DNA of 64,000 bases. It comes from Escherichia coli (GTDB lineage Bacteria > Pseudomonadota > Gammaproteobacteria > Enterobacterales > Enterobacteriaceae). The notes beneath the pieces were generated by a model. That model saw nothing but the letters and a program-made list of their open reading frames with translations, did no database searches and was not told the origin of the DNA. The stretch lies in assembly GCF_003991155.1 (NCBI RefSeq), contig NZ_CP031293.1. One strand, written 5' to 3'. The position numbers and the translations under genes were made by a program. Positions 1 through 64,000 of this stretch are shown here, in pieces. Numbering within the stretch: the stretch's first letter is position 1; each line of letters opens with the position of its first letter.

Positions 1-224
1 GCGCCCGCTTTGCCGTTGATGACAATCATCAGGTCGCCGTTTTTCGCCTGCTCCAGTTCCGGCGTCAGCAGCCCTAAATTCTTCAGCACGCCTTTGTTCA
101 TTTCGGTCGCCATCGCCACAAATGCCTGCTCGACGCCGTCGAGTTTATTTGCACGCGTGGAGATAGACATCAGCGAGACAGAATCAAAATAGGTATTCGG
201 TTTAATGACTATTTTAACTGACAT
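1..224 (-). CDS. yahF: FdrA-like protein YahF, N-terminal part; gene continues beyond window start
   Basis: Reverse complement of 1-224 translates MSVKIVIKPNTYFDSVSLMSISTRANKLDGVEQAFVAMATEMNKGVL...; GGAGG SD upstream of ATG at 222-224; expected neighbour of yahE. Confidence 0.7.
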   Translation of the reverse strand, partial: MSVKIVIKPNTYFDSVSLMSISTRANKLDGVEQAFVAMATEMNKGVLKNLGLLTPELEQAKNGDLMIVINGKAG

Positions 225-1077
225 AATTCCCTCCGTAGGTTTGGCTCAGCGCACAACCATCGGCCATGCCATACAGCATGTCGCAGCCGGAACTGGAGCC
301 AATATGTTTAATTTTTTCTATTGCCTGAGTTGCGTTCCCAGGGATGTCATAAATAATGTTATGAATAAAACGATGAATATTTTCCCGGCAGCGTTGTTGT
401 AATGCGGCTTCCAGCGTTATGGCACTTAATAACGTGGTATTATTTCTGCCGCGTTGCAGACCGAGATAAAATTCCTCTTTGTATTTTTCCGCCGGATGTC
501 CGGAAATAAATAAAATAAGCGCCAGACCTGTTAAATAATCGTCGGCTGATGGCGTAAGGCCAATCCCTAAGCCCATCATACTGGCGACTGCTGAGGCGAT
601 ATTTTGTTTATCGTTTACGGCCTGAATAACTGCCCGTCGTTTAATATGTAATTCTTTATTTAACGCCTGATAAAACGGATTATCGCCGCAATAATTAAAC
701 AGGGTTTCATTTTCCCCCAGGTGCTGATGAATAATGTCATGCCACTGTTGCCAGACGATAAGGTGAAAATTCACAGCGGTCATTTGCAAGGTTGGGGACA
801 GCCAACGCTGGCAATGACTCATCTCTATATGAAGATGTTGACCAACCGTAATGCCTTGATCGTCAAACTGAACCTTATCACCATGATGGAACAGACCATT
901 AAAGTGAGTGAGTGCCAACCGACAACTGTTTGGCGCATTGTCGTACTCTTCACAAAGCAGCGTCAGCAACTGCTGGCGGGCCGGAAGTGCGATATTTACC
1001 GCTCTGGCAAAGACCTGTTCAACCTGTCCTTGCCCCCGCTGCGCCAGAAAATCCGCATCCGCAGTTAGCGCCCACAC
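214..1077 (-). CDS. yahE: YahE, conserved protein of unknown function
   Basis: 287-aa ORF; sequence and length match my recollection of E. coli YahE; synteny with yahD/yahF. Confidence 0.8.
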   Translation of the reverse strand: MWALTADADFLAQRGQGQVEQVFARAVNIALPARQQLLTLLCEEYDNAPNSCRLALTHFNGLFHHGDKVQFDDQGITVGQHLHIEMSHCQRWLSPTLQMTAVNFHLIVWQQWHDIIHQHLGENETLFNYCGDNPFYQALNKELHIKRRAVIQAVNDKQNIASAVASMMGLGIGLTPSADDYLTGLALILFISGHPAEKYKEEFYLGLQRGRNNTTLLSAITLEAALQQRCRENIHRFIHNIIYDIPGNATQAIEKIKHIGSSSGCDMLYGMADGCALSQTYGGNYVS

Positions 1078-1116
1078 ACACCGTCTTTCTGGTGTGTTGA
1101 TAGCAAGCCTCCCGGT

Positions 1117-1722
1117 TTATGCGCCTGCGGCAATCAGTAACTGCGCAATCTCTTCAAAGCCTCGTTCCCGCGCCAGTTCCAGCGGTGTTTTGCCATATTT
1201 ATCCGTCAGATGCGGGCTGGCACCGTGTTCCAGCAATAACTGGACAATCGCCTGCTGTTTAATCCCGCCATCATTAAGCACAATCGCTTCCAGTAGCGGC
1301 GTCCAGCCTACATGGTTGGTCTGGTTAACGTTAATCTCCGTATGCGCCAAAAGCTCTTTTACAATACTTAAATGGCCTTTTTCACAGGCAGGCGTCAGGC
1401 CGACACCGCCAAAACGGGTTACGCAATTAAGATCGGGTTTAGCCGGTAAAATAATTCGTAGTAGCGTTAAATCATCGTTCAGACAGCTAATTAAAAAAGG
1501 ATTTAAACAGGTATGATCTTGCTTATTAATATCCGCTCCAGCGTCAATTAATGCCTGAACGCAAGCATATTGCTGATATAAACTTGCCAGCGTAATTGCC
1601 GTTTTCCCCTGACGATCGCAGGTATTAATATCGACACCCAGCGCAAGGCAGGTTTTTACTTTATCGATATCACCCTGTTGCGCAGCCAATAAATAGTCGG
1701 CAGGTAGATTTTTTATAGTCAT
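1117..1722 (-). CDS. yahD: ankyrin-repeat protein YahD
   Basis: 201-aa ORF with repeated ankyrin-like motifs (TPL..A...GH...V..LL..GA); synteny. Confidence 0.85.
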   Translation of the reverse strand: MTIKNLPADYLLAAQQGDIDKVKTCLALGVDINTCDRQGKTAITLASLYQQYACVQALIDAGADINKQDHTCLNPFLISCLNDDLTLLRIILPAKPDLNCVTRFGGVGLTPACEKGHLSIVKELLAHTEINVNQTNHVGWTPLLEAIVLNDGGIKQQAIVQLLLEHGASPHLTDKYGKTPLELARERGFEEIAQLLIAAGA

Positions 1723-1979
1723 TCACATTCCCCTGGTTTTTGTGGCTGTTTTCGATGAATTGAGAATAGCAACGATAATCTGATAAAAGAACCCGCTTAA
1801 ATTTAATTCGCCGTATTTCGCCTTTTTGTTGAATGATGTTCAACAATCTTTTCGCAGTGTGCGGTAGTGCAATATTTGTTTCTTTGACCCGATACCCTTT
1901 CACTCAATCAGGTTTTATTTCTCTATAGTCTGCACATGTAAGAGTAGCTTTCGTCCATGTCTAACCAGAGGGGAACAAG

Positions 1980-2477
1980 ATGAACGGACTCACGGCAACG
2001 GGTGTCACCGTCGGTATTTGTGCAGGGCTTTGGCAGTTAGTGTCTTCACATGTCGGGCTCTCTCAGGGATGGGAATTATTAGGAACCATTGGCTTCGTCG
2101 CCTTTTGCAGTTTTTATGCCGCAGGCGGCGGTAAATCGGGGTTTATCAGAAGCCTGGCGGTTAATTATTCCGGGATGGTGTGGGCGTTTTTCGCCGCGCT
2201 GGCTGCCGGTTGGCTGGCCTCGGTGAGTGGATTGTCCACGTTCTGGGCGAGCGTGATTATGACTGTACCCTTCTCGGCGATGGTGGTCTGGCAAGGGCGT
2301 TTCTGGTTACTGTCTTTTATTCCTGGAGGCTTTCTCGGCATGACGCTATTTTTTGCCAGCGGGATGAACTGGACGGTGACATTACTGGGTTTTCTGGCGG
2401 GTAACTGCGTGGGGATAATTTCAGAATATGGCGGACAAAAATTAAGCGAAGCGACGACTAAACGCGACGGGTATTAA
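1980..2477 (+). CDS. yahC: inner-membrane protein YahC
   Basis: 165-aa highly hydrophobic ORF with multiple predicted TM segments; synteny between yahD and yahB. Confidence 0.8.
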   Translation: MNGLTATGVTVGICAGLWQLVSSHVGLSQGWELLGTIGFVAFCSFYAAGGGKSGFIRSLAVNYSGMVWAFFAALAAGWLASVSGLSTFWASVIMTVPFSAMVVWQGRFWLLSFIPGGFLGMTLFFASGMNWTVTLLGFLAGNCVGIISEYGGQKLSEATTKRDGY

Positions 2478-2568
2478 AAGTTATTCAAAAATGATTATCT
2501 ATCTTTAACCGATACCTCTACAGTCATGGCTGGAGAAATTCATATTCGATAATGGCGGGAATGGTTTA

Positions 2569-3501
2569 ATGAACTCAATTTTTACCGAAGAGAATCTGTT
2601 GGCATTTACTACCGCTGCGCGTTTTGGCAGTTTCAGTAAAGCCGCAGAAGAGTTGGGTTTAACCACTTCCGCCATTAGCTACACCATCAAGCGAATGGAA
2701 ACAGGGCTGGATGTGGTGCTGTTCACTCGCAGTACCCGAAGCATTGAGTTAACGGAGTCCGGGCGTTATTTTTTCCGCAAAGCTACCGACCTGCTGAATG
2801 ATTTTCACGCCATCAAACGCAGCATCGATACTATTTCGCAGGGTATAGAAGCACGGGTGCGCATTTGTATTAACCAACTGCTTTATACGCCCAAACACAC
2901 CGCACGCTTATTACAGGTACTGAAAAAGCAGTTTCCAACCTGCCAGATTACCGTGACGACCGAAGTGTATAACGGCGTCTGGGATGCGATTATTAATAAT
3001 CAGGCGAATATTGCTATCGGCGCGCCCGACACACTGCTGGACGGCGGCGGCATTGATTACACGGAGATTGGCGCGATTCGCTGGGCTTTTGCTATCGCCC
3101 CGGATCACCCGTTAGCCTTTGTGCCGGAACCCATCGCCGAAAGCCAGCTGCGTCTCTATCCTAATATCATGGTGGAAGACACCGCGCATACGATTAATAA
3201 AAAAGTGGGCTGGTTGCTGCATGGGCAGGAGTCGATTCTGGTGCCAGATTTCAACACCAAATGTCAGTGCCAGATTTTAGGCGAAGGAATTGGTTTTTTG
3301 CCGGATTACATGGTCCGTGAGGCGATGGCGCAATCCCTGCTGGTTACCCGACAAATCCATAATCCGCGCCAGGATTCACGCATGTTACTGGCGACCCAGC
3401 ACTCTGCCACCGGTCAGGTGACGCAGTGGATTAAAAAACAATTTGCGCCAAATGGCATATTAACGGGGATCTATCAGGATTTACTGCATCGGGAGAATTA
3501 A
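2569..3501 (+). CDS. yahB: LysR-family transcriptional regulator YahB
   Basis: 310-aa ORF; N-terminal LysR HTH signature (FSKAAEELGLTTSAISYTIKRME) plus substrate-binding domain. Confidence 0.85.
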   Translation: MNSIFTEENLLAFTTAARFGSFSKAAEELGLTTSAISYTIKRMETGLDVVLFTRSTRSIELTESGRYFFRKATDLLNDFHAIKRSIDTISQGIEARVRICINQLLYTPKHTARLLQVLKKQFPTCQITVTTEVYNGVWDAIINNQANIAIGAPDTLLDGGGIDYTEIGAIRWAFAIAPDHPLAFVPEPIAESQLRLYPNIMVEDTAHTINKKVGWLLHGQESILVPDFNTKCQCQILGEGIGFLPDYMVREAMAQSLLVTRQIHNPRQDSRMLLATQHSATGQVTQWIKKQFAPNGILTGIYQDLLHREN

Positions 3502-3542
3502 TCGCTGCCAACCTCCCGATGCGCTGTGAATAGCGGTTTACA

Positions 3543-4631
3543 TCAACCACCGGCTTTCATTACCCATTCAGAGATAAATTTATTACCCGGTACTGGCGGA
3601 GAGTACAAATAGCCCTGCAAAAAGTGAACGCCTTTGCCGATCATTAAATCCGCCTGCTCCTGGGTTTCTACCCCTTCCGCCACGATACTCAGACCAGGCT
3701 TACGCGCCAGTTCGACAATATTGTCCACAATATGACCGGATATTTCGTCCACGCTCGCCATTTGCACAAATGACTTATCGATCTTAATAAAATCGACCGG
3801 GAACGCCTGCAAGTAACGATAGGTTGCATAACCCGTACCAAAGTCATCCAGCGCAAAGGTAATGTTGTGCTGATGAAGGCTGTCAAATATCGCTCTGGCT
3901 TCTGGCGTTACCGGAATAGGGTTACGTTCCGTTAACTCGAGAACCAGTTTGATTTTATCGTTACCTAATTTCTTAACCAGGTTCAGACACTCTTTTTCAA
4001 ATCCTGCGGCCAAAAAACATCCTGCCGAGACGTTGATGCCAATATGGAAATTATCCGGCAGCAAATGTTTTACTGGCATCAGAATATCCGCAGTCTGTTT
4101 CATCAGCTGGCGAGTCATTATGACGATAAGACCAGATGACTCCGCCAGAGGAATAAACTGATCCGGTGGGATAATTCCCGTTTGCGGATGTTCCCAGCGA
4201 ACAAGCACCTCACAGCCCGTCAGTACCCCAGTCTGCGCGCAGAAAACCGGTTGGATCCACGGTTTAAATTCATGGTTTTCCAACGCCAGACTGATGGCTT
4301 CAGGCGTGACGATATGGTGATAGTGATTATCATTAATATATTTGTGACTATTATTACCCGTGGCGGATATGATCTCCGGATTGTACTGAAAGAAAATATC
4401 CCGCCAGAAAGTAATATCGCTCTGAATCCCCAGTTTCTCAAAGAGCTGTTTCTTTTGATGTGAAATGGTCTTTGCACTGCGATTTCTGTACTGTGATATT
4501 TCTGTTACAGACATTCCCTGCATCAGCAGCTTGAGTAGCAGTCGTTCTTTCTCGGATACGCTACCAGGCAATGACAAATGAACCGTTGTACCGAACTCTT
4601 GCAGAAAAACACGAAAATCACATGAATTCAT
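3543..4631 (-). CDS. pdeL: c-di-GMP phosphodiesterase PdeL (LuxR-type HTH + EAL domain)
   Basis: ORF 3543-4637; N-terminal LuxR-type HTH, C-terminal EAL-domain motifs (ELTE, DDFGTGY, KIDKSF); start placed at MNSCDF to give 362 aa. Confidence 0.85.
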   Translation of the reverse strand: MNSCDFRVFLQEFGTTVHLSLPGSVSEKERLLLKLLMQGMSVTEISQYRNRSAKTISHQKKQLFEKLGIQSDITFWRDIFFQYNPEIISATGNNSHKYINDNHYHHIVTPEAISLALENHEFKPWIQPVFCAQTGVLTGCEVLVRWEHPQTGIIPPDQFIPLAESSGLIVIMTRQLMKQTADILMPVKHLLPDNFHIGINVSAGCFLAAGFEKECLNLVKKLGNDKIKLVLELTERNPIPVTPEARAIFDSLHQHNITFALDDFGTGYATYRYLQAFPVDFIKIDKSFVQMASVDEISGHIVDNIVELARKPGLSIVAEGVETQEQADLMIGKGVHFLQGYLYSPPVPGNKFISEWVMKAGG

Positions 4632-5506
4632 GAACACACCTTTTATCTTTTATCGCTGTTCAGTATGAGTGATTACCTGTGGATTCCTGAGCACACATAA
4701 GGGGTAACCATAAACATTAGCGATGCCATACGTATAACATCCCACATCACTATCAAGAAGATTATCTTTACCTCTGATGCTCGCTCAAAAACAGTTACGC
4801 TAAATACCTTAAAAAGGTAATCACAAGTCAAACTCAGGAGATAATCACGCAAGAATGCAATATTAAAATTCAGATACTCATTTTTGGTAATAAAGAAGTA
4901 GTTGGACTATTTCGATATTTATAATTTCCCACTACGTATTGACGCCCATTCATGAGTAAAGGCGCATTATATGAATTTAACAATCCAGATCAACTGAAAA
5001 TACCTCAACCTCATAAACACATAGCGTCAACATTCAATGACATAATGAGTAAAGATGTTGGTTATGCATACACGTCATTACTCTATGCCTATCCCTTAAC
5101 AACCTGCTTTTTAAGACTGAATCCATTCAGCAATAGATAGCCAACATTATAACAATGACAATAAAAACAATATTTAAAACAATCAATAAAATATCAGGCA
5201 CAGACAATTAAACCTTAAACAACAAACGGTTACATTGATTTTAGTTGATTTGCGCTACGCGTTCCCCATGAATAAAGCGTCATTTCAAATTAGCACCAAT
5301 ATTTACATTAAATAAGACTAAGCTTATTGAACATTCACAACAGTCCAAACGTAGGTTTTGGGCTTCAATAGTTCTTTTCTTTTTTATTATCTGTTGCCTG
5401 GCAATCATCAATCGATACTAAGGGCTTAACTGTACAGATATAACGTATCAAGAGGTAAGAGAAACCGCGCCATATGCAGACATGGCGCGGTTTTATGCAA
5501 AAACAA

Positions 5507-7540
5507 TCACGCGTCCGGGAACATCACGCTATGGCCCGGCGCTTCACGATGGAGATGGATAAAGTTAAGATGCCGCTCGTACTGGTCAAGAATATCGGTG
5601 ATCACCTGCTCTTTGCTGTAGTCCATCAGGTCGTTGCCCTGGCTGCCTTCTAACAGGAAGGTTTCCAGCCGGTAGTAGGTCGATTTACCGCTACGTGCGC
5701 GGTAGGTAAAGCCCGGCACCGAATATTGCTGCGGCCAAATCTGATAGACAAAGTTTTGCTCTTCGCCCATATGCACCAACAAATCCAGATGCCCCAACTG
5801 TTGTCCCTCTTCCGGCGGCAGGCTTTTTAGCTCCACGTACGCGCCGCGCAACCGCAACTCCTGCGCCACTTCTTCCATTGCCGGGTAACAGACCGTCTCC
5901 ATCATCTGTTTAGTGTAACGCGTGCCCGGATAATTCATCAGGCGCGAGAGACGTTTTTTCCAGCTCAGGCGATCCTGAAGCCCCAGCGGTCGCGGTGCGG
6001 TATCGCGGTTGGCACTTTCACGGCGGTAATCTTCTACCTTCAGAGATTTATACAACCCCGCCATCACGAAGAAGATCACAAAGCTGAACGGCAGGCCCAT
6101 AATCACCGTGGTGTTTTGCAGCGCGGATATCCCGTTGGTCATCAGCATGCCGAGCGTCAGCAGGCCAATCGCCACCGACCAGAAGACGCGCAGCCAGCCG
6201 GGGGCGTCGCTGTTGATATCTTTAAGCTGCGAGGTGAAATTCCCCAGCACCAGCGCCCCGGAGTCCGCCGAGGTCACATAAAACAGCAGGCCAGTAATGG
6301 TGGCGACGGAGGCGCTAAAGGTAAACGCCGGATACTGCGCCAGCAGGCTGTAGAAGCCGCGCTCCGGATGGACCATCGCTTCCTCGGCAAATGCCGCGCC
6401 GCCGTGGATGATTTCATACAGCGCGCTATTGCCGAACACCGAGAGCCATAACAGCGTGAAGGTAAACGGAATAATCAACGTGCCCAGCACGAACTGGCGA
6501 ATGGTACGCCCACGCGAGATACGCGCCAGGAACAAGCCGACAAACGGCGACCATGCCACCCACCATGCCCAGAAGAAGAGCGTCCAGTTATTCATCCACT
6601 CAACCGGACGGTCGAAGGCAAAACTGTTGAGCGTCATGCCCATAAAGCGATTCACATAGTCGCCAACATTCAGCACCAGTGCATTAAGCAGGAACGAAGT
6701 GTCGCCCATAAACAACACGAAAAGGATCAATCCCAGCGCCAGCGCAACGTTAAGTTCCGATAACACGCGAATGCCCTTATCGACACCGGAGGTGACAGAG
6801 ATCGTTGCGATGATCACCGACAAGGCGATCAGTGCCGCTTTCGCCGCCATTGAATCGGGAATATCAAACAGTACGCTCAAGCCATAGTTAAGCTGCACCA
6901 CACCAATACCGAGCGTAGTGGCAATACCGAAGATGGTGCCGATCACCGCTGCAATATCCACTGAGTGACCTATCGGCCCGTTAATCCGTTTACCGAAGAT
7001 CGGGTACAGCGCTGAGCGGATGGTGAGCGGCAAATTATAACGATAGCTAAAGTATCCGAGCGCCATGCCCATCAGCGCATACATCGACCAGCCGGTTAAG
7101 CCGTAGTGAAACAGCGTCCAGACCATCGCCTGACGCGCGGCCTCAATCGTCTGACCCGCGCCTTCCGGCGGCTGCATATACTGCGTTACCGGTTCGGCTA
7201 CGGAAAAGAACATCAGGTCGATACCGATCCCGGCAGCAAACAGCATCGCCGCCCAACTCAGCAGACTGAATTCCGGTTTTGATTGTTCTGGCCCGAGCTT
7301 CACCGAACCAAAACGCGAACAAGCGATACAGACCACAAAGACAATATAGAGCGTTGCCGCCAGCAGATAGTACCAACCGAAGGTTTTAGAAACCCAGTCC
7401 AGCGTGCGGTCAATCCACAGGGCCGAGAAGTCGCGAAACAGGATCGTTGTCAGGGAAAACAACAAAATCAGTCCGGCGGAAGTGTAAAACACCACCGGAT
7501 TGATTTTGTCCTTTTCCCTGCTGTGTGAAAGGTCTGTCAT
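5507..7540 (-). CDS. betT: high-affinity choline transporter BetT (BCCT family)
   Basis: 677-aa polytopic membrane protein with BCCT-family signature region; divergent from betIBA. Confidence 0.95.
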   Translation of the reverse strand: MTDLSHSREKDKINPVVFYTSAGLILLFSLTTILFRDFSALWIDRTLDWVSKTFGWYYLLAATLYIVFVVCIACSRFGSVKLGPEQSKPEFSLLSWAAMLFAAGIGIDLMFFSVAEPVTQYMQPPEGAGQTIEAARQAMVWTLFHYGLTGWSMYALMGMALGYFSYRYNLPLTIRSALYPIFGKRINGPIGHSVDIAAVIGTIFGIATTLGIGVVQLNYGLSVLFDIPDSMAAKAALIALSVIIATISVTSGVDKGIRVLSELNVALALGLILFVLFMGDTSFLLNALVLNVGDYVNRFMGMTLNSFAFDRPVEWMNNWTLFFWAWWVAWSPFVGLFLARISRGRTIRQFVLGTLIIPFTFTLLWLSVFGNSALYEIIHGGAAFAEEAMVHPERGFYSLLAQYPAFTFSASVATITGLLFYVTSADSGALVLGNFTSQLKDINSDAPGWLRVFWSVAIGLLTLGMLMTNGISALQNTTVIMGLPFSFVIFFVMAGLYKSLKVEDYRRESANRDTAPRPLGLQDRLSWKKRLSRLMNYPGTRYTKQMMETVCYPAMEEVAQELRLRGAYVELKSLPPEEGQQLGHLDLLVHMGEEQNFVYQIWPQQYSVPGFTYRARSGKSTYYRLETFLLEGSQGNDLMDYSKEQVITDILDQYERHLNFIHLHREAPGHSVMFPDA

Positions 7541-7668
7541 CCAGTATCCCCACTGTTATTGTTACCATTTAAAATCAAATTAGTAACAATTAAGACACAT
7601 TTTATATTGAACGTCCAATCAATAACCGCTTTAATAGATAAACAACGCTGATGAATGGAGTGGCGAAA
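7541..7668. promoter_or_regulatory. betT/betI divergent promoter-operator region
   Basis: Short AT-rich intergenic region between divergent betT and betI; position inferred from known bet regulon organisation. Confidence 0.5.
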
Positions 7669-8256
7669 ATGCCCAAATTGGGGATGCAGTCGATCCGGCG
7701 CAGACAACTGATCGACGCCACGCTGGAAGCAATAAATGAAGTGGGCATGCACGATGCAACGATCGCGCAGATCGCCCGCCGTGCAGGCGTTTCTACGGGG
7801 ATCATCAGCCACTATTTCAGGGACAAAAATGGTCTGCTGGAAGCAACCATGCGCGATATCACCAGTCAGCTGCGTGACGCGGTTTTGAATCGATTACATG
7901 CACTTCCGCAGGGCAGTGCAGAGCAGCGATTACAGGCGATTGTTGGCGGAAACTTCGATGAAACGCAGGTGAGCAGTGCGGCGATGAAAGCCTGGCTGGC
8001 GTTCTGGGCCAGCAGTATGCATCAGCCGATGCTCTATCGTTTACAGCAGGTCAGCAGCCGTCGCTTGCTGTCGAACCTGGTGAGCGAGTTTCGCCGCGAA
8101 TTGCCGCGCCACCAGGCACAGGAAGCGGGCTACGGACTTGCCGCGCTGATTGACGGATTATGGCTGCGCGCGGCACTGAGCGACAAACCGCTGGATAAAC
8201 CTCTCGCACACTCGCTGACCCGTCACTTTATTACTCAGCATTTACCCACCGATTAA
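7669..8256 (+). CDS. betI: TetR-family repressor BetI
   Basis: ORF 7651-8256; start placed at [14 protein letters not shown] (195 aa); TetR HTH motif [20 protein letters not shown]. Confidence 0.9.
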
Positions 8257-8269
8257 CCGAGGAGACGTG

Positions 8270-9742
8270 ATGTCCCGAATGGCAGAACAGCAGCTTTATA
8301 TACATGGTGGTTATACCTCCGCCACCAGCGGTCGCACCTTCGAGACCATTAACCCGGCCAACGGTAACGTGCTGGCGACCGTGCAGGCCGCCGGGCGTGA
8401 GGATGTCGATCGCGCCGTGAAGAGTGCCCAACAGGGGCAAAAAATCTGGGCGGCGATGACCGCTATGGAACGCTCGCGTATTCTGCGTCGGGCCGTTGAT
8501 ATTCTACGTGAACGCAATGACGAACTCGCAAAACTGGAAACCCTCGACACCGGAAAAGCATATTCGGAAACCTCAACCGTCGATATCGTTACCGGTGCGG
8601 ACGTGCTGGAGTACTACGCCGGGCTGATCCCGGCGCTGGAAGGCAGCCAGATCCCGTTGCGTGAGACGTCATTTGTTTATACCCGCCGCGAACCGCTGGG
8701 CGTAGTGGCAGGGATTGGCGCATGGAACTACCCGATTCAGATTGCCCTGTGGAAATCCGCCCCCGCGCTGGCGGCAGGCAATGCAATGATTTTCAAACCG
8801 AGCGAAGTCACCCCGCTTACCGCGTTAAAGCTGGCCGAAATTTACAGCGAAGCGGGCCTGCCGGACGGCGTATTTAACGTGTTGCCGGGCGTGGGCGCGG
8901 AGACCGGGCAGTATCTGACCGAGCATCCGGGCATTGCCAAAGTGTCATTTACCGGCGGTGTCGCCAGCGGCAAAAAAGTGATGGCTAACTCGGCGGCCTC
9001 TTCCCTGAAAGAAGTGACCATGGAGCTGGGCGGTAAATCACCGCTGATCGTTTTTGACGATGCGGATCTCGATCTCGCCGCCGATATCGCCATGATGGCG
9101 AATTTCTTCAGCTCCGGTCAGGTGTGTACCAACGGCACTCGCGTCTTCGTTCCGACGAAATGCAAAGCCGCATTTGAACAAAAGATTCTGGCGCGCGTTG
9201 AGCGCATTCGCGCGGGCGACGTTTTCGATCCGCAAACTAACTTCGGCCCGCTGGTCAGCTTCCCGCATCGCGATAACGTGCTGCGCTATATCGCCAAAGG
9301 CAAAGAGGAAGGCGCGCGCGTACTGTGCGGCGGCGATGTACTGAAAGGCGATGGCTTCGATAACGGCGCATGGGTTGCACCGACCGTGTTCACCGATTGC
9401 CGCGACGAAATGACCATCGTGCGCGAAGAGATCTTCGGTCCGGTGATGTCGCTTCTCACTTATGAATCTGAGGACGAAGTGATTCGCCGCGCCAATGATA
9501 CCGACTACGGCCTGGCGGCGGGCATCGTGACGGCGGACCTGAACCGCGCGCATCGCGTCATTCATCAGCTGGAAGCGGGTATTTGCTGGCTCAACACCTG
9601 GGGCGAATCCCCTGCTGAGATGCCCGTTGGCGGCTACAAACACTCCGGCATTGGTCGCGAGAACGGCGTGATGACGCTCCAGAGTTACACCCAGGTGAAG
9701 TCCATCCAGGTTGAGATGGCTAAATTCCAGTCCATATTCTAA
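8270..9742 (+). CDS. betB: betaine aldehyde dehydrogenase BetB
   Basis: 490 aa from ATG at 8270 (ORF track begins at GTG 8267); aldehyde dehydrogenase motifs (ELGGKSP, catalytic-Cys region [13 protein letters not shown]). Confidence 0.95.
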
Positions 9743-9755
9743 CCAGGAGGTTTAT

Positions 9756-11444
9756 TTGCAATTTGACTACATCATTATTGGTGCCGGCTCAGCCGGCAAC
9801 GTTCTCGCTACCCGTCTGACTGAAGATCCGAACACAACCGTGCTGCTGCTTGAAGCAGGCGGCCCGGACTATCGCTTTGACTTCCGCACCCAGATGCCCG
9901 CTGCGCTGGCATTCCCGCTACAGGGTAAACGCTACAACTGGGCCTATGAAACGGAACCGGAACCGTTTATGAACAACCGTCGCATGGAGTGCGGACGCGG
10001 TAAGGGGCTTGGCGGGTCATCACTGATCAACGGCATGTGTTACATCCGTGGTAACGCGCTGGATCTCGATAACTGGGCGCAAGAACCCGGTCTGGAGAAC
10101 TGGAGCTACCTCGACTGTCTGCCCTACTATCGCAAGGCCGAGACTCGCGATGTGGGCGAGAACGATTACCACGGTGGCGATGGCCCGGTGAGCGTCACCA
10201 CCTCCAAACCCGGCGTCAATCCGCTGTTTGAAGCGATGATTGAAGCGGGCGTGCAGGCGGGCTACCCACGCACGGACGATCTCAACGGCTATCAGCAGGA
10301 AGGTTTTGGCCCGATGGATCGCACCGTCACGCCGCATGGCCGTCGCGCCAGCACCGCGCGTGGCTATCTCGCTCAGGCCAAATCGCGCCCTAACCTGACT
10401 ATTCGTACTCACGCCATGACCGATCACATCATTTTTGACAGCAAACGCGCGGTGGGCGTCGAGTGGCTGGAAGGCGACAGCACCATTCCGACCCGCGCGG
10501 CGGCGAATAAAGAAGTGCTGTTATGTGCAGGCGCGATTGCTTCACCGCAGATCCTGCAACGCTCCGGCGTCGGCAACGCTGAACTGCTGGCGGAGTTTGA
10601 TATTCCGCTGGTGCATGAATTACCTGGCGTCGGCGAAAATCTTCAGGATCACCTGGAGATGTATCTGCAATATGAGTGCAAAGAACCGGTTTCCCTCTAC
10701 CCTGCCCTGCAGTGGTGGAATCAGCCGAAAATCGGTGCGGAGTGGCTGTTTGGCGGCACCGGCGTTGGTGCCAGCAACCACTTTGAAGCAGGCGGATTTA
10801 TTCGCAGCCGTGAGGAATTTGCGTGGCCGAATATTCAGTACCATTTCCTGCCAGTGGCGATTAACTATAACGGCTCGAACGCAGTGAAAGAGCACGGCTT
10901 CCAGTGCCACGTCGGATCGATGCGCTCGCCAAGCCGTGGGCATGTGCGGATTAAATCCCGCGACCCGCACCAGCATCCAGCGATTCTGTTTAACTACATG
11001 TCGCACGAGCAGGACTGGCAGGAGTTCCGCGACGCAATTCGCATCACCCGGGAGATCATGCATCAACCGGCGCTGGATCAGTATCGTGGCCGCGAAATCA
11101 GCCCCGGTGTCGAATGCCAGACGGATGAGCAGCTCGATGAGTTTGTGCGTAATCACGCCGAAACCGCCTTCCACCCATGCGGTACGTGCAAAATGGGGTA
11201 CGACGAGATGTCCGTTGTGGATGGCGAAGGCCGCGTGCACGGGCTGGAAGGATTACGCGTAGTCGATGCGTCAATTATGCCGCAGATTATCACCGGCAAT
11301 CTGAACGCCACGACGATTATGATTGGCGAGAAAATGGCGGATATGATTCGCGGGAAGGATGCGTTGCCGAGGAGCACGGCGGGATATTATGTGGCAAATG
11401 GGATGCCGGTGAGAGCGAAAAAAATGAGTCGTGATGTGAACTGA
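9756..11444 (+). CDS. betA: choline dehydrogenase BetA (GMC oxidoreductase), apparent TTG start
   Basis: Product begins at [20 protein letters not shown] (FAD-binding GxGxxG); the codon at that position is TTG preceded by GGAGG; ORF track extends upstream to 9711. Confidence 0.9.
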
Positions 11445-11975
11445 CTCAGGAACCTATCAGATTGAGAGTTACCGTTCTACTATGAGGACCGAATCCTTAT
11501 ATAAAACACTGAGGTAACTCTCATGCTTCATATCCAGTATTCATGATGCTGGCTTTTTGCTGATATTTAACCCGAACATTCCTGATACAGACTATTAATT
11601 CATTTATCTGCGGCAGATTTTATTTTCTGGATATATTATGAGTGAACAAATCAAACAGGATATCGATCTGATTGAGATTTTATTTTATCTGAAGAAAAAG
11701 GTAGATGAATACCAACAAAACTCTGGGCAGTAATAAACAGCATTCTGATAGAGAGTGCCTGTATAAAGCTGAAGTGACAATGACCGGGAAGGGAACCCGT
11801 TTTCAGGAATGGATGCCTGTCTTTTTCAATTTAAATATCCTGGCATTAGTAATGCCAGGATATTTACAGAAGAGCAGCATAACCATGACGGAACGGGGTT
11901 AAGTCAGGTTGTCCTAAACGCTATTTTCAACCTCGTATGCCTTCTTCAGGTTTATGTCCAGACTTCATATCTCTC

Positions 11976-12671
11976 TCAACAATCCTCAATAATCAGATAC
12001 ACCGCTTTCACCGGGCCATGAACTCCGACGACTTTGATAAGCTCAATATCCGCCGTTGAACTGGGGCCGCTAATGATGTTAATGCAGGAAGGCATTCGTT
12101 CACCGGCCTGCGCTTTCTGATGCAATTTTTCTGCGAGTTGCGCTACACGCGGCAGGATAGTGCTTTTACGCAGGATAAAAAGAGAAGATTCCGGGAGCAG
12201 GCTCAATGAACGCCCGCGCCCGGCGGCGGAAAAAAGAACCACGCCTCCCGATTCGGTTAAACCATATTCAGCATACACTACGCCAACTTTAGCCTGCTCT
12301 GCTTGTGATATGTTCTCAATACCTTTCGCCGGATCCCAAACAACGGCATTGCATTCCTGCTGCAAACGTTCGCTAATCCCCAATTCCTCCAGCCTCGTGT
12401 CACCGCTAATCACGATCGACTGATCTCCCAGCTCTTTACACAGACGTATTGCAGCTTCTGCCGCCTTCGCCTCGCTGGTCAGTTCACAGCGCGTCAACAT
12501 AACATCGCTGGCAAACTGGATAAACGCGTCACAGCGCTGCTGTTGGGTAAGTTGGGTAAGCCGCTCGTTAGCATAGTTGTTTAGCGGCGCATCTTCTGCT
12601 TGCGGTTCAAGTCGCAGCGGGCGACCCAGTGCCTGAGCAACGTTATTCAAAAATTCGCTCCGATTATCCAT
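11976..12671 (-). CDS. ykgG: LutC-like protein YkgG
   Basis: ORF 11976-12824; start placed at MDNRSEFLNN to give 231 aa; 8-bp overlap with ykgF stop. Confidence 0.85.
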   Translation of the reverse strand: MDNRSEFLNNVAQALGRPLRLEPQAEDAPLNNYANERLTQLTQQQRCDAFIQFASDVMLTRCELTSEAKAAEAAIRLCKELGDQSIVISGDTRLEELGISERLQQECNAVVWDPAKGIENISQAEQAKVGVVYAEYGLTESGGVVLFSAAGRGRSLSLLPESSLFILRKSTILPRVAQLAEKLHQKAQAGERMPSCINIISGPSSTADIELIKVVGVHGPVKAVYLIIEDC

Positions 12672-14091
12672 TCTTTTTCTCCTGCGCCTGATGTTTCTTA
12701 AACCAACTACGGAAACTCTCTCCGTCAGCTTCAGGAAGATCGCGTGCTTCCATCCAGTCGCTAATCGCGCCAAATTTGAGTGGTGTTTTGCCGCCATTGA
12801 TAAACCAGCTTGCCGCATGAGCACCAGCCATCATCCCAACTTTCCACAATCCTGGATGACTATTGGCATAAGCGAACATTTTTATCGCCCGTTGCTCTGC
12901 TTTTGCGGTGATCCCTTTTTCAGCCATCACCCGACGATGACGCAAAATCAGTTTTGACAGCGGAATACGCACCGGACACACGCTGTCACAAGCGGTGCAT
13001 AAAGAGCAGGCGTAGGGTAAATCTTTAAAATCTTTATAGCCGCCAAGTAGCGGAGAAATCACCGCACCAATTGGCCCTGGATAAATAGAGCCATATCCAT
13101 GACCGCCAATATGGCGATATGCCGGACAAGTATTCATACAAGCCCCGCAGCGAATACAGCGCAGCACATCCCGAAATTCAGAGGCCAGCACCTCAGAACG
13201 CCCGTTATCGACAATAACCAGATGAAACTCTTCAGGACCATCAACGTGCCCCGCTTCGCGCGGTCCTGTCAGCCAGGTGTTGTATCCCGTCAAACGTGCA
13301 CCAACGGCACTGCGCGCCAGCATGGTGATCAATACATCTACCTCGGCAAACGTGGGGGCAATACGCTCCATTCCCATCACTGCAATATGCGTTTTAGGCA
13401 GCGTGGTACACATTCGCGCATTACCTTCATTGGTCACCAGGCATACCGAACCGGTCTCTGCCACCGCGAAATTACAGCCGGTAATACCTATTTCAGCACT
13501 GAGGAAATCTTCGCGGATTTTTTGCCGGATGAATAAGGTCATTGCTTCAGGCGTTTCCGACCCCTCATAGCCCAGACGTTCGTGTAGCACCCGACGGATC
13601 TGATGGCGATCTTTATGAATTGCCGGGACCACAACATGAGAGGGCGGATCTTGATCCAGCTGGAGAATGTATTCACCCAGATCGGTTTCAATCACCTGAA
13701 TGCCAGCATCCTGCAACACATGATTGACACCAATCTCTTCGGTCACCATCGATTTAGATTTCACCACCTTCCGGGCATTTTTGCGTTGGGCAACCTGTAA
13801 AATGTAGCGGGTAGCGTCTTCTTTGGTTTTTGCAAAATAGACGTGACCGCCGTTTTGCGTCACTTTTTCTGAGAGCTGGTACAGATAAGCGTCGAGATTA
13901 CTCAGAACATGATCACGTATCTGGGCGGCCCGATCGCGCCATTCCTCCCAGTGCCCCAATTCATCGACCATTTTTTGCCGATTTGCCCCGATACGCTGCT
14001 GCGCGTTTGCCACCGCTTTGCGCATGATCGGATCTTCAATTTGCTGACGGATGCGTGTCTTAAAATCTGTATTACTGGTTTTGATCGACAT
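12664..14091 (-). CDS. ykgF: LutB-like iron-sulfur protein YkgF (two 4Fe-4S ferredoxin-type motifs)
   Basis: 475 aa; cysteine motifs CIRCGACMNTCP and CSLCTACDSVCP. Confidence 0.9.
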   Translation of the reverse strand: MSIKTSNTDFKTRIRQQIEDPIMRKAVANAQQRIGANRQKMVDELGHWEEWRDRAAQIRDHVLSNLDAYLYQLSEKVTQNGGHVYFAKTKEDATRYILQVAQRKNARKVVKSKSMVTEEIGVNHVLQDAGIQVIETDLGEYILQLDQDPPSHVVVPAIHKDRHQIRRVLHERLGYEGSETPEAMTLFIRQKIREDFLSAEIGITGCNFAVAETGSVCLVTNEGNARMCTTLPKTHIAVMGMERIAPTFAEVDVLITMLARSAVGARLTGYNTWLTGPREAGHVDGPEEFHLVIVDNGRSEVLASEFRDVLRCIRCGACMNTCPAYRHIGGHGYGSIYPGPIGAVISPLLGGYKDFKDLPYACSLCTACDSVCPVRIPLSKLILRHRRVMAEKGITAKAEQRAIKMFAYANSHPGLWKVGMMAGAHAASWFINGGKTPLKFGAISDWMEARDLPEADGESFRSWFKKHQAQEKKNG

Positions 14092-14101
14092 CTTTATATC
14101 C

Positions 14102-14821
14102 TCAGCGACTCATCAGCACTTCAGCAATATGCATCACTTTGACTTTCTGCCCTTCCCGTTGTAATCGTCCACTGATGTTCAGCAGGCAACTCACGTCAGC
14201 ACCAATTAAATACTCAGGGCGGGCTTCCATCAGGTGCACAACCTTTTCTTTCACCATCTCGCCGGATATTTCGGCCATTTTGACCGAGAACGTGCCGCCA
14301 AATCCGCAGCAGGTATCCTGTTCAGCAAAGGTCAACAGCTCCAGTCCACGCACATTTTTCAGCAGCGTAAGTGGTTCGTCCTTCACCCCCAGCTTACGGG
14401 CCAGGCTACAAGATGGGTGATACACCGCTCTCCCTTGCAAACTGGCACCTACATCGACTACCCCTAATGTATTAACAATAAAAGAGGTGAGATCCTGCAT
14501 ACGCGCGGCAACCTTTTCGGCACGTGATGCCCATTCAGGTTCATCCGCCAGATACGTCGGGTAACTTTTTACGGCATAGGTGCAAGAGCCAGCCGGTGAA
14601 ATAATGGGATCGTCGTTATCCTCCAGTGCGGCGATCAGATTTTTCATCCCTGGAATCGCTTCTTTGATATAACCACTATTGATCGCAGGCTGACCGCAGC
14701 ATCCCTGTTTCTCCGGGAAATTTACGCGACAGCCGAGTTTTTCCAGTAGCAGCACGGAGTCTCGTGCCATTCTTGATTTCAGGGCGTCACCAATACAGGT
14801 GACAAAGAAATTGACATTCAC
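14102..14821 (-). CDS. ykgE: LutA-like cysteine-rich Fe-S oxidoreductase subunit YkgE
   Basis: 239 aa with repeated cysteine-rich CCG-type motifs (CCGQP, CCGFGG). Confidence 0.85.
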   Translation of the reverse strand: MNVNFFVTCIGDALKSRMARDSVLLLEKLGCRVNFPEKQGCCGQPAINSGYIKEAIPGMKNLIAALEDNDDPIISPAGSCTYAVKSYPTYLADEPEWASRAEKVAARMQDLTSFIVNTLGVVDVGASLQGRAVYHPSCSLARKLGVKDEPLTLLKNVRGLELLTFAEQDTCCGFGGTFSVKMAEISGEMVKEKVVHLMEARPEYLIGADVSCLLNISGRLQREGQKVKVMHIAEVLMSR

Positions 14822-15346
14822 AACTAATACTCCATTACTTCATGCCCATTTATGCCCGATGGTTCCCCCCTTCCGGGGGATCAATCATCAATAAATATGG
14901 CGTTCTTTTTTAATTGGCTAGCAACATACCACCCCTCATTTGTATGACAAATGATAATCTTTCATCTAAACTTCAAATGCAATAACTAATTTTATTTCTT
15001 TCGGCATCGCTCACATTTTATAGGGAAATCGACGATCATTTTTGGCATAAGAAATCCATTTAAAAAGGCTACACCCCTTATACCTATTCAGAGCTACTTA
15101 TTCAGGGGTTATTGAGATATACACTGATGGTGCACAAAAAAATCACCGACAATAATCACGCATCAAGTAATAGTCGGGATTTTATTTAATTGAAGCAATT
15201 TAGTTTGCATTTTTATTTAAAAACTGAGCTAGAGTCCATCAAAAAAATATATAAAGCCCAAAACCACCGTTGGAAATAGAAATAGTTGAAAGGCTCACAA
15301 CTCCCGGAATGCGGATTATCTTTGCCCTGATTTCTGGCGGTTTTAT

Positions 15347-16201
15347 TCAGGGTGCAAGCTGTCTGACCCTTTCCCGATATTCTCCCGGGGTACAACCAAA
15401 CTCGCGAACAAACGCCTTGTGAAAAGATGATTCACTGGCATAGCCTACTGACTCAGCGATCACCACAACAGGGAGCGTTTCCCGGGAAAACATCTGGGCC
15501 GCTATTTGTAGACGCAACTTTGTTAATACAGCCAGCGGCGTGGTTCCGGAAACATCACGGAAAAGCTGGGCAAAACTTGCCCGGGACATGTGGGCGATGC
15601 TGGCCAGCGATTCGACGGTCCAGGCGTGTCCTGGCATTTCCAGCATTTGCTGTATTACCGCACCAAGACGTGGATGTAGAAGCAAACTGAGAATGTTTTT
15701 CTCTGTATTAACCTGTGCAATCCACTCACGCACCGCGAGGGTAAAGAATGTAGCGCAGATCTGGCTACACAGAGCATCCACTCCCGGCATTGCCGATCTG
15801 GATTCCTGTTGTAAAAACGGGATCGCCTCCCTCAGCCAGTTATATTCCACGCTATGGTTCACTGGTGCTACAAACAGCGTTTCCGGCAAAGACGTTAAAA
15901 AATAACGCGCCGAATGTTGCAGCCGAAGAGTGCCACAGACAATACAGGTCGATTCATTATCGACATGACTCAGGCGATGAGCTGAATTTTGTGGTAGCAG
16001 GACCACATTTCCCGGGCGTAATGTAAAAATCTCTCCCGTCGGCATTTCCAGCTTCGCCGCTCCTTGCGTTAACGCATGCCAACGAATAACCGACAATTCC
16101 CCGGCACCATGTGGAAGTTGCCAGTCACTTCCTAACACGCAATTCTTATCGATCGTTCCTTGTGGAGCGTTAAGCATCAACAAACGGCTAAGAGCATCCA
16201 T
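15347..16201 (-). CDS. rclR: AraC-family reactive-chlorine-responsive regulator RclR
   Basis: ORF 15347-16252; start placed at MDALSRLLML (284 aa); C-terminal AraC HTH; divergent from rclABC. Confidence 0.85.
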   Translation of the reverse strand: MDALSRLLMLNAPQGTIDKNCVLGSDWQLPHGAGELSVIRWHALTQGAAKLEMPTGEIFTLRPGNVVLLPQNSAHRLSHVDNESTCIVCGTLRLQHSARYFLTSLPETLFVAPVNHSVEYNWLREAIPFLQQESRSAMPGVDALCSQICATFFTLAVREWIAQVNTEKNILSLLLHPRLGAVIQQMLEMPGHAWTVESLASIAHMSRASFAQLFRDVSGTTPLAVLTKLRLQIAAQMFSRETLPVVVIAESVGYASESSFHKAFVREFGCTPGEYRERVRQLAP

Positions 16202-16427
16202 ATCAGACTCCTGAGTGGTTTTTTGATTACAAACACCAACAATCTTAGTCAATAATTAATCTAATACCATCAAATAGTTAATCATGATTTTTGTTTTGTG
16301 ATTCTGATTAAGAAAAAGAAAATACCAGACGATAAGACAAAATATCAAGCGTTGTGAAGAAATGTTATTTGCTCTTTTGCGTCTATAGTCATGATGTCAA
16401 ATGAACGCGTTTCGACAGGAAATCATC

Positions 16428-17753
16428 ATGAATAAATATCAGGCAGTTATTATTGGTTTTGGCAAGGCTGGAAAAACATTAGCCGTCACGCTGGCAAAAG
16501 CAGGTTGGCGTGTGGCTCTCATCGAACAATCAAATGCAATGTATGGCGGGACCTGTATTAATATCGGCTGTATCCCAACCAAAACATTGGTTCATGACGC
16601 ACAGCAGCACACAGATTTTGTCCGTGCCATACAGCGTAAAAATGAAGTGGTTAATTTTTTACGTAATAAGAATTTTCATAATCTTGCGGATATGCCCAAT
16701 ATCGACGTGATCGACGGCCAGGCGGAGTTTATCAATAATCATAGCCTGCGTGTTCATCGGCCTGAGGGAAATCTGGAAATTCATGGCGAGAAAATTTTTA
16801 TTAATACCGGTGCAAAAACCGTGGTTCCGCCAATTCCTGGAATTACCACCACGCCTGGTGTATATGACAGCACCGGATTACTTCATCTAAAAGAATTGCC
16901 TGGGCATTTAGGTATTTTGGGCGGCGGATATATTGGCGTTGAGTTCGCCTCTATGTTCGCTAATTTTGGCAGCAAGGTAACCATTTTAGAAGCAGCTTCG
17001 CTGTTTTTGCCTCGGGAAGATCGGGATATTGCTGATAACATCGCGACGATTTTACGCGATCAGGGCGTCGATATTATCCTCAATGCCCATGTGGAGCGAA
17101 TCAGTCACCATGAAAATCAAGTGCAAGTGCATAGCGAGCACGCCCAACTGGCGGTGGATGCACTGTTAATAGCTTCCGGTCGTCAACCGGCTACCGCTTC
17201 TTTACATCCAGAAAATGCCGGTATCGCAGTAAACGAGCGCGGGGCAATTGTCGTTGACAAGCGATTACATACCACCGCAGACAATATTTGGGCGATGGGA
17301 GATGTTACCGGCGGGCTGCAATTTACTTACATATCACTAGATGATTACCGCATTGTACGTGATGAGTTACTGGGTGAAGGCAAACGTAGTACTGATGATC
17401 GGAAAAATGTGCCTTATTCCGTATTTATGACACCGCCACTGTCCAGGGTTGGTATGACAGAAGAACAAGCCAGAGAGAGTGGTGCTGATATTCAGGTGGT
17501 GACATTGCCTGTAGCTGCAATTCCGCGCGCCAGAGTGATGAACGATACCCGTGGGGTATTAAAAGCGATTGTTGATAATAAAACCCAACGTATATTAGGG
17601 GCATCACTGCTGTGTGTTGACTCCCACGAGATGATCAATATAGTGAAAATGGTGATGGATGCCGGGCTGCCTTATAGCATATTACGCGATCAGATATTTA
17701 CTCATCCGTCGATGAGCGAATCACTCAATGATCTATTTTCATTAGTCAAATAA
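16428..17753 (+). CDS. rclA: pyridine nucleotide-disulfide oxidoreductase RclA
   Basis: Start placed at MNKYQAVIIGFGKAGK (441 aa); FAD-binding GxGxxG and redox-active CINIGC motif. Confidence 0.9.
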   Translation: MNKYQAVIIGFGKAGKTLAVTLAKAGWRVALIEQSNAMYGGTCINIGCIPTKTLVHDAQQHTDFVRAIQRKNEVVNFLRNKNFHNLADMPNIDVIDGQAEFINNHSLRVHRPEGNLEIHGEKIFINTGAKTVVPPIPGITTTPGVYDSTGLLHLKELPGHLGILGGGYIGVEFASMFANFGSKVTILEAASLFLPREDRDIADNIATILRDQGVDIILNAHVERISHHENQVQVHSEHAQLAVDALLIASGRQPATASLHPENAGIAVNERGAIVVDKRLHTTADNIWAMGDVTGGLQFTYISLDDYRIVRDELLGEGKRSTDDRKNVPYSVFMTPPLSRVGMTEEQARESGADIQVVTLPVAAIPRARVMNDTRGVLKAIVDNKTQRILGASLLCVDSHEMINIVKMVMDAGLPYSILRDQIFTHPSMSESLNDLFSLVK

Positions 17754-17861
17754 ACTCAAAATCAGACGCCAGAACAAATATTCTGGCGTCTCAGAGAAAA
17801 TAATCTTATTAATTCCCTGTTATTATATAACTTCTTAATCACTTCATTGATGGTATTTTAT

Positions 17862-18098
17862 ATGTTTAAAAAACCTGTTTTATTTGCAACACTATTATCT
17901 GGCGTTATGGCATTTTCCACCAATGCAGATGATAAAATAATTCTGAAACATATCAGCGTCTCGTCAGTATCAGCATCACCGACAGTTCTGGAGGATGCCA
18001 TTGCTGATATGGCCAGAAAATATAATGCTTCATCCTGGAAAGTCACATCGATGCGAATTGATAATAATTCAACCGCAACAGCAGTATTGTATAAATAA
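17862..18098 (+). CDS. rclB: small periplasmic protein RclB
   Basis: 78 aa from MFKKPVLFATLLSGVMAFSTNA (signal peptide); synteny. Confidence 0.8.
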   Translation: MFKKPVLFATLLSGVMAFSTNADDKIILKHISVSSVSASPTVLEDAIADMARKYNASSWKVTSMRIDNNSTATAVLYK

Positions 18099-18109
18099 GG
18101 ATGTTTACA

Positions 18110-18703
18110 ATGGAGAAATACCTGCACCTGTTAAGTCGGGGAGATAAAATTGGCCTGACATTGATTCGTCTGAGTATTGCGATTGTTTTTATGTGGATTG
18201 GGTTATTAAAGTTTGTCCCTTACGAGGCAGACAGCATTACACCATTCGTCGCAAACAGTCCACTAATGTCGTTCTTTTATGAACACCCGGAAGACTATAA
18301 ACAGTATCTGACTCACGAAGGCGAATACAAACCAGAAGCAAGAGCATGGCAAACGGCTAATAATACCTATGGTTTTTCCAACGGTCTTGGCGTCGTGGAG
18401 GTGATTATTGCTCTGCTGGTTTTGGCTAATCCTGTCAATCGCTGGTTAGGTTTATTGGGTGGGCTGATGGCATTTACCACGCCGCTGGTAACACTCTCAT
18501 TTTTAATCACCACCCCGGAGGCATGGGTACCCGCATTGGGTGACGCTCATCATGGTTTCCCTTATTTATCCGGTGCTGGTCGCCTGGTATTGAAAGATAC
18601 TCTGATGCTGGCAGGTGCTGTCATGATAATGGCAGATTCGGCGCGGGACATTCTTAAACAACGCAGTAATGAATCCAGTTCAACGTTAAAAACTGAATAT
18701 TGA
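18110..18703 (+). CDS. rclC: DoxX-like inner-membrane protein RclC
   Basis: 197 aa from MEKYLHLL; multiple TM helices; synteny. Confidence 0.85.
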   Translation: MEKYLHLLSRGDKIGLTLIRLSIAIVFMWIGLLKFVPYEADSITPFVANSPLMSFFYEHPEDYKQYLTHEGEYKPEARAWQTANNTYGFSNGLGVVEVIIALLVLANPVNRWLGLLGGLMAFTTPLVTLSFLITTPEAWVPALGDAHHGFPYLSGAGRLVLKDTLMLAGAVMIMADSARDILKQRSNESSSTLKTEY

Positions 18704-18864
18704 TAATCCGAACACTGTCTGTTGTTCACTTTTTCAGGCGTCAGGCTTTCCTTGCTAATGGGTGAAGCCTGACGCCATATTACCTGAAACAGGACAATGT
18801 AAGGTTCAATATAACTCCCTTATTAAAACATTTATGTCGTCTCAGGTAAAATAAGTGATTAATA

Positions 18865-19749
18865 TCAATCATGTATTTTTACAGCAAGACAACCACGAAC
18901 AAACTCAGGATTAAAATGTTTTACCGATTCCCCAACATAACCCAAATCTAGCGAACTAATTTGCGCCATTTCTTTCTCTGTCAGTGAGAAATCCCAGATA
19001 GCAAAATTTTCTTCGATACGCTGTTGATGTGTTGATTTCGGAATAACGACCACTCCCCGTTGAATATTCCAACGCAGAATGACCTGAGAAATCGATTTTT
19101 GATGGGCATCTGCAATACTCTGAAGCAGATTATTTTCAAAGGGTTTATGTCGTCCACCACCTAACGGAGCCCATGCTTCAGGCTGCACGTTATAATACTT
19201 CATGATTGCCAGCGCCTCTGGTTGGGCAAAATAGGGATGCAACTCGACCTGATTGACCATCGGTTTAACTCTTACCGTTTCACAAAAGTTCGCCAGAACA
19301 TGAGGGTAGAAATTGGAAACCCCAATCGCTTTTAATTTGCCCTCCTCATAGGCATCTTCGAGTGCACGCCACGCACTAAAATAATCGCGCATGGCCTGGT
19401 GCAATAAATAGAGATCGAAGTATTCTAGCCCCGATTTTTTTAATGATGCTTCAATACCTGCTGCTGCAATATCCTGATTCAACATATCCTGCACCCACAA
19501 TTTAGACGTTATAAATAACTCTTCTCGGGTACATAAACCTTCAGATATGGCTTCACGAACGGCTTCACCGACGGCATCTTCATTACCGTATACCGCTGCA
19601 GTGTCGATGAGTCGATAACCCGTGCGGATAGCATTCAACACTGACTGTTTGCACACGTCTTTATCGGTAACCTGAAAAACACCAAATCCCATCATCGGCA
19701 TTTTCAGATTGTTACTTAATACGGAAAATTCCACTGTCAGTCCCTCCAT
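18865..19749 (-). CDS. aldo-keto reductase
   Basis: 294 aa; AKR signature (GFGVFQ, IDTAAVYGNE, LHQ, IPKS). Confidence 0.85.
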   Translation of the reverse strand: MEGLTVEFSVLSNNLKMPMMGFGVFQVTDKDVCKQSVLNAIRTGYRLIDTAAVYGNEDAVGEAVREAISEGLCTREELFITSKLWVQDMLNQDIAAAGIEASLKKSGLEYFDLYLLHQAMRDYFSAWRALEDAYEEGKLKAIGVSNFYPHVLANFCETVRVKPMVNQVELHPYFAQPEALAIMKYYNVQPEAWAPLGGGRHKPFENNLLQSIADAHQKSISQVILRWNIQRGVVVIPKSTHQQRIEENFAIWDFSLTEKEMAQISSLDLGYVGESVKHFNPEFVRGCLAVKIHD

Positions 19750-19981
19750 TAGGTATGAACAATGAGTCTACGTTAAAACGTAACCTCAAATTAGTATGTG
19801 GATTTTGATATCACTTATGCAAAAAATTCATTAATAATGTAGGACTGAAACCTCTCTATTTTTGGGGCAATGAAGCAGACGCTATCAGTGCTTTTGCCTT
19901 GGGACTTGCTGTTTTTGATACACTTAGGGCCCAGGACATAACGAAAATGTGCGATATGACAAAGAATTAACGGAGTATGTG

Positions 19982-20839
19982 ATGATCAGGCAGAAGATTC
20001 TACAGCAGCTCCTGGAGTGGATTGAGTGTAATCTTGAGCACCCTATTTCAATCGAAGATATCGCACAGAAATCTGGCTACAGCAGACGCAACATCCAGCT
20101 TCTGTTCCGAAATTTCATGCATGTGCCTTTGGGAGAATACATTCGCAAACGAAGGCTTTGTCGTGCCGCCATTCTTGTCCGGCTCTCCGCGAAATCTATG
20201 CTTGATATTGCACTCTCTTTGCATTTTGATTCACAGCAATCATTCAGCCGCGAATTTAAAAAGTTATTCGGCTGCTCTCCCCGTGAATACCGCCACCGTG
20301 ATTATTGGGATCTCGCAAATATCTTCCCTTCTTTTTTAATACGTCAACAGCAAAAGACGGAGTGTAGATTAGTCAACTTTCCTGAGACACCTATTTTTGG
20401 CAATTCATTTAAATATGATATTGAAGTGTCGAATAAATCACCGGATGAAGAAGTCAAACTGCGACGTCATCATTTAGCCAGATGTATGAAGAATTTTAAG
20501 ACGGATATCTATTTCGTCTCCACGTTCGAACCGTCAACAAAATCGGTCGATTTGCTCACAGTTGAAACTTTTGCCGGTACGGTATGCAAACAAACCGATT
20601 CAGAGATGTCGAAAGAGTGGACAATTAACCGAGGACTGTATGCCTCTTTCCGCTATGAAGGTGAGTGGGAGCACTACCCTGAATGGGCGCGAAACCTCTA
20701 TCTGATGGAATTACCCGCCAGGAGGTTAGCCAGAATGAACGGCAGTGATATTGAGCGGTTTTATTACAATGAAGATTTCGTAGAAAAGGATAGCAATGAT
20801 GTTGTTTGCGAAATATTTATCCCTGTTCGTCCGGTTTAG
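19982..20839 (+). CDS. ykgA: AraC-family regulator with GyrI-like C-terminal domain (YkgA/Rob-like)
   Basis: ORF 19949-20839; start placed at MIRQKILQQLLEWIE (GGAG SD 5-6 nt upstream); N-terminal AraC double HTH, Rob-like layout. Confidence 0.75.
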   Translation: MIRQKILQQLLEWIECNLEHPISIEDIAQKSGYSRRNIQLLFRNFMHVPLGEYIRKRRLCRAAILVRLSAKSMLDIALSLHFDSQQSFSREFKKLFGCSPREYRHRDYWDLANIFPSFLIRQQQKTECRLVNFPETPIFGNSFKYDIEVSNKSPDEEVKLRRHHLARCMKNFKTDIYFVSTFEPSTKSVDLLTVETFAGTVCKQTDSEMSKEWTINRGLYASFRYEGEWEHYPEWARNLYLMELPARRLARMNGSDIERFYYNEDFVEKDSNDVVCEIFIPVRPV

Positions 20840-20963
20840 CCTGTAAATCCATCACATAAGATTTACCCTACCCTGCCACCGTCTAATCGGTACCAGGGTA
20901 GGTATTCAGTAAATAATGGCGCTGCGCATGTCAACGCCATTATTATTTATTACATCATCGCTT

Positions 20964-23900
20964 TTATTTCTCCTCAGCGCCTTCAGTATCTGCAGGAACG
21001 GCGTTAATTGTCACAGTCACTGGTTTCATTTCATACCCTCCATATGTCAAAGAGTTGAATGTGAATGTGTATGTACCTGGCTTGTTGGTACTAAATGTAC
21101 GCGTGATTTTCCCGTTCGCGAAATGGTCATTTTTCGACGGCAGGAACTGATAATCCGCCTCTGTCACCCCTTCCGGAGCCTCAATGTCGACCCACATGGT
21201 TCCTCCTACGGGGTTGACACCCGACATCAGAGTAACCGTCAGTGTTGCAGTTGTCTTCCCGTCCGCCACCAGAAAATCTACACGCTCTGGAGATGCAGCG
21301 AGCTCCGCGTTTTTATCATCCGCGACGAATTTAGATTCGGCAGTTTTCGTCGATTCCTGACCATCGGCCTGTTCCACTTTCGCCGTGAGTGTATATGTCG
21401 CTGCGACAGTGGTCGTGGCGGTGAAAATAGCCTGCCCTTGCTCATTCGTTGTCGCCGTCCCATTGGGAGTCAGAACTAAATTTTCCGGGCTGGCAGTCAG
21501 CGTCACTTCGCTATCTTTCAGCAGGTTGTTATTGGCATCAGTCACCGTAACTTTATACGTCTGTTTGGTTTTGCCATCCGCCACTGCACGGTTGCCAATC
21601 ACCTCAATACTGGAGATGGTCGCCGTAGTGTTATCGGCCACAAACGTTACAGACTGCGCATTCGAAGGCTGGTCATTTCCTGCTGACGCCGTGATCTCAT
21701 AGGTTCCGGCAGTCACGGAAACCACTTTCAGTTCCGCTTTACCCTCCTTGTCGGCGTTCACCATGATATTACCGTCTGCAAGCGGTTTGACGCCCCGAGG
21801 CAGATTAAAGACGACCACAGCGCCAGGAAGAAGGTTGCCGTATTGATCCTTAACCGTTGCCGTCAGCGTAAAGGCATCTTTGCCGTTTGCCACTTTTTGA
21901 GCAGCGGCGTCTACCTCCAGGCTCGCCTGACCGGTACTGAAATCCGCCTTGAATTTCACCTTGACCGTCTTCTGAGAGTTTTTCACCGAGGCCTCGATCT
22001 CAAGTTCCCCGGCAACCGTTGACATCAGCTCAATGTCAGCTTTACCTGCCGTATTGGTTGTTACCGTATTCCCCGTCTTGCTGGTCACGCCCTGCGGTAA
22101 AGTCAGCGTAACTTCTTGCCCCTGCAACGGGTTACCATAGCTGTCCACGACGGTCAGGGTTATCTGGTTAGCAGACTGTCCATTAGCCAGTTGGTTATTA
22201 ACCTTCACTGTCATATCACGAATCTCAGCCTTAGATGCGTCACCTGCAACGTTCAGCACCAGTGGCTGAGCAACGGCATTTTGGCCATTCACTCGCGGCA
22301 TCACAGACAACTGACCCGCGGCAGATCCCAGCGTTAAGGTCGCCACGTAGACCCCATTACTTTGCTCTGTCCAGCTTCCTGCTGAAGGTCGCTCACTCCC
22401 CGTGCTGGCGGCACCGCTAAACACTGGTGCATCGAGCTTCAGGCCACTAACAGGGTTCCCATACGCATCCTTCGCGGTGAAGGTAAGTTCCGTCGTCGCT
22501 TTGACGGTCGGAGCCTTATTGTCAGCAACAAGCGTAGAGTTCGCTGATGACATCTCCCCCGCAACGACAGTCAACCGCGCAGCATCGGTGGCTGCTGGCT
22601 GACCGTTGAATAGCGGCATAACGAGAAGCTCACCCGTCTTTCCCCCTGTGGTCAGCGTAGCGACATAGGAACCATCGCCCTGCTCGGTCCAGTTGGATAC
22701 CGTCGCCCCTTCAGACGCAGCACCCGTCAGGCTTGCCGACAGGGAAAGGCCACTGATAGCGTTGCCATGCGCATCTTTTGCAATAAGCGTCACGGTTGTG
22801 CTTTCGCCTGCTTTTACGCGGTCTGCGGCTACAGAGACTGTCGACTGGCCTGAAGATAACGCATCAGCCACCACGGTCACTTTAGCCGCATTCGCTGCCG
22901 CGTCCTGCCCATTGAGCTTCGGCATAACCTCTAATTCCCCCGCCGTAGTGCCGAGAGTAATCTGCGCAGTCCAGGTCCCGTCGCCATTATCCGTCCAGCC
23001 TGATGCCATAGACCCCGCAGCGGCTGCGCCAGATAATGACGGTGCATCTGGATTGAGGCCAATTACAGGGTTGCCATTGGCATCTTTTGCCGTCCAGATT
23101 GCCGTAAGCGTACCACCAACCACCGGTTTATCCGGATTCAGGGCGATGGTCGAATGTGCTGCATCAAGCGGCCCGGCGACAAACTTCAGCGTTTGTTGTA
23201 ATGAGCCCAACTGATACTGCTCGCTAAAGGCACGCACAACAACGTTTCCGGCACGGGTCGAAGAAACCGTGGCGCTGTAAACCCCTGGTTTTATTTCCGA
23301 AATGGCACCAATGGTTACACCATTAGTGTCTTGCGGAACAAGTCGCAGGCGGCTGGCTTCTCCCGTCACCGGATTACCCTCGGAGTCCACCGCTGTCAGT
23401 GTCAGCGTGTAGACTTGCTGACCATCAGCAACCACATCACCTGACGGCTCGTTAGCGCTCAGGGTGGAGTTTGCCACATCCATCATCGTGGCCCGCAGTT
23501 CTGCAGTGACAGTTTTGCTCATGTCATCAACGCTAACAGTAATCGTTGCCTCTCCTGACTGCGTTCCGGTAGTAAAGACAGACTGATACACCCCTGCTTC
23601 AGTTTCGGTGAACTCACCCAGTGTTGGCTTTGCCTGTGATTTAGTGGCCTTCAGGGTACGAGTCACAATATTTCCAGCCGGTTTGAACGTCAGCTCAGTC
23701 TTGATCTGATCTTTCATGCCCGTGACTGGCTGCCCCTCGGCGTCGCGCAGAGAAAGCACCAGTGGCTTTTGCTCACTACCGTTAGCAAGCATTTGAATAC
23801 GGCTCTGACCGTCAAGCGTTAACGCCGTGCGCTCGGCACTCATACCTGCTCCGGTAATGACCACCTCTGTCTGCACGTGTTTTGAGGCATTGCCTTTGTT

Positions 23901-25214
23901 ATCGTAGGCAACCGCAGAAATCGCATAATAATTGTCTTTGCCTGCCTGGTAAGCCGGGAGCGTCACTTGCCACTGATTGCCCTGCCCCGTAATTTTTCCG
24001 CCTGCGGCCAGCAAAGACGGCGCTTCCCATTGCACATTTTTCAGACCGTGAGTTGCTTTGCTGACCACAAGCCCCAGGGAAACCGTCTGGCCGCCCTTGC
24101 CTTCAATACGCTCAGGCAGAGCAATACGGATCACTTCAGATTTGCGATACTCAAGAACGATATTGTTATTACGCTCAACCAGGTCATAGCGGCTGCCTGC
24201 CAGCATTCGACGCTCGCGAATACTGTCTGTATCGAGTTGTTTTTCCAGAGGTTCGCCAATCCGATAATTAACTTCCAGGCCAAAGCGAGTGTCATTCTCA
24301 CCACTCTTGCCCTGCTTATGCCCGGCACTCAGGGTCAGAAGAGGCACTGGCGTGTAATTCACTTCAGCGGTAATCGCATGTGGATCTTTCTGGCGTTTAT
24401 CTTTACCAAACAGCCCGACTTCATCGCCATAATACTGTTCATACATCAGGCTTGCGCCAAGCTGCGGCCAGGCAGGTAAATAGCCCTCAGCACGAATATC
24501 CCAGCCATTCGCCGGGCGTTCCTGATAATCCTCAACATCCGGCGATTTTTTCCAGCCAGAAGCCCGGATATAACCATTGGCGCTCAGTTTCAAATAATCA
24601 CGCCAGTATTCCGCACCAACACCAATGCGGGTATGACTACGGGATAAATCATGATCGATAAAAGTATTCACCCCCGCCATCCAGTCATTTCCTGAAAAAT
24701 GACGCCAGCCAAAACCAATATTTGACTGAGTACGATCGTCGGTACGATGTATTGTCCCCTGAGTGAACAACATATTTGTCGGTGTATCATAAATCGGATA
24801 AAGCATTTCCAGCGAAGAATCCTTCAGCGAGAAATCTTTATCGACATTCAGTTTGACGCGCGCAGTACCGTATTTCCCGAGCCACTCCTGTATTTCCTGG
24901 TTAGCTTTAGCGGTGGCCATTCCGGTAATAAAATTACGTGTCGCATCGCTATCTGGCTGACTGCTTAAAAATGTCCCGGCATTTGCGGCAAACGACGCGA
25001 CATTTTTCTCCACGTTATTATCAGCAGTTACCGTAGTATTTCCCATGCTCAACCGTGGCTGAACCGCATGCTGCGCACGTGCCGCCATTACTGGGGTAAA
25101 GGTGACAGCGAGTGGAAAAAGAACCTGAACAGAGATATTTGCCCACGCCACGCAGCGGGCCAGAACTGAATAACGAAATTGTGGTTGTTTATGACCTATT
25201 TTATAACGTGACAT
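20964..25214 (-). CDS. eaeH: intimin/invasin-family inverse-autotransporter adhesin EaeH/FdeC, full length
   Basis: 1416-aa ORF; N-terminal beta-barrel region with intimin-like motifs (NIGFGWR, YDLVERNNNIVLEYRK) followed by many Big-like repeats. Confidence 0.9.
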   Translation of the reverse strand: MSRYKIGHKQPQFRYSVLARCVAWANISVQVLFPLAVTFTPVMAARAQHAVQPRLSMGNTTVTADNNVEKNVASFAANAGTFLSSQPDSDATRNFITGMATAKANQEIQEWLGKYGTARVKLNVDKDFSLKDSSLEMLYPIYDTPTNMLFTQGTIHRTDDRTQSNIGFGWRHFSGNDWMAGVNTFIDHDLSRSHTRIGVGAEYWRDYLKLSANGYIRASGWKKSPDVEDYQERPANGWDIRAEGYLPAWPQLGASLMYEQYYGDEVGLFGKDKRQKDPHAITAEVNYTPVPLLTLSAGHKQGKSGENDTRFGLEVNYRIGEPLEKQLDTDSIRERRMLAGSRYDLVERNNNIVLEYRKSEVIRIALPERIEGKGGQTVSLGLVVSKATHGLKNVQWEAPSLLAAGGKITGQGNQWQVTLPAYQAGKDNYYAISAVAYDNKGNASKHVQTEVVITGAGMSAERTALTLDGQSRIQMLANGSEQKPLVLSLRDAEGQPVTGMKDQIKTELTFKPAGNIVTRTLKATKSQAKPTLGEFTETEAGVYQSVFTTGTQSGEATITVSVDDMSKTVTAELRATMMDVANSTLSANEPSGDVVADGQQVYTLTLTAVDSEGNPVTGEASRLRLVPQDTNGVTIGAISEIKPGVYSATVSSTRAGNVVVRAFSEQYQLGSLQQTLKFVAGPLDAAHSTIALNPDKPVVGGTLTAIWTAKDANGNPVIGLNPDAPSLSGAAAAGSMASGWTDNGDGTWTAQITLGTTAGELEVMPKLNGQDAAANAAKVTVVADALSSGQSTVSVAADRVKAGESTTVTLIAKDAHGNAISGLSLSASLTGAASEGATVSNWTEQGDGSYVATLTTGGKTGELLVMPLFNGQPAATDAARLTVVAGEMSSANSTLVADNKAPTVKATTELTFTAKDAYGNPVSGLKLDAPVFSGAASTGSERPSAGSWTEQSNGVYVATLTLGSAAGQLSVMPRVNGQNAVAQPLVLNVAGDASKAEIRDMTVKVNNQLANGQSANQITLTVVDSYGNPLQGQEVTLTLPQGVTSKTGNTVTTNTAGKADIELMSTVAGELEIEASVKNSQKTVKVKFKADFSTGQASLEVDAAAQKVANGKDAFTLTATVKDQYGNLLPGAVVVFNLPRGVKPLADGNIMVNADKEGKAELKVVSVTAGTYEITASAGNDQPSNAQSVTFVADNTTATISSIEVIGNRAVADGKTKQTYKVTVTDANNNLLKDSEVTLTASPENLVLTPNGTATTNEQGQAIFTATTTVAATYTLTAKVEQADGQESTKTAESKFVADDKNAELAASPERVDFLVADGKTTATLTVTLMSGVNPVGGTMWVDIEAPEGVTEADYQFLPSKNDHFANGKITRTFSTNKPGTYTFTFNSLTYGGYEMKPVTVTINAVPADTEGAEEK

Positions 25215-25764
25215 TGAGATAATTTCCTGATGAACGAATTAACGAACATAGGCAGACACAAATAATGGCGTCTGCTTGTCAGAAAAACCGGGGATTTCCC
25301 GGTTTCCTTTTCCGCAGAAAAGGAAATACCTTTATGTAAGAAAGTACACCGCCACCTAATATATCCAGTGCCTGTAGCCTCTCATCAGGTGGTTGGGCGC
25401 GGGATTATATTTTTATTTATGGGTGAAAATTTAGCTTTTTGTGCAAGTCATTAAATAGATACCTAAGTTATATTTCTTACTCTGCGGACAGTGAATAATT
25501 CATTATTCAGAGTGAATAATAATGACCTGCCTTTAATTAGCAACTATTGGAAATACGTCGAAGTAGGTATATACGCCAGGATAAACCGATATATTTTTTA
25601 TGGATATTCATTTTCCTTCATCAGACTGTGAATTGCAGGGATATCGAACTTGCACGACTCATCGCAACACTCAAACAGATTTATGAATTTCGTTCATAAC
25701 CCCTGACAAATCCTGCCGTCTAATCGAGCTTTTCCCTTTACGTTATGCTTCTCATGAACGATAA

Positions 25765-28688
<2,924 letters not shown>

Positions 28689-28770
28689 CTAAACTTTCAG
28701 GAGATTTATTATGAATAAACGTATCCTCACGATTGCGCCATTCTTCTTACCGATATTCTGACACACATCA

Positions 28771-29697
28771 TTAACTTTCTATTTTTACTCTTTTCTCCAC
28801 CATAAAATCAATAAAAGCACGAACTTTAGAGGGCATTCTCACCCGTGATGAAACATATATATAAAATCCAGGAAATGAAACGGCCCAATCCTCAAGAATC
28901 GGCTGTAACTTGCCCGCATTGATATGCTCAGCGATTGCAAAATCCAGATGTTGAATGATACCCGTTCCATTCAGCGCCATTCGTATCATGCTTTCGTCAT
29001 CATTAGAAATATACTTACCTGACACCTCTATTTCGAACTCTTCATTACCCCCCACAACATTCGAAAACTCCCATGCTGAGAGTGCACCGCTACTTTTATG
29101 CCGCAACCGAAGACAATTATGGTTACTCAATTCCTGAGGAGTTTCAGGAATACCGTGTTCTTTTAAATAATCTGGCGATGCCACAGTAACCAGTTTAATA
29201 AGCGGAGAAACAGGAACGGCAGTCATATGCTCATCCAGTCCTTGCTCAAGACGTATGCCCACATCACAGCCGTCCGCAATAATGTTAGATAAACCGTCAT
29301 CCATAATGAGTTCTATCTTTGTTTTGGGGTAACGAGTAAGAAACTCGCCAATATGAGGCTCAACAAGCATCCGTGCTGCAACACGGGAGGAATTTATTCT
29401 CAACAGGCCTGTAGGTTCAAGTTGGGTATCACCAACATCTTTCAAAGCATCATCAATTTGCCCCAAAGCCGACACCAGCACTTCATACAGACGCTGTCCT
29501 TCCTCAGTAAGCGACATATTGCGGGTCGTACGGTATATCAGCTTGGTGTTAAGACGTTCCTCAAGAGATTTTAAATTCTGGGACAATGCGGCCCGCGTAA
29601 TACCCATTTCAGAAGCGGCTCTGGAAAAACTGCCGGCACGAACAATAAGCGCAAACCAGGCAAGAGAAGGCAAAATTGAAGGCTCTATTTTCATCAT
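28771..29697 (-). CDS. LysR-family transcriptional regulator
   Basis: ORF 28771-29760; start placed at MMKIEPS; LysR HTH (FSRAASEMGITRAALSQNLKSLE); divergent from hydrolase gene. Confidence 0.8.
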   Translation of the reverse strand: MMKIEPSILPSLAWFALIVRAGSFSRAASEMGITRAALSQNLKSLEERLNTKLIYRTTRNMSLTEEGQRLYEVLVSALGQIDDALKDVGDTQLEPTGLLRINSSRVAARMLVEPHIGEFLTRYPKTKIELIMDDGLSNIIADGCDVGIRLEQGLDEHMTAVPVSPLIKLVTVASPDYLKEHGIPETPQELSNHNCLRLRHKSSGALSAWEFSNVVGGNEEFEIEVSGKYISNDDESMIRMALNGTGIIQHLDFAIAEHINAGKLQPILEDWAVSFPGFYIYVSSRVRMPSKVRAFIDFMVEKRVKIES

Positions 29698-29853
29698 TGT
29701 AAACCTTAACTTAACACTGTGATAGATATTAGACCATTGATGATAACCAATACAAGTCATACTATTACGCCGTTCTCGATATGAACACGAATGCCAGTTG
29801 CGGATAATAGAAATGATATTTAAATCTGTTTAGGCAAATCCCCGGAGCTTGAA

Positions 29854-30774
29854 ATGAAAACTGTTTCGATAAAACATACTTACTGGGATATAGCTGCTGA
29901 TATCTATTTCCCTGACGATTTTAATAGTGAAAAAAAGTATCCTGCCATTATCAGCGCCCATCCAATTGGAAGCTGCAAAGAACAGACATCGGGTAGTGTG
30001 TATGGTGCCGCCCTGGCAAAAGCTGGCTTTATCGTCATTGCTTTTGATGCCAGTTTTCAGGGAAGCAGCGGTGGAGAACCGCGTTATCTGGAAGATCCAA
30101 CAATGCGAGTAAAAGACTTCAGCATTGTCGTTGATTATCTTACCAGCTTACCTTACGTTGATGCCGGGCGTATTGGTGTACTGGGTATTTGTGGTGGAGG
30201 TGGATATGCCATTAATGCCGCAATGACAGAACGTCGAATTAAAGCTATTGGTACTGTCACGGGTGCAAACTACGGGCGTCTTATGCGTGAGGGATTTACA
30301 GCGTTTAATCCTATCGGAGCACTCGAAGCAATGGCGCAACAAAGAACAGACGAAGCTAACGGCGCAAAACTTCGCGTAGATGATTTGCTCCCTTCTTCTC
30401 CGGAAGCAGCTCTTGAAGCGGGATTAACAGAAATAGACCTTTTTGAAGCAACAGAATATTATCGTTCGCCACGAGGCTGTGCACCTAATGGGGTAAATCG
30501 TTCGCTATTCTCACATCAGACTGTTGCCGTGGGTTGGGATGCATTTCATCTTGCAGAAGTCCTGTTAACTCAACCAATAATGGTTGTGGTGGGCGATAGA
30601 GTGGGCGCATTTGGTGCCTACCGTGACGGCTGCGAAATTATTGGCCGCGCTGCCTCAAAACATAAAGAGCTGGTCGTGGTTGAAGGTTATTCACATTACG
30701 ACCTGTATGATAAGCCAGAACCTGTGAAACAGGCACTCGACAAATTAATTCCTTTTTATAAAACACATTTGTAA
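29854..30774 (+). CDS. alpha/beta hydrolase (dienelactone-hydrolase-like)
   Basis: 306 aa; nucleophile-elbow-like GICGGG motif and alpha/beta hydrolase-like layout. Confidence 0.7.
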   Translation: MKTVSIKHTYWDIAADIYFPDDFNSEKKYPAIISAHPIGSCKEQTSGSVYGAALAKAGFIVIAFDASFQGSSGGEPRYLEDPTMRVKDFSIVVDYLTSLPYVDAGRIGVLGICGGGGYAINAAMTERRIKAIGTVTGANYGRLMREGFTAFNPIGALEAMAQQRTDEANGAKLRVDDLLPSSPEAALEAGLTEIDLFEATEYYRSPRGCAPNGVNRSLFSHQTVAVGWDAFHLAEVLLTQPIMVVVGDRVGAFGAYRDGCEIIGRAASKHKELVVVEGYSHYDLYDKPEPVKQALDKLIPFYKTHL

Positions 30775-31018
30775 TAATCTTACAGGGAGATTCCTTATCT
30801 CCCTGACATTTATCCTTTATTGACTACACAACAATAATAAAATTACTCAAAAAGAAATTTCATTAAAGAAACAGAAAAGCAGCAACTCAATTATTAAGAT
30901 TATTAGAAACCCTTTGAAGGAATTATAAATAAAGCCATAATTCTTGGTTCCAAAGCTGGCAACAACTAACCAGTTAAAACATACGCATCAAAATCAGATA
31001 AACATTTGAGGTATTGTT

Positions 31019-32161
31019 ATGACAAATAAACACCCATCATTGTTTTCTCCTTTTATGCTGACAGAAAAAATAAAGCTACGTAATCGTATCGTTATGGCTC
31101 CTATGACGACCTGGTCAGCGAATCCTGATGGAACCATCTCTGAGCAAGAACTCGAATTTTATAAACGTCGCTCACAAAATGTTGGTTTAGTAATAACAGG
31201 ATGCACCTATGTCACGCCAAGCGGCATTGGGTTTACTCATGAATTTGCCGCGTATGACGACCGTTTCATTAACAGCCTTGAAAAGTTAGCAGCTGCAGCC
31301 AAAAGTGGCGGTGCTCCGGCTATTTTGCAGATTTTCCACGCCGGTAATAAAGCCATCCCGGAGCTTGTGCCAAATAACGATGTTATTAGTGCCAGCGCAT
31401 CAAGCGTAAAATCTGGTGACTTTATGAAGAGAGTGGTACAAAGCAGGGAAATGACTGAAAACGAAATTCAGGAAACCATTAGAGCATTCGGAGATGTCAC
31501 AAAAAGGGCGATTAAAGCAGGTTTTGATGGCGTTGAACTTCATGGTGCGCACGGATTCCTTCTGCAGAATTTCTTCTCCCCTCTATTTAACCAGCGTAAT
31601 GACCGATGGGGAGGAGATCTCGAAGGACGTATGCGCTTCCCGCTGGCCGTATTACAGGAAGTAAAAAATGTAGTCTATGAATATGCGACAAAGCCCTTTG
31701 CCATCGGTTACAGAATATCTCCTGAAGAATCTGCAACAGGGGGGCTGCGGATAGAGGATACTTATAAACTCCTTGATCGGCTCATTTCATCCGGTATTTC
31801 GTATATACATACCTCACTGGTCAGTATTAACGATAGCTACCCTGTTGAGTCGCCAAATGGCCCCCGAACTATTGAATTGATTTTAAATCATATTGCAGGC
31901 AGAGTGCCGGTAATCGCTGCAGGTAAAATACGCACACCGTCTCAGGCTCAAGAAGCAATTTCCACTGGCCTGCCACTTGTTGCGATCGGTAAAGGGCTGG
32001 TGATAAATCCAGAATGGGTGACTTTAGCTGAATCAGGTAGAGACCATGAAATTCAAACAACCCTTAATCCACAACTTGTTCATGAATTAACCATTCCGGA
32101 TAAACTATGGGATCAAATTCAGACATCGAAAGGAACTGGCTGGTTTCCGTTAATGGATTAA
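31019..32161 (+). CDS. NADH:flavin oxidoreductase, Old Yellow Enzyme family
   Basis: 380 aa; OYE-type TIM-barrel motifs (RIVMAPMTT, HGAHGFLLQNFFSP). Confidence 0.85.
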   Translation: MTNKHPSLFSPFMLTEKIKLRNRIVMAPMTTWSANPDGTISEQELEFYKRRSQNVGLVITGCTYVTPSGIGFTHEFAAYDDRFINSLEKLAAAAKSGGAPAILQIFHAGNKAIPELVPNNDVISASASSVKSGDFMKRVVQSREMTENEIQETIRAFGDVTKRAIKAGFDGVELHGAHGFLLQNFFSPLFNQRNDRWGGDLEGRMRFPLAVLQEVKNVVYEYATKPFAIGYRISPEESATGGLRIEDTYKLLDRLISSGISYIHTSLVSINDSYPVESPNGPRTIELILNHIAGRVPVIAAGKIRTPSQAQEAISTGLPLVAIGKGLVINPEWVTLAESGRDHEIQTTLNPQLVHELTIPDKLWDQIQTSKGTGWFPLMD

Positions 32162-32634
32162 ATATCTATTACTCTCCCGAGAGTAAAACTATCAAACCAA
32201 TGAGTAACCGATACAGCCTCACAAATTCTTTCAGATAATTAACCCGTCACTGCGGCACGTTCTCTCGTAAGGCGTGCCTGCAGTGTAATCCAGTATGTAT
32301 CCGGCATAGTTGACGGTTTAATAGAACTCAATTCCTCTCCCTGGTTACCTACAACGATATCTTGTATAACACCCCAGGAGATACGACATTACGATGAGAT
32401 GCGATATGCTCCTCAGCGCCAATCAACGCCAGGGCTGGGCCAATCTTGAGATCAGACTCATTCCCGGAACTGACTTCAGGCGACATATATCAATGACGTT
32501 GGTGCAATAAAAGATAGCCGATGTAATACATCTATTCAAATTTGTGATACATGTCAAAAAATTGGTTGACCAAACTCGTTATTTATATAAGGGCACTTAC
32601 GAAGTGCACTCTTTTTTAAAGCGAGGAAGTACCA

Positions 32635-32736
32635 ATGAAAGAGAATAAAGTACAGCAAATCAGTCATAAACTGATTAATATCGTTGTTTTTGTCGCAATT
32701 GTAGAATACGCCTATTTATTTCTCCATTTCTATTAA
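32635..32736 (+). CDS. ykgR: small hydrophobic protein, YkgR-like (33 aa)
   Basis: ATG preceded by GAGGAA; translates MKENKVQQISHKLINIVVFVAIVEYAYLFLHFY; identity to YkgR is from memory. Confidence 0.45.
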   Translation: MKENKVQQISHKLINIVVFVAIVEYAYLFLHFY

Positions 32737-33072
32737 TAACGGCAATAAACTGTTCACTTCAGTGATATTTAAAATATGCATCCTCTCCCTTTTTTGTAAG
32801 TAATTATTATATCCGTGGGAGAGGAATATACGCTGTCAGGTAATCAATCAAACTGCGATAAATCATCGGCCAGTAAAGTGGAGATAGCCTCCATTCTCGA
32901 AAAATCCATACTCTCAGCGAAACCATCATCAATCACTCATCCAGGCGTTTATGGGAGCGTAGCCAATGGCTGCTAACAATGCCAGACTTCCCCGTTGCGG
33001 AAATTCCACATCCCACAAATAGTCACAGGGATTGGGTGTTGAAATGATCCGGATGAGCATGTATCTTTATGG

Positions 33073-33088
33073 TTATGTTATAACATAA
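33073..33088. promoter_or_regulatory. Zur box (perfect 16-bp palindrome TTATGTTATAACATAA) upstream of ykgM
   Basis: Perfect palindrome about 12 bp upstream of ykgM start; resembles the Zur operator; ykgMO are known Zur targets. Confidence 0.7.
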
Positions 33089-33100
33089 CAGGTAAAAATG

Positions 33101-33364
33101 ATGAAACCCAATATCCATCCTGAGTATCGTACTGTGGTGTTCCACGACACCATTGTTGATGAGTACTTTAAAATCGGCTCGACTATCAAAACAGACCGTG
33201 AGATTGAGCTGGATGGCGTAACGTATCCGTACGTAACAATTGATGTCTCTTCGAAATCGCACCCGTTCTATACAGGGAAGCTGAGAACAGTGGCATCAGA
33301 AGGAAATGTTGCACGGTTCACCCAACGTTTTGGTCGTTTTGTTAGCACGAAAAAGGGGGCATGA
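33101..33364 (+). CDS. ykgM: ribosomal protein L31 paralog (type B, zinc-independent) YkgM
   Basis: 87 aa [17 protein letters not shown]...; L31 family without the zinc-ribbon cysteines. Confidence 0.9.
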
Positions 33365-33504
33365 TGAAAGTCCTTAACTCTCTGCGTACCGCAAAAGAAC
33401 GCCATCCAGACTGTCAGATTGTGAAGCGAAAAGGACGGCTGTATGTGATTTGTAAATCTAATCCACGTTTTAAGGCCGTTCAGGGTCGTAAGAAAAAACG
33501 TTGA
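33364..33504 (+). CDS. ykgO: ribosomal protein L36 paralog YkgO
   Basis: 46 aa [46 protein letters not shown]; start overlaps ykgM stop (ATGATG). Confidence 0.9.
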
Positions 33505-34519
33505 TTTAAAATTCGACGAATTAACGATATTTGTCTGATTAATAATCAGACCGGATTAATGTTGGTGTATTTATTACACCAGCATTAATTTTCCTGGGGA
33601 TGTATCTTCCTGTTCATTTAAGGTCAACTGCCTGACGTTTCTCTCCGAATATTCCATTATATTAATGTTGACTTGTTGACCAGCTTCGCCCTGTATGCTG
33701 GCATCAACTCTATTTTAGACTGAACACGTCACTCAGTTTCCTCCCTTTGCGACGCAGCCTGCATTTACACTCAAACTGTTAAGATGATAAATGTGGTAAA
33801 TCTGTTGGTACTGACATAAAAACGTTTACGCCACAGGAACGGCCAGATCCATCGGTAACCCCATCGCCGACGTTCGAGTGCCAGTTAGAGTAACGCGCAC
33901 AGATGACTGAATGCAGTGCCCTGGCAAAGAGGCCATCGTTCCTGTGACAACTGGCAGTCTTCGTTTAACTTCACTTAATTTGGCTCTTAGGGGGCTTACC
34001 GGACATGATGACGCACTTACACCTGTTTAATTTTTCATCACTTATTGGAGTGAACACCCATAACCATTTTGTGCGGCATGTTAACCCATTAAAACACCTT
34101 ACTGATTGGCAAATCATCTTTAATTATGACTCATGATAGTTTTATATTCTATTTCTTATCATTTAAACTTGTTTTTTTACTAGTCCATTACACAACACAT
34201 TAAGACTATTCCTAACACCTCAGGGCAAAGTTCCTGGCTAATATAAAATGCAAGTAAGAATTGAACGTTATATTGCCAATAACCTTATGAAACTGAATGT
34301 CTTTTTCTTCTTATCAAAAAAGCAATATTTTCATTTTTTGTAAATATTGACTTAACCATGGAATTCATTTTCTGTTCACATATTGACACTCATCAGGAAA
34401 AAAACATAAATTTAAACCTAATCGAAATAATTAAAACTTAATCTCGTTTAACCTATATTGATATGTGCTACGTATCTTATTTACTTCCGATTTACTAAAG
34501 AAACTGAATGTACCTGTAA

Positions 34520-35131
<612 letters not shown>

Positions 35132-35205
35132 ACTCCAGGCAAGTTAGTTTTAAAAAATGACTCACCGGGACTTCATGTCCTCAATTCAACTCGGGAAGAA
35201 AAGCA

Positions 35206-35793
35206 ATGAAAAAAAAGGTTCTGGCAATAGCTCTGGTAACGGTGTTTACCGGTACAGGTGTGGCGCAGGCTGCTGACGTAACAGCTCAGGCTGTAGCGAC
35301 CTGGTCAGCAACAGCCAAAAAAGACACCACCAGTAAGCTGGTTGTGACGCCACTCGGTAGCCTGGCGTTCCAGTATGCCGAAGGCATTAAAGGTTTTAAC
35401 TCACAGAAAGGTCTATTTGACGTGGCTATCGAGGGTGACTCAACGGCTACCGCCTTTAAACTGACCTCACGTCTTATCACCAACACCTTAACCCAGTTGG
35501 ATACCTCAGGTTCCACACTGAATGTGGGCGTGGATTATAACGGCGCGGCAGTCGAAAAAACTGGCGATACCGTGATGATCGATACCGCCAACGGCGTACT
35601 GGGCGGCAACCTTAGCCCGCTGGCTAACGGTTACAATGCCAGCAATCGTACCACCGCACAGGATGGTTTCACTTTCTCCATCATCAGCGGCACCACCAAT
35701 GGTACCACCGCAGTAACCGATTACAGCACTCTACCGGAAGGCATCTGGAGCGGCGACGTTAGCGTACAGTTCGACGCGACCTGGACCAGTTAA
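35206..35793 (+). CDS. ecpA: E. coli common pilus major subunit EcpA (MatB)
   Basis: 195 aa with signal peptide [22 protein letters not shown]; Thr/Gly-rich pilin. Confidence 0.95.
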
Positions 35794-35808
35794 TCTCTCT
35801 GATGTACC

Positions 35809-35834
35809 AGCAGGGGTAGCCCCCCTGCTTTATT
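35809..35834 (+). terminator. intrinsic terminator/attenuator after ecpA
   Basis: GC-rich hairpin AGCAGGGG-TAGC-CCCCTGCT followed by TTTATT. Confidence 0.55.
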
Positions 35835-35850
35835 CCTGGACGGAATTGTT

Positions 35851-36519
35851 ATGAAAAAGCACCTTCTGCCTCTCGCTTTGCTGTTATCCGGAATATCTCC
35901 GGCCCAGGCGCTGGATGTCGGCGATATATCATCGTTTATGAACAGTGACAGCAGCACGCTGAGCAAAACGATCAAAAACAGTACCGACAGTGGTCGCCTC
36001 ATCAATATCCGTCTCGAACGGCTCTCTTCACCGCTTGACGACGGGCAGGTTATCTCAATGGACAAGCCGGATGAGTTGCTACTCACTCCCGCTAGCTTGC
36101 TGCTACCCGCCCAAGCCAGCGAAGTGATCCGCTTCTTCTATAAGGGACCCGCAGATGAAAAAGAGCGCTACTACCGCATTGTCTGGTTTGATCAGGCCCT
36201 CAGTGATGCGCAGCGCGATAATGCCAACCGCAGCGCTGTGGCCACTGCTTCCGCCCGCATCGGCACCATTCTGGTCGTCGCACCCCGCCAGGCAAACTAC
36301 CACTTTCAGTACGCCAACGGCTCCCTGACAAATACAGGAAATGCGACGCTGCGGATCCTCGCCTACGGCCCCTGCCTGAAAGCCGCCAATGGTAAAGAGT
36401 GTAAAGAGAATTACTACCTGATGCCGGGCAAGTCGCGTCGTTTTACCCGCGTGGACACGGCGGATAACAAAGGACGGGTTGCACTTTGGCAGGGTGATAA
36501 GTTCATTCCCGTGAAATAG
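35851..36519 (+). CDS. ecpB: EcpB periplasmic pilus chaperone
   Basis: 222 aa with signal peptide; operon position. Confidence 0.9.
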
Positions 36520-36544
36520 ATAGCTGTGCAGATGGATAACGACA

Positions 36545-39070
36545 ATGCCTTTACGACGGTTCTCCCCAGGACTGAAAGCCCAGTTTGCCTTCGGCATGGT
36601 CTTTTTGTTCGTTCAGCCCGATGCCAGCGCTGCTGACATAAGTGCGCAGCAAATAGGTGGGGTGATTATTCCGCAGGCCTTCAGTCAGGCGCTCCAGGAC
36701 GGCATGAGCGTCCCGCTCTATATTCATCTCGCCGGTAGCCAGGGTCGCCAGGACGATCAGCGAATCGGCAGCGCTTTTATCTGGTTGGATGATGGACAGC
36801 TACGCATCCGGAAAATACAGCTGGAAGAGAGTGAAGATAACGCCAGTGTCAGCGAACAAACTCGACAGCAGCTGATGGCTCTGGCGAACGCCCCGTTCAA
36901 TGAGGCCCTTACCATCCCCCTGACTGACAACGCGCAGCTGGATCTCAGCTTGCGCCAACTGCTGCTGCAGCTGGTGGTCAAGCGCGAAGCGCTGGGCACT
37001 GTACTACGCTCACGTAGCGAAGACATCGGGCAGTCCAGTGTTAACACCCTCAGCAGTAATCTGAGCTATAACTTCGGCGTCTATAACAACCAGTTGCGTA
37101 ACGGCGGGAGCAACACATCCAGCTATCTGTCGCTGAATAACGTTACTGCACTGCGCGAACATCATGTGGTGCTCGACGGCTCACTGTACGGGATTGGTAG
37201 CGGTCAACAGGACAGTGAATTATATAAAGCGATGTATGAACGCGATTTTGCTGGTCACCGATTTGCCGGTGGAATGCTCGACACCTGGAACTTGCAGTCC
37301 TTAGGGCCGATGACCGCCATTTCAGCAGGGAAGATTTACGGCCTTTCCTGGGGAAACCAGGCCAGCTCCACCATCTTCGACAGCAGCCAATCGGCCACGC
37401 CAGTGATCGCCTTTTTACCGGCGGCGGGCGAAGTACATCTCACCCGTGATGGGCGACTACTAAGCGTTCAGAACTTCACCATGGGCAATCATGAAGTGGA
37501 TACCCGGGGTCTACCGTACGGTATTTACGATGTGGAAGTTGAGGTAATCGTTAACGGTCGCGTGATCAGCAAACGCACCCAGCGGGTCAATAAGCTGTTT
37601 AGCCGGGGGCGTGGTGTCGGTGCACCGCTGGCGTGGCAGATATGGGGCGGTAGCTTTCATATGGATCGCTGGTCGGAAAACGGGAAAAAGACGCGACCAG
37701 CCAAAGAGAGTTGGCTGGCAGGTGCCTCGACCTCCGGCTCACTGAGTACGTTTAGCTGGGCGGCAACGGGATATGGATACGATAATCAGGCGGTGGGTGA
37801 AACCCGTCTGACGCTGCCGCTTGGGGGGGCGATCAACGTTAACCTGCAAAACATGCTGGCCAGTGACAGCTCATGGAGCAACATCGCCAGCATCAGCGCC
37901 ACTCTACCTGGAGGCTTCAGTTCGCTGTGGGTTAACCAGGAAAAAACCCGCATTGGCAATCAATTGCGACGTAGCGATGCCGACAACCGTGCAATCGGCG
38001 GCACACTCAACCTGAACTCACTGTGGTCGAAGCTGGGTACGTTCAGCATCAGCTACAATGATGACCGCCGCTACAACAGCCATTATTACACGGCAGATTA
38101 CTATCAAAGTGTCTACAGCGGTACCTTTGGTTCGCTTGGCCTGCGGGCCGGTATTCAGCGCTATAACAACGGCGACAGCAGCGCCAATACAGGGAAATAT
38201 ATCGCTCTCGATCTCTCGCTACCACTGGGCAACTGGTTTAGCGCAGGGATGACCCATCAAAACGGCTACACCATGGCAAACCTGTCAGCACGCAAACAGT
38301 TTGATGAAGGAACCATTCGCACTGTTGGTGCCAATCTGTCACGAGCCATCTCCGGCGATACCGGTGATGACAAAACCCTCAGCGGTGGGGCGTATGCACA
38401 GTTCGACGCTCGTTACGCCAGCGGAACGCTGAACGTCAATAGCGCGGCGGACGGCTACATCAATACTAATTTGACCGCCAACGGCAGCGTCGGCTGGCAG
38501 GGTAAAAACATCGCTGCCAGCGGGCGGACCGATGGCAACGCTGGGGTGATATTCGACACTGGCCTGGAGAACGATGGTCAGATCAGCGCCAAAATCAACG
38601 GGCGGATTTTCCCGCTTAACGGCAAGCGTAACTATCTCCCGCTCTCTCCCTATGGAAGATATGAGGTGGAGTTGCAGAACAGCAAAAACTCACTCGACAG
38701 TTACGATATCGTCAGCGGTCGCAAAAGTCATCTGACTCTCTATCCAGGCAATGTCGCTGTCATTGAGCCAGAGGTGAAGCAGATGGTTACCGTCTCCGGT
38801 CGTATCCGTGCGGAAGACGGCACACTGCTGGCTAACGCACGGATTAACAACCATATCGGCCGAACCCGAACCGATGAAAACGGCGAGTTTGTCATGGACG
38901 TGGATAAGAAATACCCCACTATCGATTTTCGCTACAGTGGCAATAAAACCTGCGAAGTGGCACTGGAACTCAACCAGGCGCGCGGTGCCGTCTGGGTCGG
39001 TGATGTGGTCTGCAGCGGCCTCTCATCGTGGGCGGCGGTGACGCAGACAGGAGAAGAGAATGAGAGTTAA
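36545..39070 (+). CDS. ecpC: EcpC outer-membrane usher
   Basis: 841 aa; size and position typical of an usher. Confidence 0.9.
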
Positions 39071-40703
39071 CCTACTGATAGCGATGATAATCTTTGCGCT
39101 AATCTGGCCTGCAACCGCGCTCAGAGCGGCAGTGAGCAAAACAACCTGGGCGGATGCTCCGGCACGCGAGTTTGTGTTTGTCGAAAACAACTCAGACGAC
39201 AACTTTTTCGTCACTCCTGGCGGGGCGCTGGATCCGCGCCTGACCGGTGCCAACCGCTGGACCGGTTTAAAATACAATGGTTCAGGAACCATCTATCAGC
39301 AAAGCCTCGGCTACATTGATAACGGTTACAACACCGGCCTTTATACCAACTGGAAGTTTGATATGTGGCTGGAAAATTCACCAGTTTCATCTCCTTTAAC
39401 TGGCTTGCGCTGCATCAACTGGTACGCAGGGTGTAATATGACCACCAGTCTTATCCTGCCGCAAACCACCGACGCCAGTGGATTTTATGGCGCGACGGTG
39501 ACCAGCGGCGGCGCGAAATGGATGCACGGCATGTTGTCAGACGCGTTTTACCAGTATCTGCAACAAATGCCCGTCGGCAGCAGCTTTACAATGACCATCA
39601 ATGCCTGCCAGACCTCTGTGAACTATGACGCCAGCAGCGGCGCACGCTGTAAGGATCAGGCCTCCGGCAACTGGTATGTTCGCAACGTCACCCATACGAA
39701 AGCAGCAAATCTACGGTTGATAAATACCCACTCGCTGGCGGAAGTATTTATCAACAGCGACGGAGTACCGACTCTGGGCGAAGGGAACGCCGACTGCCGG
39801 ACGCAAACCATCGGCAGCCGTTCAGGATTAAGTTGTAAGATGGTTAACTATACCCTGCAAACAAACGGACTCAGCAACACCTCAATCCATATATTCCCTG
39901 CGATCGCCAACTCGTCGTTAGCCTCGGCCGTCGGGGCGTACGATATGCAGTTCAGTCTGAATGGCAGTTCATGGAAACCGGTGAGCAATACCGCCTATTA
40001 CTACACCTTCAACGAGATGAAGAGCGCAGACTCGATCTATGTTTTCTTCTCGAGCAATTTCTTTAAGCAGATGGTGAACCTCGGGATCAGCGATATCAAT
40101 ACCAAAGATCTGTTCAACTTTCGCTTTCAGAACACCACATCACCGGAGTCTGGCTGGTATGAATTTTCTACCTCCAACACGCTGATTATCAAACCCCGTG
40201 ATTTCAGCATCAGTATTATCTCCGATGAATATACTCAGACACCGTCGCGGGAGGGATATGTTGGCAGCGGCGAGTCGGCACTCGATTTCGGCTATATCGT
40301 AACCACCAGCGGTAAAACAGCTGCTGACGAAGTGCTGATCAAGGTGACCGGACCCGCGCAGGTGATTGGCGGGCGCTCCTATTGTGTCTTCAGCTCCGAT
40401 GACGGTAAGGCGAAAGTACCGTTCCCGGCGACGCTTTCCTTTATTACCCGCAACGGAGCTACAAAAACCTACGATGCCGGGTGCGATGATAGCTGGCGGG
40501 ATATGACCGATGCGCTGTGGCTGACTACACCGTGGACTGATATCTCTGGCGAAGTGGGGCAGATGGATAAGACCACAGTCAAATTTTCGATTCCAATGGA
40601 TAACGCCATTTCGCTGCGTACGGTAGATGATAACGGCTGGTTTGGCGAAGTCAGCGCTTCAGGAGAGATTCATGTTCAGGCGACGTGGCGTAACATTAAC
40701 TAA
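39060..40703 (+). CDS. ecpD: EcpD pilus tip adhesin
   Basis: 547 aa with signal peptide; start overlaps ecpC end. Confidence 0.9.
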
Positions 40704-41382
40704 GGCCCTGCTGACAGTGGTCTGTATGCTGGCGGCACCTTTGACACAGGCGATTTCGGTCGGCAATCTGACATTTTCGCTGCCGTCCGAGACTGACTTT
40801 GTCAGCAAACGTGTAGTGAATAACAACAAAAGCGCGCGGATATACCGTATTGCCATCAGTGCTATCGATAGCCCGGGCAGCAGTGAATTGCGCACTCGAC
40901 CGGTGGATGGTGAACTGCTTTTCGCCCCCCGCCAGCTGGCGTTGCAGGCTGGTGAGAGCGAGTATTTTAAATTTTACTATCATGGTCCACAGGATAACCG
41001 CGAGCGCTACTACCGGGTCTCATTTCGCGAGGTCCCCACTCGCAACCAGACAAGACGTAGCCCAACCGGCGGCGAGGTCAGCACAGAGCCGGTGGTGGTG
41101 ATGGATACCATTCTGGTAGTACGACCACGTCAGGTTCAGTTTAAATGGTCCTTCGACCAGGTGACAGGAACGGTAAGTAACACCGGCAACACGTGGTTTA
41201 AGCTACTGATTAAACCAGGATGTGATTCGACCGAAGAGGAAGGCGACGCCTGGTATCTACGTCCGGGAGACGTGGTTCATCAGCCTGAGTTACGTCAGCC
41301 GGGGAATCACTATCTGGTCTATAACGACAAATTCATTAAGATTAGCGATTCCTGTCCGGCTAAGCCCCCTTCGGCGGACTAA
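40672..41382 (+). CDS. ecpE: EcpE chaperone
   Basis: ORF 40627-41382; start placed at [15 protein letters not shown] (236 aa); overlaps ecpD 3' end. Confidence 0.85.
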
Positions 41383-41694
41383 GACTTATCCATCAGACGA
41401 GGGAAGAATTCCACCTCAGAGACTCAAAAATCGTTTAAATGATGTGGAAGCGATCGTCAATGTCACCTGTAACGATGAGCTTTCTCATATGCACACCACA
41501 GTGTTCAGGAGACACGGAAAGGTACCAGGCGGCCTGCTAACGAGTGGTTTCTTCACGAATTAGGACGTAAAATCGGTAACGGCTGGAAATCATTCAATAC
41601 TCACACTATCGAAAGTACACCAGCCAACCGCGATACGTCCCTGCATACGACGTACCGCAGTTCTCTTTACGATTTATAGCTGTACTGGTGAATT

Positions 41695-42024
41695 ATGAGC
41701 AATCTGAATCCATGCATGACGTGTGGTGCCTGTTGTGCATTTTTCCGCGTCTCTTTTTACTGGGCCGAAGCCGACGATGCTGGCGGTACCATTCCCGCCA
41801 GGCTCACTGAACAAATATCCCCTTTTCACCGATGCATGAGCGGTACCAATCAGAAAAACCCCCGATGTATTGCCCTTGCAGGAACACCGGGCAAAAATGC
41901 CTGCTGCACGATATATAAAAATCGATCTTCCACGTGCAGAGAATTCGCCATGTCTGGTGAGAACGGAGTCGTCAATGAGGCTTGCAATCGTGCAAGAGCT
42001 AAATACGGGCTGACACCGTTATAA
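41695..42024 (+). CDS. ykgJ: YkgJ, cysteine-rich zinc/iron-chelating domain protein
   Basis: 109 aa with CxxCxxCC and further Cys motifs; synteny between ecpE and yagU. Confidence 0.8.
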
Positions 42025-42231
42025 ATATGCAATAATTAATTGCACTGCCCCGCCAGCTATAATCGCGGGGCTTCGTTTTTCAGGGATAACAAAACCCGAA
42101 ACTTCTTCCATCTGCCAGCAACAATGCCTCTTCCTCTATAGTGTTCTCCGGATCTACAGCATCCTGAAGTAGCGCGATGTACTCACTGGCTATCTGCCAT
42201 CAGAAAGTTAAAAACAATGTTTTTAACCTAT

Positions 42232-42260
42232 AAAAATGGCGCTGTATTTGCGCCATTTTT
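42232..42260. terminator. bidirectional intrinsic terminator between convergent ykgJ and yagU
   Basis: AAAAATGGCGC-TGTATTT-GCGCCATTTTT: hairpin flanked by A-run and T-run, so it works on both strands. Confidence 0.6.
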
Positions 42261-42273
42261 ATCATTCAATGCA

Positions 42274-42888
42274 TTATCTGTTTGAGCCTAAAGGGATCTC
42301 AGGGTCTGGCTCATGAGTAATTCTGTTTCGTAAATCTCTGCGAATAATTTCAATGGACCAGAACCAGACTAAATGTCCAAAAATTTCAGAAACATTCTCA
42401 TACCACGGGAGATCAAACAGAGGTGGCGTCAGTCCCATGAGAGGGAATGAAATCATATGAACAAAAAGTTGGGCTAAAGCACCTGCCAGTAAGCCCTGCC
42501 AGAGTTTAATTTTTGGAAATACTTCAGCGACCACACAATAACCGACAGCAAACACTATCGAAAAGATAATGTGCGTAACACCAACCCAGTTAAAGACATG
42601 CCCGGCAAAGGTATAAACAGCCGCATTGGGATCTGTCAGCCCCAGCCAGTCTCGAAGAAAAATATACGGAGGATTGAGAAAATTACGGGAGCAATCAATT
42701 TGCCCAGCAGCCCTGATTAATGATTCCGGACCACACGCTGCATTAAACATATCCACCGGGCTACGTGGCGGCAATGGAACTTCAGCCCCCCACTTCACAA
42801 ATGCGGAAACAACGCCAGCAATCAGCCCAATGAATGCAGCAAGACCATAACGTCTGCGGTTCGGTGGAGTTTGTTCAAATATATTCAT
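42274..42888 (-). CDS. yagU: inner-membrane protein YagU (DUF1440)
   Basis: 204 aa with several TM helices; synteny. Confidence 0.85.
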
Positions 42889-43095
42889 ATTTACCCTGTT
42901 TGTTTAATTATGTTGTACACCTCTTCAGGAGTATTCATAAAACAAGACAAATGTAAAGAACTGTATTGTTTTGTATAACCACATGGTTACCTAATCGCCA
43001 ATTAATATAAGCTCCATTATTTCTCCATATTTTTATGTTAGAAGTGACAAGGAGAAATGTAATGTTTCTCTCAGAGAATATAAATCATTCCTTTT

Positions 43096-43121
43096 GCCCA
43101 CCTTAATGGTGGGCTTTTTTA
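43096..43121 (+). terminator. orphan terminator-like hairpin (GCCCACC-TTAAT-GGTGGGC + TTTTTT)
   Basis: Perfect 7-bp GC-rich stem followed by T6; no obvious upstream + strand gene, so possibly left over from lost DNA. Confidence 0.4.
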
Positions 43122-43276
43122 TGCAAAACCTGAACGTCCTGTGGTATTCCTCTGGCATAATGATTTTCGCGATTAACCAACAACCAGACCAGCAAAGACG
43201 CCACCACAAGCACAGCAACATCCTTCAGGCTTGCCACACCCCATACGTGCGGCTCAAAGCCGCCATGGCATATTAA

Positions 43277-43474
43277 TCCGCTTGCCATTTTCGAACAGCT
43301 GATTGGTTTAGTCCGGTGTTTCCCTGCTTGCACTTAAAAATGAGCGGATGGGAAACTCTCGAAATGGTTCGTCGATATGCTCACCTTTCAGTCAGGCATT
43401 TCACCGCGCACGCGAGCAAAATCAAAGGCACAAGAGGAGAACGTAGTTTACTGAAATGTGAGGTAACTTATTGA
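43277..43474 (+). pseudogene. possible C-terminal fragment of a tyrosine recombinase (integrase remnant)
   Basis: Frame translates ...GWETLEMVRRYAHLSVRHF..., resembling the catalytic-Tyr C-terminal motif (ERYAHL) of phage integrases; no N-terminal part present; ends 6 bp before the attR-like repeat. Confidence 0.3.
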
Positions 43475-43480
43475 TTTAAA

Positions 43481-43496
43481 TGGTGCGATAATAGGA
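43481..43496. repeat. attR-like imperfect direct repeat of the thrW 3' end (TGGTGCGATAATAGGA)
   Basis: Matches the tRNA 3' end at 63061-63077 (TGGTGCCGATAATAGGA) except for a 1-nt deletion; same orientation. Confidence 0.55.
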
Positions 43497-43557
43497 ACAA
43501 TACACATAGGCGATAAGCTTTGTTTTTGTTGCCTTTTTTATTGTTCATTTTTTATAG

Positions 43558-43580
43558 ATACCCCCAAAAGTACCCCCATA
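43558..43580. repeat. island-terminal 23-mer ATACCCCCAAAAGTACCCCCATA (putative arm-type integrase site)
   Basis: 22 of 23 identical to 62927-62949 at the other island end, same orientation. Confidence 0.5.
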
Positions 43581-43697
43581 TCTTTTTCCGCCCCTGAAAT
43601 TTGGTTGTTATTCATACAGCATATCAGGCGGTAACGCTCTCCCTTTAACCCACTTATTGTATGATAGTGCTATCCCACAATAAGGAATCAGCCAGCC

Positions 43698-44057
43698 ATG
43701 AGAATGACCAGTCGCAAAAAAGAGATACTTAGCTACTTTGAACCGGATAACCTCGAATGGGTGACTGGTGAGATTGGTGCGCCGCCGTTCGATGTGTCGG
43801 GTGTGGCCTACCTGCTTCATGGCATGGTGTCGTTCGATAAGCGTCACCAGCTCGAATCAACCCGGCGAACACTGGAAAGCATGGTTGCTGGTGGACTGCT
43901 TGAGCGGGTGACAGTGTATGAATCGCGCCAGATACGGCGCGGCGGTGATACTAACGCAACGGTCGTGCGCTACGGTTTACCCGGTCAGTGCGCTGTTATG
44001 CGCGATACTGGCGGCGCTGACAACGCAATATCAGGTGAATACATGCGGGTCAGTTAA
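43698..44057 (+). CDS. hypothetical protein (119 aa), first island gene at the attR side
   Basis: ORF with AAGGA SD; upstream inverted repeat CTTATTGT..ACAATAAG; 3' end overlaps the convergent gene by 8 bp. Confidence 0.5.
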   Translation: MRMTSRKKEILSYFEPDNLEWVTGEIGAPPFDVSGVAYLLHGMVSFDKRHQLESTRRTLESMVAGGLLERVTVYESRQIRRGGDTNATVVRYGLPGQCAVMRDTGGADNAISGEYMRVS

Positions 44058-44592
44058 TAGCCTGCAATCTGTCGTTGATGCGGCTCAGGTCGTAAACCCG
44101 GCGTTCAATATCCAGCATCAGGAAATTGTGGATCTCGGCCTGCTCAGGATTATCAGACTCTCTGGCCTGTAATAGCAATTCATTGTAACCATGCAAGCCG
44201 CCTGAGTTTTCCGCCGGGGTGGTGCCTTTCCCACGCAGGCAGCTAATGGGCTGATTACTCGTATCGTGTGTTTGCTTCTCCAGCACAATGACGCAATCCC
44301 ACCAGTCGCCAAAGTCATACGTGTAAACCAGCTTGTCACCCTCATTCTGGAGCGCCGCCCATAGTGGCGTGATTGCCGCGTTACCCATGCTTTCATCCTC
44401 ACCCCATACGCGATACTCGCTACCTGGATCACCTTTACGCCCTTTCTCGAACATATACAGGTGTTCGTCATTCCAGCCAAAAGCTAACTGGATCACGGCA
44501 TGAAGTTTACTAAAGGGGATTTGCTCTGGAACCAGCACACGCCGCCATATAGGTGGTTTGCTGTCTCGGATGGTTATCTTTAGCTGGTACAT
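44050..44592 (-). CDS. pRiA4b ORF-3-like family protein (180 aa)
   Basis: N-terminal motif YQLKITIRDSKPPIWRRVLVP as I recall for the PRiA4_ORF3 domain family; function unknown. Confidence 0.6.
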   Translation of the reverse strand: MYQLKITIRDSKPPIWRRVLVPEQIPFSKLHAVIQLAFGWNDEHLYMFEKGRKGDPGSEYRVWGEDESMGNAAITPLWAALQNEGDKLVYTYDFGDWWDCVIVLEKQTHDTSNQPISCLRGKGTTPAENSGGLHGYNELLLQARESDNPEQAEIHNFLMLDIERRVYDLSRINDRLQAIN

Positions 44593-44712
44593 GCAAATCC
44601 TGAATAAATGCGAATCGGAAGGATAACGATACTGACGTACTCACAATTCTGTAAAGGTGAATAAAGGAAATTTGCTTAATACGCATAAGTTACATGTGGA
44701 ATAATCCCATAT

Positions 44713-44898
44713 CTACCTGCGCGGCGCTGGCTTCTTCCACTGGTAGGCAGGTGCTCGCATCATTTCGCGGAACCTGTCGCGCCGGGCTATATCGGCATTA
44801 ACTGATCGTTCTATCTCCCGTTGATCTGCCTGTGTAAGCTGGTGGCCTCCGTGCTCAAGTTTGGCGATGGTCAATAAGGCTATTTCGCGTGGTGTCAT
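44713..44898 (-). CDS. hypothetical small protein (61 aa)
   Basis: ORF with AGAGGG SD-like sequence; no recognisable domain. Confidence 0.35.
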   Translation of the reverse strand: MTPREIALLTIAKLEHGGHQLTQADQREIERSVNADIARRDRFREMMRAPAYQWKKPAPRR

Positions 44899-45123
44899 AC
44901 GTCATACCCTCTGGAAGGATGAAACACGCCCGGATTAAATTTCATTTTTCGCGGGTATAAAAAAACGATGGGGCGGGCAGTCCCGGATAGTCAGGGCTGT
45001 AGAGATTTGACTACCCCCTCCCCACTGGATTCAGGTTACTGCTATTCCGTTAAGCGCTGCTTACGGGGATAGCTGCGTTGTGATTTTGACCATTCAGGTC
45101 GCCGCTATTTCCTCACCGATTGG

Positions 45124-45156
45124 GTGCTACGCGCGCGCGTACTTGTCCCGAAATAC
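45124..45156. repeat. copy 1 of repeat TGCTACGCGCGCGTACTTGTC..AAATA.CAG (contains palindrome ACGCGCGCGT)
   Basis: Near-identical to 46518-46550; related partial copies at 46755-46770 and 46807-46835. Confidence 0.6.
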
Positions 45157-45195
45157 CAGAAACCGCCAGCCAGAGGATGATTTCCCTCTGGTGGT

Positions 45196-45477
45196 CTACC
45201 TTTGCCTCTTGCCGCCATTTAACCGGAAGGCGTTACCGTTCGGTTGCGCTATCCCCATGCGGTGTTGCGTTTCGGTAACAGCTTTATGCAGGTCGCCAAA
45301 TTCCTCAACCTTCACGGGCGGGCGCTTCACGTTCTCCAGACACGTTTCACGGCGGCGCTTTATCCATTCCCGATCATCGTCCTCGGTGCATAACAGCATG
45401 ACTTCCATCCATCGTGCGGCAGCTCTCCGGTATAGCCCTTTTGACTCCAGCTCTTCAGCTTTCCTGTCCCTTATCAT
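45196..45477 (-). CDS. PerC-family transcriptional activator-like protein (93 aa)
   Basis: N-terminal motif MIRDRKAEELESKGLYRRAAARWMEVM resembles PerC/Pch family as I recall it; GAGG SD and TATAAT -10 upstream. Confidence 0.5.
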   Translation of the reverse strand: MIRDRKAEELESKGLYRRAAARWMEVMLLCTEDDDREWIKRRRETCLENVKRPPVKVEEFGDLHKAVTETQHRMGIAQPNGNAFRLNGGKRQR

Positions 45478-45513
45478 TTCTGCCTCTCAGATTATATAGA
45501 TAAGCAAAAAGGT

Positions 45514-45634
45514 GTTGGTTCAGTTGGTTCAGTTGGTTCAATTTGTAAAGATCGTTGTTTTTATTGTGTTTTTTCTGAAATGTTGAACCAACATCAACTC
45601 ATTTTGAACCAACACAGCCCAGCTCTGAACCAAC
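45514..45634. repeat. iteron module A: 3 tandem GTTGGTTCA, AT-rich spacer, 3 copies of the complementary TGAACCAAC
   Basis: Copies at 45514-22, 45523-31, 45532-40 and complementary copies at 45584-92, 45605-13, 45626-34. Confidence 0.7.
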
Positions 45635-45736
45635 AACACAGCGATAGCTTTGTGATTGGTCCGTTATTTTCTGGCTGATATTTGAGCGTATAACAGTGTT
45701 ATACAGTGGTATACTGTATGGATATTACTCACTGAT

Positions 45737-46192
45737 ATGGTCTTTGCAATGAGCAAATCTAATCTGATCGCGTTCCGCATCCCATCTGAATTGCAGGATG
45801 AGTTTAATCGGTCTGTTCTCGCTTCTGGAGGGGATAAAACCTCCTGGCTTGTTGATGCGATTCGCATGAAGCTGGGACAGCCGGAAAAGTCTATTGATTC
45901 ACGAATGCTTGGGCTGGTGGAGCGCATGGAAAAAGCCGCTGCGTCGCTTATTGCCGGAAAGCCGAACATCCCACCAAAGCCATATAACGAAACGGCAGTT
46001 ATAAAGATCATTGCCGATACCATCCAACAGGGATTTGATAATGGGCGTGTGATAGCTGAACGGATCAATGAAGCAGGCTATCAAACAAAAGCTGGTAAAG
46101 CGTGGGATAAAGATATTTACAGCGCGTGGAAGCGTCAGGGAAGCAATGCTGAAAAGTTAAAAGCGGTGATTGATTGTAAGGTCAGCGTATAA
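45737..46192 (+). CDS. putative ribbon-helix-helix (CopG/Arc-like) DNA-binding protein with extended C-terminus (151 aa)
   Basis: N-terminal IAFRIPSELQDEFNRSV...KTSWLVDAIRMKL resembles an RHH beta-strand plus helix; start may be the Met at 45749. Confidence 0.45.
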   Translation: MVFAMSKSNLIAFRIPSELQDEFNRSVLASGGDKTSWLVDAIRMKLGQPEKSIDSRMLGLVERMEKAAASLIAGKPNIPPKPYNETAVIKIIADTIQQGFDNGRVIAERINEAGYQTKAGKAWDKDIYSAWKRQGSNAEKLKAVIDCKVSV

Positions 46193-46271
46193 ACATGAGT
46201 GCCCATTGGAAAGCTGCTTGGGCCAATACCTTTATACACCAGCAGGTGGTGACGATAGGTGAGGATTAGGC

Positions 46272-46493
46272 ATGAAAGGCAGAACGCCACACATTGAACA
46301 TCAAGCCAACCACTTCTCGGATGTTCGCAATGAGATGATTGCCATTCGCGGTGATATGCACGGCTTGGAGCGTCGAATTATTGATAAGATTGATGAAAAT
46401 AGAGATAAGGCCAGTGAAAATCAAAAGTGGATCATCGGCCTGTTGATTTTATCAATTCTTATCCCGCTACTTATCGCATTGGTCACAAAATGA
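46272..46493 (+). CDS. small tail-anchored membrane protein (73 aa)
   Basis: GAGGA SD; charged coiled-coil-like N-terminus and single C-terminal TM helix (WIIGLLILSILIPLLIALV). Confidence 0.5.
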   Translation: MKGRTPHIEHQANHFSDVRNEMIAIRGDMHGLERRIIDKIDENRDKASENQKWIIGLLILSILIPLLIALVTK

Positions 46494-46517
46494 ATATCCA
46501 ATGTGTATGCTGTCGAT

Positions 46518-46550
46518 GCTACGCGCGCGTACTTGTCGCAAAATATCAGG
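46518..46550. repeat. copy 2 of the ACGCGCGCGT-ACTTGTC repeat
   Basis: TGCTACGCGCGCGTACTTGTCGCAAAATATCAG, near-identical to copy 1. Confidence 0.6.
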
Positions 46551-46754
46551 CAAAGGCCAGATTCAGAAATTCGTGATAACCACCAGCACAACATGAGAGG
46601 TCATGTAACGCGATTTATCACACCAGATACATGTGATTGGTGTACCCGCATAAAACATCGTCATAGCGCGTCCTGTGCGCATATACGCCGATAATCAACA
46701 CATCACCACCACTCTGTCTCATGTAGAGAACAGTTTTATGGTACTCCCCTCCAT

Positions 46755-46835
46755 CGTGCGCGTACTGGTCGGACGTAGTTGCAAAATTTTTTGCAACTGA
46801 TACCCCTCGCGCGCGTACTGGTCACGAAATTGGTG
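46755..46835. repeat. copies 3 and 4 (partial) of the GCGCGCGTACTGGTC repeat flanking palindrome GTTGCAAAATTTTTTGCAAC
   Basis: CGTGCGCGTACTGGTC at 46755-46770; CGCGCGCGTACTGGTCACGAAATTGGTG at 46807-46835; 20-bp perfect palindrome at 46777-46796. Confidence 0.5.
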
Positions 46836-47036
46836 TTTTGCTGTGGCAGTGATATCAGAAAAATCTTCCTGTTTCACATAAAGCGGATATGCGCGTAATG
46901 TAACGGCCCCATCAACTGGGAGCGGATTTGAGCCCGAATGTGTAGGCAATGTCACTTAACGTTTGTCGCATACCTTCCAGAAAAAGCGATTCATGAATAA
47001 TAGGGGCATGAATGCCCGGCGTACCGGGCTTATTAG

Positions 47037-47735
47037 TTAATTTGGTGCTTTAGGGTCAACATTAAAAGTTATATCACCTTCTGTATTTTTCCCGGCATAG
47101 CTAGCGGCTATTCTCGCCAACCCTTTGTAATCAGCAATTCCATCAGACTGTTGCGAGACGACTGAGCTACCAACTTTCCATAACATATTAATCTGCCGAT
47201 TATTGAGATAAGCCTTGGCATCAAACGACTGGAGTATCACCCCTGCGCCGTAGAACGTGTCCGTCACAGTTGTGTTATACGCGCCAGTAATTCCATAAGT
47301 AGGCGTATAAACTGTTGTTGCCGTTCCAGTGGTATTAGCTGTACCGTAGCCACCACCATAACTATTGAACGTGGTGTTCGAGTTTCCGTACGTTGTTGCT
47401 GAGCTCACACCAGTTTGCCCGTATATTGGGATGGTTACATTACGAGTATTTGAAATGGCCCCGCTTCTCAAAAAGTTCAAGAGAATTACCTGGTCAGCCA
47501 ATTTTTCATCTTTAACTTGTGTATATCCTTGGCTTGATAAACTGGCGGCTACTACCGTAGCTATTTGAGTGTATTCAATCTGTTTGGTGTTCCAAAGTTC
47601 TTGGCTTGCGGGGATGATCAAGAACTTCTTACCGACAGATTGCCCGGAAGATAAAGCATTGACCGTTACTAACGGTTTTTGTACGCATCCAGCCAATAAT
47701 GACAGGGATAATATTAAAAGAAGATTTTTAATCAT
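47037..47735 (-). CDS. lipoprotein (232 aa) with Gly/Thr/Tyr-rich central region
   Basis: Lipobox LLAGC in signal peptide MIKNLLLILSLSLLAGCVQ; low-complexity middle; tandem hairpins downstream of the stop. Confidence 0.7.
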   Translation of the reverse strand: MIKNLLLILSLSLLAGCVQKPLVTVNALSSGQSVGKKFLIIPASQELWNTKQIEYTQIATVVAASLSSQGYTQVKDEKLADQVILLNFLRSGAISNTRNVTIPIYGQTGVSSATTYGNSNTTFNSYGGGYGTANTTGTATTVYTPTYGITGAYNTTVTDTFYGAGVILQSFDAKAYLNNRQINMLWKVGSSVVSQQSDGIADYKGLARIAASYAGKNTEGDITFNVDPKAPN

Positions 47736-47885
47736 GATAATCTCACCTAAGAATTGCGTGGTTATAAATTATCATCACTGTAAGCGAATGTAAGCCACAG
47801 GCTCGTAATGTGATATGGAATTTTGATAGTTGGCTCAATATCAGTATGCCGTCCTTGGCTATTATGGTTTTGTTAGTTAGAGCGT

Positions 47886-50612
47886 CTATTCCCATTCGCT
47901 AACATCTTTCATGCCACTGAGGGTAGCTACAATCCCGGCCCTTGTCAGTTTCACGAATTCTTCAGCCCCAACGGCATCACGAATTGCTTTCATGGCAATT
48001 TTATTGGCCGAAAATCGTTTCTCTGCTGCGGCGATCGCTGCTGGTGATGCCCCTGCGCGCACTGCTTTTGTAGCTTCCTGAACGGCTTTCTCTATCGCAT
48101 ATCGACCACTTCTTGTCGCCCCAATCTTAGCCACAGCATTTCTTAGCGCGCCACCAGCAACCAAACCACTAATCGAACCAATTACACCACCGCCAAAGCC
48201 TCCAGCGATCGCACCTGACTGTTGAACTCCGTTCATAATCACGCCGACGATCTTTGGAAGGCCTGAATCGAGCGTTTTGAGAGCCTCAGTTGTTCTTCCC
48301 GTGCGCTCTACGTATCGCTGCGGTCTGGTACTGGCTTTAGCGAGTACACCGAACTCTTTCATCATTCTACCGAGATCTGGCGCATGACGACTGATGGCGT
48401 TTACATTCTGCTGGGTCATGAGCTTGGCAAAATACTGGATACCTGACTCTTCACCGATTCCTCCCTTCTCTCCCTGCGCCACAGCATGCTGAAGAATAGA
48501 TGCTATTGCAGGTTGGCGTTCTGCTTCCGGCAGCGCGGAGATAAGACGGTGAAAAGCTCCCGTTCCAGTGTTTGCGGATGCCTTAAGCGTATCGGCACCT
48601 TTTCTTACCATAGCGTCTGATGCGAGATCTCGACCAAAAACAGATTCGGCATTTTGTTTGGCGATAATGTAACTTTTAGAGAGATCGTTAGCTTTCTGCC
48701 ATTCTGTGAGGAAGTTTCCTTTTTCAGCCATGATGCGCATGTCATCAGTGATAGCTCTGCGCATTTCTCCGGCAATCCGGGCGGCATTGGCCTTACCTGC
48801 CCGGGTGTTTGCTTGTTCAGCATCAGCAAACTTAGCACGCCATGCCTTCATCCCGTCGAAGGTTATGCCGCCACCTTGGTTGTTGGCAGCCTGAAACTGT
48901 TTCATCTCCGGGCTGAGTGGAACATTGGCTGCTTTTTCTGCTTGGACGACAGCCATCCCATTACTCATTTTCATCCTTTCGCGTGGCATCGTGCTTCGCA
49001 GTTCTGCCCATGCCATATTCTCTGCTGTTTTCATATCACTGAGGCTCGCGATGATGCGCTCTTTAATTGCTGCGCTTTTTTCTGATGCGCTTCCAGACTC
49101 AGCACCGAAATCAGACAACTGCTTATTCAACTTTGAGGATATTTCATTGAAGGCCGTAAGGTGAGCATCCTGAACATTCCCAGGAGTTGATGCCAGAACA
49201 CCTTCTGCTTGGGCAATTCCACGACTACCTGAGCGCATTCCAGGCGTCAGGGTGTTGATATTAATACCAGTGATTTTCGCCGCCTTAGCGACATCATCTC
49301 TGACGTTTGATGCCTGCGATGCGATATGCTCTCGGCCTACGGCAGAACGCGCTGCTTTCGATACATCATTGGCGGTTTCCAGAGTATTTGCTGCCCCTAA
49401 CACATGGCCTGATTGATTTGTATTACTCCGCAATACATCTCGCATTACGTCACTGGCTGTCTGTCCGCTCTTTATTAAAGCGCGTGCTCCTAGCGATCCT
49501 GCTAGGCCAATACCTGTCTCTTTTGCTAGGTCTTCTGGGCTGATCTGCCCGTTCTTTTGGGCGTTCACCAATGTACCTGGCAGGTTTTCTGCCAACATAC
49601 TAGCCACCTTTGTGGCCGCACGTTCAGCACGTGGAGCGTTGGCAACTGAAGAAGCTGCGGTAGCTGCCTTTCCTGCACCTAATCCTGTAATAAGGTAAGG
49701 TGCTAGCTGCTCACCAGCCTGCGCGTATGGATCTGTAGGTTGGTCTACTGGGCGAAAGACAGGTGATATGGGCGTGTATGTGCCATCACCCACACCAAGC
49801 TTCTGAGCTGCCCATGCTCCGGCTGATTGCGCCGCATTGACTACCCCCACGCCTGCGTCCATTACATCAAACGGTATATTAGCAATCCCTCTGGCCATCT
49901 GCTCTGGCGCAGCTTTCAGTCCTGGCGAAAGATATTCCATCTCAGGATTAAGGTTAGACTTGGCTACTTGCTGCTGCGGTTCCCCGGCATTTTCATCGGC
50001 GAGAAACTGAGCTCTTTTCTGCTCCCATGAACTGGCTGTTGGTAGTCCTGCTTCTATGTTCTTAAATTGCTGACGTTTTGCTTCCCATGCAGAAATATCT
50101 CCCACCTGAGAGATTTCTTTATCAAGCTCTGAGTAGTCAGGCTGCTGAAGATTGCGATGTTGACTGGTTTGTGCAAACTGCAAGATTTCACTGTCATCAG
50201 GGATTATTCCGGCATCTGCAAATTTACTTACGTAATTAGCCGTTTCATCTGGCAGTGTAGATTTACCGTTTCTGACGGCATTAATACGAGCATAGCCAGA
50301 ATTATACCCAGCCAATGCCATACCTATATCACCAAATCGCTTCATTCCTTTATTGAGATGGTTTGCTGCGATATCCATTTGCTTTTCAAATGGCAGTGAG
50401 CGCGGATCTGTTCCACGATAACCAGCATCACTCATTACTGAGGGCATCAGTTGAGCAAATCCTCTAGCTCCTTTCGGTGACTCGGCACTTCCGTTACCAC
50501 TAGATTCATTGCCAACTAATGTTTCCATCGTCCCTGATGGGAAACCATATTTTTCATCGAGATGACGGGAATAGGCTTTCTGTTTTTCTGTCAGTTGTGC
50601 CATCATTGCCAT
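47886..50612 (-). CDS. large protein (908 aa) with N-terminal lytic transglycosylase (SLT) domain and long alpha-helical Ala/Lys-rich body
   Basis: SLT motifs near N-terminus (GNESSGN...ESPKGARGFAQLMP...ALAGYNSGYARI); start overlaps upstream gene stop. Confidence 0.8.
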   Translation of the reverse strand: MAMMAQLTEKQKAYSRHLDEKYGFPSGTMETLVGNESSGNGSAESPKGARGFAQLMPSVMSDAGYRGTDPRSLPFEKQMDIAANHLNKGMKRFGDIGMALAGYNSGYARINAVRNGKSTLPDETANYVSKFADAGIIPDDSEILQFAQTSQHRNLQQPDYSELDKEISQVGDISAWEAKRQQFKNIEAGLPTASSWEQKRAQFLADENAGEPQQQVAKSNLNPEMEYLSPGLKAAPEQMARGIANIPFDVMDAGVGVVNAAQSAGAWAAQKLGVGDGTYTPISPVFRPVDQPTDPYAQAGEQLAPYLITGLGAGKAATAASSVANAPRAERAATKVASMLAENLPGTLVNAQKNGQISPEDLAKETGIGLAGSLGARALIKSGQTASDVMRDVLRSNTNQSGHVLGAANTLETANDVSKAARSAVGREHIASQASNVRDDVAKAAKITGININTLTPGMRSGSRGIAQAEGVLASTPGNVQDAHLTAFNEISSKLNKQLSDFGAESGSASEKSAAIKERIIASLSDMKTAENMAWAELRSTMPRERMKMSNGMAVVQAEKAANVPLSPEMKQFQAANNQGGGITFDGMKAWRAKFADAEQANTRAGKANAARIAGEMRRAITDDMRIMAEKGNFLTEWQKANDLSKSYIIAKQNAESVFGRDLASDAMVRKGADTLKASANTGTGAFHRLISALPEAERQPAIASILQHAVAQGEKGGIGEESGIQYFAKLMTQQNVNAISRHAPDLGRMMKEFGVLAKASTRPQRYVERTGRTTEALKTLDSGLPKIVGVIMNGVQQSGAIAGGFGGGVIGSISGLVAGGALRNAVAKIGATRSGRYAIEKAVQEATKAVRAGASPAAIAAAEKRFSANKIAMKAIRDAVGAEEFVKLTRAGIVATLSGMKDVSEWE

Positions 50613-51922
50613 CCCTTAAGTTTTGCCTGATAGTAACTTTCCGGCAGATAGCCATGTGCGGTCACATAATCCTTAACCAGTGAAGGATCCTGCAACAGCA
50701 TTTTGGTATCAGTTTCTTCGTCCTTAGATTTGGTTACAGGAATACCGAGCCCGGCAATCTGTCGTTTCTGCATTCGAATAATTACGTCCTGCGCTTTATT
50801 CAACTCTCGCAAAAATGCCTCATTGCTGGTTGCTGACTTAATGCCATTTTGAGATTGCATAAGGGCAGCCCTTTCCCCTTCGGTTGGGTTAGAGCCAAAA
50901 GTCCCTTTGAGGCTAGGCAGAATAACCTTTAGGTTGTATTCATCAGCTTTGGCGCGTAGGCTTCGTGTGTCTTCTGCTACATCAGGAAGGAATCCAAACC
51001 CCAGCGTCAGGGGGTTATAGTTCTGCGAGCGGGTAACGGCCGAAGGATGTTTCCCTACAATTCCCGCCAGTTCATGACCCACTTCAAGCGCAGAGTTCAA
51101 GGAGTCGATGTTACCTACAACAGTATTAATTTTATCGTTCATCTTCTCCACTTTCGCCTGCTGTACCTTGCTCAGTTCAGCATTGAGCTTGTCTCTCTCG
51201 ATGTCATTTTGAGCACGTCCAAGTCGTGCTTTCAGAACCATTTCTCTCGTGCGTAGTTGGTTATCGGATAGGACTTTGAACTGCTCCATATCGAGACGTC
51301 GATTACCCTGTTCCGCATTAACCTGAGCATTATATGCGGATGTATCTGCGTTCTGCTGTGCAATGCTCTGCCCTTGCTGCTTCTCTTGAACACTAAAGTA
51401 ACTATTTGGATCAGCATGGAGGTGGATGAGGTCAGTGATTCTGTTGAATTCCTGTGGGTCATTCTGCCAAGACTGATAAACCTCTTCAGCAGGAAGACCA
51501 AATCGCTGTAATACTGGATTTGCCTGCTGAATGGCCTTCTGCATGGTCAGTGGATCTCCAGTTTGTGACGCAAGACGCAGATTCATGGCAGCGTCAGCGG
51601 TCTGTCGATTTTGCTCAGCATCAATGAATCCCATCTGTTTTTGAGAATCAGCCATAAACTGGGGATACTGGGCCATTAACTTCTGCACGCCAACACGATC
51701 ATTATTAGCTACCGCACTACCCAACCGTGCCTGATATTCTTTTAACTGCTGGGAAATTTGCGCCTGCTGATTAATCTCAGCAACGCCTCTTAGCCCCTGT
51801 AGCGCCATTAAACCTACGTTTGGCTGCTGCTGATACTGCACAGGCTGAGGAACGGAAGAACGAGGAGCATTATCATTTTGCGGTGCCATGCTAGGCAGCC
51901 CGCCAAGTTGCCATGTCGCCAT
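50603..51922 (-). CDS. Gln-rich coiled-coil protein (439 aa), co-transcribed with the SLT protein
   Basis: Long ORF, translationally coupled on both sides; Q/A/N-rich helical composition. Confidence 0.7.
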   Translation of the reverse strand: MATWQLGGLPSMAPQNDNAPRSSVPQPVQYQQQPNVGLMALQGLRGVAEINQQAQISQQLKEYQARLGSAVANNDRVGVQKLMAQYPQFMADSQKQMGFIDAEQNRQTADAAMNLRLASQTGDPLTMQKAIQQANPVLQRFGLPAEEVYQSWQNDPQEFNRITDLIHLHADPNSYFSVQEKQQGQSIAQQNADTSAYNAQVNAEQGNRRLDMEQFKVLSDNQLRTREMVLKARLGRAQNDIERDKLNAELSKVQQAKVEKMNDKINTVVGNIDSLNSALEVGHELAGIVGKHPSAVTRSQNYNPLTLGFGFLPDVAEDTRSLRAKADEYNLKVILPSLKGTFGSNPTEGERAALMQSQNGIKSATSNEAFLRELNKAQDVIIRMQKRQIAGLGIPVTKSKDEETDTKMLLQDPSLVKDYVTAHGYLPESYYQAKLKGWQ

Positions 51923-52599
51923 TAGAATCCAAGCCCCCCAACAAGACCAATAAGCCCACCACCAATAGCGCCGGCCGCAGTTCCTATTCCAGGAACAACG
52001 GAACCAAGTTGCGCACCCGCTAAAGCGCCTGATGCTGCCCCACCAATACCACGCGCAAGACTGGATGGCTGCTGCGCCTGACCTGCACGAATAGCGCCAA
52101 GCCCCTGCAAGAGTTGTCCGGTATTATTGGCGTAGTTTTGCCCTGCCGTTGCCTGCCCTGATGCCGCATTCATCCCGACATTTAGCAGGTTTCCATAATT
52201 TTGCATTTGCCCACTAAGCCAATTGTTATAAAGCATGGGCGCAATGGAAGATAACTGGTTACTGGTAGCTGTTGAGCCAAGCCCCCCGGTAGCTTCTGCT
52301 GAGACAAGGTTCTGATAACGGGCCTGATCTGCCTGTGTTTTATATAAACCAGAACCAAAGAAATCATTCGCGGCTTTATTCTGCCCTTCCAGAGTCATCA
52401 GTCCTTGCAGTTGTTGTAAAGCAGGCAATCCGACTTCTGCATACGGCTTGAGATTATTCATCACCGTATTCCACTGCTCGCGCTGCAAATCAATTGCCTG
52501 CTGCTGGGCCTTCGCCTGAGCTTTAGAGGCACCACCATCACCGCCTTTTTCGTATACGGCACGATTGAGATGTTTATGAGCTATATGGGTAATTAACAT
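51922..52599 (-). CDS. Gly-rich protein (225 aa) with C-terminal Gly/Ala hydrophobic tail
   Basis: C-terminus GIGGAASGALAGAQLGSVVPGIGTAAGAIGGGLIGLVGGLGF; coupled to neighbours. Confidence 0.65.
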   Translation of the reverse strand: MLITHIAHKHLNRAVYEKGGDGGASKAQAKAQQQAIDLQREQWNTVMNNLKPYAEVGLPALQQLQGLMTLEGQNKAANDFFGSGLYKTQADQARYQNLVSAEATGGLGSTATSNQLSSIAPMLYNNWLSGQMQNYGNLLNVGMNAASGQATAGQNYANNTGQLLQGLGAIRAGQAQQPSSLARGIGGAASGALAGAQLGSVVPGIGTAAGAIGGGLIGLVGGLGF

Positions 52600-53054
52600 T
52601 CGCTGAATTCCTTATATTGTTGCCGAGTTAACTGATAAAGCGTTACGCCGACGGGTTTACCACATCTGATATAAGCATCATCAAGGTGACCAACACGGGT
52701 AGCGCCAAGCAAACGGATAATTGCCCGTCCATATTTTGTGGTGTCAGGAACCATAGTGATGCTGTTAAGGAATGGTGAGTTTTCGAGAAGCCATTTGCAG
52801 AATAATCGATGCCCTTGCAGTGCATATTCACCACGGAATCCGGGGTCGTACACCGCATGGCATTCAACAACGCTATGCCAGAAGTTACGCACTTCATGAA
52901 CGCCAGCCAGCACTAATCCTTCGTAGATGCCGAGATATACCGCATCAGGCTTGATGTAGTACGTGTGCCCCGGCTCAACAATATTTTCGGTATTGCCTGG
53001 CTCGTTAAGAAAGGCCTGTAATCGCACAGGGTTATCAATAAATTTTAGTTCCAT
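52593..53054 (-). CDS. hypothetical protein (153 aa), first large gene of the SLT operon
   Basis: ORF overlapping the downstream gene start; no recognised motif. Confidence 0.6.
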   Translation of the reverse strand: MELKFIDNPVRLQAFLNEPGNTENIVEPGHTYYIKPDAVYLGIYEGLVLAGVHEVRNFWHSVVECHAVYDPGFRGEYALQGHRLFCKWLLENSPFLNSITMVPDTTKYGRAIIRLLGATRVGHLDDAYIRCGKPVGVTLYQLTRQQYKEFSEC

Positions 53055-53070
53055 GCGATGCCATCCATTT

Positions 53071-53232
53071 TCACATACAGCCTGCCAGCGCCTTATCTAT
53101 TAACCCTCGTGCAATTTCATGCAGAGTTGGCGCTACTCCAATTCCTGATTTTTTACGCTGCTCTTCCTGAATTTTCTTTATCGCTTCCATTTGCTTCTCA
53201 CTTATCAATACCGGCTTTACTGAAATAGCCAT
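53071..53232 (-). CDS. small putative DNA-binding protein (53 aa, possibly ribbon-helix-helix)
   Basis: ORF 53071-53361; start placed at MAISVKPVL with GGGGG SD 4-5 nt upstream; LexA-like box just upstream. Confidence 0.45.
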   Translation of the reverse strand: MAISVKPVLISEKQMEAIKKIQEEQRKKSGIGVAPTLHEIARGLIDKALAGCM

Positions 53233-53248
53233 AACGCCCCCCTTAGAA

Positions 53249-53264
53249 CTGTATAAAACAACAG
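53249..53264. promoter_or_regulatory. candidate LexA (SOS) box CTGTATAAAACAACAG
   Basis: CTGT-N8-ACAG with AT-rich centre; about 17 bp upstream of the 53-aa gene start; nearby TATAAT-like hexamer on the minus strand. Confidence 0.5.
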
Positions 53265-53681
53265 TTATTATAGTTTCACAAATCGCAATATTCATCATCG
53301 TAATTGCAAAATATGAAACAAATAGCACAAAAAAATGCCACCGCTCAGTAGCTGGTGGCATCGTTCTGTGTGTCAGGTTTTGACAGGTTTTTTATGGACT
53401 CTAAAAACTATATTTATGGTATCGCATTACTCTTCACGGCAGGTGCTTTTCAGTTCTGCCCTTGCTTCTGGCTCCATTGGTAATTTGATTCGCGATCAGC
53501 TATGCGGATGGTTTGCTGAACAGGCATAACAACTTCTCAGAGGCTGTTTTTTGAACTACGAAAATTTCGTAGTGCTCACTTTCAAAAACGTCACGCCCTT
53601 GTACACAGGATTTTACGAAAGTCTCGTAAAACACTCTCTGATGCCAGCCAGGTGTTGTGCGCATCAATTCAGTCACATTGT

Positions 53682-53792
53682 GTCGGTTCAAAATACCGTG
53701 TTGTTGGTTCAGTGTTGGTTCAATAAAAAGAATAAAATCCTTATAAAACAATACACTTTACAAATTGAACCAACTGAACCAACTGAACCAAC
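53682..53792. repeat. iteron module B: inverted, diverged copy of module A
   Basis: GTCGGTTCA 53682-90, GTTGGTTCA 53704-12 and 53714-22, then tandem TGAACCAAC at 53766-74, 53775-83, 53784-92; spacer begins with reverse complement of the module A spacer (ATTTGTAAAG). Confidence 0.7.
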
Positions 53793-53817
53793 ACCTTTTC
53801 TACGCACATGAAGAAGC

Positions 53818-56577
53818 TCATTCTTCAGATGAGTTATAATCTCCTGGCTGGTAATTGAGTACATAAACGTTTATTTGTCGTCCCTGAATACGTGGTGATT
53901 TTCTTTGGTATCCACGACCGCTGTTTGGTGGGGTTAGCATCCCGGCTTTTTTCAACACTTCAGCAAACTGTTTTGCGTTGAAACCACATGCGATCTCCTT
54001 TTCAAATGTGGCCGGGAATGTGTAGAAAATCATTGGGCTTTCGTCATGTTCTCCACGCTGACGGTATCCGGCTAAATCTTTGATGGGCAAATCTGCCGGG
54101 CTGTATGGAAATGGTGCAAAACGGCTAAGCCCATAGGCATTAAGAAATGCCTCCGTTTGTTCAATAATCTGCTGATGCTCTTTGTTACCTGTGCCGAACT
54201 CGCGCAACCATGCGTTATAGCTGTGCTGTATCGCATCACGGCATGTCTGAGCATCCCAGCCTGTTACAACCTCGCCTAACAACAATGCGGCCTCCAGAAT
54301 GGCAAATCGCGCGGCTACACGGTGAACCTGCTCACCATAATCGGATGGGATCAGGCTTCTCCATCTGCTTTCGCAATCACGAACGGTTTTAATAGCCTGT
54401 TGCTGGTGGTGTGCCAGCCATTTAATCCACTCACGCCCGGACGCGCCGTGGTGATGCTGGTAAGCGTCTTTCAGTGCGTCTGCGTGCTGTTTTCCGTTCT
54501 GGTAATCGTGAAAGCGTACTGCTTTACTCAACGGAATATTCAGCAGTCGCACCAGTTGCCCGGCTTTGGTTTTTCGCCCGGAAGTAGCGATAAATGTTTC
54601 TAAATCCATTTCTCCGGTGCTGATTGCCACTGTACGCCAGCGTTTTAGATCCCGGTTTCCACCATCTTTAGCGCCTTGCAGTTTCCCTACACCGTTAAAT
54701 AACGCATAGGCAGACTGTGAAACGCTGACAGGATCAGCGCCCTGACCAACTTCATCAAGCGGCATTAGTCCGTCATTGTGGGCGGCGGCCTCATTTGCCA
54801 GCCCCAGCGCGGTTCCGTACCACGTCAGCCGCAGTAAATCAGGGTTGCCGTATAAGCTGCTCGCCACGTTTGCCGTGGTGGTCTTACCTGCGCTCGACTG
54901 CTCATAGAAATGAATGCCGAACCCGTCAGCGCCCACCAGCCCAATCAATGGCGCTGCCAGTGCTGCGCCGATCCCGGTCATCATTGAATAGTTACCAAAG
55001 GCCAGACGCGCCACGTTATCACGCCAGCTTTTCGCGCTCCCTGAGACGGTATATCCGGCTGCGGCTGAGCTTCTCCCGCTGAACAGCACAGGATTTTCAG
55101 GTGTTCCGATGATTTCCCCATCAGGCATGATGTACGCTCCGCATTGCCAGCCAGTGGCATGAGCAACACGCCACAATTCACGAGAGCCACTGCGTTGTAG
55201 CCAGTCTGCCAGTATTGCTCTGAGGCTGCTTTTGGTCGTGACATTTACCCCACCAGCTTTAAGTGTGCGCCATCCTTCACGTTCACCAATATCAGCCAGT
55301 GGAATGGCAGCGGTTGTCGGCGTTTCAGAACCAAACGACAGCCAGCGAAGAATGAGATACTGGTCTTTATCGTCTCTGCCAGTACCGATAACGCTTAACG
55401 GAGAACATAACCAGCTTTCGTTATTGATGATTTCTCCACTCTGGCTGTCAGCTCTCGGAGATACCCAATAAATACCATCCTCGCGGCTTTCTATTCTTGG
55501 TTTCAGTGGGTCGGTATCCATAACCTTAAAATCGCTTCCCTCAATGGTCTGTGGCTCCTGTTTCACGCCATTACCCTGTGGTTGGTACATTGACTTATTG
55601 AACGCTTCTGTGGCGCATTTAATGCCGTGTTTTTGGTGGTAATCATTCCAGTCTGCTTTGTGATCTGTCGGGGGTAATGCCACCCATCCAGAAACAGATA
55701 AAGCTGCTTTTTCTGCTGCTATTCTCCCCGTGTTTTGTCTTCCTTCGCTGTGGTCGTTATCCGCAGCAATGATGATTTGTGCTGAAGGAAATTTATCCCG
55801 CAGTACCTGGGCGACATATAACAGGTTCCCGGCATCAATCGCCGCCACTGTCAGCGCCTCTGGACGAATTAAATGGGCAGATAATGCCGTTGCCAGACCT
55901 TCTGCGATTAAGATGCTCTGTGTTGTTTCTGGTGCGTTTATGGCGTGATATGCCCCCCGCTTTGCTGAACCTGTCAGGAGTCTTTTTTCACCATGTGAGG
56001 TAATAGTCTGTGCTGCTGTGACTGCGCCGGATTTATCCACCAGCGCCAGCAACAGAGATCCATCGGGCAACACGGGGAATGTAAAATCACCTACCCCTTT
56101 CGCAACCAGATAATCAGATTTGCCGTTTACAGCCTTTCTGCGCATGTCATCAAACTGACGGGAAAACGTATCCCGTCTTTGTTGTTCGTCCTTCTCTGCC
56201 CTTTTCAGGCGCTCCTGTTCGCGTCGCTGGCGCTCGGTTTCCAGTTGTTCCCGTTTCTGGCTGGTGGCTTCTGGTGTTTCCGTTGTCCGGTAATCAATAC
56301 CCAGAACATCAGCGGCAAGAAGCGCCGCCTCTGTTGTGTCGCAGTTATTTACGCGTTTAATTAAATCCAGCCCATCACCAGCGCCGCACTGATTACAGAT
56401 GAAGCTACCGCGCCCGTTGTCATCGAACCGGAATCGATCTTTGCCCCCACATGCAGGGCAGGGAGCATGACGGCGCGGAGAGTCAGGGACATTTATGTTC
56501 AGGCAGCCCAGCACATGAGGCCAGTTGTTTTCAGACGCACTGATAACCTGACGGATAAGATCAATGTTTCGCATCAC
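53818..56577 (-). CDS. primase-helicase (P4 alpha-like): N-terminal zinc-ribbon primase plus C-terminal P-loop helicase/NTPase
   Basis: 919 aa; zinc ribbon CPACGGKDRFRFDD...CNQCGAGDG; Walker A YEQSSAGKTTT. Confidence 0.85.
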   Translation of the reverse strand: MMRNIDLIRQVISASENNWPHVLGCLNINVPDSPRRHAPCPACGGKDRFRFDDNGRGSFICNQCGAGDGLDLIKRVNNCDTTEAALLAADVLGIDYRTTETPEATSQKREQLETERQRREQERLKRAEKDEQQRRDTFSRQFDDMRRKAVNGKSDYLVAKGVGDFTFPVLPDGSLLLALVDKSGAVTAAQTITSHGEKRLLTGSAKRGAYHAINAPETTQSILIAEGLATALSAHLIRPEALTVAAIDAGNLLYVAQVLRDKFPSAQIIIAADNDHSEGRQNTGRIAAEKAALSVSGWVALPPTDHKADWNDYHQKHGIKCATEAFNKSMYQPQGNGVKQEPQTIEGSDFKVMDTDPLKPRIESREDGIYWVSPRADSQSGEIINNESWLCSPLSVIGTGRDDKDQYLILRWLSFGSETPTTAAIPLADIGEREGWRTLKAGGVNVTTKSSLRAILADWLQRSGSRELWRVAHATGWQCGAYIMPDGEIIGTPENPVLFSGRSSAAAGYTVSGSAKSWRDNVARLAFGNYSMMTGIGAALAAPLIGLVGADGFGIHFYEQSSAGKTTTANVASSLYGNPDLLRLTWYGTALGLANEAAAHNDGLMPLDEVGQGADPVSVSQSAYALFNGVGKLQGAKDGGNRDLKRWRTVAISTGEMDLETFIATSGRKTKAGQLVRLLNIPLSKAVRFHDYQNGKQHADALKDAYQHHHGASGREWIKWLAHHQQQAIKTVRDCESRWRSLIPSDYGEQVHRVAARFAILEAALLLGEVVTGWDAQTCRDAIQHSYNAWLREFGTGNKEHQQIIEQTEAFLNAYGLSRFAPFPYSPADLPIKDLAGYRQRGEHDESPMIFYTFPATFEKEIACGFNAKQFAEVLKKAGMLTPPNSGRGYQRKSPRIQGRQINVYVLNYQPGDYNSSEE

Positions 56578-56932
56578 CGTACCCCACGTGGTCTATAGCG
56601 TTTGCGATATGGCTAACCAGCATCTGCCACTTGGTTATTCCGTAATCAGTCAGCATGCCATCATTGTTTAGCCACATATCAAATTCAGCGGTTGTCGCAA
56701 GTTTCCACTTATCGCCGTGGACAGTCCTCATTGCTGGGTACATGAATGCGCAAATCAGATCACAAACATCTGACGGCTTCAGAGATGTAGTAATGGTGCG
56801 TCCCTCTGGCGTCTGAATTGCCATTTTCTCTTCACCAGTAGAATGAAGGTTATGAATCCACACAGCACCAGCAATCTTTGCCACCTGCTCTCCGATTGCG
56901 GAGCTAAGCGCCATTTCTGCATTTTCACGCAT
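56561..56932 (-). CDS. hypothetical protein (123 aa), overlaps primase start
   Basis: ORF in coupled chain; 3' end overlaps primase start by 17 nt. Confidence 0.55.
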   Translation of the reverse strand: MRENAEMALSSAIGEQVAKIAGAVWIHNLHSTGEEKMAIQTPEGRTITTSLKPSDVCDLICAFMYPAMRTVHGDKWKLATTAEFDMWLNNDGMLTDYGITKWQMLVSHIANAIDHVGYGDAKH

Positions 56933-57266
56933 GAGAACCTCCCGCTACAGTTGCGCCCATGTCATTAACCATGCTTTGCCATATCTCACGCCCGACGTCA
57001 GTCAATCCGTCCTTAGTGACGCAACGTTCAAGAAGCTCGATCCCCACGGTTTCCCACTGCGGGTAGAACACTTTCATGGCTGCCAGTGTGTAGCTATCGA
57101 TCAGGCTGCGAACGCCTTTTACTCCATTGACGATTTCCACACGGACGGCCTCGCCGTCCGCATCAACCATGAAATAGTCCCCGCCGCTGGTGGAGGTAAT
57201 GTGGTTATACAGTGCCGACGCATACTTATTTGCCAGCGCATTCAGTCGGAAATTTTTAGTAATCAT
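56925..57266 (-). CDS. hypothetical protein (113 aa)
   Basis: ORF in coupled chain; 8-nt overlap with downstream gene. Confidence 0.55.
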   Translation of the reverse strand: MITKNFRLNALANKYASALYNHITSTSGGDYFMVDADGEAVRVEIVNGVKGVRSLIDSYTLAAMKVFYPQWETVGIELLERCVTKDGLTDVGREIWQSMVNDMGATVAGGSHA

Positions 57267-57276
57267 GGCTCCATCC

Positions 57277-57879
57277 TCAGTGCGTCACTGGTTCCGCTGG
57301 CATGCCGTTTTCATTCAGTTCAGCTATAAAGCTGTTGTGAAGTTCAGCAAGCGTTTCACGCCCAAATGGAGTCAGTGCTCCTTGTTCCACATCCATCATG
57401 GCTCTGTAGAAAATAATGGCGCGTTCTGTGCCAGACTCGATGCCAAAACGTTCTATCATCGCGCCCTCAATGTTGTTTGCCATAGCGAGGCGCTCTGCTA
57501 CTGGATACAGCGGCATGGCGACGATGCCGTTGGAATAAACAGCCACTTCGGAAGGATTGCCAGTATCATCAATGATGCTGACAGTGCCGTTTTCCTCTCT
57601 CATTTCCAGCATGAATACTGTTGCGATCAGCCATCTCCACATAATGACGTTATGCTGTGATGTGTAATCGAAATATCCCTGGTTACCGCCATCGGCAATA
57701 GCGAGATGTATTGACATACCTTCATCTGGTTTATCGTCATAATCCCCGGCATCCAGACGATTTACGGCATCAATATATGAGATGGCCTCAACGCGTTCTG
57801 TCATGCCATCGTTGCTGCGGTACATGATGTTTACGCCGTCAGGCGTTGCTTCTGCATGGAAAGTTAAGAAATTATTCAT
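57277..57879 (-). CDS. hypothetical protein (200 aa)
   Basis: ORF 57277-57984; start placed at MNNFLTFHAEA where ATG overlaps upstream stop (CATGAATAA). Confidence 0.55.
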   Translation of the reverse strand: MNNFLTFHAEATPDGVNIMYRSNDGMTERVEAISYIDAVNRLDAGDYDDKPDEGMSIHLAIADGGNQGYFDYTSQHNVIMWRWLIATVFMLEMREENGTVSIIDDTGNPSEVAVYSNGIVAMPLYPVAERLAMANNIEGAMIERFGIESGTERAIIFYRAMMDVEQGALTPFGRETLAELHNSFIAELNENGMPAEPVTH

Positions 57880-58093
57880 GTTTCGCCTCGCCTGAATGAT
57901 TCTGTAACTCATATTTGCCCAACAATTCGTCCGCTTCCTGAATAGCTTCTGGTACGCCATTGAGCAGTGACATAACCGCGCCAATCATTAACTTGTCTCT
58001 GTTGCTGGGGCTGGCCCCTTCAAGCCAGAACCCTAAAACAGTCTGAACCTGTTCGATGCGACATTGCGCTTCAATGAGCTGGATGTTGGTCAT
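57872..58093 (-). CDS. hypothetical small protein (73 aa)
   Basis: Start overlaps upstream stop (ATGA). Confidence 0.5.
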   Translation of the reverse strand: MTNIQLIEAQCRIEQVQTVLGFWLEGASPSNRDKLMIGAVMSLLNGVPEAIQEADELLGKYELQNHSGEAKHE

Positions 58094-58353
58094 TTCGCAC
58101 TCTCCACATCGATTAAACCGATATCTATCAGGGAGGTAACTTTTTGTAGCCAGCTATTGATTACTGTCGCCTGTTCCCCTCCCACCGAGGGAACAATCTC
58201 ATTCATCACATGAACCAGACCTGTGCGCGCTCTGGTAAGCCGTTCAGTCGCGCAATCTGCGGGAGTGAATGTGTCTGGATATGGCTCTTCACGCCCCAGC
58301 AATGATTCAATTTCCAGCTCACACGGATGACGATAAATTAAGTTGATATTCAT
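58090..58353 (-). CDS. hypothetical small protein (87 aa)
   Basis: Start overlaps upstream stop (ATGA). Confidence 0.5.
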   Translation of the reverse strand: MNINLIYRHPCELEIESLLGREEPYPDTFTPADCATERLTRARTGLVHVMNEIVPSVGGEQATVINSWLQKVTSLIDIGLIDVESAK

Positions 58354-58544
58354 TTTTCACCCCCAAGAATTACCAGCTCGGCACGGGCATCGTTAACCAA
58401 AGATGAGCACGCTTTAATCGCATCCACGACATCAGCAGCGTCCATTTCTTCAGCCGAAAGACTGACAGCAACCAGGACAGCCGCTGCTTGCTCGATTAAT
58501 TGAAGTGCGGACGTAAGTCGAGGGGCATTAATTGAGTTATTCAT
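58350..58544 (-). CDS. hypothetical small acidic protein (64 aa)
   Basis: ORF 58350-58601; start placed at [10 protein letters not shown] with G-rich SD; overlaps upstream stop by 8 nt. Confidence 0.5.
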   Translation of the reverse strand: MNNSINAPRLTSALQLIEQAAAVLVAVSLSAEEMDAADVVDAIKACSSLVNDARAELVILGGEK

Positions 58545-58755
58545 TGGTTGCCCCCGTTTTTCCTGGCATTTCGCCACCTTCCAGCAGGAAATGAACGTCA
58601 CGAACGGCGAGATCCAATATCGCGAGTAACGCCTTCAGTCTTTCGTCTCGTGAGGGAGAGTTGCTCACCAGAATGTCGTTAATCACTTCTGTCAGTGTGA
58701 TGATCTGGCTTGTGCGTTCGAGGGGATCCATATGCACATCGTAGGTTTTAATCAT
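58537..58755 (-). CDS. hypothetical small protein (72 aa)
   Basis: Start MIKTYDV preceded by GGAGG (6-nt spacer); ATG overlaps stop of the 58748-58942 ORF; in frame with the long 58537-59604 ORF. Confidence 0.5.
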   Translation of the reverse strand: MIKTYDVHMDPLERTSQIITLTEVINDILVSNSPSRDERLKALLAILDLAVRDVHFLLEGGEMPGKTGATNE

Positions 58756-59604
58756 GAGCCACCTCCATGCGGATACGACCAGCAAAAAAGCAGACGTGAT
58801 CGCGCACCAGAGAACGGCGAGCATCGCGTTCAGACTCGGCAGCAATATGATGAATTTTGGCGGTAATTGTCGAGCAATCGCGGCGAACTGCGGCGATAAT
58901 CCAGATAAATTGCGGTTTTTGGGTAGGGGTAGTAGCCAGCATGTGGCAGCCTCCATTCGATAGCATGTAACGCTACCACCGGAAACGCCAATTTCGCTGG
59001 TGGTAGCCCAGACAGGGTTGGCGTAACCGGCTCGAATGGATACCGGCGCTTCCGAAGAAGCCCCTGCCTGAGCCACCATTGATTGACAAAGGCGCTGGAT
59101 TATACACCAACGCCCAAAAAATGGGTGAGTCAGACCTACGACATAAAAAAAGACGCTCGGCGCGTCATATGTCGCCATTCGATTTACTAGGACGCCAATC
59201 CCGGCACCCGTTTTATGAGGTGCCTTATAACCATAAACCGTGTTGCCGCATAACGGCAAGCTCTTTTTTATGGACTCCGAAAACTCGCTATTGGAAGCAC
59301 CAGATGCACAGTACATCGCGCTCATTTCGTTAACGTCACGCGCGTGGACGAATGTTTTTGTGGAGTCACTACACGAGCGGAAGACATCATCTACGACCAG
59401 AAATTTTCTGGCGCAGCCGCTGACCTTCTCAATGCTAATATCATCGCCCGAGATTTCTGATATGGTTAAGGCATCCGTTCCGACCACCAGCAAATGATAA
59501 ACTTTGCTTGTATCTGCTGTATTAATGCCTGACTTTGCCGTCATATTGCTGGATTTTGGCGACATACCAGCCAGTGAAAATGTCTTCTTCTGGACGGTTA
59601 GCAT
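58537..59604 (-). CDS. long open frame (355 aa) from a GGAGG-preceded ATG at 59604; likely real only in its N-terminal about 210 aa, possibly frameshifted
   Basis: No in-frame stop until 58537 although two SD-preceded small genes lie inside or overlapping it; the middle of the translation is low-complexity. Confidence 0.3.
58748..58942 (-). CDS. hypothetical small protein (64 aa)
   Basis: Start MLATTPTQ preceded by GGAGG (7-nt spacer); alternative frame relative to the long ORF. Confidence 0.45.
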   Translation of the reverse strand: MLATTPTQKPQFIWIIAAVRRDCSTITAKIHHIAAESERDARRSLVRDHVCFFAGRIRMEVAHD

Positions 59605-59780
59605 TTGTTAACCTCCGCGAACTCCTTCATGAAACGCGCCAGCGGTTGTACGCATGGCGATTGATACCCGTCGCGATAAAACGTCACTCGGTTGTGAGAC
59701 ACGCTTTCGACAGTAACGAGTGCTCCGTGGGCATCTTTGTAGCGTTTTTGTGGTTGTGGTGTTCCTGTTGGCTTAGACAT
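59598..59780 (-). CDS. hypothetical small protein (60 aa)
   Basis: ORF 59598-59867; start placed at MSKPTGTPQ with GGAGG SD; overlaps antirepressor-like gene end and next gene start. Confidence 0.5.
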   Translation of the reverse strand: MSKPTGTPQPQKRYKDAHGALVTVESVSHNRVTFYRDGYQSPCVQPLARFMKEFAEVNKC

Positions 59781-60606
59781 TGACCACCTCCAGACGCTTG
59801 GCGAGCCAGCGTTGCGACAGGCGGGTGAGTTCTCCTTTGCGCTGCTCATATTCCATGCCCATATCAATTAACGTGATATTGGTGCTTTCGAGATATGAGA
59901 GGTGCTCAAGCTGTTCTGCGTTCATATGGTCGCGAGGTTCGCCAGAATAGCCATTTATCCGCGCCCACTGCTTAGCAGTTAGCCCACCAAGAACGATACG
60001 AGAAATCATATTGCTCTCGTTTGTGTAGTGGTGTTGCTGCGTCGTTTTACCCATCTCGGCACGGGCCATATTCAGCGCATCGCACATTGGCTTAAAGTTG
60101 TTTGCGGCACTGAGACGGGCTTTTAGCTGGCGACGATAGCGGGCGGCGATTTCAGGCACGCTACGCTGTAATTCTTCCTCGCACTGGATGAAATAACGGC
60201 GGATAGCGCGACCCTGATCATTGCGTTCGATCATTGCCAGTTCTTTCGCCATTCCGACACTTAACAGATAGTCTTTGCCGGGTCTGCCAGAGTGCTTTAT
60301 CTTGCTGTAAGCCGCGCCATTCGGGCTTTTCCCCAAATTTGGGGAAATTGTTTTATGGACTGAGTAATCGTGCCCAATGGTGAAGTCATATTCAGAGATG
60401 CGATCAGTGATCCATGTAGAGAAGTCTTTTCCCACGCCCAACGCTTTGTGTAACGCTTTTGCGCTAACAATATTGGTTTCACGCCCACCGATATGACCAG
60501 GAATAACCGGGACAATTGCGGCAAATTCATTACCGTTAATTGTGCTCAGAGAGGCGTTCAGATGAGGGGCGGCCTCAGAAATTAATCTGCTTTTTTCGAT
60601 GTTCAT
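59773..60606 (-). CDS. phage antirepressor-like protein (Rha/Ant-type N-terminus with KilA-C-like domain)
   Basis: 277 aa; KilAC-like motif DYLLSVGMAKELAMIERNDQGRAIRRYFIQCEEEL; GGAGA SD. Confidence 0.65.
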   Translation of the reverse strand: MNIEKSRLISEAAPHLNASLSTINGNEFAAIVPVIPGHIGGRETNIVSAKALHKALGVGKDFSTWITDRISEYDFTIGHDYSVHKTISPNLGKSPNGAAYSKIKHSGRPGKDYLLSVGMAKELAMIERNDQGRAIRRYFIQCEEELQRSVPEIAARYRRQLKARLSAANNFKPMCDALNMARAEMGKTTQQHHYTNESNMISRIVLGGLTAKQWARINGYSGEPRDHMNAEQLEHLSYLESTNITLIDMGMEYEQRKGELTRLSQRWLAKRLEVVNV

Positions 60607-60618
60607 TTTCAGTCTCCG

Positions 60619-61050
60619 TTAGGCGGCGTTAAACGCGTCCGGGTAGAGTTTCAGAATGTCGGCAATTTCCTGCTGAGAAAGTCCGTTGTGATCATTTATG
60701 TTCGCAAGATGGTTAATATGAGTGATCACTTTCAGAACATCACCACGGCAGGAGAAACGGTAGCGAAGGTGTGTTCCGATACCATCAGGATTCTTTTCGT
60801 CGATACGCTCCAGAGTGATTCCAAGCTGGCGTTCTAACTCTGTTGCATAGTTACGACCAGAAGACAGACGGCAGTAGCGAAGAATGTCATTTTCTGTCCA
60901 TCCCTCTATACCAGTACGCAGCATATAGACTCTGGCACGATGCTTTTTCGGTGTGCGCTTTGGTGCTTGAAGGGATTTTGTAAGGGGCGTAACATCAGAT
61001 ACACGAATATCTGAATTAGCCGCCTGTAATGGGCGGTTTTTCTTTTCCAT
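60619..61050 (-). CDS. hypothetical protein (143 aa) translationally coupled to alpA
   Basis: ATG overlaps alpA stop (TGATG); GAGGT SD. Confidence 0.55.
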   Translation of the reverse strand: MEKKNRPLQAANSDIRVSDVTPLTKSLQAPKRTPKKHRARVYMLRTGIEGWTENDILRYCRLSSGRNYATELERQLGITLERIDEKNPDGIGTHLRYRFSCRGDVLKVITHINHLANINDHNGLSQQEIADILKLYPDAFNAA

Positions 61051-61253
61051 CAGGCCACCTCGTCTCTAGATTCTAATATACACTTCTCAATCCATTCATC
61101 TATTTCAGACTCAACAAAAGCAATTGCCCGACTTCCAATTTTTACCTGTTTAGGGAACCTCCCCTGACTAATAAGACGATAAATCCATGCTTTGCTATAA
61201 CCAGTTCGCCTTTGAACTTCAGAGAGACGAATTAATGAATTGTAATTAGCCAT
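61050..61253 (-). CDS. alpA: AlpA-family phage regulatory protein / excisionase-like (67 aa)
   Basis: MANYNSLIRLSEVQRRTGYSKAWIYRLISQGRFPKQVKIGSRAIAFVESEIDEWI: typical AlpA/MerR-like HTH. Confidence 0.8.
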   Translation of the reverse strand: MANYNSLIRLSEVQRRTGYSKAWIYRLISQGRFPKQVKIGSRAIAFVESEIDEWIEKCILESRDEVA

Positions 61254-61680
61254 TTATTAATATCCTGTACTAATGACGCAATAACCCCCTCCTGCAACGA
61301 ATGGCGAGAGTTTTATTTGCGTCAAATGTCGAATACGCCAAAGACCACAATATGAAAAACATATTGCGGTCTTTTATAAAAGATAGTCAGATTGTTTTGG
61401 TTTGTTTGCTCCACAAGGGTAGAGCTACCCTGCATTTCGGCAGGATCACGCTATTAGGCGTGACATCCAGTAGTTTTAAAGAACAATTGCGCTTTGTCAG
61501 CGCCAAAGCCTGTTAAAGAACATTCCGCTTTTCAGCAGCGTAGAAGGCTCAATACACCTTCGTTTATAAAAGAGCGATTGCCCTTCTCCAGGGCTAACTG
61601 TTAAATAGCAATCCTCTGTGAGTTTTTATCAATCTACTCCCCTATACTTTAGTAAACCTCTGTATACTTGTCCAGTTGTT

Positions 61681-62895
61681 TCATGCGTGTTTTTCAAACA
61701 CCATATGCACCACATTTCCGCCATGCTCGAGAGAATCCATATAGTCGGCATACCATTGAAGCATCTCCCGCCGTCCATCCAGATATTGCGCATGGTTGTA
61801 TGTGCCACGAATTGAGTTCTTATCAACGTGAGCGAGCTGCGTTTCTATCCACGCGGTGTTATAGCCCTGCTCATGCAAAATCGTGCTCATAGTGTGTCGG
61901 AACCCATGACCAGTTACACGTCCAGCGTAGCCAATGCGCTTAAACACTTGGTTTATGCTGGCCTCACTCATTGTTTTCCTTGGATCATTGCGCCCGGGAA
62001 ACATAAGAGGGTAATTGCCTGTTATTTCTCTAATCTTCCCAATAAGCGAAAGAGCCTGCTCAGACAATGGCACAATATGAGGCCGCCGCATTTTCATACG
62101 TGAAGCGGGTATCTCCCATATAGCCTTGTTGAAATCAATTTCATCCCATAATGCGCCACGTAGTTCGCCAGTTCGCAAGCCGGTGATAATCAGTAGACGA
62201 GCCGCCATAACAACCAATGCGCTTCCTGAGTAACTGGACAATGCCTTGAAAAAATCAGGTAATTCTTTGGTCGTAAGGAAAGGGTAATGATTAGATTCAT
62301 GGCCTTGCATCGCGCTAGTAAGGTCTGGTGCAGGGTTATACTCTGCGCGACCAGTGACTATTGCATAGCGGAAAACTTCCCCGCACCGCTGCCTCACTTT
62401 TTTGGCTTTTTCTGTCGCACCGCGCCCCTCGATGCGCCGCAGCACATTCAGAAGTTCAAGTGGTTTGATTTCGGCGATTGGTTTTTTGCCAATGTAAGGG
62501 AACACATCTTTGTTGAAGGCTTCGAGGATGTCTGAAGCATAACCAGCAGACCATTTTTTTAATTTGCTGCTGTGCCACTCAAGGGCAATATCTTTGAAGG
62601 TGTTGTTTAACTGCGTTTCCCGGGCAATCTTTTCCTCTCGTTTCGCTTCCATCGGATCGATACCACCAGCGATACCTCTTTTCGCATCTTCACGTTTTGC
62701 CCGAGCATCGGCTAGAGTAACCTCAGGATACACACCTAGTGCCAATAGCTTCTCTTTACCAGCTACACGATATTTAAGTCGCCAGTATTTACCTCCATTA
62801 GGTTTTACCAAGAGATACAAACCGCCACCATCGGCCAGCTTGTAAGCCTTCTCTTTTGGCTTGGCTGTGTCTATTTGACGGGCATTGAGTTTCAC
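61681..62895 (-). CDS. int: P4-type tyrosine integrase
   Basis: 404 aa; N-terminal P4-integrase arm-binding signature (GLYLLVKPNGGKYWRLKYR) and C-terminal catalytic region (HGFRHTMST...RGTYNHAQY); 165 bp from tRNA 3' end. Confidence 0.95.
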   Translation of the reverse strand: MKLNARQIDTAKPKEKAYKLADGGGLYLLVKPNGGKYWRLKYRVAGKEKLLALGVYPEVTLADARAKREDAKRGIAGGIDPMEAKREEKIARETQLNNTFKDIALEWHSSKLKKWSAGYASDILEAFNKDVFPYIGKKPIAEIKPLELLNVLRRIEGRGATEKAKKVRQRCGEVFRYAIVTGRAEYNPAPDLTSAMQGHESNHYPFLTTKELPDFFKALSSYSGSALVVMAARLLIITGLRTGELRGALWDEIDFNKAIWEIPASRMKMRRPHIVPLSEQALSLIGKIREITGNYPLMFPGRNDPRKTMSEASINQVFKRIGYAGRVTGHGFRHTMSTILHEQGYNTAWIETQLAHVDKNSIRGTYNHAQYLDGRREMLQWYADYMDSLEHGGNVVHMVFEKHA

Positions 62896-62926
62896 TTGGG
62901 GGTACCTCCACTAAACCGAACAGCAA

Positions 62927-62949
62927 ATACCCCCATAAGTACCCCCATC
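62927..62949. repeat. island-terminal 23-mer ATACCCCCATAAGTACCCCCATC (putative arm-type site), partner of 43558-43580
   Basis: 22 of 23 identity with the distal copy, same orientation. Confidence 0.5.
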
Positions 62950-62967
62950 TGACCGTAGATTTTGAGG

Positions 62968-63043
62968 GACTTTAGTAGACGTCAAAAGACGAACGGGGCT
63001 TTAATACGCGGATTATAAGGGGTTTTGAAAGACTTTAGTAGAC
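62968..63043. repeat. two direct copies of GACTTTAGTAGAC between int and thrW
   Basis: Copies at 62968-62980 and 63031-63043, each preceded by TTTGAR. Confidence 0.45.
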
Positions 63044-63060
63044 TTGGGGAGATGTTTGAA

Positions 63061-63136
63061 TGGTGCCGATAATAGGAGTCGAACCTACGACCTTCGCATT
63101 ACGAATGCGCTGCTCTACCAACTGAGCTATATCGGC
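63061..63136 (-). tRNA. thrW: tRNA-Thr (anticodon CGU)
   Basis: Reverse complement is GCCGATATAGCTCAGTTGGTAGAGCAGCGCATTCGTAATGCGAAGGTCGTAGGTTCGACTCCTATTATCGGCACCA: 7-bp acceptor stem, D, anticodon and T arms fold; anticodon CGT; encoded CCA. Confidence 0.95.
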
Positions 63137-63250
63137 CCTGAAAGGACATATTCACGAACGTGAATCACGGTGGACAAGGTTAAAACTAACCGGGCGATGC
63201 GTCAATGGCCTTGTGAATCAAATGGCTACTTTTGCATCACCCGGTTTTAT

Positions 63251-64000
63251 TTACGCACGAATGGTGTAATCACCGATGCCGATCCACTTGTAAGTGGTCA
63301 GTGCTTCCAGGCCCATCGGGCCACGCGCGTGGAGTTTTTGTGTGCTTACCGCCACTTCCGCTCCCAGACCAAACTGGCCGCCGTCGGTAAAACGCGTAGA
63401 GGCGTTAACGTAAACAGCGGACGAATCCACTTCGTTAACAAAACGCTGGGCGTTGCGCATATCGCGGGTCAGGATCGCATCGGAGTGTTGCGTGCCGTGT
63501 TCACGAATATGGGCGATGGCATCGTCAAGATCGCTGACGATTTTGACGTTCAAATCTAATGACAGAAACTCATCGTCATACTCTTCGGCTTTAACCGCCA
63601 CCACCTTCGCGGGGCCTGTCTGCAACTGCGCCAGCGCAGCAGCATCTGCGTGTAACGTCACGCCGCTTTCCGCCATTTGCTTGCTTAATGCGGGCAGGAA
63701 GCTATCGGCGATGTTTTTATTTACCAGCAAGGTTTCTACCGTATTACATGTGCTCGGTCGCTGAGTTTTCGCGTTGACGATCACTTTTAATGCTTCAGCG
63801 ATCTCTGCGCTTTCATCAACGTAAATATGGCATACGCCTATACCACCAGTGATCACCGGGATTGTCGACTGTTCGCGGCACAGTTTATGCAAACCAGCCC
63901 CGCCGCGCGGGATCAGCATGTCGATGTATTTATCCATACGCAGCATTTCACTGACCAGCGCACGGTCAGGATTATCAATCGCCTGCACGGCACCCGCCGG
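63251..64000 (-). CDS. proA: gamma-glutamyl phosphate reductase ProA, C-terminal part; gene continues beyond window end
   Basis: Translation ends ...[23 protein letters not shown], the ProA C-terminus; proA-thrW adjacency is the known E. coli arrangement. Confidence 0.9.

Follow-up and report, generated by a model that had tools for sequence, protein, structure and literature searches.

A thrW island of Escherichia coli related to the satellite EcCIMP1 carries homologues of P22-type ejection-protein genes and a fragment of a packaging-site region

What kind of element occupies the 19.6 kb next to thrW in this Escherichia coli genome, and where does its cargo come from? The question was addressed in a 64-kb stretch of DNA (hereafter the window), in which ARAGORN called a single tRNA, tRNA-Thr(CGT), at 63061-63136 on the minus strand. 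The island is flanked by proA on the tRNA side and by yagU/ykgJ distally, the latter assigned through a 94% alignment to the annotated region of E. coli MP1. Its ends and integration genes are as follows:

63061-63136, minus strand: tRNA-Thr(CGU) gene thrW (ARAGORN; Rfam tRNA, 71.8 bits)
63061-63077, minus strand: proximal att repeat, identical to the tRNA 3' end, TCCTATTATCGGCACCA (sequence)
62927-62948, unstranded: tRNA-side copy of a sub-terminal 22-nt repeat, GGGGGTA doublet (direct-repeat family D16)
61681-62895, minus strand: P4-type tyrosine integrase, 404 aa (Pfam Arm-DNA-bind_3, Phage_int_M, Phage_integrase; phrog_1)
61050-61253, minus strand: AlpA-family regulator/excisionase, 67 aa (phrog_66, phrog_2790)
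43558-43579, unstranded: distal copy of the sub-terminal 22-nt repeat (direct-repeat family D16)
43481-43496, minus strand: distal att repeat, TCCTATTATCG-CACCA (sequence)

The distal att repeat lacks a single G present in the tRNA copy, which makes it one base shorter, and the next six bases match at five positions; both repeats fit the Sanger-verified att core published for EcCIMP1, TCCTATTATC (PMC11773190). Just inside both island ends lies the 22-nt repeat ATACCCCCA(A/T)AAGTACCCCCAT, whose copies are 95% identical and, judging from their sequence, are probably arm-type recombinase (Int/AlpA) binding sites. The integrase is 47% identical to that of phage Louie, and the AlpA protein (WP_000035054.1) is likewise annotated in MP1. 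All backbone genes, namely integrase, alpA, a chain of overlapping ORFs and a primase-helicase, are carried on the minus strand. The original prediction had described this succession behind tRNA-Thr(CGU), an inexact repeat of the tRNA 3' end at 43481-43496, and yagU and ykgJ beside the distal end, and it held on each of these points.

The island as such is already known, as EcCIMP1 of E. coli MP1, published in 2025 (Pick et al., ISME J). The two share 98-99% identity across about 95% of the island length (98.9% over window positions 43476-45614 and 98.2% over 46513-64000, homology starting at 43476), together with the thrW-proA flank and the gene order, and the 19.6-kb thrW island is very probably a variant of EcCIMP1, a PICI with P22-like podovirus helpers. 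In MP1, EcCIMP1 is located in the 3' end of thrW, excises and circularises only upon induction of its helper Kapi1, requires its integrase and alpA for excision, with alpA needed for transfer as well, and is transduced by particles of Kapi1, a P22-like phage, at a low level of about 5e3 particles per ml (PMC11773190). It leaves unchanged both Kapi1 titres on induction and Kapi1 infection of non-lysogens, and it increases superinfection immunity (PMC11773190). The satellite reading drawn earlier from the int-alpA-primase order is supported by a near-identical, proven satellite, whereas the element had wrongly been taken as undescribed, its helper-dependent excision and transduction having already been proven (PMC11773190). 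That reading was to fall if the region proved well annotated with capsid genes close by: the element is indeed published, but capsid genes are absent. The window copy differs from that of MP1 in lacking alpA_1 and in carrying another immunity allele, so that its behaviour may differ from that of the tested element.

At a coverage of at least 80%, the island was present in 48 of 5,426 complete E. coli genomes, with 98-99.9% identity; thrW-proA adjoins it in every inspected copy, while the distal neighbour is paoD, the vat island or yagU. This distribution agrees with the strain-variable hotspot proposed originally and supports thrW as such a hotspot holding a PICI-type integrative phage satellite. 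No mention was found in the EcCIMP1 paper (PMC11773190) of a 107-nt small-terminase fragment starting at the pac site, isrK and C4 antisense RNAs, paired iteron clusters or a TraT-like lipoprotein. As unreported cargo features the island carries DNA-injection genes copied from the helper, together with part of the helper packaging-site region, and the unreported sub-features provide testable hypotheses on packaging and DNA delivery.

Immunity and replication functions lie between alpA and the cargo, with one iteron cluster located distally:

60619-61050: 143-aa ORF, upstream of the antirepressor
59773-60606, minus strand: AntA/AntB-family antirepressor, 277 aa (phrog_5817, E 2e-37; RefSeq annotation)
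59598-59780, minus strand: DUF4222 small protein, 60 aa (RefSeq annotation; phrog_285)
59146-59223, minus strand: isrK-family RNA (Rfam RF01394, 60.5 bits; gathering threshold 50)
58996-59083, minus strand: C4-family antisense RNA (Rfam RF01695, 79.5 bits; gathering threshold 45)
58748-58966, minus strand: Icd-like protein, 72 aa (NCBIfam NF033153, 69.3 bits; cut-off 25)
56561-58544, minus strand: chain of six small overlapping ORFs (ORF list)
53818-56577, minus strand: primase-helicase, 919 aa (Pfam Zn_Ribbon_Prim, Toprim_3, DUF927; phrog_1139, E 2e-178)
53698-53799, unstranded: iteron cluster, three copies of TGAACCAAC plus dispersed copies (tandem repeats)
45507-45640, unstranded: second iteron cluster, three copies of GTTGGTTCA, inverted (repeat analysis)

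The C4-family RNA is the immunity RNA of P1, P7 and P4 type, and its presence alongside isrK, both RNAs recurring in MP1, L011, L044 and L020, suggests a P1/P4-style RNA immunity through which silencing would be exerted. Over the C4/isrK region the window and MP1 differ by 80 mismatches in 250 nt (about 32% divergence), against about 1% in the flanks, and the C4 RNA is kept in relatives despite this divergence. Since no other part of the backbone varies as much as the immunity region, the window copy is probably heteroimmune to that of MP1. The Icd-like ORF overlaps a 355-aa ORF annotated as 'ash family' (58537-59604). This longer ORF is probably spurious: near-identical copies have it as a pseudogene, and the part of it that matches the family covers the RNA genes. 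The six-ORF chain gave PHROG matches of unknown function only. The iteron cluster directly downstream of the primase gene is probably the origin of replication; a 55-nt inverted repeat, 93% complementary, links it with 45507-45561 in the second cluster, 8.2 kb away. The arrangement resembles the P4 ori/crr, from which we infer the function of the second cluster, and the Zn-ribbon/Toprim/DUF927 primase-helicase would act both on the iterons by its own gene and on the inverted cluster.

The cargo, which had seemed odd for a satellite, is not foreign to it but duplicates the block of ejection-protein genes that the helper itself carries:

53337-53352: terminator before the ejection-operon promoter
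53249-53272, minus strand: TATAAT -10 hexamer, then LexA-box-like CTGT-N8-ACAG (sequence)
53071-53232, minus strand: first ORF of the ejection operon, 53 aa (comparison with related islands)
52593-53054, minus strand: P22 gp14 homologue (DUF2824), 153 aa (phrog_651, E 1e-66)
51922-52599, minus strand: P22 gp7-type ejection protein, 225 aa (phrog_598, E 3e-70)
50603-51922, minus strand: P22 gp20-type ejection protein, 439 aa (phrog_917, phrog_2534)
47886-50612, minus strand: gp16-type ejection protein with N-terminal SLT domain, 908 aa (phrog_770, E 5e-121)

By homology, this is a P22-type ejection-protein cassette (gp14, gp7, gp20 and SLT-fused gp16 homologues) behind a LexA-box promoter, with PHROG matches at E values from 1e-45 to 1e-121 and the 14-7-20-16 gene order of Kapi1 and Louie. 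Identity to the Kapi1 proteins is 84% for gp14 (Kapi1_055), 58% for gp7 (Kapi1_056), 26% for gp20 (Kapi1_057) and 25% for gp16 (Kapi1_058); the Louie homologues of gp20 and gp16 are 33% and 51% identical, respectively. The SLT lytic-transglycosylase domain, already noticed in the original prediction, was recognised directly at gp16 residues 17-119 (Pfam, E 3.8e-12), and a full-length SLT-gp16 fusion is likewise encoded by phages Dewey and Huey. In related islands the ejection genes are present as other alleles or as the gp20 and gp16 pair alone, which fits the published requirement that gp16 and gp20 be a matched pair; foreign sets are reported to assemble into P22 virions. Tape-measure or other tail-internal genes can also fill this slot in related islands, and the 53-aa ORF is kept at 45-100% identity in most of them regardless of downstream cargo.

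The SOS box read earlier does exist in the sequence: CTGTATAAAACAACAG (53249-53264) is the sole CTGT-N8-ACAG in the 64 kb and overlaps the TATAAT promoter of the operon, although by count alone it is at chance level and not significant (1 observed, 0.55 expected). It is kept in all EcCIMP1-like loci, and three diverged islands (L034, L042 and L044) have it in the corresponding place, with spacers that differ, while the absence of a perfect box from most diverged relatives counts against SOS control. LexA control of SaPI operon I, as stated in the title of a cited paper, is a precedent. The SOS response that induces the helper would also switch on this separate operon, encoding the 53-aa protein and the gp14, gp7, gp20 and gp16 homologues, and the island ejection proteins would load into helper procapsids, there forming the DNA-injection conduit. 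Against this role stand the unchanged Kapi1 titres (PMC11773190), and the entry into, or alteration of, virions by these proteins is therefore offered as a proposal.

Two sequences may relate to packaging:

59350-59456, plus strand: 107-nt small-terminase (gene 3) fragment, candidate pac mimic, site B (homology)
46847-46868, minus strand: second short pac-core-like sequence, GAAGATTTTTCTGATATCACTG, site A, weaker evidence (sequence)

Site B is homologous to nt 268-374 of P22-type gene 3, starting exactly at the pac position (268-289 of gene 3, as annotated in the phage g341c record), with 92% identity to the CurroJimenez terS and 86% to P22 gene 3. It lies in no long ORF in the gp3 frame, and in the island's own transcript it has the antisense orientation relative to helper terS mRNA; it is also found in MP1 and related islands, where its allelic variants track terS polymorphisms. 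The 22-nt pac core is its most diverged part, with 6/22 mismatches to the nearest phage allele against 3/85 downstream, and departs at two positions from the regular expression published for P22 pseudo-pac sites. Site A is kept in all ejection-protein-bearing EcCIMP1-like loci; under that regular expression alone it is not significant (5 matches found, 4.3 expected). Short pac-core copies lie at the same slot in other islands, in tandem in L043, and EcCICFT073, with two helper-like cos sites, provides a precedent. In helpers with a P22-type small terminase, packaging would be initiated at the captured 107-nt piece, site A may also serve packaging, and a headful would hold about two copies of the island, whose combined length (2 x 19.6 kb) is close to that of one helper genome. 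The small terminase of Kapi1, the sole proven helper, differs (142 aa, no similarity to the fragment), and the pac mimic therefore cannot account for the observed Kapi1 transfer.

Four genes and one gene fragment of clearly P22-like origin could also be the leftovers of a decayed prophage that is no longer mobile, and in the MP1 work the region was initially taken by its authors for an incomplete prophage (PMC11773190). Such an origin is extremely improbable, as genes for capsid, portal, large terminase, tail or lysis are missing from the ORFs searched against PHROGs, int, alpA, C4/isrK and primase together form a satellite-type backbone, the four ejection genes are all intact and exist in several allelic forms across many islands, the element is conserved in the 48 genomes, and the MP1 copy excises and is transduced with a helper. 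Membership of the P4 family, with a P2-like myovirus helper, psu/delta/sid-type capsid control and a P2-type cos site, would accord with the integrase architecture, alpA, the C4-family RNA, the Icd-like gene, the Zn-ribbon/Toprim primase and the paired iterons, but is very unlikely: psu, delta and sid homologues are absent from every ORF tested, the P2/P4 cos sequence gave no match, the helicase part is DUF927 and not of P4 alpha type, structural and packaging signatures are P22-like, and Kapi1 is a podovirus.

It is conceivable, if rather doubtful, that the ejection cassette and the terminase fragment act against phages instead of aiding satellite transfer. Through mismatched gp20/gp16 the ejectosome of P22-like progeny would be poisoned, one foreign gp16 or gp20 being known to render P22 particles non-infectious and the island proteins being just 25-26% identical to those of Kapi1, while the fragment, copied in antisense as part of the early operon's transcript, would base-pair with the terS mRNA of the helper or titrate TerS, in keeping with its orientation and its place adjoining the antisense-RNA immunity region. 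The slot adjoining the primase gene is a published accessory/immune region of PICIs, and the increased superinfection immunity (PMC11773190) points the same way. However, EcCIMP1 impairs neither Kapi1 yield nor infection of non-lysogens (PMC11773190), no PADLOC model matched, and other islands carry a pac core of about 28 nt alone in sense orientation, which fits DNA-level recognition and not antisense pairing.

The EcCIMP1-type satellite reading, preferred here, leaves a set of distal genes:

47037-47735, minus strand: lipoprotein (lipobox LAGC), DUF4136 family (ORF list; structure prediction)
45615-46512, plus strand: variable cassette replacing the alpA_1 segment of MP1 EcCIMP1 (alignment to MP1)
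46272-46493: 73-aa membrane-anchored ORF of the variable cassette
45737-46192: 151-aa ORF of the variable cassette
45196-45477, minus strand: PerC/ANR-family regulator, 93 aa (phrog_994, E 1e-37)
44713-44898, minus strand: 61-aa ORF (RefSeq annotation of identical copies)
44050-44592, minus strand: pRiA4b ORF-3 family protein (RefSeq annotation of identical copies)
43698-44057, plus strand: 119-aa ORF (RefSeq annotation of identical copies)

The lipoprotein recognised earlier is directly evident from its lipobox. With its AlphaFold2 model (pLDDT 84), Foldseek returned TraT (9fsm_A; E 7.5e-4, probability 0.98) at a low TM-score (0.27), as well as the DUF4136 structure 4f54, and the Pfam TraT match was not significant (E 0.13); the architecture is predicted to be TraT-like, making this protein, beside gp16, a candidate for the published exclusion phenotype. 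PADLOC and PHROG gave no function for the distal accessory genes (43698-44898), and the pRiA4-like gene of the original prediction stands by its RefSeq annotation alone, family searches giving no match. The PerC-like gene proposed there is supported by PHROG matches, by RefSeq annotation (WP_000617443.1, likewise annotated in MP1) and by an NCBIfam ANR match of 31.1 bits, just below the cut-off of 32; the PerC-family gene of MP1, EcCIMP1_025, represses LEE1 (PMC11773190). Both ORFs of the variable cassette, preceded by a palindromic repeat (45688-45714), are also annotated in STEC383.

On sequence comparison, the element is a variant of EcCIMP1, the published and experimentally characterised satellite of E. 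coli MP1, and is already known, since the window and MP1 are 98.9% identical over 43476-45614 and 98.2% identical over 46513-64000, with only 45615-46512 replaced. EcCIMP1 was described in the mouse commensal MP1 as a 19,963-bp island that occupies thrW, with proA and yagU on either side, and is bounded by direct repeats TCCTATTATC (Pick, Stadel & Raivio, ISME J 2025; PMC11773190; GenBank OR778291). Its circularisation is restricted to lysogens of Kapi1, a P22-like phage, is raised by mitomycin C and requires both int and alpA; helper induction, excision and transfer were shown for the MP1 copy with Kapi1, a marked copy being transduced and a chromosomal marker not, and variants were listed, including ones without single genes (PMC11773190). 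The window copy likewise occupies thrW between proA and yagU, has the att core TCCTATTATC, and is, apart from about 900 bp, nearly identical to the MP1 copy in sequence and gene order throughout (98-99% identity over ~95% of the length), sharing int, alpA, antirepressor, primase, ejection cassette, lipoprotein, PerC and pRiA4b genes with it. The satellite interpretation of the original prediction is thus supported by the match to EcCIMP1 and its published helper-dependent transfer. The search of E. coli genomes that it proposed recovered the element at a coverage of at least 80% in 48 of 5426 complete genomes (~1%; megablast) and bore out the thrW linkage, but for an element already in print; inspected copies all adjoin thrW-proA, and their distal neighbours vary. 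As a whole, the island adds nothing new to this experimentally validated satellite, and its value lies in the details. The new points are put forward as hypotheses, namely the pac-containing terminase fragment, the ejectosome cassette, the RNA immunity, the paired iterons, the LexA box and the TraT-like lipoprotein; the antisense RNAs, iterons and terminase fragment are backbone features absent from the EcCIMP1 paper.

The sole tRNA gene found in the window by ARAGORN is tRNA-Thr(CGT), at 63061-63136 on the minus strand, where its 3' end reads TCCTATTATCGGCACCA. The distal att copy, TCCTATTATCGCACCA at 43496-43481, has one G fewer than the tRNA copy, and the bases beyond att are TTTAAA on the distal side versus TTCAAA on the tRNA side. 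A 22-nt repeat composed of two GGGGGTA motifs lies immediately inside both ends (43558-43579 and 62927-62948). The flank past the tRNA is proA, and the opposite flank aligns to yagU/ykgJ of MP1. Long ORFs between the att copies are nearly all on the minus strand, beginning with the following genes.

Backbone genes of the island
61681-62895, minus strand: integrase, 404 aa, with Arm-DNA-bind_3, Phage_int_M and Phage_integrase domains
Minus strand, same direction as the integrase: AlpA-type protein, 67 aa
Minus strand, between alpA and the primase gene: chain of overlapping ORFs
Minus strand: primase, 919 aa, with primase zinc ribbon, Toprim and DUF927

The predicted order of int, alpA, ORF chain and primase at thrW was therefore correct (ARAGORN, ORFs and Pfam domains), as was the imperfect copy of the tRNA 3' end at 43481-43496. 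The integrase is 47% identical to that of the P22-like phage Louie, a similar resemblance having been noted between the EcCIMP1 and Kapi1 integrases (PMC11773190), and satellite and helper may share integrase ancestry. Outside the island, an IS009 RNA (Rfam, 191.7 bits) was detected at 42067-42268 (-), between ykgJ and yagU. The int-alpA RNA (RF02996) did not reach E 0.1 in the window; it scored 46 bits in a diverged relative (L044, 1276-1344).

Differences from the MP1 copy are concentrated in a few places. The MP1 copy adjoins a vat/MarR island, whereas the window copy lacks it and directly abuts the yagU side. MP1 (L005, 8210-8718) and strain NC101 (L002, 3505-4000) contain a second fragment past the distal att site, consisting of an integrase N-terminus and a tRNA 3'-end copy, 86% identical to the island's, which marks the tandem vat/MarR island absent from the window. 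Where MP1 carries a 1.26-kb segment with alpA_1, a second AlpA-family gene supporting helper excision, the window has 0.9 kb (45615-46512) with two unrelated ORFs, of 151 aa and, membrane-anchored, 73 aa, as in strain STEC383. Read by eye, the N-terminus of the 151-aa product has a possible ribbon-helix-helix fold; the 73-aa product has a C-terminal membrane helix (phrog_6324), and a palindromic repeat lies upstream of both ORFs (45688-45714). The corresponding area of the related islands L009, L010 and L012 holds Abi or Panacea-domain genes.

The island agrees with the Gram-negative phage-inducible chromosomal islands (PICIs) EcCICFT073 and EcCIEDL933 (Fillol-Salom et al., 2018, 2019) in its int-alpA-primase order and PerC-like accessory gene, and helper-dependent induction is common to these PICIs and EcCIMP1-type islands. 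As in PICIs, an integrase with a specific att site stands at one end, followed by alpA in the same direction; the island encodes its own primase/replicase (Pfam domains), with adjoining iterons as a putative origin, and its 19.6 kb, far less than a phage genome, yielded no capsid, tail or lysis PHROG matches, and four virion-interior-linked genes (gp14 and three ejection proteins). PICIs carry copies of helper packaging sites (two cos sites in EcCICFT073), to which a candidate pac mimic would correspond here. The helper of EcCICFT073 and EcCIEDL933 is, however, a cos siphovirus and that of EcCIMP1-type islands a pac/headful podovirus; moreover, in contrast to those PICIs, no Rpp, TerS or capsid-size genes were found, ejection-protein genes being present instead. 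No recognised packaging module (terS, rpp, ppi, cpm) was found in the island with PHROG and NCBIfam, as was also stated for EcCIMP1, and by the published scoring scheme the island is a 'Type C' PICI without such a module. Satellite P4 resembles the island in integrase type, alpA, C4/CI-type RNA immunity region, Icd-like gene, Zn-ribbon/Toprim primase and two separated iteron clusters, the predicted CI/C4-family RNA immunity being P4-like by its Rfam C4 score of 79.5 bits. It differs by psu, delta, sid, a P2-type cos site and another type of helper; no island ORF tested matched psu, delta or sid in PHROGs or NCBIfam, and a P2/P4 cos query had no match at up to 3 mismatches.

The cargo behind the primase gene is a cassette (47886-53054, -) of four genes with PHROG matches to head morphogenesis (phrog_651, DUF2824/P22 gp14 family), DNA ejection (phrog_598), proteins released upon infection (phrog_917 and phrog_2534) and a DNA transfer protein (phrog_770), and at the DNA level it matches gene block 14-7-20-16 of P22-like phages. 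In Kapi1 and Louie these four genes follow the needle gene in identical order, as part of the block common to P22-like phages (Kapi1, Louie, Dewey, CUS-3, HK620). The cassette proteins are 84%, 58%, 26% and 25% identical to those of Kapi1, the last being 51% identical to Louie gp16; the gp16-type protein has an extra N-terminal SLT domain, a fusion also encountered in phages Dewey and Huey. The SLT protein in the predicted cargo is thus real, and that cargo can now be read as a P22-type 14-7-20-16 block, but its element, taken for unlike the described ones, is a described one. Unlike in the phages, where it is part of the late operon, the block lies behind a small ORF and a LexA-box promoter on a satellite with neither capsid nor tail genes. 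A P22-like prophage is not what was found: portal, scaffold, coat, terminase and tailspike genes are absent, and only the gp14/7/20/16 homologues and a 107-nt piece of the small-terminase gene terS are present. NCBIfam returned nothing for the ejection proteins, the lipoprotein, a 143-aa ORF or pRiA4b, and a PDB-chain sequence search with gp7, gp20 and gp16 gave nothing useful. In the original description, no structural genes were found in EcCIMP1, the ORFs of this cassette were regarded as possible packaging factors, and the word "ejection" is absent (PMC11773190).

The cassette forms a separate transcription unit in which a terminator (53337-53352), TATAAT, CTGTTGTTTTATACAG, a Shine-Dalgarno sequence and a 53-aa ORF follow in that order. 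The predicted SOS-box operon stands in so far as the box does precede the operon of the SLT protein; as a count, this CTGT-N8-ACAG sequence is at chance level, the sole copy in the window against 0.55 expected. The LexA-like box is kept in every EcCIMP1-like locus, and the diverged islands L034, L042 and L044 have it at the same place with a different spacer, while most other relatives have no perfect LexA box. SOS control of the cassette is likely; the position and conservation of the box support it better than its count. A sigma-70 consensus scan was uninformative, with fewer sites than in shuffled sequence. Operon I of the staphylococcal islands (SaPIs) is reportedly a virion-related satellite operon directly under SOS/LexA control. 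The island operon, with its predicted LexA box, is similar in this respect; the two differ in gene content, the LexA-controlled packaging module of SaPIs encoding terS and capsid-size proteins.

As to function, changes in gp16 and gp20 allow escape from SieA exclusion, the two proteins must be a matched pair, and foreign sets assemble into P22 virions (Leavitt et al., PMC10461980), which suggests that these satellites themselves provide the conduit for DNA injection, perhaps as a way into helper lysogens. A plausible purpose of the conduit genes would be to let satellite DNA evade the superinfection exclusion that helper lysogens exert, as SieA escape maps to gp16 and gp20. The cassette could instead interfere with phage progeny, a reading favoured by its slot adjoining the primase gene pri, which is a known immune region; yet EcCIMP1 did not lower Kapi1 titres (PMC11773190). 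A literature search of incomplete coverage found no report of ejection-protein or tape-measure genes on such islands.

Located 3' of the gp16-type gene, the lipoprotein gene (47037-47735, -; 232 aa) has a lipobox and distant relatives with a DUF4136 domain. Its AlphaFold2 model (pLDDT 84) combines an alpha/beta domain with a very long beta-hairpin; in Foldseek it matches TraT, a surface-exclusion lipoprotein (E 7.5e-4, probability 0.98, TM-score 0.27), and also DUF4136, LptE and PelC. In P22, the slot after gene 16 is that of sieA, and because of this the modelled lipoprotein is a weak to moderate candidate for the superinfection immunity of EcCIMP1. That immunity was reported with no known defence system found, and PADLOC here similarly matched none of ten cargo proteins tested (PMC11773190 for EcCIMP1).

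Evidence bearing on packaging comes from a 107-nt fragment at 59350-59456 (+), which emerged when the backbone was compared with phage genomes by megablast. It is 92% identical to nt 268-374 of terS (gene 3) of CurroJimenez, Dewey, Louie, IME10 and others, and 86% identical to P22 gene 3. In the record of phage g341c, which quotes the P22 pac sequence, the pac site is annotated at nt 268-289 of gene 3, so that, judged from the alignment, the homology starts at the first base of pac; a 12-bp pac core has been confirmed (PMC11226127). The fragment sits between a DUF4222 gene and isrK, is not within a long ORF in the gp3 frame, and occurs with its flanks in 413 of 5426 genomes, including MP1. It is a second hypervariable patch, with 16/107 mismatches to MP1 (15%), and its closest terS alleles differ between islands: CurroJimenez for the window, APC_JM3.2 and P22 for MP1, P22/As3 for the related island L011. 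The pac core of this fragment has 6/22 mismatches to the nearest phage allele and departs from the published P22 expression at two positions. Distant islands without the fragment (L028, L044, L052) have a ~28-nt pac-core-like sequence in the same slot but in opposite orientation, and L043 has a pair of pac-like cores at a distance of 31 nt, near its distal end, plus a weaker third one upstream. The window itself has a second short pac-like core, site A (46847-46868). The published P22 pseudo-pac regular expression lacked discriminating power when one mismatch was allowed (5 matches against 4.3 expected) and was not used in support of site A; a degenerate pattern built here hit exactly the fragment core and site A (0.11 expected), a circular result of little weight, as the pattern was derived partly from those sites.

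The terS fragment is a candidate pac mimic. Alternatively, it may act as an RNA, as it would be antisense to terS mRNA if transcribed with the early operon of the island. Taken as a pac mimic, it does not explain packaging by Kapi1, since the small terminase of that phage is different (142 aa), with no similarity to the fragment; apart from gp14 and gp7, nothing in the Kapi1 terS gene or its neighbourhood resembled the island. This dissimilar terminase may be the reason for the poor transduction of EcCIMP1 by Kapi1 (PMC11773190). The island (43497-63060) measures 19.6 kb, or 19.96 kb in MP1, very nearly half the genome of P22-like E. coli phages (38.0-39.4 kb) and of the 38-42 kb helper range, a length that fits headful packaging of dimers, two copies per head, and the absence of capsid-size genes. 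As the EcCIMP1 paper left the packaging mechanism open (PMC11773190), a terS piece starting at pac and a full set of ejection genes bear on it: together they predict that P22-like phages whose terminase is of the P22 type (Louie, IME10 or CurroJimenez type), not Kapi1, serve as the efficient helpers, and that the island supplies its own DNA-injection proteins.

Next to the fragment, Rfam detected a C4 antisense RNA at 58996-59083 (79.5 bits, gathering threshold 45) and isrK at 59146-59223, also above its gathering score; the pair recurs in MP1, L011, L044 and L020. The 250-nt C4/isrK stretch (58950-59200) has 80 mismatches to MP1 (~32%) against ~1% in the flanks, a pattern that would be expected of an immunity determinant. 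Both RNAs are above the Rfam thresholds in the window copy and in the MP1 copy. As they pass in each despite ~32% divergence, the window copy and MP1 are suggested to have distinct immunity types. A 355-aa 'ash family' ORF (58537-59604, -) was rejected as a real gene: it is a pseudogene in near-identical copies, its family-matching part overlies the isrK and C4 genes, and it also covers the terS-like fragment, so that it is probably an annotation artefact, except for the Icd-like ORF. Directly downstream of the primase gene, three tandem GTTGGTTCA iterons and dispersed copies are found, recurring inverted 8.2 kb away; the two sites, a 55-nt inverted repeat of 93% complementarity, bracket the cargo and, by analogy, recall ori and crr of P4. 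The repeat CAGTACGCGCG has four copies in the distal part of the island (45136, 46526, 46759 and 46812, - strand) and also adjoins pac-like cores in related islands, while the motif AGTTTT(C/T)(G/A)GAGTCCATAAAAAA lies at 59264-59285, directly upstream of isrK, and again at 53388-53409, upstream of the LexA-box promoter. Both kinds of motif could be targets of the antisense RNAs.

A primase scan of IMG/VR recovered 80 islands at 52-100% identity (L013-L092), and cargo classes were counted where the small 53-aa ORF was present, according to the genes after it. P22-type ejection proteins followed it in 8 loci and a tape-measure protein of 903 aa (phrog_1107/1538, E 1e-174) in ~17, while in a further 8 it was followed by a tape-measure-like SLT protein of 566 aa together with a baseplate-hub homologue and, in some cases, a small terminase; the remaining loci with the ORF had unknown cargo. 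We tentatively propose, with some doubt, that EcCIMP1-type islands belong to a wider enterobacterial satellite lineage with two unreported habits, the capture of a packaging-recognition sequence from the helper terS and the carriage, in a single conserved slot that follows the primase gene, of helper-type proteins that build or go with the DNA-injection conduit. The former is proposed because of the 107-nt pac-containing fragment, the short pac cores in the same slot elsewhere and the tandem copies in L043; the latter because the same slot holds P22-type ejection proteins, or the 903-aa tape-measure protein, or the SLT tail protein with hub and small terminase. If the cargo pattern holds, satellites equipped with DNA-delivery proteins of their own would add a new theme to the biology of satellites and helpers, with a direct connection to superinfection exclusion. 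In two E. coli islands that have different integrases or primases, only the gp20+gp16 pair is present, as other alleles. Examples of cargo classes in the same slot after the small ORF are L020 (11451-14162) and L052 (12092-16096).

Follow-up and report, generated by a model that had tools for sequence, protein, structure and literature searches.

The window, which is the whole 64-kb stretch of Escherichia coli DNA analysed here, carries an island integrated at the tRNA-Thr(CGT) gene thrW. The island modules near the tRNA gene encode Int, AlpA, AntA, Ash and a Zn-ribbon/Toprim/DUF927 primase, and the order by which Gram-negative PICIs and P4-like satellites are recognised (int, alpA, Bro/antirepressor, primase-helicase) was found here. 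The annotation of a related E. coli island is consistent with this order, and the zones of the window island fit those given for PICIs (PMC10111431). The features discussed below are collected in Table 1.

Table 1. Features at the two ends of the thrW island (window coordinates)
Feature	Position	Strand	Remarks
attR core copy	43475..43497	.	imperfect copy of the thrW 3' end
Spacer between P-arm motif and attR core copy	43498..43557	.	60 bp
Putative P-arm doubled motif, attR end	43558..43580	.	ATACCCCCAAAAGTACCCCCATA; half-sites 43558-43566 and 43570-43578
AlpA-family helix-turn-helix protein	61050..61253	-	67 aa; PF05930, E 7.4e-20
P4-type tyrosine integrase (int)	61681..62895	-	404 aa, GTG start; Pfam and PDB matches
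Putative third arm-type copy	62897..62905	-	GTACCCCCA; inverted relative to the other four
Putative P'-arm doubled motif, attL end	62927..62949	.	ATACCCCCATAAGTACCCCCATC; half-sites 62927-62935 and 62939-62947
Int-proximal cluster of four GTCTAC-like sites	62955..62990	-	10-bp phase; GTCTTT, GTCTAC, GTCCCT, ATCTAC
Core-proximal cluster of three GTCTAC-like sites	63028..63053	-	10-bp phase; ATCTCC, GTCTAC, GTCTTT
attL core	63055..63077	.	thrW 3' end and a few bases beyond
thrW, tRNA-Thr(CGT), integration target	63061..63136	-	same orientation as int

The int start is 166 bp downstream of the thrW 3' end. The att core copies differ by a single 1-nt indel (22/23 positions matching), the attR core reading TATC-GCACCA where the tRNA gene has TATCGGCACCA; a similar acceptor-stem deletion has been described for PICI attR fragments (PMC10111431). 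The spacer next to the attR core (72% A+T, with T5-T6 runs) is presumed to be a bending segment, and comparable spacers of about 55-65 bp occur in eight other elements. The IHF consensus WATCAANNNNTTR had no match at ≤1 mismatch in 43490-43565 or 62895-63060.

The integrase, about 49% identical to IntS-type integrases, contains an Arm-DNA-bind_3 domain (PF13356, residues 3-88) followed by central and catalytic domains (Pfam E 1.4e-28, 1.3e-34 and 1.8e-26, respectively). Residues 2-99 match PDB 3JU0 (E 1.9e-27), and 3JTZ was also matched (E 1.3e-20), both being solved chains deposited as integrases. A model of residues 1-105 (pLDDT 87.5) predicts strands at 18-23, 26-30, 36-44 and 47-56, then helices. 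The AlpA-family protein is likely the excisionase and regulator of the island.

Doubled motifs at the two island ends

The original prediction described near-identical 23-mers in the same orientation, some 60-110 bp inside the att ends. An exact check of sequence and coordinates found both on the + strand at those places, sharing 21 of 23 bases; they start 60 bp (attR) and end 105 bp (attL) inside the core copies, and are unrelated in sequence to the thrW core. Each 23-mer consists of two direct copies of (A/G)TACCCCCA with a spacing of 12 bp. The attR half-sites read TGGGGGTAC and TGGGGGTAT in the int sense, and the attL half-sites occupy -51 and -39, counted from the int start. Measured from centre to centre, the doubled motifs are 83 bp (attR) and 128 bp (attL) away from their cores. 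On the int-sense strand, a further copy, inverted and absent from the original prediction, follows the GGAGG ribosome-binding site and precedes the GTG codon with which int begins.

Frequent occurrence of the 23-mer elsewhere, a concern raised with the original prediction, was not observed in the 64-kb window, where a 22-nt degenerate pattern at ≤3 mismatches matched only these two places (0.00 expected in shuffles). The single 9-mer was not significantly enriched there (15 matches at ≤1 mismatch versus 8.3 expected); it is the doubled unit, with its half-sites at a 12-bp spacing, that carries the signal. The window plus 1.49 Mb of related loci contain 38 exact GGGGGTA-N5-GGGGGTA pairs. Each of them either closely precedes an int start (standard geometry, -50 to -52; three variant loci, -83 to -90) or lies kilobases downstream of int. 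Five of the downstream pairs, including that of the window, were inspected, and all are attR ends. None was found elsewhere on either strand of the 1.49 Mb, with about 0.016 expected by chance. In viral contigs, an unbiased search returned many GGGGGTA-N5-GGGGGTA matches from unrelated contexts (tandem repeats and coding sequence, for example); across the virome, the doubled motif also occurs beyond att sites.

The layout of direct copies at -51 and -39 and an inverted copy at about -9 is kept in 80 related loci from dozens of genera, the attL pair staying at -50 to -52 (± 1 bp) in standard-geometry loci, while the motif itself varies by clade (GGGGGTA, GGGGGCA, GTATAG, GGGGGCC and GGGGGCT). 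Within one element the copies change together: the inverted copy matches the motif type of its own element across the family, and the attR pair is of the same type as the attL pair in 9/9 elements with attR in range (GGGGGTA in six, and GGGGGCA, GTGTATAG and TTGTATAG in one each). In E. coli attR regions whose BLAST identity to the query is only 77-79%, the attR-end 23-mer has 22 of its 23 positions conserved. Tandem islands with different arm types were observed at one tRNA gene (loci L022 and L072).

It was anticipated that the 23-mers would be conserved in related islands and would support the proposed boundaries. Doubled motifs of matching type and geometry are present at the attR of eight elements besides that of the window, each with the motif, a spacer of about 55-65 bp and a tRNA-3' core copy; because this geometry recurs, the 23-mers do support the boundaries of the island. 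The same data bear on the idea that the pair of 23-mers is a functionless repeat due to chance or hitch-hiking, to which the unenriched single 9-mer might lend some credit. The absence of the doubled unit from shuffles, its position held to ± 1 bp in standard-geometry loci, its persistence beside integrases whose C-terminal parts are only 45% identical and in E. coli attR regions with diverged flanks, and the restriction of every exact pair in 1.49 Mb to int-upstream or attR-like downstream positions leave this idea a practically negligible probability; it is effectively refuted by the conservation data.

Candidate binding proteins

Repeats in the attP arms of phage P4 were reportedly described by Pierson and Kahn in 1987. 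The P4 record NC_001609 annotates as "attP arm sequence repeat" two direct copies at 3942-3965, an inverted copy at the int start (3915-3926) and, beyond the core (4078-4097), two direct copies at 4151-4174. P4 and the window thus share a layout of tandem repeats with 12-bp period, two per side of the core, and a single inverted copy where int starts, so that 43558-43580, 62927-62949 and 62897-62905 are positional homologues of 4151-4174, 3942-3965 and 3915-3926, respectively. The distances to the core centre are also similar (83 and 128 bp in the window; 75 and 134 bp in P4, computed from the record coordinates). The P4 motif, TGGGGGCAT, likewise has a G5 run and a short specific tail, reading GGGGGCA where the island has GGGGGTA, and both elements encode an AlpA-family excisionase (Vis in P4). 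The two differ in target (thrW versus leuX), in the core (the attR copy of the window has a 1-nt deletion, whereas P4 has a single annotated 20-bp attP core sequence) and in the integrase, which is 61% identical in the N-terminal domain but only 38.5% in the catalytic part. The 23-mers are therefore an ordinary feature, already annotated in P4, the sequence of which changes together with the integrase.

Among the 80 loci, motif type tracks the N-terminal arm-binding domain of the integrase and not the catalytic domain, the tRNA target or AlpA, a covariation that is partly confounded by shared ancestry. The eight alignment columns with the highest mutual information to motif type all fall within residues 29-58, from strand beta2 through beta4 and into the loop that follows in the predicted arm domain. 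The C-terminal part of the integrase tracks the tRNA target, and motif type is independent of that target, at least two types being found with each of Thr-CGT, Arg-TCT, Gly-CCC, SeC and Ser-TGA. GGGGGCA accompanies two integrases (L012 and L080) whose identity to that of the window falls from 83% in the C-terminal part to 64-66% in the N-terminal domain. The residues at positions 29 and 50 correspond one-to-one with the type in every tRNA group: LL with GGGGGTA (as in the window), E/Q-R with GGGGGCA, LM with GTATAG, LK with GGGGGCC and EK with GGGGGCT. P4, held out when the rule was derived, has E29, R50 and GGGGGCA and fits it. The same pairing in at least five tRNA-target groups suggests several independent reassortments.

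The 23-mers are very probably arm-type binding sites of the P4-family integrase of the island. This reading is the best supported because of the positional homology with P4, the Arm-DNA-bind_3 domain, the covariation with that domain across 80 loci and the recurring attR geometry. The original prediction had named integrase or excisionase as the binder; the integrase part agrees with the covariation and the P4 layout, whereas the excisionase part does not, AlpA being about equally conserved across arm motifs.

Binding of the doubled motifs by the AlpA-family excisionase/regulator, or by another DNA-binding protein of the island, would suit the 12-bp spacing of the half-sites, since the direct repeats bound by recombination directionality factors are typically spaced by about one helical turn (PMC7498355); for the doubled motif of helper-embedded PICIs, the choice between the Int arm domain and AlpA was left open (PMC10111431). 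We nevertheless regard it as highly improbable. In most AlpA-bearing loci the protein is about 63-79% identical to that of the window, and it occurs alike with GGGGGTA, GGGGGCA and GTATAG; in several GGGGGTA elements no AlpA lies within 11 kb; and motif type follows integrase residues 29 and 50, P4 included. Excisionase sites are usually restricted to one arm, whereas the 23-mers flank both sides of the core. An identity of the 23-mers as excisionase sites is not supported, the site sequence not tracking the AlpA of the element.

A separate family of sites is a better excisionase candidate. The original prediction reported two GACTTTAGTAGAC direct repeats between int and the tRNA gene, and exactly two are present (62968-62980 and 63031-63043); at ≤2 mismatches there are four matches versus 0.69 expected. 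The two repeats belong to a set of GTCTAC-like sites, seven in all, phased at exactly 10 bp, one repeat lying in the int-proximal and one in the core-proximal cluster. The GTCTAC-type sites are conserved across arm types. About 13 loci have GTCAAC-type sites, all of them without a close AlpA and four encoding a 40-44% identical AlpA-like protein, but AlpA is likewise undetected in many GTCTAC loci, and the comparison is uncorrected for shared ancestry. The GTCTAC-like sites are, tentatively, probable candidates for excisionase or recombination directionality factor (AlpA/Vis-type) sites, and the GACTTTAGTAGAC repeats are more likely than the 23-mers to serve in this way.

Proposed assembly of attP and control of int

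When circularised in silico, the attP would begin with two direct sites (P arm), the 60-bp A/T-rich spacer and the core at the thrW 3' end, and would continue with the two clusters of phased GTCTAC-like sites (seven in total), two direct P' sites, 21 bp, the inverted site and the int start codon. With the integrase as the binder, the N-terminal beta-sheet domain of each subunit would bind an arm half-site and the C-terminal domains the core, and the DNA between arm and core would be bent into a complex competent for integration and, with excisionase, for excision. The arm sites number 2 + 3, the same count as in phage lambda (P1, P2 and P'1-P'3), where arm-type sites were reportedly described by Ross and Landy in 1982 (cited in PMC2951348). 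Lambda also resembles the window in its heterobivalent integrase, in how the core divides its arm sites (three towards int, two on the other side), and in an attP of about 250-300 bp. It differs in site sequences and orientations, in that the window has no IHF consensus match, and in the arm-binding domain, which in the window is of another family, DUF4102/PF13356, with an extra strand and helix (PMC8138268).

The P' sites also sit on the control region of int. P4 Int represses its own promoter, according to PMC7286903, which cites Pierson & Kahn 1987 and Piazzolla 2006. In P4, TTGAAA-18-CATAAT overlaps the first P' repeat, the -10 box CATAAT lying within and just after it, and the translation start is overlapped by the inverted site. 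In the KplE1 (CPS-53) prophage, with attL at argW, the tRNA gene and int have the same orientation, the arm sites between them overlap the intS promoter and mediate repression, and the P' sites are separated from the core by the excisionase (TorI) sites (PMC2951348); the IntS arm consensus contains TAAA in place of a G5 run. By analogy with P4 and with IntS, in the latter of which autoregulation was demonstrated experimentally, integrase bound at the P' sites of the window probably represses its own gene. This is less certain than in P4 because the promoter-like element of the window (CTCAAA-17-GGTACT, score 6/12) is weaker than that of P4 and a consensus scan in the window gave no match; a promoter-like match occurs at the homologous place in 32/81 loci.

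The attL copies might instead act mainly as RNA: in read-through transcripts from thrW, the -39 copy (GGGGGUA) would pair with the inverted copy (UACCCCC) beside the ribosome-binding site and block int translation, while transcripts from the int promoter, lacking the 5' arm, would be translated. P4 int is reportedly under post-transcriptional control (Piazzolla, 2006), the predicted minimum-free-energy structure pairs the two copies (-30.1 kcal/mol), and direct and inverted copies stay complementary in all motif types. The fold, however, is no better than shuffled sequence (z = -1.16; 26/200 shuffles fold at least as well), protein binding to inverted copies of one motif predicts the complementarity equally, and neither the first direct copy nor the attR pair, about 19 kb away and co-varying in 9/9 elements, is accounted for. 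A main role as RNA is a shade less probable still than binding by AlpA; an RNA-level role of the attL copies would at most be an added function beside integrase binding.

Helper-embedded PICIs carry a doubled motif, tgTGTATTGCantgTGTATTGCa, in two co-oriented copies per attP at 81 ± 2 and 132 ± 2 bp from the attP centre (PMC10111431), much as the pairs of the window lie at 83 and 128 bp. Both are Gram-negative PICI-type elements with int followed by alpA, but the motif sequences differ. That motif was reported as unique to helper-embedded PICIs (PMC10111431); the comparison of loci points to its being one sequence class of a family-wide feature, with the integrase arm domain as its binder.

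A broader proposal, which we hold to be evenly balanced between likely and unlikely, is that the arm domain of the P4 family follows a simple predictive recognition code and that arm specificity is a swappable module, residues 29 (beta2) and 50 (beta4) specifying at least five classes one-to-one, which have been repeatedly reassorted against the catalytic domain and the tRNA target. If true, it would extend to the whole family a doubled motif thought to be unique to helper-embedded PICIs, would settle the question between the Int arm domain and AlpA (PMC10111431), and would mean that tandem islands of different arm types at one tRNA gene could excise independently.

Doubled repeats at the two ends of the thrW island

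The island lies between proA-thrW on one side and yagU with the ecp operon on the other, and is bounded by an imperfect direct repeat (22 of 23 positions matching, one indel) that corresponds to the 3' end of thrW, a tRNA-Thr(CGT) gene. The original prediction placed near-identical 23-mers, in the same orientation, about 60-110 bp inside attR (P arm) and attL (P' arm). Both were found exactly there, 60 bp and 105 bp inward from the core copies, and they agree at 21 of 23 bases. Each is built from two direct (A/G)TACCCCCA copies repeating every 12 bp; measured centre to centre, these doubled motifs are 83 bp and 128 bp away from the core. When up to three mismatches are allowed, a degenerate 22-mer occurs at two places in the 64-kb window, the two 23-mers themselves (0.00 expected from shuffles); the lone 9-mer showed no significant enrichment in the same 64 kb. 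The two GACTTTAGTAGAC direct repeats announced between int and the tRNA likewise occur exactly twice, and a third, inverted motif copy, situated between the GGAGG ribosome-binding site and the integrase start codon, had been overlooked. The 60-bp attR spacer is 72% A+T and contains T-runs; a scan of both arms for the IHF consensus gave no match.

Coordinates of features in the window and, where indicated, in the phage P4 GenBank record
Feature	Position	Strand	Remark
P-arm 23-mer	43558-43580	+	ATACCCCCAAAAGTACCCCCATA
P'-arm 23-mer	62927-62949	+	ATACCCCCATAAGTACCCCCATC
Third motif copy	62897-62905		inverted
Integrase gene	61681-62895	-	GTG start
Bounding direct repeat	43475-43497 and 63055-63077
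tRNA-Thr(CGT), thrW	63061-63136	-
GACTTTAGTAGAC repeats	62968-62980 and 63031-63043
Core-adjacent GTCTAC-like sites	63028-63053		three sites
GTCTAC-like sites directly before P' sites	62955-62990		four sites
Integrase remnant	43316-43474	+	directly outside attR
Ejection-protein genes	47886-51922	-
Iteron blocks	45507-45640 and 53679-53799		inverted copies
Primase gene	53818-56577	-
P4 direct repeats	3942-3965		two, directly upstream of int
P4 inverted repeat	3915-3926		at int start
P4 direct repeats	4151-4174		two, far side of core
P4 core	4078-4097
P4 sixth arm repeat	3621-3632		inside int

The integrase is a 404-aa tyrosine integrase in which a Pfam Arm-DNA-bind_3 domain (residues 3-88) is followed by central and catalytic domains; as a whole it is about 49% identical to the IntS-type integrases of Sf6, HK620 and KplE1. 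Its N-terminus matches PDB chains 3JU0 and 3JTZ, which we take to be arm-binding-domain structures of genomic-island integrases. Structures of this kind are cited in PMC8138268. The island also encodes an AlpA-family protein, AntA-type and Ash-type proteins, a Zn-ribbon/Toprim/DUF927 primase and P22-type ejection proteins, and its genes follow the order described for P4-like satellites and Gram-negative PICIs (PMC10111431). E. coli AMSCJX02 matches both ends at 100% and carries an island of different length.

The DNA-ejection cargo, unusual in a small satellite, comprises two proteins, one of 908 aa with an SLT lytic transglycosylase domain and one of 439 aa with an Inj_translocase domain; it may be of the type of the "elongated PICIs" with captured helper late genes mentioned in PMC10111431. 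An iteron block is present in two inverted copies 8.1 kb apart (93% identity over 55 nt), each with three TTGGTTCAG repeating every 9 bp, an A/T-rich stretch of about 45 bp and three TGAACCAAC about 21 bp apart. The second copy lies directly 3' of the primase gene, and the two blocks are reminiscent of P4, where ori and crr are arranged around the alpha primase gene. A second integrase gene, which converges with thrW, is represented by a C-terminal remnant annotated in E. coli E50 as a frameshifted partial integrase. It is probably left over from an earlier thrW prophage like CP-933H; thrW-intH has been given as a convergent pair (PMC2951348).

Conservation of the layout in P4 and related loci

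The phage P4 record annotates six "attP arm sequence repeats", five of them flanking the core. Read along int, the P4 order is GGGGGCAC-aaaa-GGGGGCAT, 53 bp, core, 112 bp, TGGGGGCATaatTGGGGGCAT, inverted GTGCCCCCAA and ATG. This is the layout of the window, with GGGGGCA in P4 in place of GGGGGTA and with doubled motifs computed at 75 and 134 bp from the core centre. Helper-embedded PICIs carry a doubled motif, TGTATTGC, at 81 ± 2 and 132 ± 2 bp from the attP centre (PMC10111431), which differs in sequence from that of the window. The int gene of the window, unlike that of P4, has no internal arm-motif copy; five loci of the GGGGGTA type (L007-L010, L077) have a near-doubled motif, GGGGTATCGCTGGGGGTATCG, within the int coding sequence at +216 from its start.

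Conservation in related islands was followed in a sample of one genome per species, which gave 80 loci with integrase relatives (48-98% identity). In most loci the int start follows the tRNA 3' end at a distance of 165-167 bp, and the geometry is kept: relative to that start, the two direct motif copies stand at -51 and -39, with an inverted one near -9. The motif itself varies by clade (GGGGGTA in 35 loci, GGGGGCA in 21, (G/T)TGTATAG in 13, GGGGGCC and GGGGGCT in 2 each), and the three attL copies within one element covary. The far end fell inside the fetched flank in eight loci; in all nine cases, counting the window, attR has the doubled motif of the element's own type (GGGGGTA, GGGGGCA, GTGTATAG or TTGTATAG), a spacer of about 55-65 bp and a copy of the tRNA 3' end, and this recurrence bears out the use of the 23-mers as support for the island boundaries. 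All exact doubled motifs in 1.49 Mb either closely precede an int start or occupy an attR-like place downstream of int (about 0.016 expected elsewhere by chance). The 23-mer is kept at 22 of 23 positions in E. coli attR regions only 77-79% identical to the query by BLAST.

In seven of the nine elements, with five tRNA targets, the attR tRNA copy has a 1-2 nt deletion in its acceptor-stem part (the window, with TATC-GCACCA against TATCGGCACCA in thrW, and L006, L015, L021, L022, L054 and L081). These deletions match the "damage" of attR tRNA fragments given as PICI-specific in PMC10111431. Two loci have tandem islands at one tRNA-Arg(TCT) (L022, about 17096-17350; L072, about 11264-11520), where the attL of a GGGGGCA-type island comes immediately after the attR of a GGGGGTA-type one; distinct arm types may keep the excision of such neighbours independent.

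A search of viral contigs for GGGGGTA-N5-GGGGGTA gave at least 84 matches in at least 80 stretches. Among the matches listed, 16 resemble attL in that a P4-type int begins 38-94 bp downstream, about a dozen appear attR-like by eye (an A/T-rich spacer, then a tRNA-3'-like core), and the others are unrelated tandem repeats or coding sequence. In four viral contigs (L102, L109, L137, L161) a doubled or tripled GGGGGTA precedes integrases only 34-43% identical to that of the window, some with two or three inverted TACCCCC copies ahead of the start codon; the arm type thus extends well beyond the sampled Enterobacterales elements.

Integrase and AlpA as candidate binding proteins

The motif type is independent of the tRNA target, since Thr-CGT, Arg-TCT, Gly-CCC, SeC and Ser-TGA each occur with at least two types, and tracks the integrase N-terminal domain. 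At thrW, L012 and L080 share 83% identity with the window's integrase over residues 100-404, only 64-66% over residues 1-90, and have GGGGGCA. For L079 and L081, which have GGGGGTA, identity is 45% in the catalytic part and 63% in the N-terminal domain. Mutual information with type is highest at residues 50, 31, 29, 37, 40, 58, 53 and 44. In a structural model (pLDDT 87.5) residues 29, 37, 40, 44, 50 and 53 lie on strands beta2-beta4, and 31 and 58 in the loops after beta2 and beta4. Inside every tRNA group the pair (29, 50) corresponds one-to-one with type: LL with GGGGGTA, E/Q-R with GGGGGCA, LM with GTATAG, LK with GGGGGCC and EK with GGGGGCT. P4, left out when the rule was derived, fits it with E29, R50 and a GGGGGCA motif.

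The 23-mers had been proposed as sites of either the integrase or the excisionase, and for the comparable PICI motif, held there to be unique to helper-embedded PICIs, PMC10111431 left the choice between the integrase arm domain and AlpA undecided. AlpA, the likely excisionase, is very unlikely to be the reader of the motif: three motif types are found alongside its homologues (mostly about 63-79% identical to that of the window), and some GGGGGTA elements have none within 11 kb. The integrase half of the proposal agrees with the P4 layout and with two plus three sites flanking the core at fixed distances and co-evolving with the arm domain. The 23-mers are thus, with high probability, arm-type sites which the island's P4-family integrase is predicted to bind.

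AlpA may have sites of another kind. The GACTTTAGTAGAC repeats, GTCTACTAAAGTC when read along int, are members of a set of seven GTCTAC-like hexamers phased at exactly 10 bp, and related loci have GTCTAC-type sites at the same places regardless of arm type. Recombination directionality factors characteristically use direct repeats phased at one helical turn (PMC7498355), and in KplE1 the TorI sites in attL overlap the intS promoter region near the -35 box (PMC2951348). In about 13 loci the sites are of the GTCAAC/ATCAAC type, and a close AlpA is absent from all of them. The GTCTAC-like sites are therefore provisionally assigned to AlpA, a reading we rate at slightly below even chances; the association may in part reflect shared ancestry of the loci. 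Four of the roughly 13 loci encode an AlpA-like protein of 40-44% identity; an excisionase search of the GTCAAC-type loci gave a clear divergent AlpA-like ORF in L014 only, and the selenocysteine-tRNA group has no AlpA-like ORF on the int strand within 2.4 kb. AlpA is not detectable in many GTCTAC loci.

Control of int and significance for P4-type islands

The P' sites coincide with the int control region. In P4 the -10 box of a promoter-like TTGAAA-18-CATAAT falls within and directly after the first P' repeat, and a comparable element stands at the homologous place in 32 of 81 loci; that of the window is weak (6/12). P4 Int represses its own promoter (PMC7286903), and so does IntS (PMC2951348). 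We infer autoregulation in the window's island only conditionally, since a consensus promoter scan of 62700-63200 found nothing and 32 of 81 loci pass, though the P4 promoter was found. Expression of the window's int may require an activator or read-through transcription from thrW. An RNA hairpin predicted between the -39 and -9 copies was rejected as an explanation: it folds no better than shuffled sequence and leaves the attR sites unexplained.

Features of this kind have been known since the sequencing of P4, and the present one, a sequence variant, is therefore unsurprising; current understanding stands. What may be new is the existence of several arm-site classes, the simple residue-to-motif correspondence and the reassortment of arm and core specificities. 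Full-text searches for TGGGGGTA, TACCCCCA and similar strings returned unrelated primer or sequence matches only, and no description of the family-wide arm-class picture was found in the literature accessible to us, where the doubled motif is considered specific to helper-embedded PICIs (PMC10111431).

The arm sites provide an independent, mechanism-based confirmation of both island ends. The island is a complete P4/PICI-type element and, with int, alpA, both arms and both core copies present, may still excise. An old single-phage annotation can now serve as a practical rule: P4-type islands with short or damaged direct repeats can be delimited by a doubled motif that lies about 80 bp from the core on one side and about 130 bp on the other and whose sequence is predicted by residues 29 and 50. 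The same two residues (L29E plus L50R) offer a handle on how DUF4102 arm domains read DNA.

Follow-up and report, generated by a model that had tools for sequence, protein, structure and literature searches.

At the far end of a mobile island in Escherichia coli, a gene for a 119-aa protein and a gene for a 180-aa protein run towards each other and overlap at their 3' ends. Does this arrangement denote a functional pair, such as a defence or exclusion system carried as accessory cargo at the distal end, as the original prediction proposed, or do two unrelated genes lie side by side? We addressed this question in a window of 64,000 nucleotides (contig NZ_CP031293.1, assembly GCF_003991155.1), by which we mean the whole stretch of DNA analysed. 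We lean towards the second answer, with a fair amount of doubt left: the overlapping genes would be two unrelated things, an autoregulated winged-helix (wHTH) backbone regulator and an independent PF07929 cargo cassette. The features that the argument requires are given below in positions of the window.

43487 to 43496, no strand assigned: att core, distal copy, which is the island boundary; GATAATAGGA = TCCTATTATC
43559 to 43578, plus strand: pair of TACCCCCA repeats with a spacing of 12 nt, likely integrase sites of the arm type
43653 to 43684, no strand assigned: imperfect inverted repeat 15-2-15, CTTATTGTATGATAG-TG-CTATCCCACAATAAG, putative operator
43698 to 44057, plus strand: gene of the 119-aa protein, ATG start (ORF list and RefSeq CDS)
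44050 to 44592, minus strand: gene of the 180-aa PRiA4_ORF3 / MM3350-like single-domain protein, ATG start (ORF list, Pfam and RefSeq CDS)
44051 to 44712, minus strand: cargo cassette of 662 bp, the PF07929 gene with its 120-bp upstream region (by comparison with locus L012)
44626 to 44655, minus strand: promoter-like TTTACA-18-TATCGT upstream of the PF07929 gene (consensus match only)
44713 to 44898, minus strand: conserved backbone gene of a 61-aa protein, the other flank of the slot (PHROG 7271, an entry with no assigned function)
45196 to 45477, minus strand: PerC/ANR-family regulator, identical to EcCIMP1_025, a demonstrated repressor of LEE1 in Citrobacter rodentium

The window is a piece of E. 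coli chromosome with the ecp operon, ykgJ, yagU, the island, a tRNA-Thr gene (63061-63136) and proA. The island extends over about 43487-63077 at thrW, hence ~19.6 kb. One copy of the att core is its distal boundary, the second copy (63068-63077) lies in the 3' end of tRNA-Thr, and the integrase gene (61681-62895) lies at the opposite island end, which confirms the placement of the two genes at the distal end. Over 43476-45614 and 46513-63300, thus over ~19 of its 19.6 kb, the island shows 98-99% DNA identity to EcCIMP1 of E. coli MP1, a PICI of 19,963 bp (Pick, Stadel & Raivio, ISME J 2025; PMC11773190). EcCIMP1 sits in tRNA-Thr between proA and yagU with the core TCCTATTATC, its junction having been confirmed by sequencing (PMC11773190); insertion site and att core are identical to those of the window island. 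The PF07929, 61-aa and PerC proteins of both islands are also identical, and the 119-aa proteins are 99% identical. Because of this identity and the presence of both genes, we regard the island as a variant of the published satellite EcCIMP1. It contains an integrase, an AlpA regulator, a primase and att repeats and is devoid of capsid, tail and lysis genes; helper-dependent excision and transfer were shown for the 98-99% identical EcCIMP1, while the window island is known from its sequence. The element has already been published, and our finding adds detail to it and no new element type.

Several properties of EcCIMP1 bear on the two genes. The P22-like phage Kapi1 induces and transduces EcCIMP1 as its helper, and EcCIMP1 excision needs the canonical alpA (PMC11773190). 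In Kapi1 lysogens EcCIMP1 adds superinfection immunity against Kapi1, and PADLOC and DefenseFinder returned nothing on EcCIMP1 according to its authors (PMC11773190). The main text of that paper discusses neither gene of the pair and does not contain the PF07929 family name.

The only island stretch without a match to EcCIMP1 of MP1 is 45615-46512. MP1 carries there alpA_1, an excisionase-like gene that helps Kapi1 excise, whereas the window has an ORF of 151 aa (45737-46192, plus strand), with a ribbon-helix-helix-like N-terminus by eye and no Pfam match, and an ORF of 73 aa (46272-46493, plus strand) with a hydrophobic C-terminus. Homologues of the 151-aa protein are encoded directly after the wHTH gene in several genera (loci L016, L017 and L021 of our comparison).

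The ORF coordinates agree with the convergent layout first described. The 8-bp overlap covers 44050-44057 (TCAGTTAA), in which TAA closes the plus-strand gene and TCA (= TGA) closes the minus-strand gene. Both genes are under purifying selection when compared with five to six diverged relatives (dN/dS 0.06-0.15; 0.07-0.12 for the PF07929 gene). As initially noted, neither protein has an assigned function: the 119-aa protein has no family match and the PF07929 family has no known function.

A functional pair is contradicted by the occurrence of each gene without the other in related loci; for this reason the two genes do not constitute an obligate two-gene system. Homologues of the 119-aa protein were found in 535 E. 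coli genomes, and 375 of 5426 E. coli genomes have the cassette. PF07929 accompanies the wHTH gene in 4 of the 16 full-length wHTH loci of species representatives and in 10 of 37 informative IMG/VR loci, being absent from 27 while 2 more were too short. The wHTH gene stands without PF07929 in L012-L023, L035 (O157:H7), L047 and the 27 IMG/VR loci, as well as in E. coli ET479, even where its protein is nearly the same (92% and 90% identical in L012 and L014, respectively). PF07929 relatives with 73-77% identity lack an adjacent wHTH gene in L044 and L046, and homologues with 34-38% identity are lone chromosomal genes among housekeeping genes (L037-L041). Near-identical E. coli alleles, for their part, almost always occur together (377 vs 375 genomes). 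Some functional link between the E. coli alleles of both genes may exist, since near-identical alleles travel together and the overlap is kept in diverged loci.

The two genes also differ in what surrounds them. E. coli islands at the yicC/dinD site, with integrases only 27-28% identical to that of the window, bear the same terminal module of PerC, 61-aa, PF07929 and 119-aa genes. The integrase and wHTH genes are found at opposite ends in L002 and L035 (yicC/dinD site) and in many viral contigs of 10-12.7 kb, whose integrases are 26-36% identical to that of the window. One subfamily has a PerC-like gene beyond the wHTH gene, which is consequently not strictly always terminal. Taken from these comparisons, the wHTH gene appears as a conserved backbone gene of EcCIMP1-type satellites, integrase-distal and reading inward. 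The assignment of accessory cargo to the distal end, made for both genes, therefore stands for the PF07929 gene, which occupies a variable slot, and fails for the 119-aa gene, which belongs to the backbone.

The limits of that slot are given by a locus of Shimwellia (L012), in which 27 bp stand in place of the 662-bp cassette and the wHTH gene, whose protein is 92% identical, converges directly on the 61-aa gene. The breakpoints fall at 44050/44051 and 44712/44713. The boundary of the cassette thus falls within the regulator gene, 7 nt from its 3' end, and we take the overlap of 8 bp as a consequence of tight packing and no sign of coupling. The cassette is self-contained, with its own ribosome-binding site and promoter-like site. 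In other loci the slot is occupied by an ars operon, a CapP/ImmA-like peptidase together with a membrane protein, SocA-like, TerS-like or integrase genes, among others. We conclude that the PF07929 gene is an exchangeable single-gene cargo with fast-diverging alleles. In a metagenome contig (L045, 6001-6892), the wHTH protein is 95% identical and the PF07929 protein 61% identical with the 8-bp overlap kept, a discordance that points to either a putative allele replacement within the slot or a fast divergence of the cargo gene.

Among other occupants of the slot, small proteins with a GAPLGNTNAVKHG motif were observed in L014 (10516-10893) and L018 (11207-11653). They match no PADLOC or NCBIfam family, and we take their GAPLGNTNAVKHG motif to resemble that of small-terminase-like proteins.

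The resemblance of the 180-aa protein to pRiA4b ORF-3 was borne out. Its residues 2-170 align with positions 3-167 of the 173 of the PF07929 model (Pfam, E 1.2e-42), and its residues 1-167 with MM3350 of Methanosarcina mazei (PDB 2I1S; phmmer E 3.2e-21), a full-length single-domain match. No match was obtained in PADLOC, NCBIfam or PHROGs, and there are four phage homologues. The gene context of the distant homologues displays no conserved partner or theme. The literature on PF07929 consists of passenger-gene mentions: family members are passenger genes of ISAzba1-group transposons, with no function assigned (PMC3942029). The window gene differs from these in being a cassette in the cargo slot of a satellite. 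As no PF07929 member has a demonstrated function, nothing can be transferred by homology to the 180-aa protein.

An alternative to two independent genes is a two-component defence, exclusion or TA-like module, with PF07929 as the effector and the wHTH protein as its regulator or antidote, that would explain the superinfection immunity against Kapi1. We consider it improbable. It would account for the adjacency of the two genes, for an overlap kept across alleles whose PF07929 proteins are 61-100% identical (including L033 and L045), for the much faster divergence of PF07929 than of the neighbouring wHTH gene in L045, and for the immunity of EcCIMP1, in which PADLOC and DefenseFinder recognise no known system. 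The location also fits, the 3' ends of PICIs being published hot spots for immune genes (PMC11364771), and the window has a comparable integrase-distal slot with different cargo in related islands; it departs from these hot spots in that the slot cargo is mixed and the PF07929 gene matches no defence family. Against such a module, the wHTH gene does without PF07929 in most lineages, including alleles that are 90-92% identical, PF07929 does without the wHTH gene, the layout is convergent and not that of an operon, and the palindrome travels with the wHTH gene irrespective of the cargo. The search for defence families that had been suggested as a check came out negative, as it did for the authors of EcCIMP1: neither protein matches PADLOC at E<=1, and NCBIfam yields 0 families for either.

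On its own, the PF07929 cassette may have a defence role, because EcCIMP1 has a published and unexplained superinfection-immunity phenotype. That the cassette, alone or under the control of the wHTH protein, determines the immunity which EcCIMP1 confers against Kapi1 seems to us a long shot.

In favour of the reading that we prefer, two unrelated genes, the 119-aa protein can be described as a regulator in its own right. It has no match in Pfam, NCBIfam, PADLOC, PHROGs or PDB sequences, and a profile of its family still finds none in Pfam and PDB sequences; single family members give weak matches to wHTH sequence families (E 0.006-0.08). The family comprises 542 clusters at 90% identity, all named source organisms being Enterobacterales, and a full profile search of 1.84 billion representatives returned 91 matches only. 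An AF2 model built with a 26-sequence alignment was unusable (pLDDT 44), whereas 85 diverse members gave a model with pLDDT 79.5 and pTM 0.69. The latter displays four helices followed by a long beta-hairpin, with no helices after residue 64, that is, the helix-turn-helix and beta-hairpin wing of a winged helix. The most conserved residues (S54, R56, R57, T58 and L59) are in the fourth helix, at the recognition-helix position. The 119-aa protein is hence predicted to be a winged-helix DNA binder of ArsR/MarR-like fold. Had both proteins been confidently annotated as replication or regulatory proteins, the proposal of a defence cargo would have been undermined; half of this applies, the 119-aa protein being a predicted wHTH regulator while PF07929 carries no annotation of function.

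Two relatives of the family are worth recording. The only phage homologue (37% identity) is found in Klebsiella phage vB_KpnP_ZX1 (L042, 4001-4348), where it lies in the early right operon, directly before an anti-repressor gene and behind its own terminator, without the palindrome. A 200-aa family member (P0183) joins the wHTH domain with one of the T5orf172/MUG113 type (Pfam E 1e-11 and 1e-6).

The palindromic element first noticed upstream of the 119-aa gene proved to be an inverted repeat that stands before the family gene in all 23 loci examined, from Escherichia, Enterobacter, Lonsdalea, Shimwellia, Pluralibacter, Serratia, Pantoea, Erwinia, Mixta, Proteus, Yersinia and others. In the window its arms (43653-43667 and 43670-43684) are 15 nt long, 2 nt apart and 87% complementary, with the half-sites TTATTGTA / ACAATAA. 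The repeat ends 13 nt 5' of the ATG; its right arm enters the AAGGA ribosome-binding site (43682-43686) and its left arm contains a -10-like TATGAT (43660-43665). Sigma-70 promoter prediction gave none for the 119-aa gene, and no -35 is recognisable. In all 23 loci the palindrome keeps a fixed distance to the start codon and the sequence further upstream is unrelated between loci; since it is in the same place before every family member examined, it is not due to chance. Furthermore, the fraction of pairing cells is 79.7%, compared with 28-47% after sliding of the partner columns. No covariation beyond a shuffle control was seen, because conservation extends to the sequence of the outer half-sites TTAwTGTA / TACAwTAA. 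The diverged members L006 and L004 keep the dyad with altered inner bases, L006 having two tandem copies, and one IMG/VR variant bears a compensatory change from GATAG/CTATC to GACAG/CTGTC (GACAG-TA-CTGTC). Of 51 exact pattern matches in IMG/VR viral contigs, 40 are followed by a gene of the family within 7-11 nt, and there too the palindrome accompanies the wHTH gene with any kind of cargo. Where islands have other integrases, their homology to the window starts exactly at 43653. The operator region has no match in 50,697 phage genomes.

These properties suggest that the palindrome is most likely the own operator of the 119-aa protein. A dimer of this protein would bind the 15-2-15 repeat over its own -10-like element and ribosome-binding site and would thereby repress its own transcription. 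Repressors of the ArsR/SmtB and MarR types act in this way on their own imperfect inverted-repeat operators. The 119-aa protein differs from them in several respects: it does not belong to their sequence profiles, no metal- or ligand-binding motif is recognisable, a C-terminal dimerisation helix is missing (residues 95-119 are a low-confidence coil in the model), and, with one operator copy in the window, no operon under its control can be recognised. For the same reason a master repressor acting on several operators is not supported. We infer an autoregulated backbone regulator, DNA binding and autorepression included.

In a subfamily (L058, L059, L063, L067, L073, L083, L087-L089 and L035), a PerC-like gene is divergent from the wHTH gene across the palindrome, which could control both genes there. 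The wHTH protein of this subfamily is shorter, with 96-100 aa in viral contigs and 128 aa as annotated in O157:H7 (L035, 12487-13429).

Autoregulation may also matter for the cargo. No intrinsic terminator is predicted at the palindrome or between both genes, so the convergent transcripts would overlap and would run antisense into each other. Autorepression of the regulator would limit this antisense interference and may tune cargo expression.

The position of the 119-aa gene raises a further question, as to whether its product steers the integrase, either as a recombination directionality factor or as an architectural att-site protein. Many excisionases are winged-helix proteins, the distance of the gene to the att core is 157-197 bp and that to the arm-like repeats ~75 bp, and by geometry it would be divergent from int across attP in the excised circle. 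Yet proteins 97-98% identical to it are associated with integrases only 27-28% identical at another att site, and the position of the palindrome is fixed relative to the gene and not to att. Such a role thus appears very unlikely to us. Least probable of all is a 5'-leader RNA hairpin that would mask the ribosome-binding site or stabilise the mRNA in place of a protein operator: the right arm does overlap the AAGGA, the fold reaches -10.3 kcal/mol and the dyad is kept across divergent members, but the fold is ordinary (z -1.5; 15 of 200 shuffles fold equally well), the arms are conserved in sequence with uncompensated one-sided changes at pairs 14/37, 18/33, 19/32 and 24/27, the tandem copies of L006 are operator-like, and the left arm would not be transcribed if its -10-like element were used. 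The autoregulated repressor with its own operator is consequently the reading that we retain for the 119-aa gene. A search of 42800-46600 for known RNA families gave none.

Two previously described proteins of satellites were compared with the 119-aa protein and set aside. RppA, RppB and RppC of E. coli PICIs redirect phage packaging (PMC6739421) and, like the 119-aa protein, are small winged-helix proteins whose genes lie close to the distal end of a Gram-negative PICI. In Rpp, a MerR-like domain at the N-terminus is combined with a coiled-coil dimerisation domain at the C-terminus (144-153 aa), and the model of the 119-aa protein is without the latter. RppA of EcCICFT073 was rejected as a relative (BLASTP E 1.2; hhalign probability 0.2%), and no Rpp homologue was found anywhere in the window. 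Nor is there a lambda-like cosN beside the 119-aa gene, the nearest candidate (45096-45107, 2 mismatches) being within chance expectation, and Kapi1, the helper of this satellite, is P22-like and not a lambdoid cos phage. RgdR is likewise unlike the 119-aa protein, with 99 aa, an RGD motif at residues 20-22 and a location near int.

The surroundings of the pair deserve a few remarks. The motif AAGTACCCCCAT recurs at 62937-62948 beside int, and together with the TACCCCCA repeats it probably provides arm-type integrase sites that flank attP. A terminator-like hairpin with a T-run (43508-43544, plus strand), which separates the att core from the arm-like repeats, is oriented so as to stop chromosomal transcription entering the island. 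Outside the island, on the yagU side, a C-terminal integrase fragment (43316-43474, plus strand) abuts the att copy and is what is left of a tandem neighbour at thrW; in MP1 this place is taken by a Vat/MarR island plus another integrase fragment.

Towards the integrase, a predicted lipoprotein of 232 aa (47037-47735, minus strand), whose signal sequence ends in LAGC, is encoded between an ejection cassette and the distal regulators; it matches no NCBIfam, PADLOC or PHROG family. The cassette (47886-53054, minus strand) encodes P22-like gp14 (head morphogenesis), gp7, gp20 and gp16 ejection/DNA-transfer proteins, assigned to PHROGs 651, 598, 917/2534 and 770, and the gp16-like protein, of 908 aa, carries a lytic transglycosylase domain at its N-terminus. 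Because its helper Kapi1 is P22-like, the satellite may equip helper capsids with ejection proteins of its own. These ejection proteins could also underlie the superinfection immunity.

The finding is real but largely ordinary. The satellite has been described before, the regulator is of a familiar kind although its family is new, and the cargo gene comes from a known family. What emerges is an uncharacterised family of small winged-helix proteins that extends across the Enterobacterales and has a recognisable putative operator. As this family marks the integrase-distal end of EcCIMP1-type satellites, it offers a practical landmark for delimiting such islands and their cargo slot, and the 119-aa protein may be the resident repressor apparently missing so far from Gram-negative PICIs. 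The case also cautions that a functional pair should not be deduced from convergent genes overlapping at their 3' ends. The main lead is the contribution that the PF07929 cassette may make to the published superinfection immunity of EcCIMP1, its exchangeable and fast-diverging nature placing it among the few concrete candidates. If the cassette were indeed the immunity determinant, this would be the first function for a domain family that occurs in bacteria, archaea, transposons and plasmids.

Follow-up and report, generated by a model that had tools for sequence, protein, structure and literature searches.

A short asymmetric repeat is present in four copies at the accessory end of an EcCIMP1-type satellite within the 64,000-nucleotide stretch of Escherichia coli DNA analyzed here (the window). 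The motif is non-coding, restricted to this island family and always found in one orientation; it resembles a segment of helper terS and co-occurs with Sf6-type terS across genomes. We consider the repeats to be candidate pac-like recognition sites for the TerS of a P22-like helper, copied from or mimicking the helper's terS, and assign this reading a probability of about 40%. Binding of TerS to the copies, and any role they have in packaging, are what we infer.

The repeats and their island

The satellite (43479-63077, - strand) is located at tRNA-Thr (thrW), between proA and yagU, and encodes int, an AlpA-like HTH protein, AntA/B, Ash, a TOPRIM/DUF927 primase, and P22 gp14/gp7/gp20/gp16-like ejection proteins. 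Across 43479-45635 and 46513-64000 (about 19.7 kb), its DNA shares ~98% identity with the EcCIMP1 island in strain MP1, and its PerC, 61-amino acid, pRiA4b-ORF3, and lipoprotein proteins have accessions identical to those of EcCIMP1. Judged by integration site, gene set, and sequence, the island is an EcCIMP1-type PICI. When the thrW 3' end was used to look for a repeat that would mark attR, only a degenerate 16-mer at 43479-43496 turned up; the comparison with EcCIMP1 confirmed the island end there. The island encodes no terminase. Its P22 gp7 and gp20 genes (Pfam E 7e-73 and 4e-22), along with gp14-like and gp16-position genes, tie it to P22-like virions. EcCIMP1, which has neither terminase nor capsid genes, undergoes excision and transfer only with the P22-like phage Kapi1, and its packaging mechanism was stated to be unknown (PMC11773190).

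Three genes surround the repeats: a PerC-family gene (45196-45477, - strand; Pfam PF06069, E 3.7e-30; accession identical to that in EcCIMP1), an RHH-like gene of 151 amino acids (45737-46192, + strand; weak PHROG match only), and a gene for a small membrane protein (46272-46493, + strand). The last is the cargo of a variable slot, and is replaced by Abi in loci L002 and L010 and by an HTH gene in EcCIMP1, which has an HTH gene where this island has the RHH-like gene.

All four copies predicted originally were found on the + strand, flanking these genes as had been described. Copy c1 (TGCTACGCGCGCGCGTACTTGTCCCGAAATACCAG, 45125-45159) lies 37 nt beyond the stop codon of the PerC gene. Copy c2 (TGCTACGCGCGCGTACTTGTCGCAAAATATCAG, 46517-46549) follows the stop codon of the small membrane protein gene by 24 nt and borders on the variable cargo slot. 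The two had been called nearly identical; both are present, but c1 has one extra CG, which yields the alternating run ACGCGCGCGCGT. The shorter variants expected near 46755 and 46807 correspond to c3 (GTGCGCGTACTGGTC, 46756-46770), which has one core mismatch and is the most degenerate of the four, and c4 (GCGCGCGTACTGGTCACGAAAT, 46809-46830). A weak fifth copy (ATGCGCGTAATGT, 46889-46901, + strand) is assigned with low confidence. The core GCGCGCGTACTKGTC, allowing up to 2 mismatches, has 6 matches in the window as compared with 0.21 expected, a count reached in 0 of 100 shuffles. All strong copies in the window are within 1.7 kb of the island; the two additional matches, at 5573 and 9314, are outside it in core genes and look like chance.

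The repeat had been thought to be built around a palindrome, a description that did not hold. What is conserved is the asymmetric unit GCGCGCGTACTKGTCNCRAAAT, ~22 bases in length, with three parts kept in order across copies: first a CG run, next GTACTKGTC, and finally NCRAAAT. The exact palindromic 10-mer ACGCGCGCGT occurs a single time, in c2, and from this and the asymmetry of the conserved unit we conclude that the palindrome is incidental. Palindromes of 14 and 12 bp are contained in c1 and c2, respectively, and none in c3 or c4. The separate 20-bp perfect palindrome (GTTGCAAAATTTTTTGCAAC) between c3 and c4 does exist, at 46778-46797, one base away from the position first given. Across island variants its arms are mostly kept and its center varies, and it is deleted in L007, a c3 x c4 recombinant. 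Copies c3 and c4 are parts of a 53-bp local tandem duplication; within c3, GCGTACTGGTCGGAC is constant in most variants and is GCATACTGGTC in L030-type variants, with variable flanks. On the minus strand the motif translates as F-R-D-K/Q-Y-A-R, with c1 reading LVFRDKYARA-stop and c4 reading AKHQFRDQYARE. Every locus examined has its copies on one strand, which, along with the asymmetry of the unit, is the directionality expected of a pac site.

Distribution of the motif and its likeness to terS

Of 5426 complete E. coli genomes, 558 (~10%) carry the motif, at 1-5 places in each and never on plasmids. A scan of 100,044 species genomes yielded 9 matches, 0 of them enterobacterial, and deposited GenBank phage genomes contained no significant match to the full motif. 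The motif is restricted to the EcCIMP1-type island family. EcCIMP1 itself carries c1, c2, and c4 in MP1. Single copies recur with unrelated flanks in L002, L027, L032, and L008, the L002 copy being c1-like and located in a distal end without detectable cos-like homology. Locus L025 retains c2 and c4, and homology to the RHH gene was not detected there.

Copies c2 to c4 belong to a non-coding module of 419 bp (46513-46931), of which c2 is the first element. The module is 95-99% identical in ~544 E. coli genomes and persists between the variable cargo slot and the variable ejection-protein genes in two island lineages. One-base indels among its variants argue against a conserved ORF. No ORF spanning the repeat is conserved across variants, and the FRD frame is interrupted by stops in c1, in the c4 of MP1, and in L008. 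Two small ORFs that span copies (78 amino acids at 46719-46955 and 57 amino acids at 46421-46594) have no Pfam or family match, and their frames are broken by 1-nt indels.

An IMG/VR contig (3300045988_004969) seemed to be a P22-like phage in which the module occurs along with an Sf6-type terS. The right part of the contig matches an island at 99% identity, and inspection by eye placed an AlpA-like ORF at the contig end; since the contig may be recombinant or a chimeric assembly, it was left out as evidence.

The known helper Kapi1 uses an Sf6-type TerS, which matches Sf6 gp1 over all 140 residues and is annotated with a two-residue N-terminal extension. When the whole 39.4-kb Kapi1 genome was searched with the 15-mer core (up to 3 mismatches), the only match was inside terS, at 18881-18895. 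Copy c1 shares 17 of 18 bases with Kapi1/Sf6 terS at nt ~163-185 (TTTCGGGACAAGTACGCG versus TTTCGCGACAAGTACGCG), and c2 shares 14 of 14 bases plus AAAAT. When terS was aligned locally with the module, and likewise with the c1 region, the top alignment fell exactly at the motif and beat 200 of 200 shuffles. However, an unbiased short-word search of island positions 43479-47036 against Kapi1 gave several chance 14- to 15-mers of equal score (E 0.1-0.4), so the terS match is not statistically exceptional by itself, and the case for a pac-like function is to that extent circumstantial. The shared length is only 12-18 nt, the GCGCGC extension of the island copies being AAGGCA in Kapi1/Sf6 terS, and local alignment found no homology between module and terS beyond the motif.

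In unrelated hosts, the exact 22-mer also occupies the same codons of genuine Sf6-type TerS genes (Pfam PF20901, E 3e-45). Alleles of terS with 78% identity upstream coincide fully once GACAAGTACGCG is reached, placing the motif at the conserved edge of an exchangeable module for the DNA-binding domain. The Sf6 pac is said to lie within the part of terS that encodes this domain, but a pac site that determines specificity might be expected to lie upstream of the motif in terS. A synonymous-site profile of 56 terS alleles, which have too little diversity for such a comparison, had no clear trough at the motif. As summarized in a passage of bioRxiv 10.1101/851345 citing Leavitt 2013, the pac site is inside terS in many pac phages, Sf6 included.

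Among the 5426 genomes, 544 have the module, 234 an Sf6-type terS, and 52 both, as compared with 23.5 expected. This is 2.2-fold above expectation, with a naive p = 1.5e-8 that carries no correction for phylogeny. SfV-type terS, taken as a control, was not enriched (both in 105 genomes, 112.7 expected).

Candidate packaging signals and competing explanations

If the copies are pac-like sites, the helper terS segment around codons 55-61 would have been their source or model. The helper TerS-TerL complex would start headful packaging at the directional copies on replicated island DNA, with packaging running towards decreasing window coordinates, and putative TerS sites of this kind would explain how a satellite without a terminase is packaged. 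A second candidate signal, a cos-like region of the type found in SfV, SfII, ST64B, and phiP27 (44925-45029, - strand), is located ~100 bp from c1. The orientation of the copies agrees with the polarity of this region, in which the phage terS side is at lower coordinates. The SfV-type cos site may be the main packaging route of the island. A more tentative proposal, which we think rather unlikely, is that EcCIMP1-type satellites address two unrelated families of helpers, each through its own packaging signal. Multiple terS-derived pac cores would then serve headful packaging by P22-like podoviruses with an Sf6-type TerS, such as Kapi1, and the cos site would serve HNH-dependent phages of the SfV/phiP27 type.

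The copies might instead be relics or joints of recombination, without sequence-specific function: short, highly conserved stretches, once the best-conserved codons of Sf6-type terS, that serve phages and satellites as places for swapping modules and that become duplicated and converted. We regard this as doubtful, though several observations fit it. Inter-island homology resumes at 46513, exactly where c2 sits beside the variable cargo slot, and in terS the same sequence stands where divergent parts of the alleles meet identical ones. The L007 deletion, of 53 bp, arose from c3 x c4 recombination, variants of c4 look like gene conversion from c1, and the differences between copies resemble codon-level divergence (third position of an Arg codon, K/Q, D/E). 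Moreover, SaPIbov4/5 retain a terS remnant beside an acquired phage cos site (PMC5052747). A decaying gene fragment, however, would be expected as one copy with extended weak homology rather than as four copies in which only a ~22-nt core is kept. The core also recurs in unrelated flanks in several island types, the entire module is 95-99% identical between variable neighbors, and a position at the border is equally what one would predict if c2 were simply the first element under constraint beyond a cargo slot.

The original prediction favored operator sites for an island regulator (the RHH-like protein, PerC, or another) or a structured repeat. The flanking of the PerC and RHH-like genes, the palindromes in c1 and c2, the 20-bp palindrome between c3 and c4, and the restriction to one island family would suit operators. 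But an operator would be at or overlap a regulated promoter, and the PerC/RHH region of divergent promoters (45478-45736) holds none of the copies; both c1 and c2 are past the 3' ends of genes, and a promoter scan found nothing at the copies. The asymmetry and invariable orientation of the unit, the unequal palindrome lengths in c1 and c2 and their absence from c3 and c4, and the retention of c2 and c4 where the RHH gene is undetected (L025) or exchanged for an HTH gene (EcCIMP1) also speak against operators, which we consider improbable. More improbable still is that the copies act in RNA, their CG runs pairing with each other to form a structured transcript that works as a regulatory RNA or signals processing or termination. 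In the predicted + strand fold (z = -2.1), c3 and c4 pair on either side of the palindrome hairpin, and the weak fifth copy pairs with c2, but the - strand fold has z = -1.0, pairing among CG runs is trivial, the conserved GTACTKGTCNCRAAAT part has no pairing partner, and other islands hold single copies. Evidence for a stable RNA structure of the module is marginal: an Rfam covariance-model search of 43000-48000 (E up to 1) gave no credible match, and a search for intrinsic terminators (GC-rich hairpin plus T run) matched at no copy and only at 47004-47029. The chance that the motif is a genome-wide repeat of the REP/MITE type, unrelated to the island, is negligible despite its GC-rich palindromic core and intergenic positions. 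Such repeats have hundreds of copies across the chromosome in most strains, but 90% of complete E. coli genomes have no copy of the motif, the strong copies in the window cluster at the island, and none of the 9 matches among species genomes is of the REP kind. The motif search thus upheld the original view of an island-specific element.

The 2025 description of EcCIMP1 demonstrated helper-dependent transfer and left open how the island enters Kapi1 particles without terminase, capsid, or recognized packaging genes, and why most carriers have no Kapi1-like prophage. Kapi1-mediated transfer was very low, and a Kapi1-like prophage was present in only 2 of 21 EcCIMP1 strains (PMC11773190), two points that weigh against the pac-like reading. 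The repeats and the cos site 100 bp from c1 are concrete candidates for the missing cis signals; if both served, this Gram-negative satellite would be packaged in two modes, pac and cos. Should the motif be a TerS target, Sf6-type pac recognition, so far poorly defined and hard to demonstrate in vitro, would gain a target sequence that is short and defined. Should it not be, the repeats are still a useful marker of an island family present in ~10% of complete E. coli genomes.

Relation to known packaging systems

Gram-negative cos PICIs of the EcCICFT073 type, whose packaging needs a cis site recognized via the helper TerS (PMC9026076), are likewise E. coli PICIs with int, AlpA, primase, and PerC-like genes. 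They differ in having lambda-like helpers, an Rpp adaptor, and a PICI-specific cosB, whereas no Rpp was identified in the island and its known helper is a headful podovirus. REP/BIME elements have a GC-rich palindromic core and intergenic location in common with the island motif, which, unlike them, is island-specific rather than genome-wide and does not occur in hairpin pairs. In P1, clusters of pac hexamers provide several short direct repeats over a few hundred bp of the packaging-initiation region. The pacL/pacR boxes of SPP1 form another multi-repeat pac region (PMC4737164). The island resembles both in its several short direct repeats over a few hundred bp, although the sequences and terminases are unrelated and c1 is 1.4 kb from the other copies.

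SaPIbov4 and SaPIbov5 have lost their packaging operon save for a terS remnant, and have a highly conserved cos of HNH-dependent cos phages (PMC5052747). In the island, too, terS-like fragments occur alongside a cos site, here one of HNH-type phages (SfV/phiP27). These SaPIs are Gram-positive and unrelated in sequence, and their remnant is a single 3' terS fragment, whereas the island has repeated 22-nt cores from the 5' half of terS. Our preferred reading calls for comparison with the pac sites of P22-like headful phages. The island element, with its putative role, differs from these in lying outside any terS, in four copies, in a satellite without a terminase, and with only 12-18 nt shared. 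Nevertheless, like the 22-bp asymmetric pac in gene 3 of P22 and the Sf6 pac in terS (PMC9611059), the island motif is short, asymmetric, and directional; it matches a terS segment of its helper, Kapi1, which has an Sf6-type TerS.

Repeat copies and the module that carries them

The repeat proved to be a genuine cis element, one specific to the EcCIMP1-type family of phage satellites. All four copies of the original prediction are present in the window, every one on the + strand: c1 (45125–45159), c2 (46517–46549), c3 (core, 46756–46770), and c4 (46809–46830). The core GCGCGCGTACTKGTC has six matches in the window with two or fewer mismatches, as against 0.21 expected, and no shuffle reached six; the two core matches beyond the island appear to be chance occurrences. 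The palindrome ACGCGCGCGT, claimed as the shared center of the copies, did not hold up, as its exact form occurs only once, in c2. Relative to ACGCGCGCGT, c1 has one additional CG, c3 is GTGCGCGT, and c4 lacks the symmetric left arm. The string conserved across the copies is asymmetric, (CG)n-GTACTKGTC-NCRAAAT, with ~45 nt common to c1 and c2. A 53-bp tandem duplication comprises c3 and c4, around a 20-bp palindrome (46778–46797). The copies have a single orientation in every locus, and their strand in the sense of terS (the small-terminase gene) runs in the same direction as the terS side of the adjacent cos-like region.

Of 5426 complete E. coli genomes, 558 contain a 37-mer of c2, at one to five places per genome and never on plasmids. 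The exact 22-mer pattern occurs in 25 IMG/VR stretches, nearly all from the same island family, and has nine matches among 100,044 species (one genome each), none enterobacterial. This restricted distribution therefore excludes a genome-wide REP element, the outcome that the original prediction had named as its refutation.

Copies c2 to c4 lie in a discrete 419-bp unit (46513–46931) that has c2 as its left edge and is 95–99% identical across ~544 genomes. The interval from the RHH-like gene to c2 (46193–46512) is a cargo slot of variable content: a small membrane protein gene in the window, an Abi-family gene in two compared loci (L002 and L010), and, for EcCIMP1 (L127), an HTH gene. To the right of the module, the ejection-gene set also differs between two lineages of the island, whose primases are of the DUF927 type (the thrW lineage) and the DUF5906 type (the lineage near dinD). 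Module variants differ by 1-nt indels, and therefore no ORF is conserved across the unit. One locus (L007, 6262) is a natural c3 x c4 recombinant with a 53-bp deletion and loss of the 20-bp palindrome, so the copies do recombine; polymorphisms in c4 look like conversion from c1. In three loci (L005, 5135; L006, 5118; and L009), the island sequence ends after the same base, 46629 (following ATCACACCAGATA), and runs into two different prophages. The break is inside the spacer of ATCACA-N9-TGTGAT (46618–46638), a possible core-type recombination site.

The motif recurs at places with unrelated flanks. In the dinD-side island, a c1-like copy lies ~100 bp in from the distal end, an end with no detectable cos-like homology. 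Elsewhere, the motif forms the first codons of a homolog of the island's 61-aa ORF (L027), lies within an Ash-family gene in a different reading frame (L032), or is downstream of two large genes in a GC-rich host (L008).

The host island and its cos-like region

In the E. coli window, the repeats are located distally in an island of 19.6 kb at the tRNA-Thr gene thrW; the island extends from a degenerate att repeat (43479–43496) to the tRNA (63061–63136). Its genes encode an integrase, an AlpA-like HTH protein, AntA/B, an Ash-family protein, and a TOPRIM/DUF927 primase, followed by homologs of P22 gp14 (DUF2824), gp7 (PF25688, E 7e-73), and gp20 (PF16928, E 4e-22), an SLT-domain protein in the gp16 position, and a lipoprotein; a PerC-family gene, the 61-aa ORF, and a pRiA4b-ORF3 gene lie beyond the repeat region. 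Over 43479–45635 and 46513–64000, the island shares 98% identity with EcCIMP1 of strain MP1, and several protein accessions are identical. In published work, excision, circularization, and transduction of EcCIMP1 took place only with the P22-like phage Kapi1; EcCIMP1 has no terminase or capsid genes, and its packaging mechanism is described there as unknown; transfer is rare, a Kapi1-like prophage occurs in only 2 of 21 carrier strains, and the paper names neither pac nor cos (PMC11773190). At about half the length of the Kapi1 (39.4 kb) or SfV (37 kb) genome, the island (43479–63077) would fill a helper capsid of normal size as a dimer, and it has no evident gene for capsid-size redirection.

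An integrase C-terminal fragment adjoining the degenerate att repeat TGGTGCGATAATAGGA (43316–43496) is left over from an older island at thrW. At this position, the window strain has neither the vat/MarR island of MP1 nor the pao operon of LF4-1. Two clusters share one iteron: three GTTGGTTCA and three inverted TGAACCAAC between the PerC and RHH-like genes (45514–45634), and two plus three directly downstream of the primase gene (53703–53792). This arrangement recalls P4 ori/crr.

The cos-like region (44925–45029) is of the type found in SfV/SfII/SfIV/SfI/ST64B/phiP27-type phages (HNH-dependent, P27-family TerS). A 59-nt stretch of the region is 95% identical to the end of the SfV genome, and the region aligns with the cos site annotated in phiP27, in a polarity that puts terS toward lower coordinates and the HNH gene on the opposite side. 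The EcCIMP1 paper does not mention it (PMC11773190). Directly on its terS side is the 61-aa ORF (phrog_7271; 44713–44898, - strand), whose product could be a small packaging adaptor; the L027 homolog starts with MGFRDQYARAK, which is the motif.

Similarity to Sf6-type terS

Translated on the - strand, the copies read F-R-D-K/Q-Y-A-R. The exact 22-mer occurs at this conserved peptide inside genuine Sf6-type terS genes (PF20901, E 3e-45) in IMG/VR and in one Neisseriaceae genome. In Sf6 gp1, the Sf6 TerS, codons 56–63 specify FRDKYAKA, with the sequence TTTCGCGACAAGTACGCGAAGGCA; c1 shares 17 of 18 bases with this segment, and c2 shares 14 of 14. When terS is aligned locally with the module or the c1 region, the top-scoring alignment falls exactly at the motif, above all 200 shuffles. 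The TerS of Kapi1, the helper demonstrated by experiment, matches Sf6 gp1 across all 140 residues, and the sole core match (three or fewer mismatches) in the whole Kapi1 genome is at the same place in terS. The GCGCGC extension of the island copies is absent from Kapi1 terS, and no deposited phage genome carries the full motif. When 3.6 kb of island sequence was compared with Kapi1 by short words and without bias, several chance 14–15-mers scored equal to the motif match; the island–terS similarity is convincing only in combination with the remaining evidence. The synonymous-site profile of terS was uninformative.

From union counts over the 5426 complete genomes, the module (544 genomes) and the DNA-binding-domain region of Sf6-type terS (234 genomes; union 726) occur together in 52 genomes, compared with 23.5 expected (naive hypergeometric p = 1.5e-8, phylogeny ignored). 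For the control, SfV-type terS (1124 genomes; union with the module 1563), the overlap is 105 genomes, compared with 112.7 expected, likewise with phylogeny ignored. An IMG/VR contig (3300045988_004969; L016/L082) has a late operon of Kapi1-like type, including Sf6-type terS, joined to an island-type gp16-like gene and the module, along with an ORF judged AlpA-like by eye. The contig represents either a phage–satellite recombinant or a chimeric assembly via shared ejection genes.

Candidate roles of the repeats

The best-supported mechanism, to which we assign a probability of about 0.4, is that the repeats are pac-like candidate recognition sites for the Sf6-type TerS of P22-like helpers. The helper's TerS would recognize them in the island as pac-like sites. 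The Sf6 pac site reportedly lies within the part of terS that encodes the DNA-binding domain, in work by Leavitt from 2013. In many pac phages, Sf6 included, the pac site is inside terS (bioRxiv 10.1101/851345). The main rival, which we consider unlikely, takes the repeats to be nonfunctional recombination joints or terS relics; the motif in terS is located at the joint between an upstream part with 78% identity among alleles and a part in which the alleles are identical, a position that fits this reading as well as the pac reading.

The original prediction had suggested operator sites or a structured repeat. We regard operators as improbable, and no promoter or terminator signals were found at the copies. 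A role as RNA structure is very improbable, given that the module folds only marginally and the repeat region has no Rfam match. As an alternative to the repeats, the cos-like region at 44925–45029 may be the island's main packaging signal.

If the repeats are pac-like sites, the island would resemble satellites that carry a packaging site of the helper, among them P4, cos SaPIs with a terS remnant (PMC5052747), and Rpp-type PICIs (PMC9026076). Unlike in these, the element in the island would be a multicopy fragment of the helper's terS, and it occurs without a terminase and alongside a cos-like site of another phage family.
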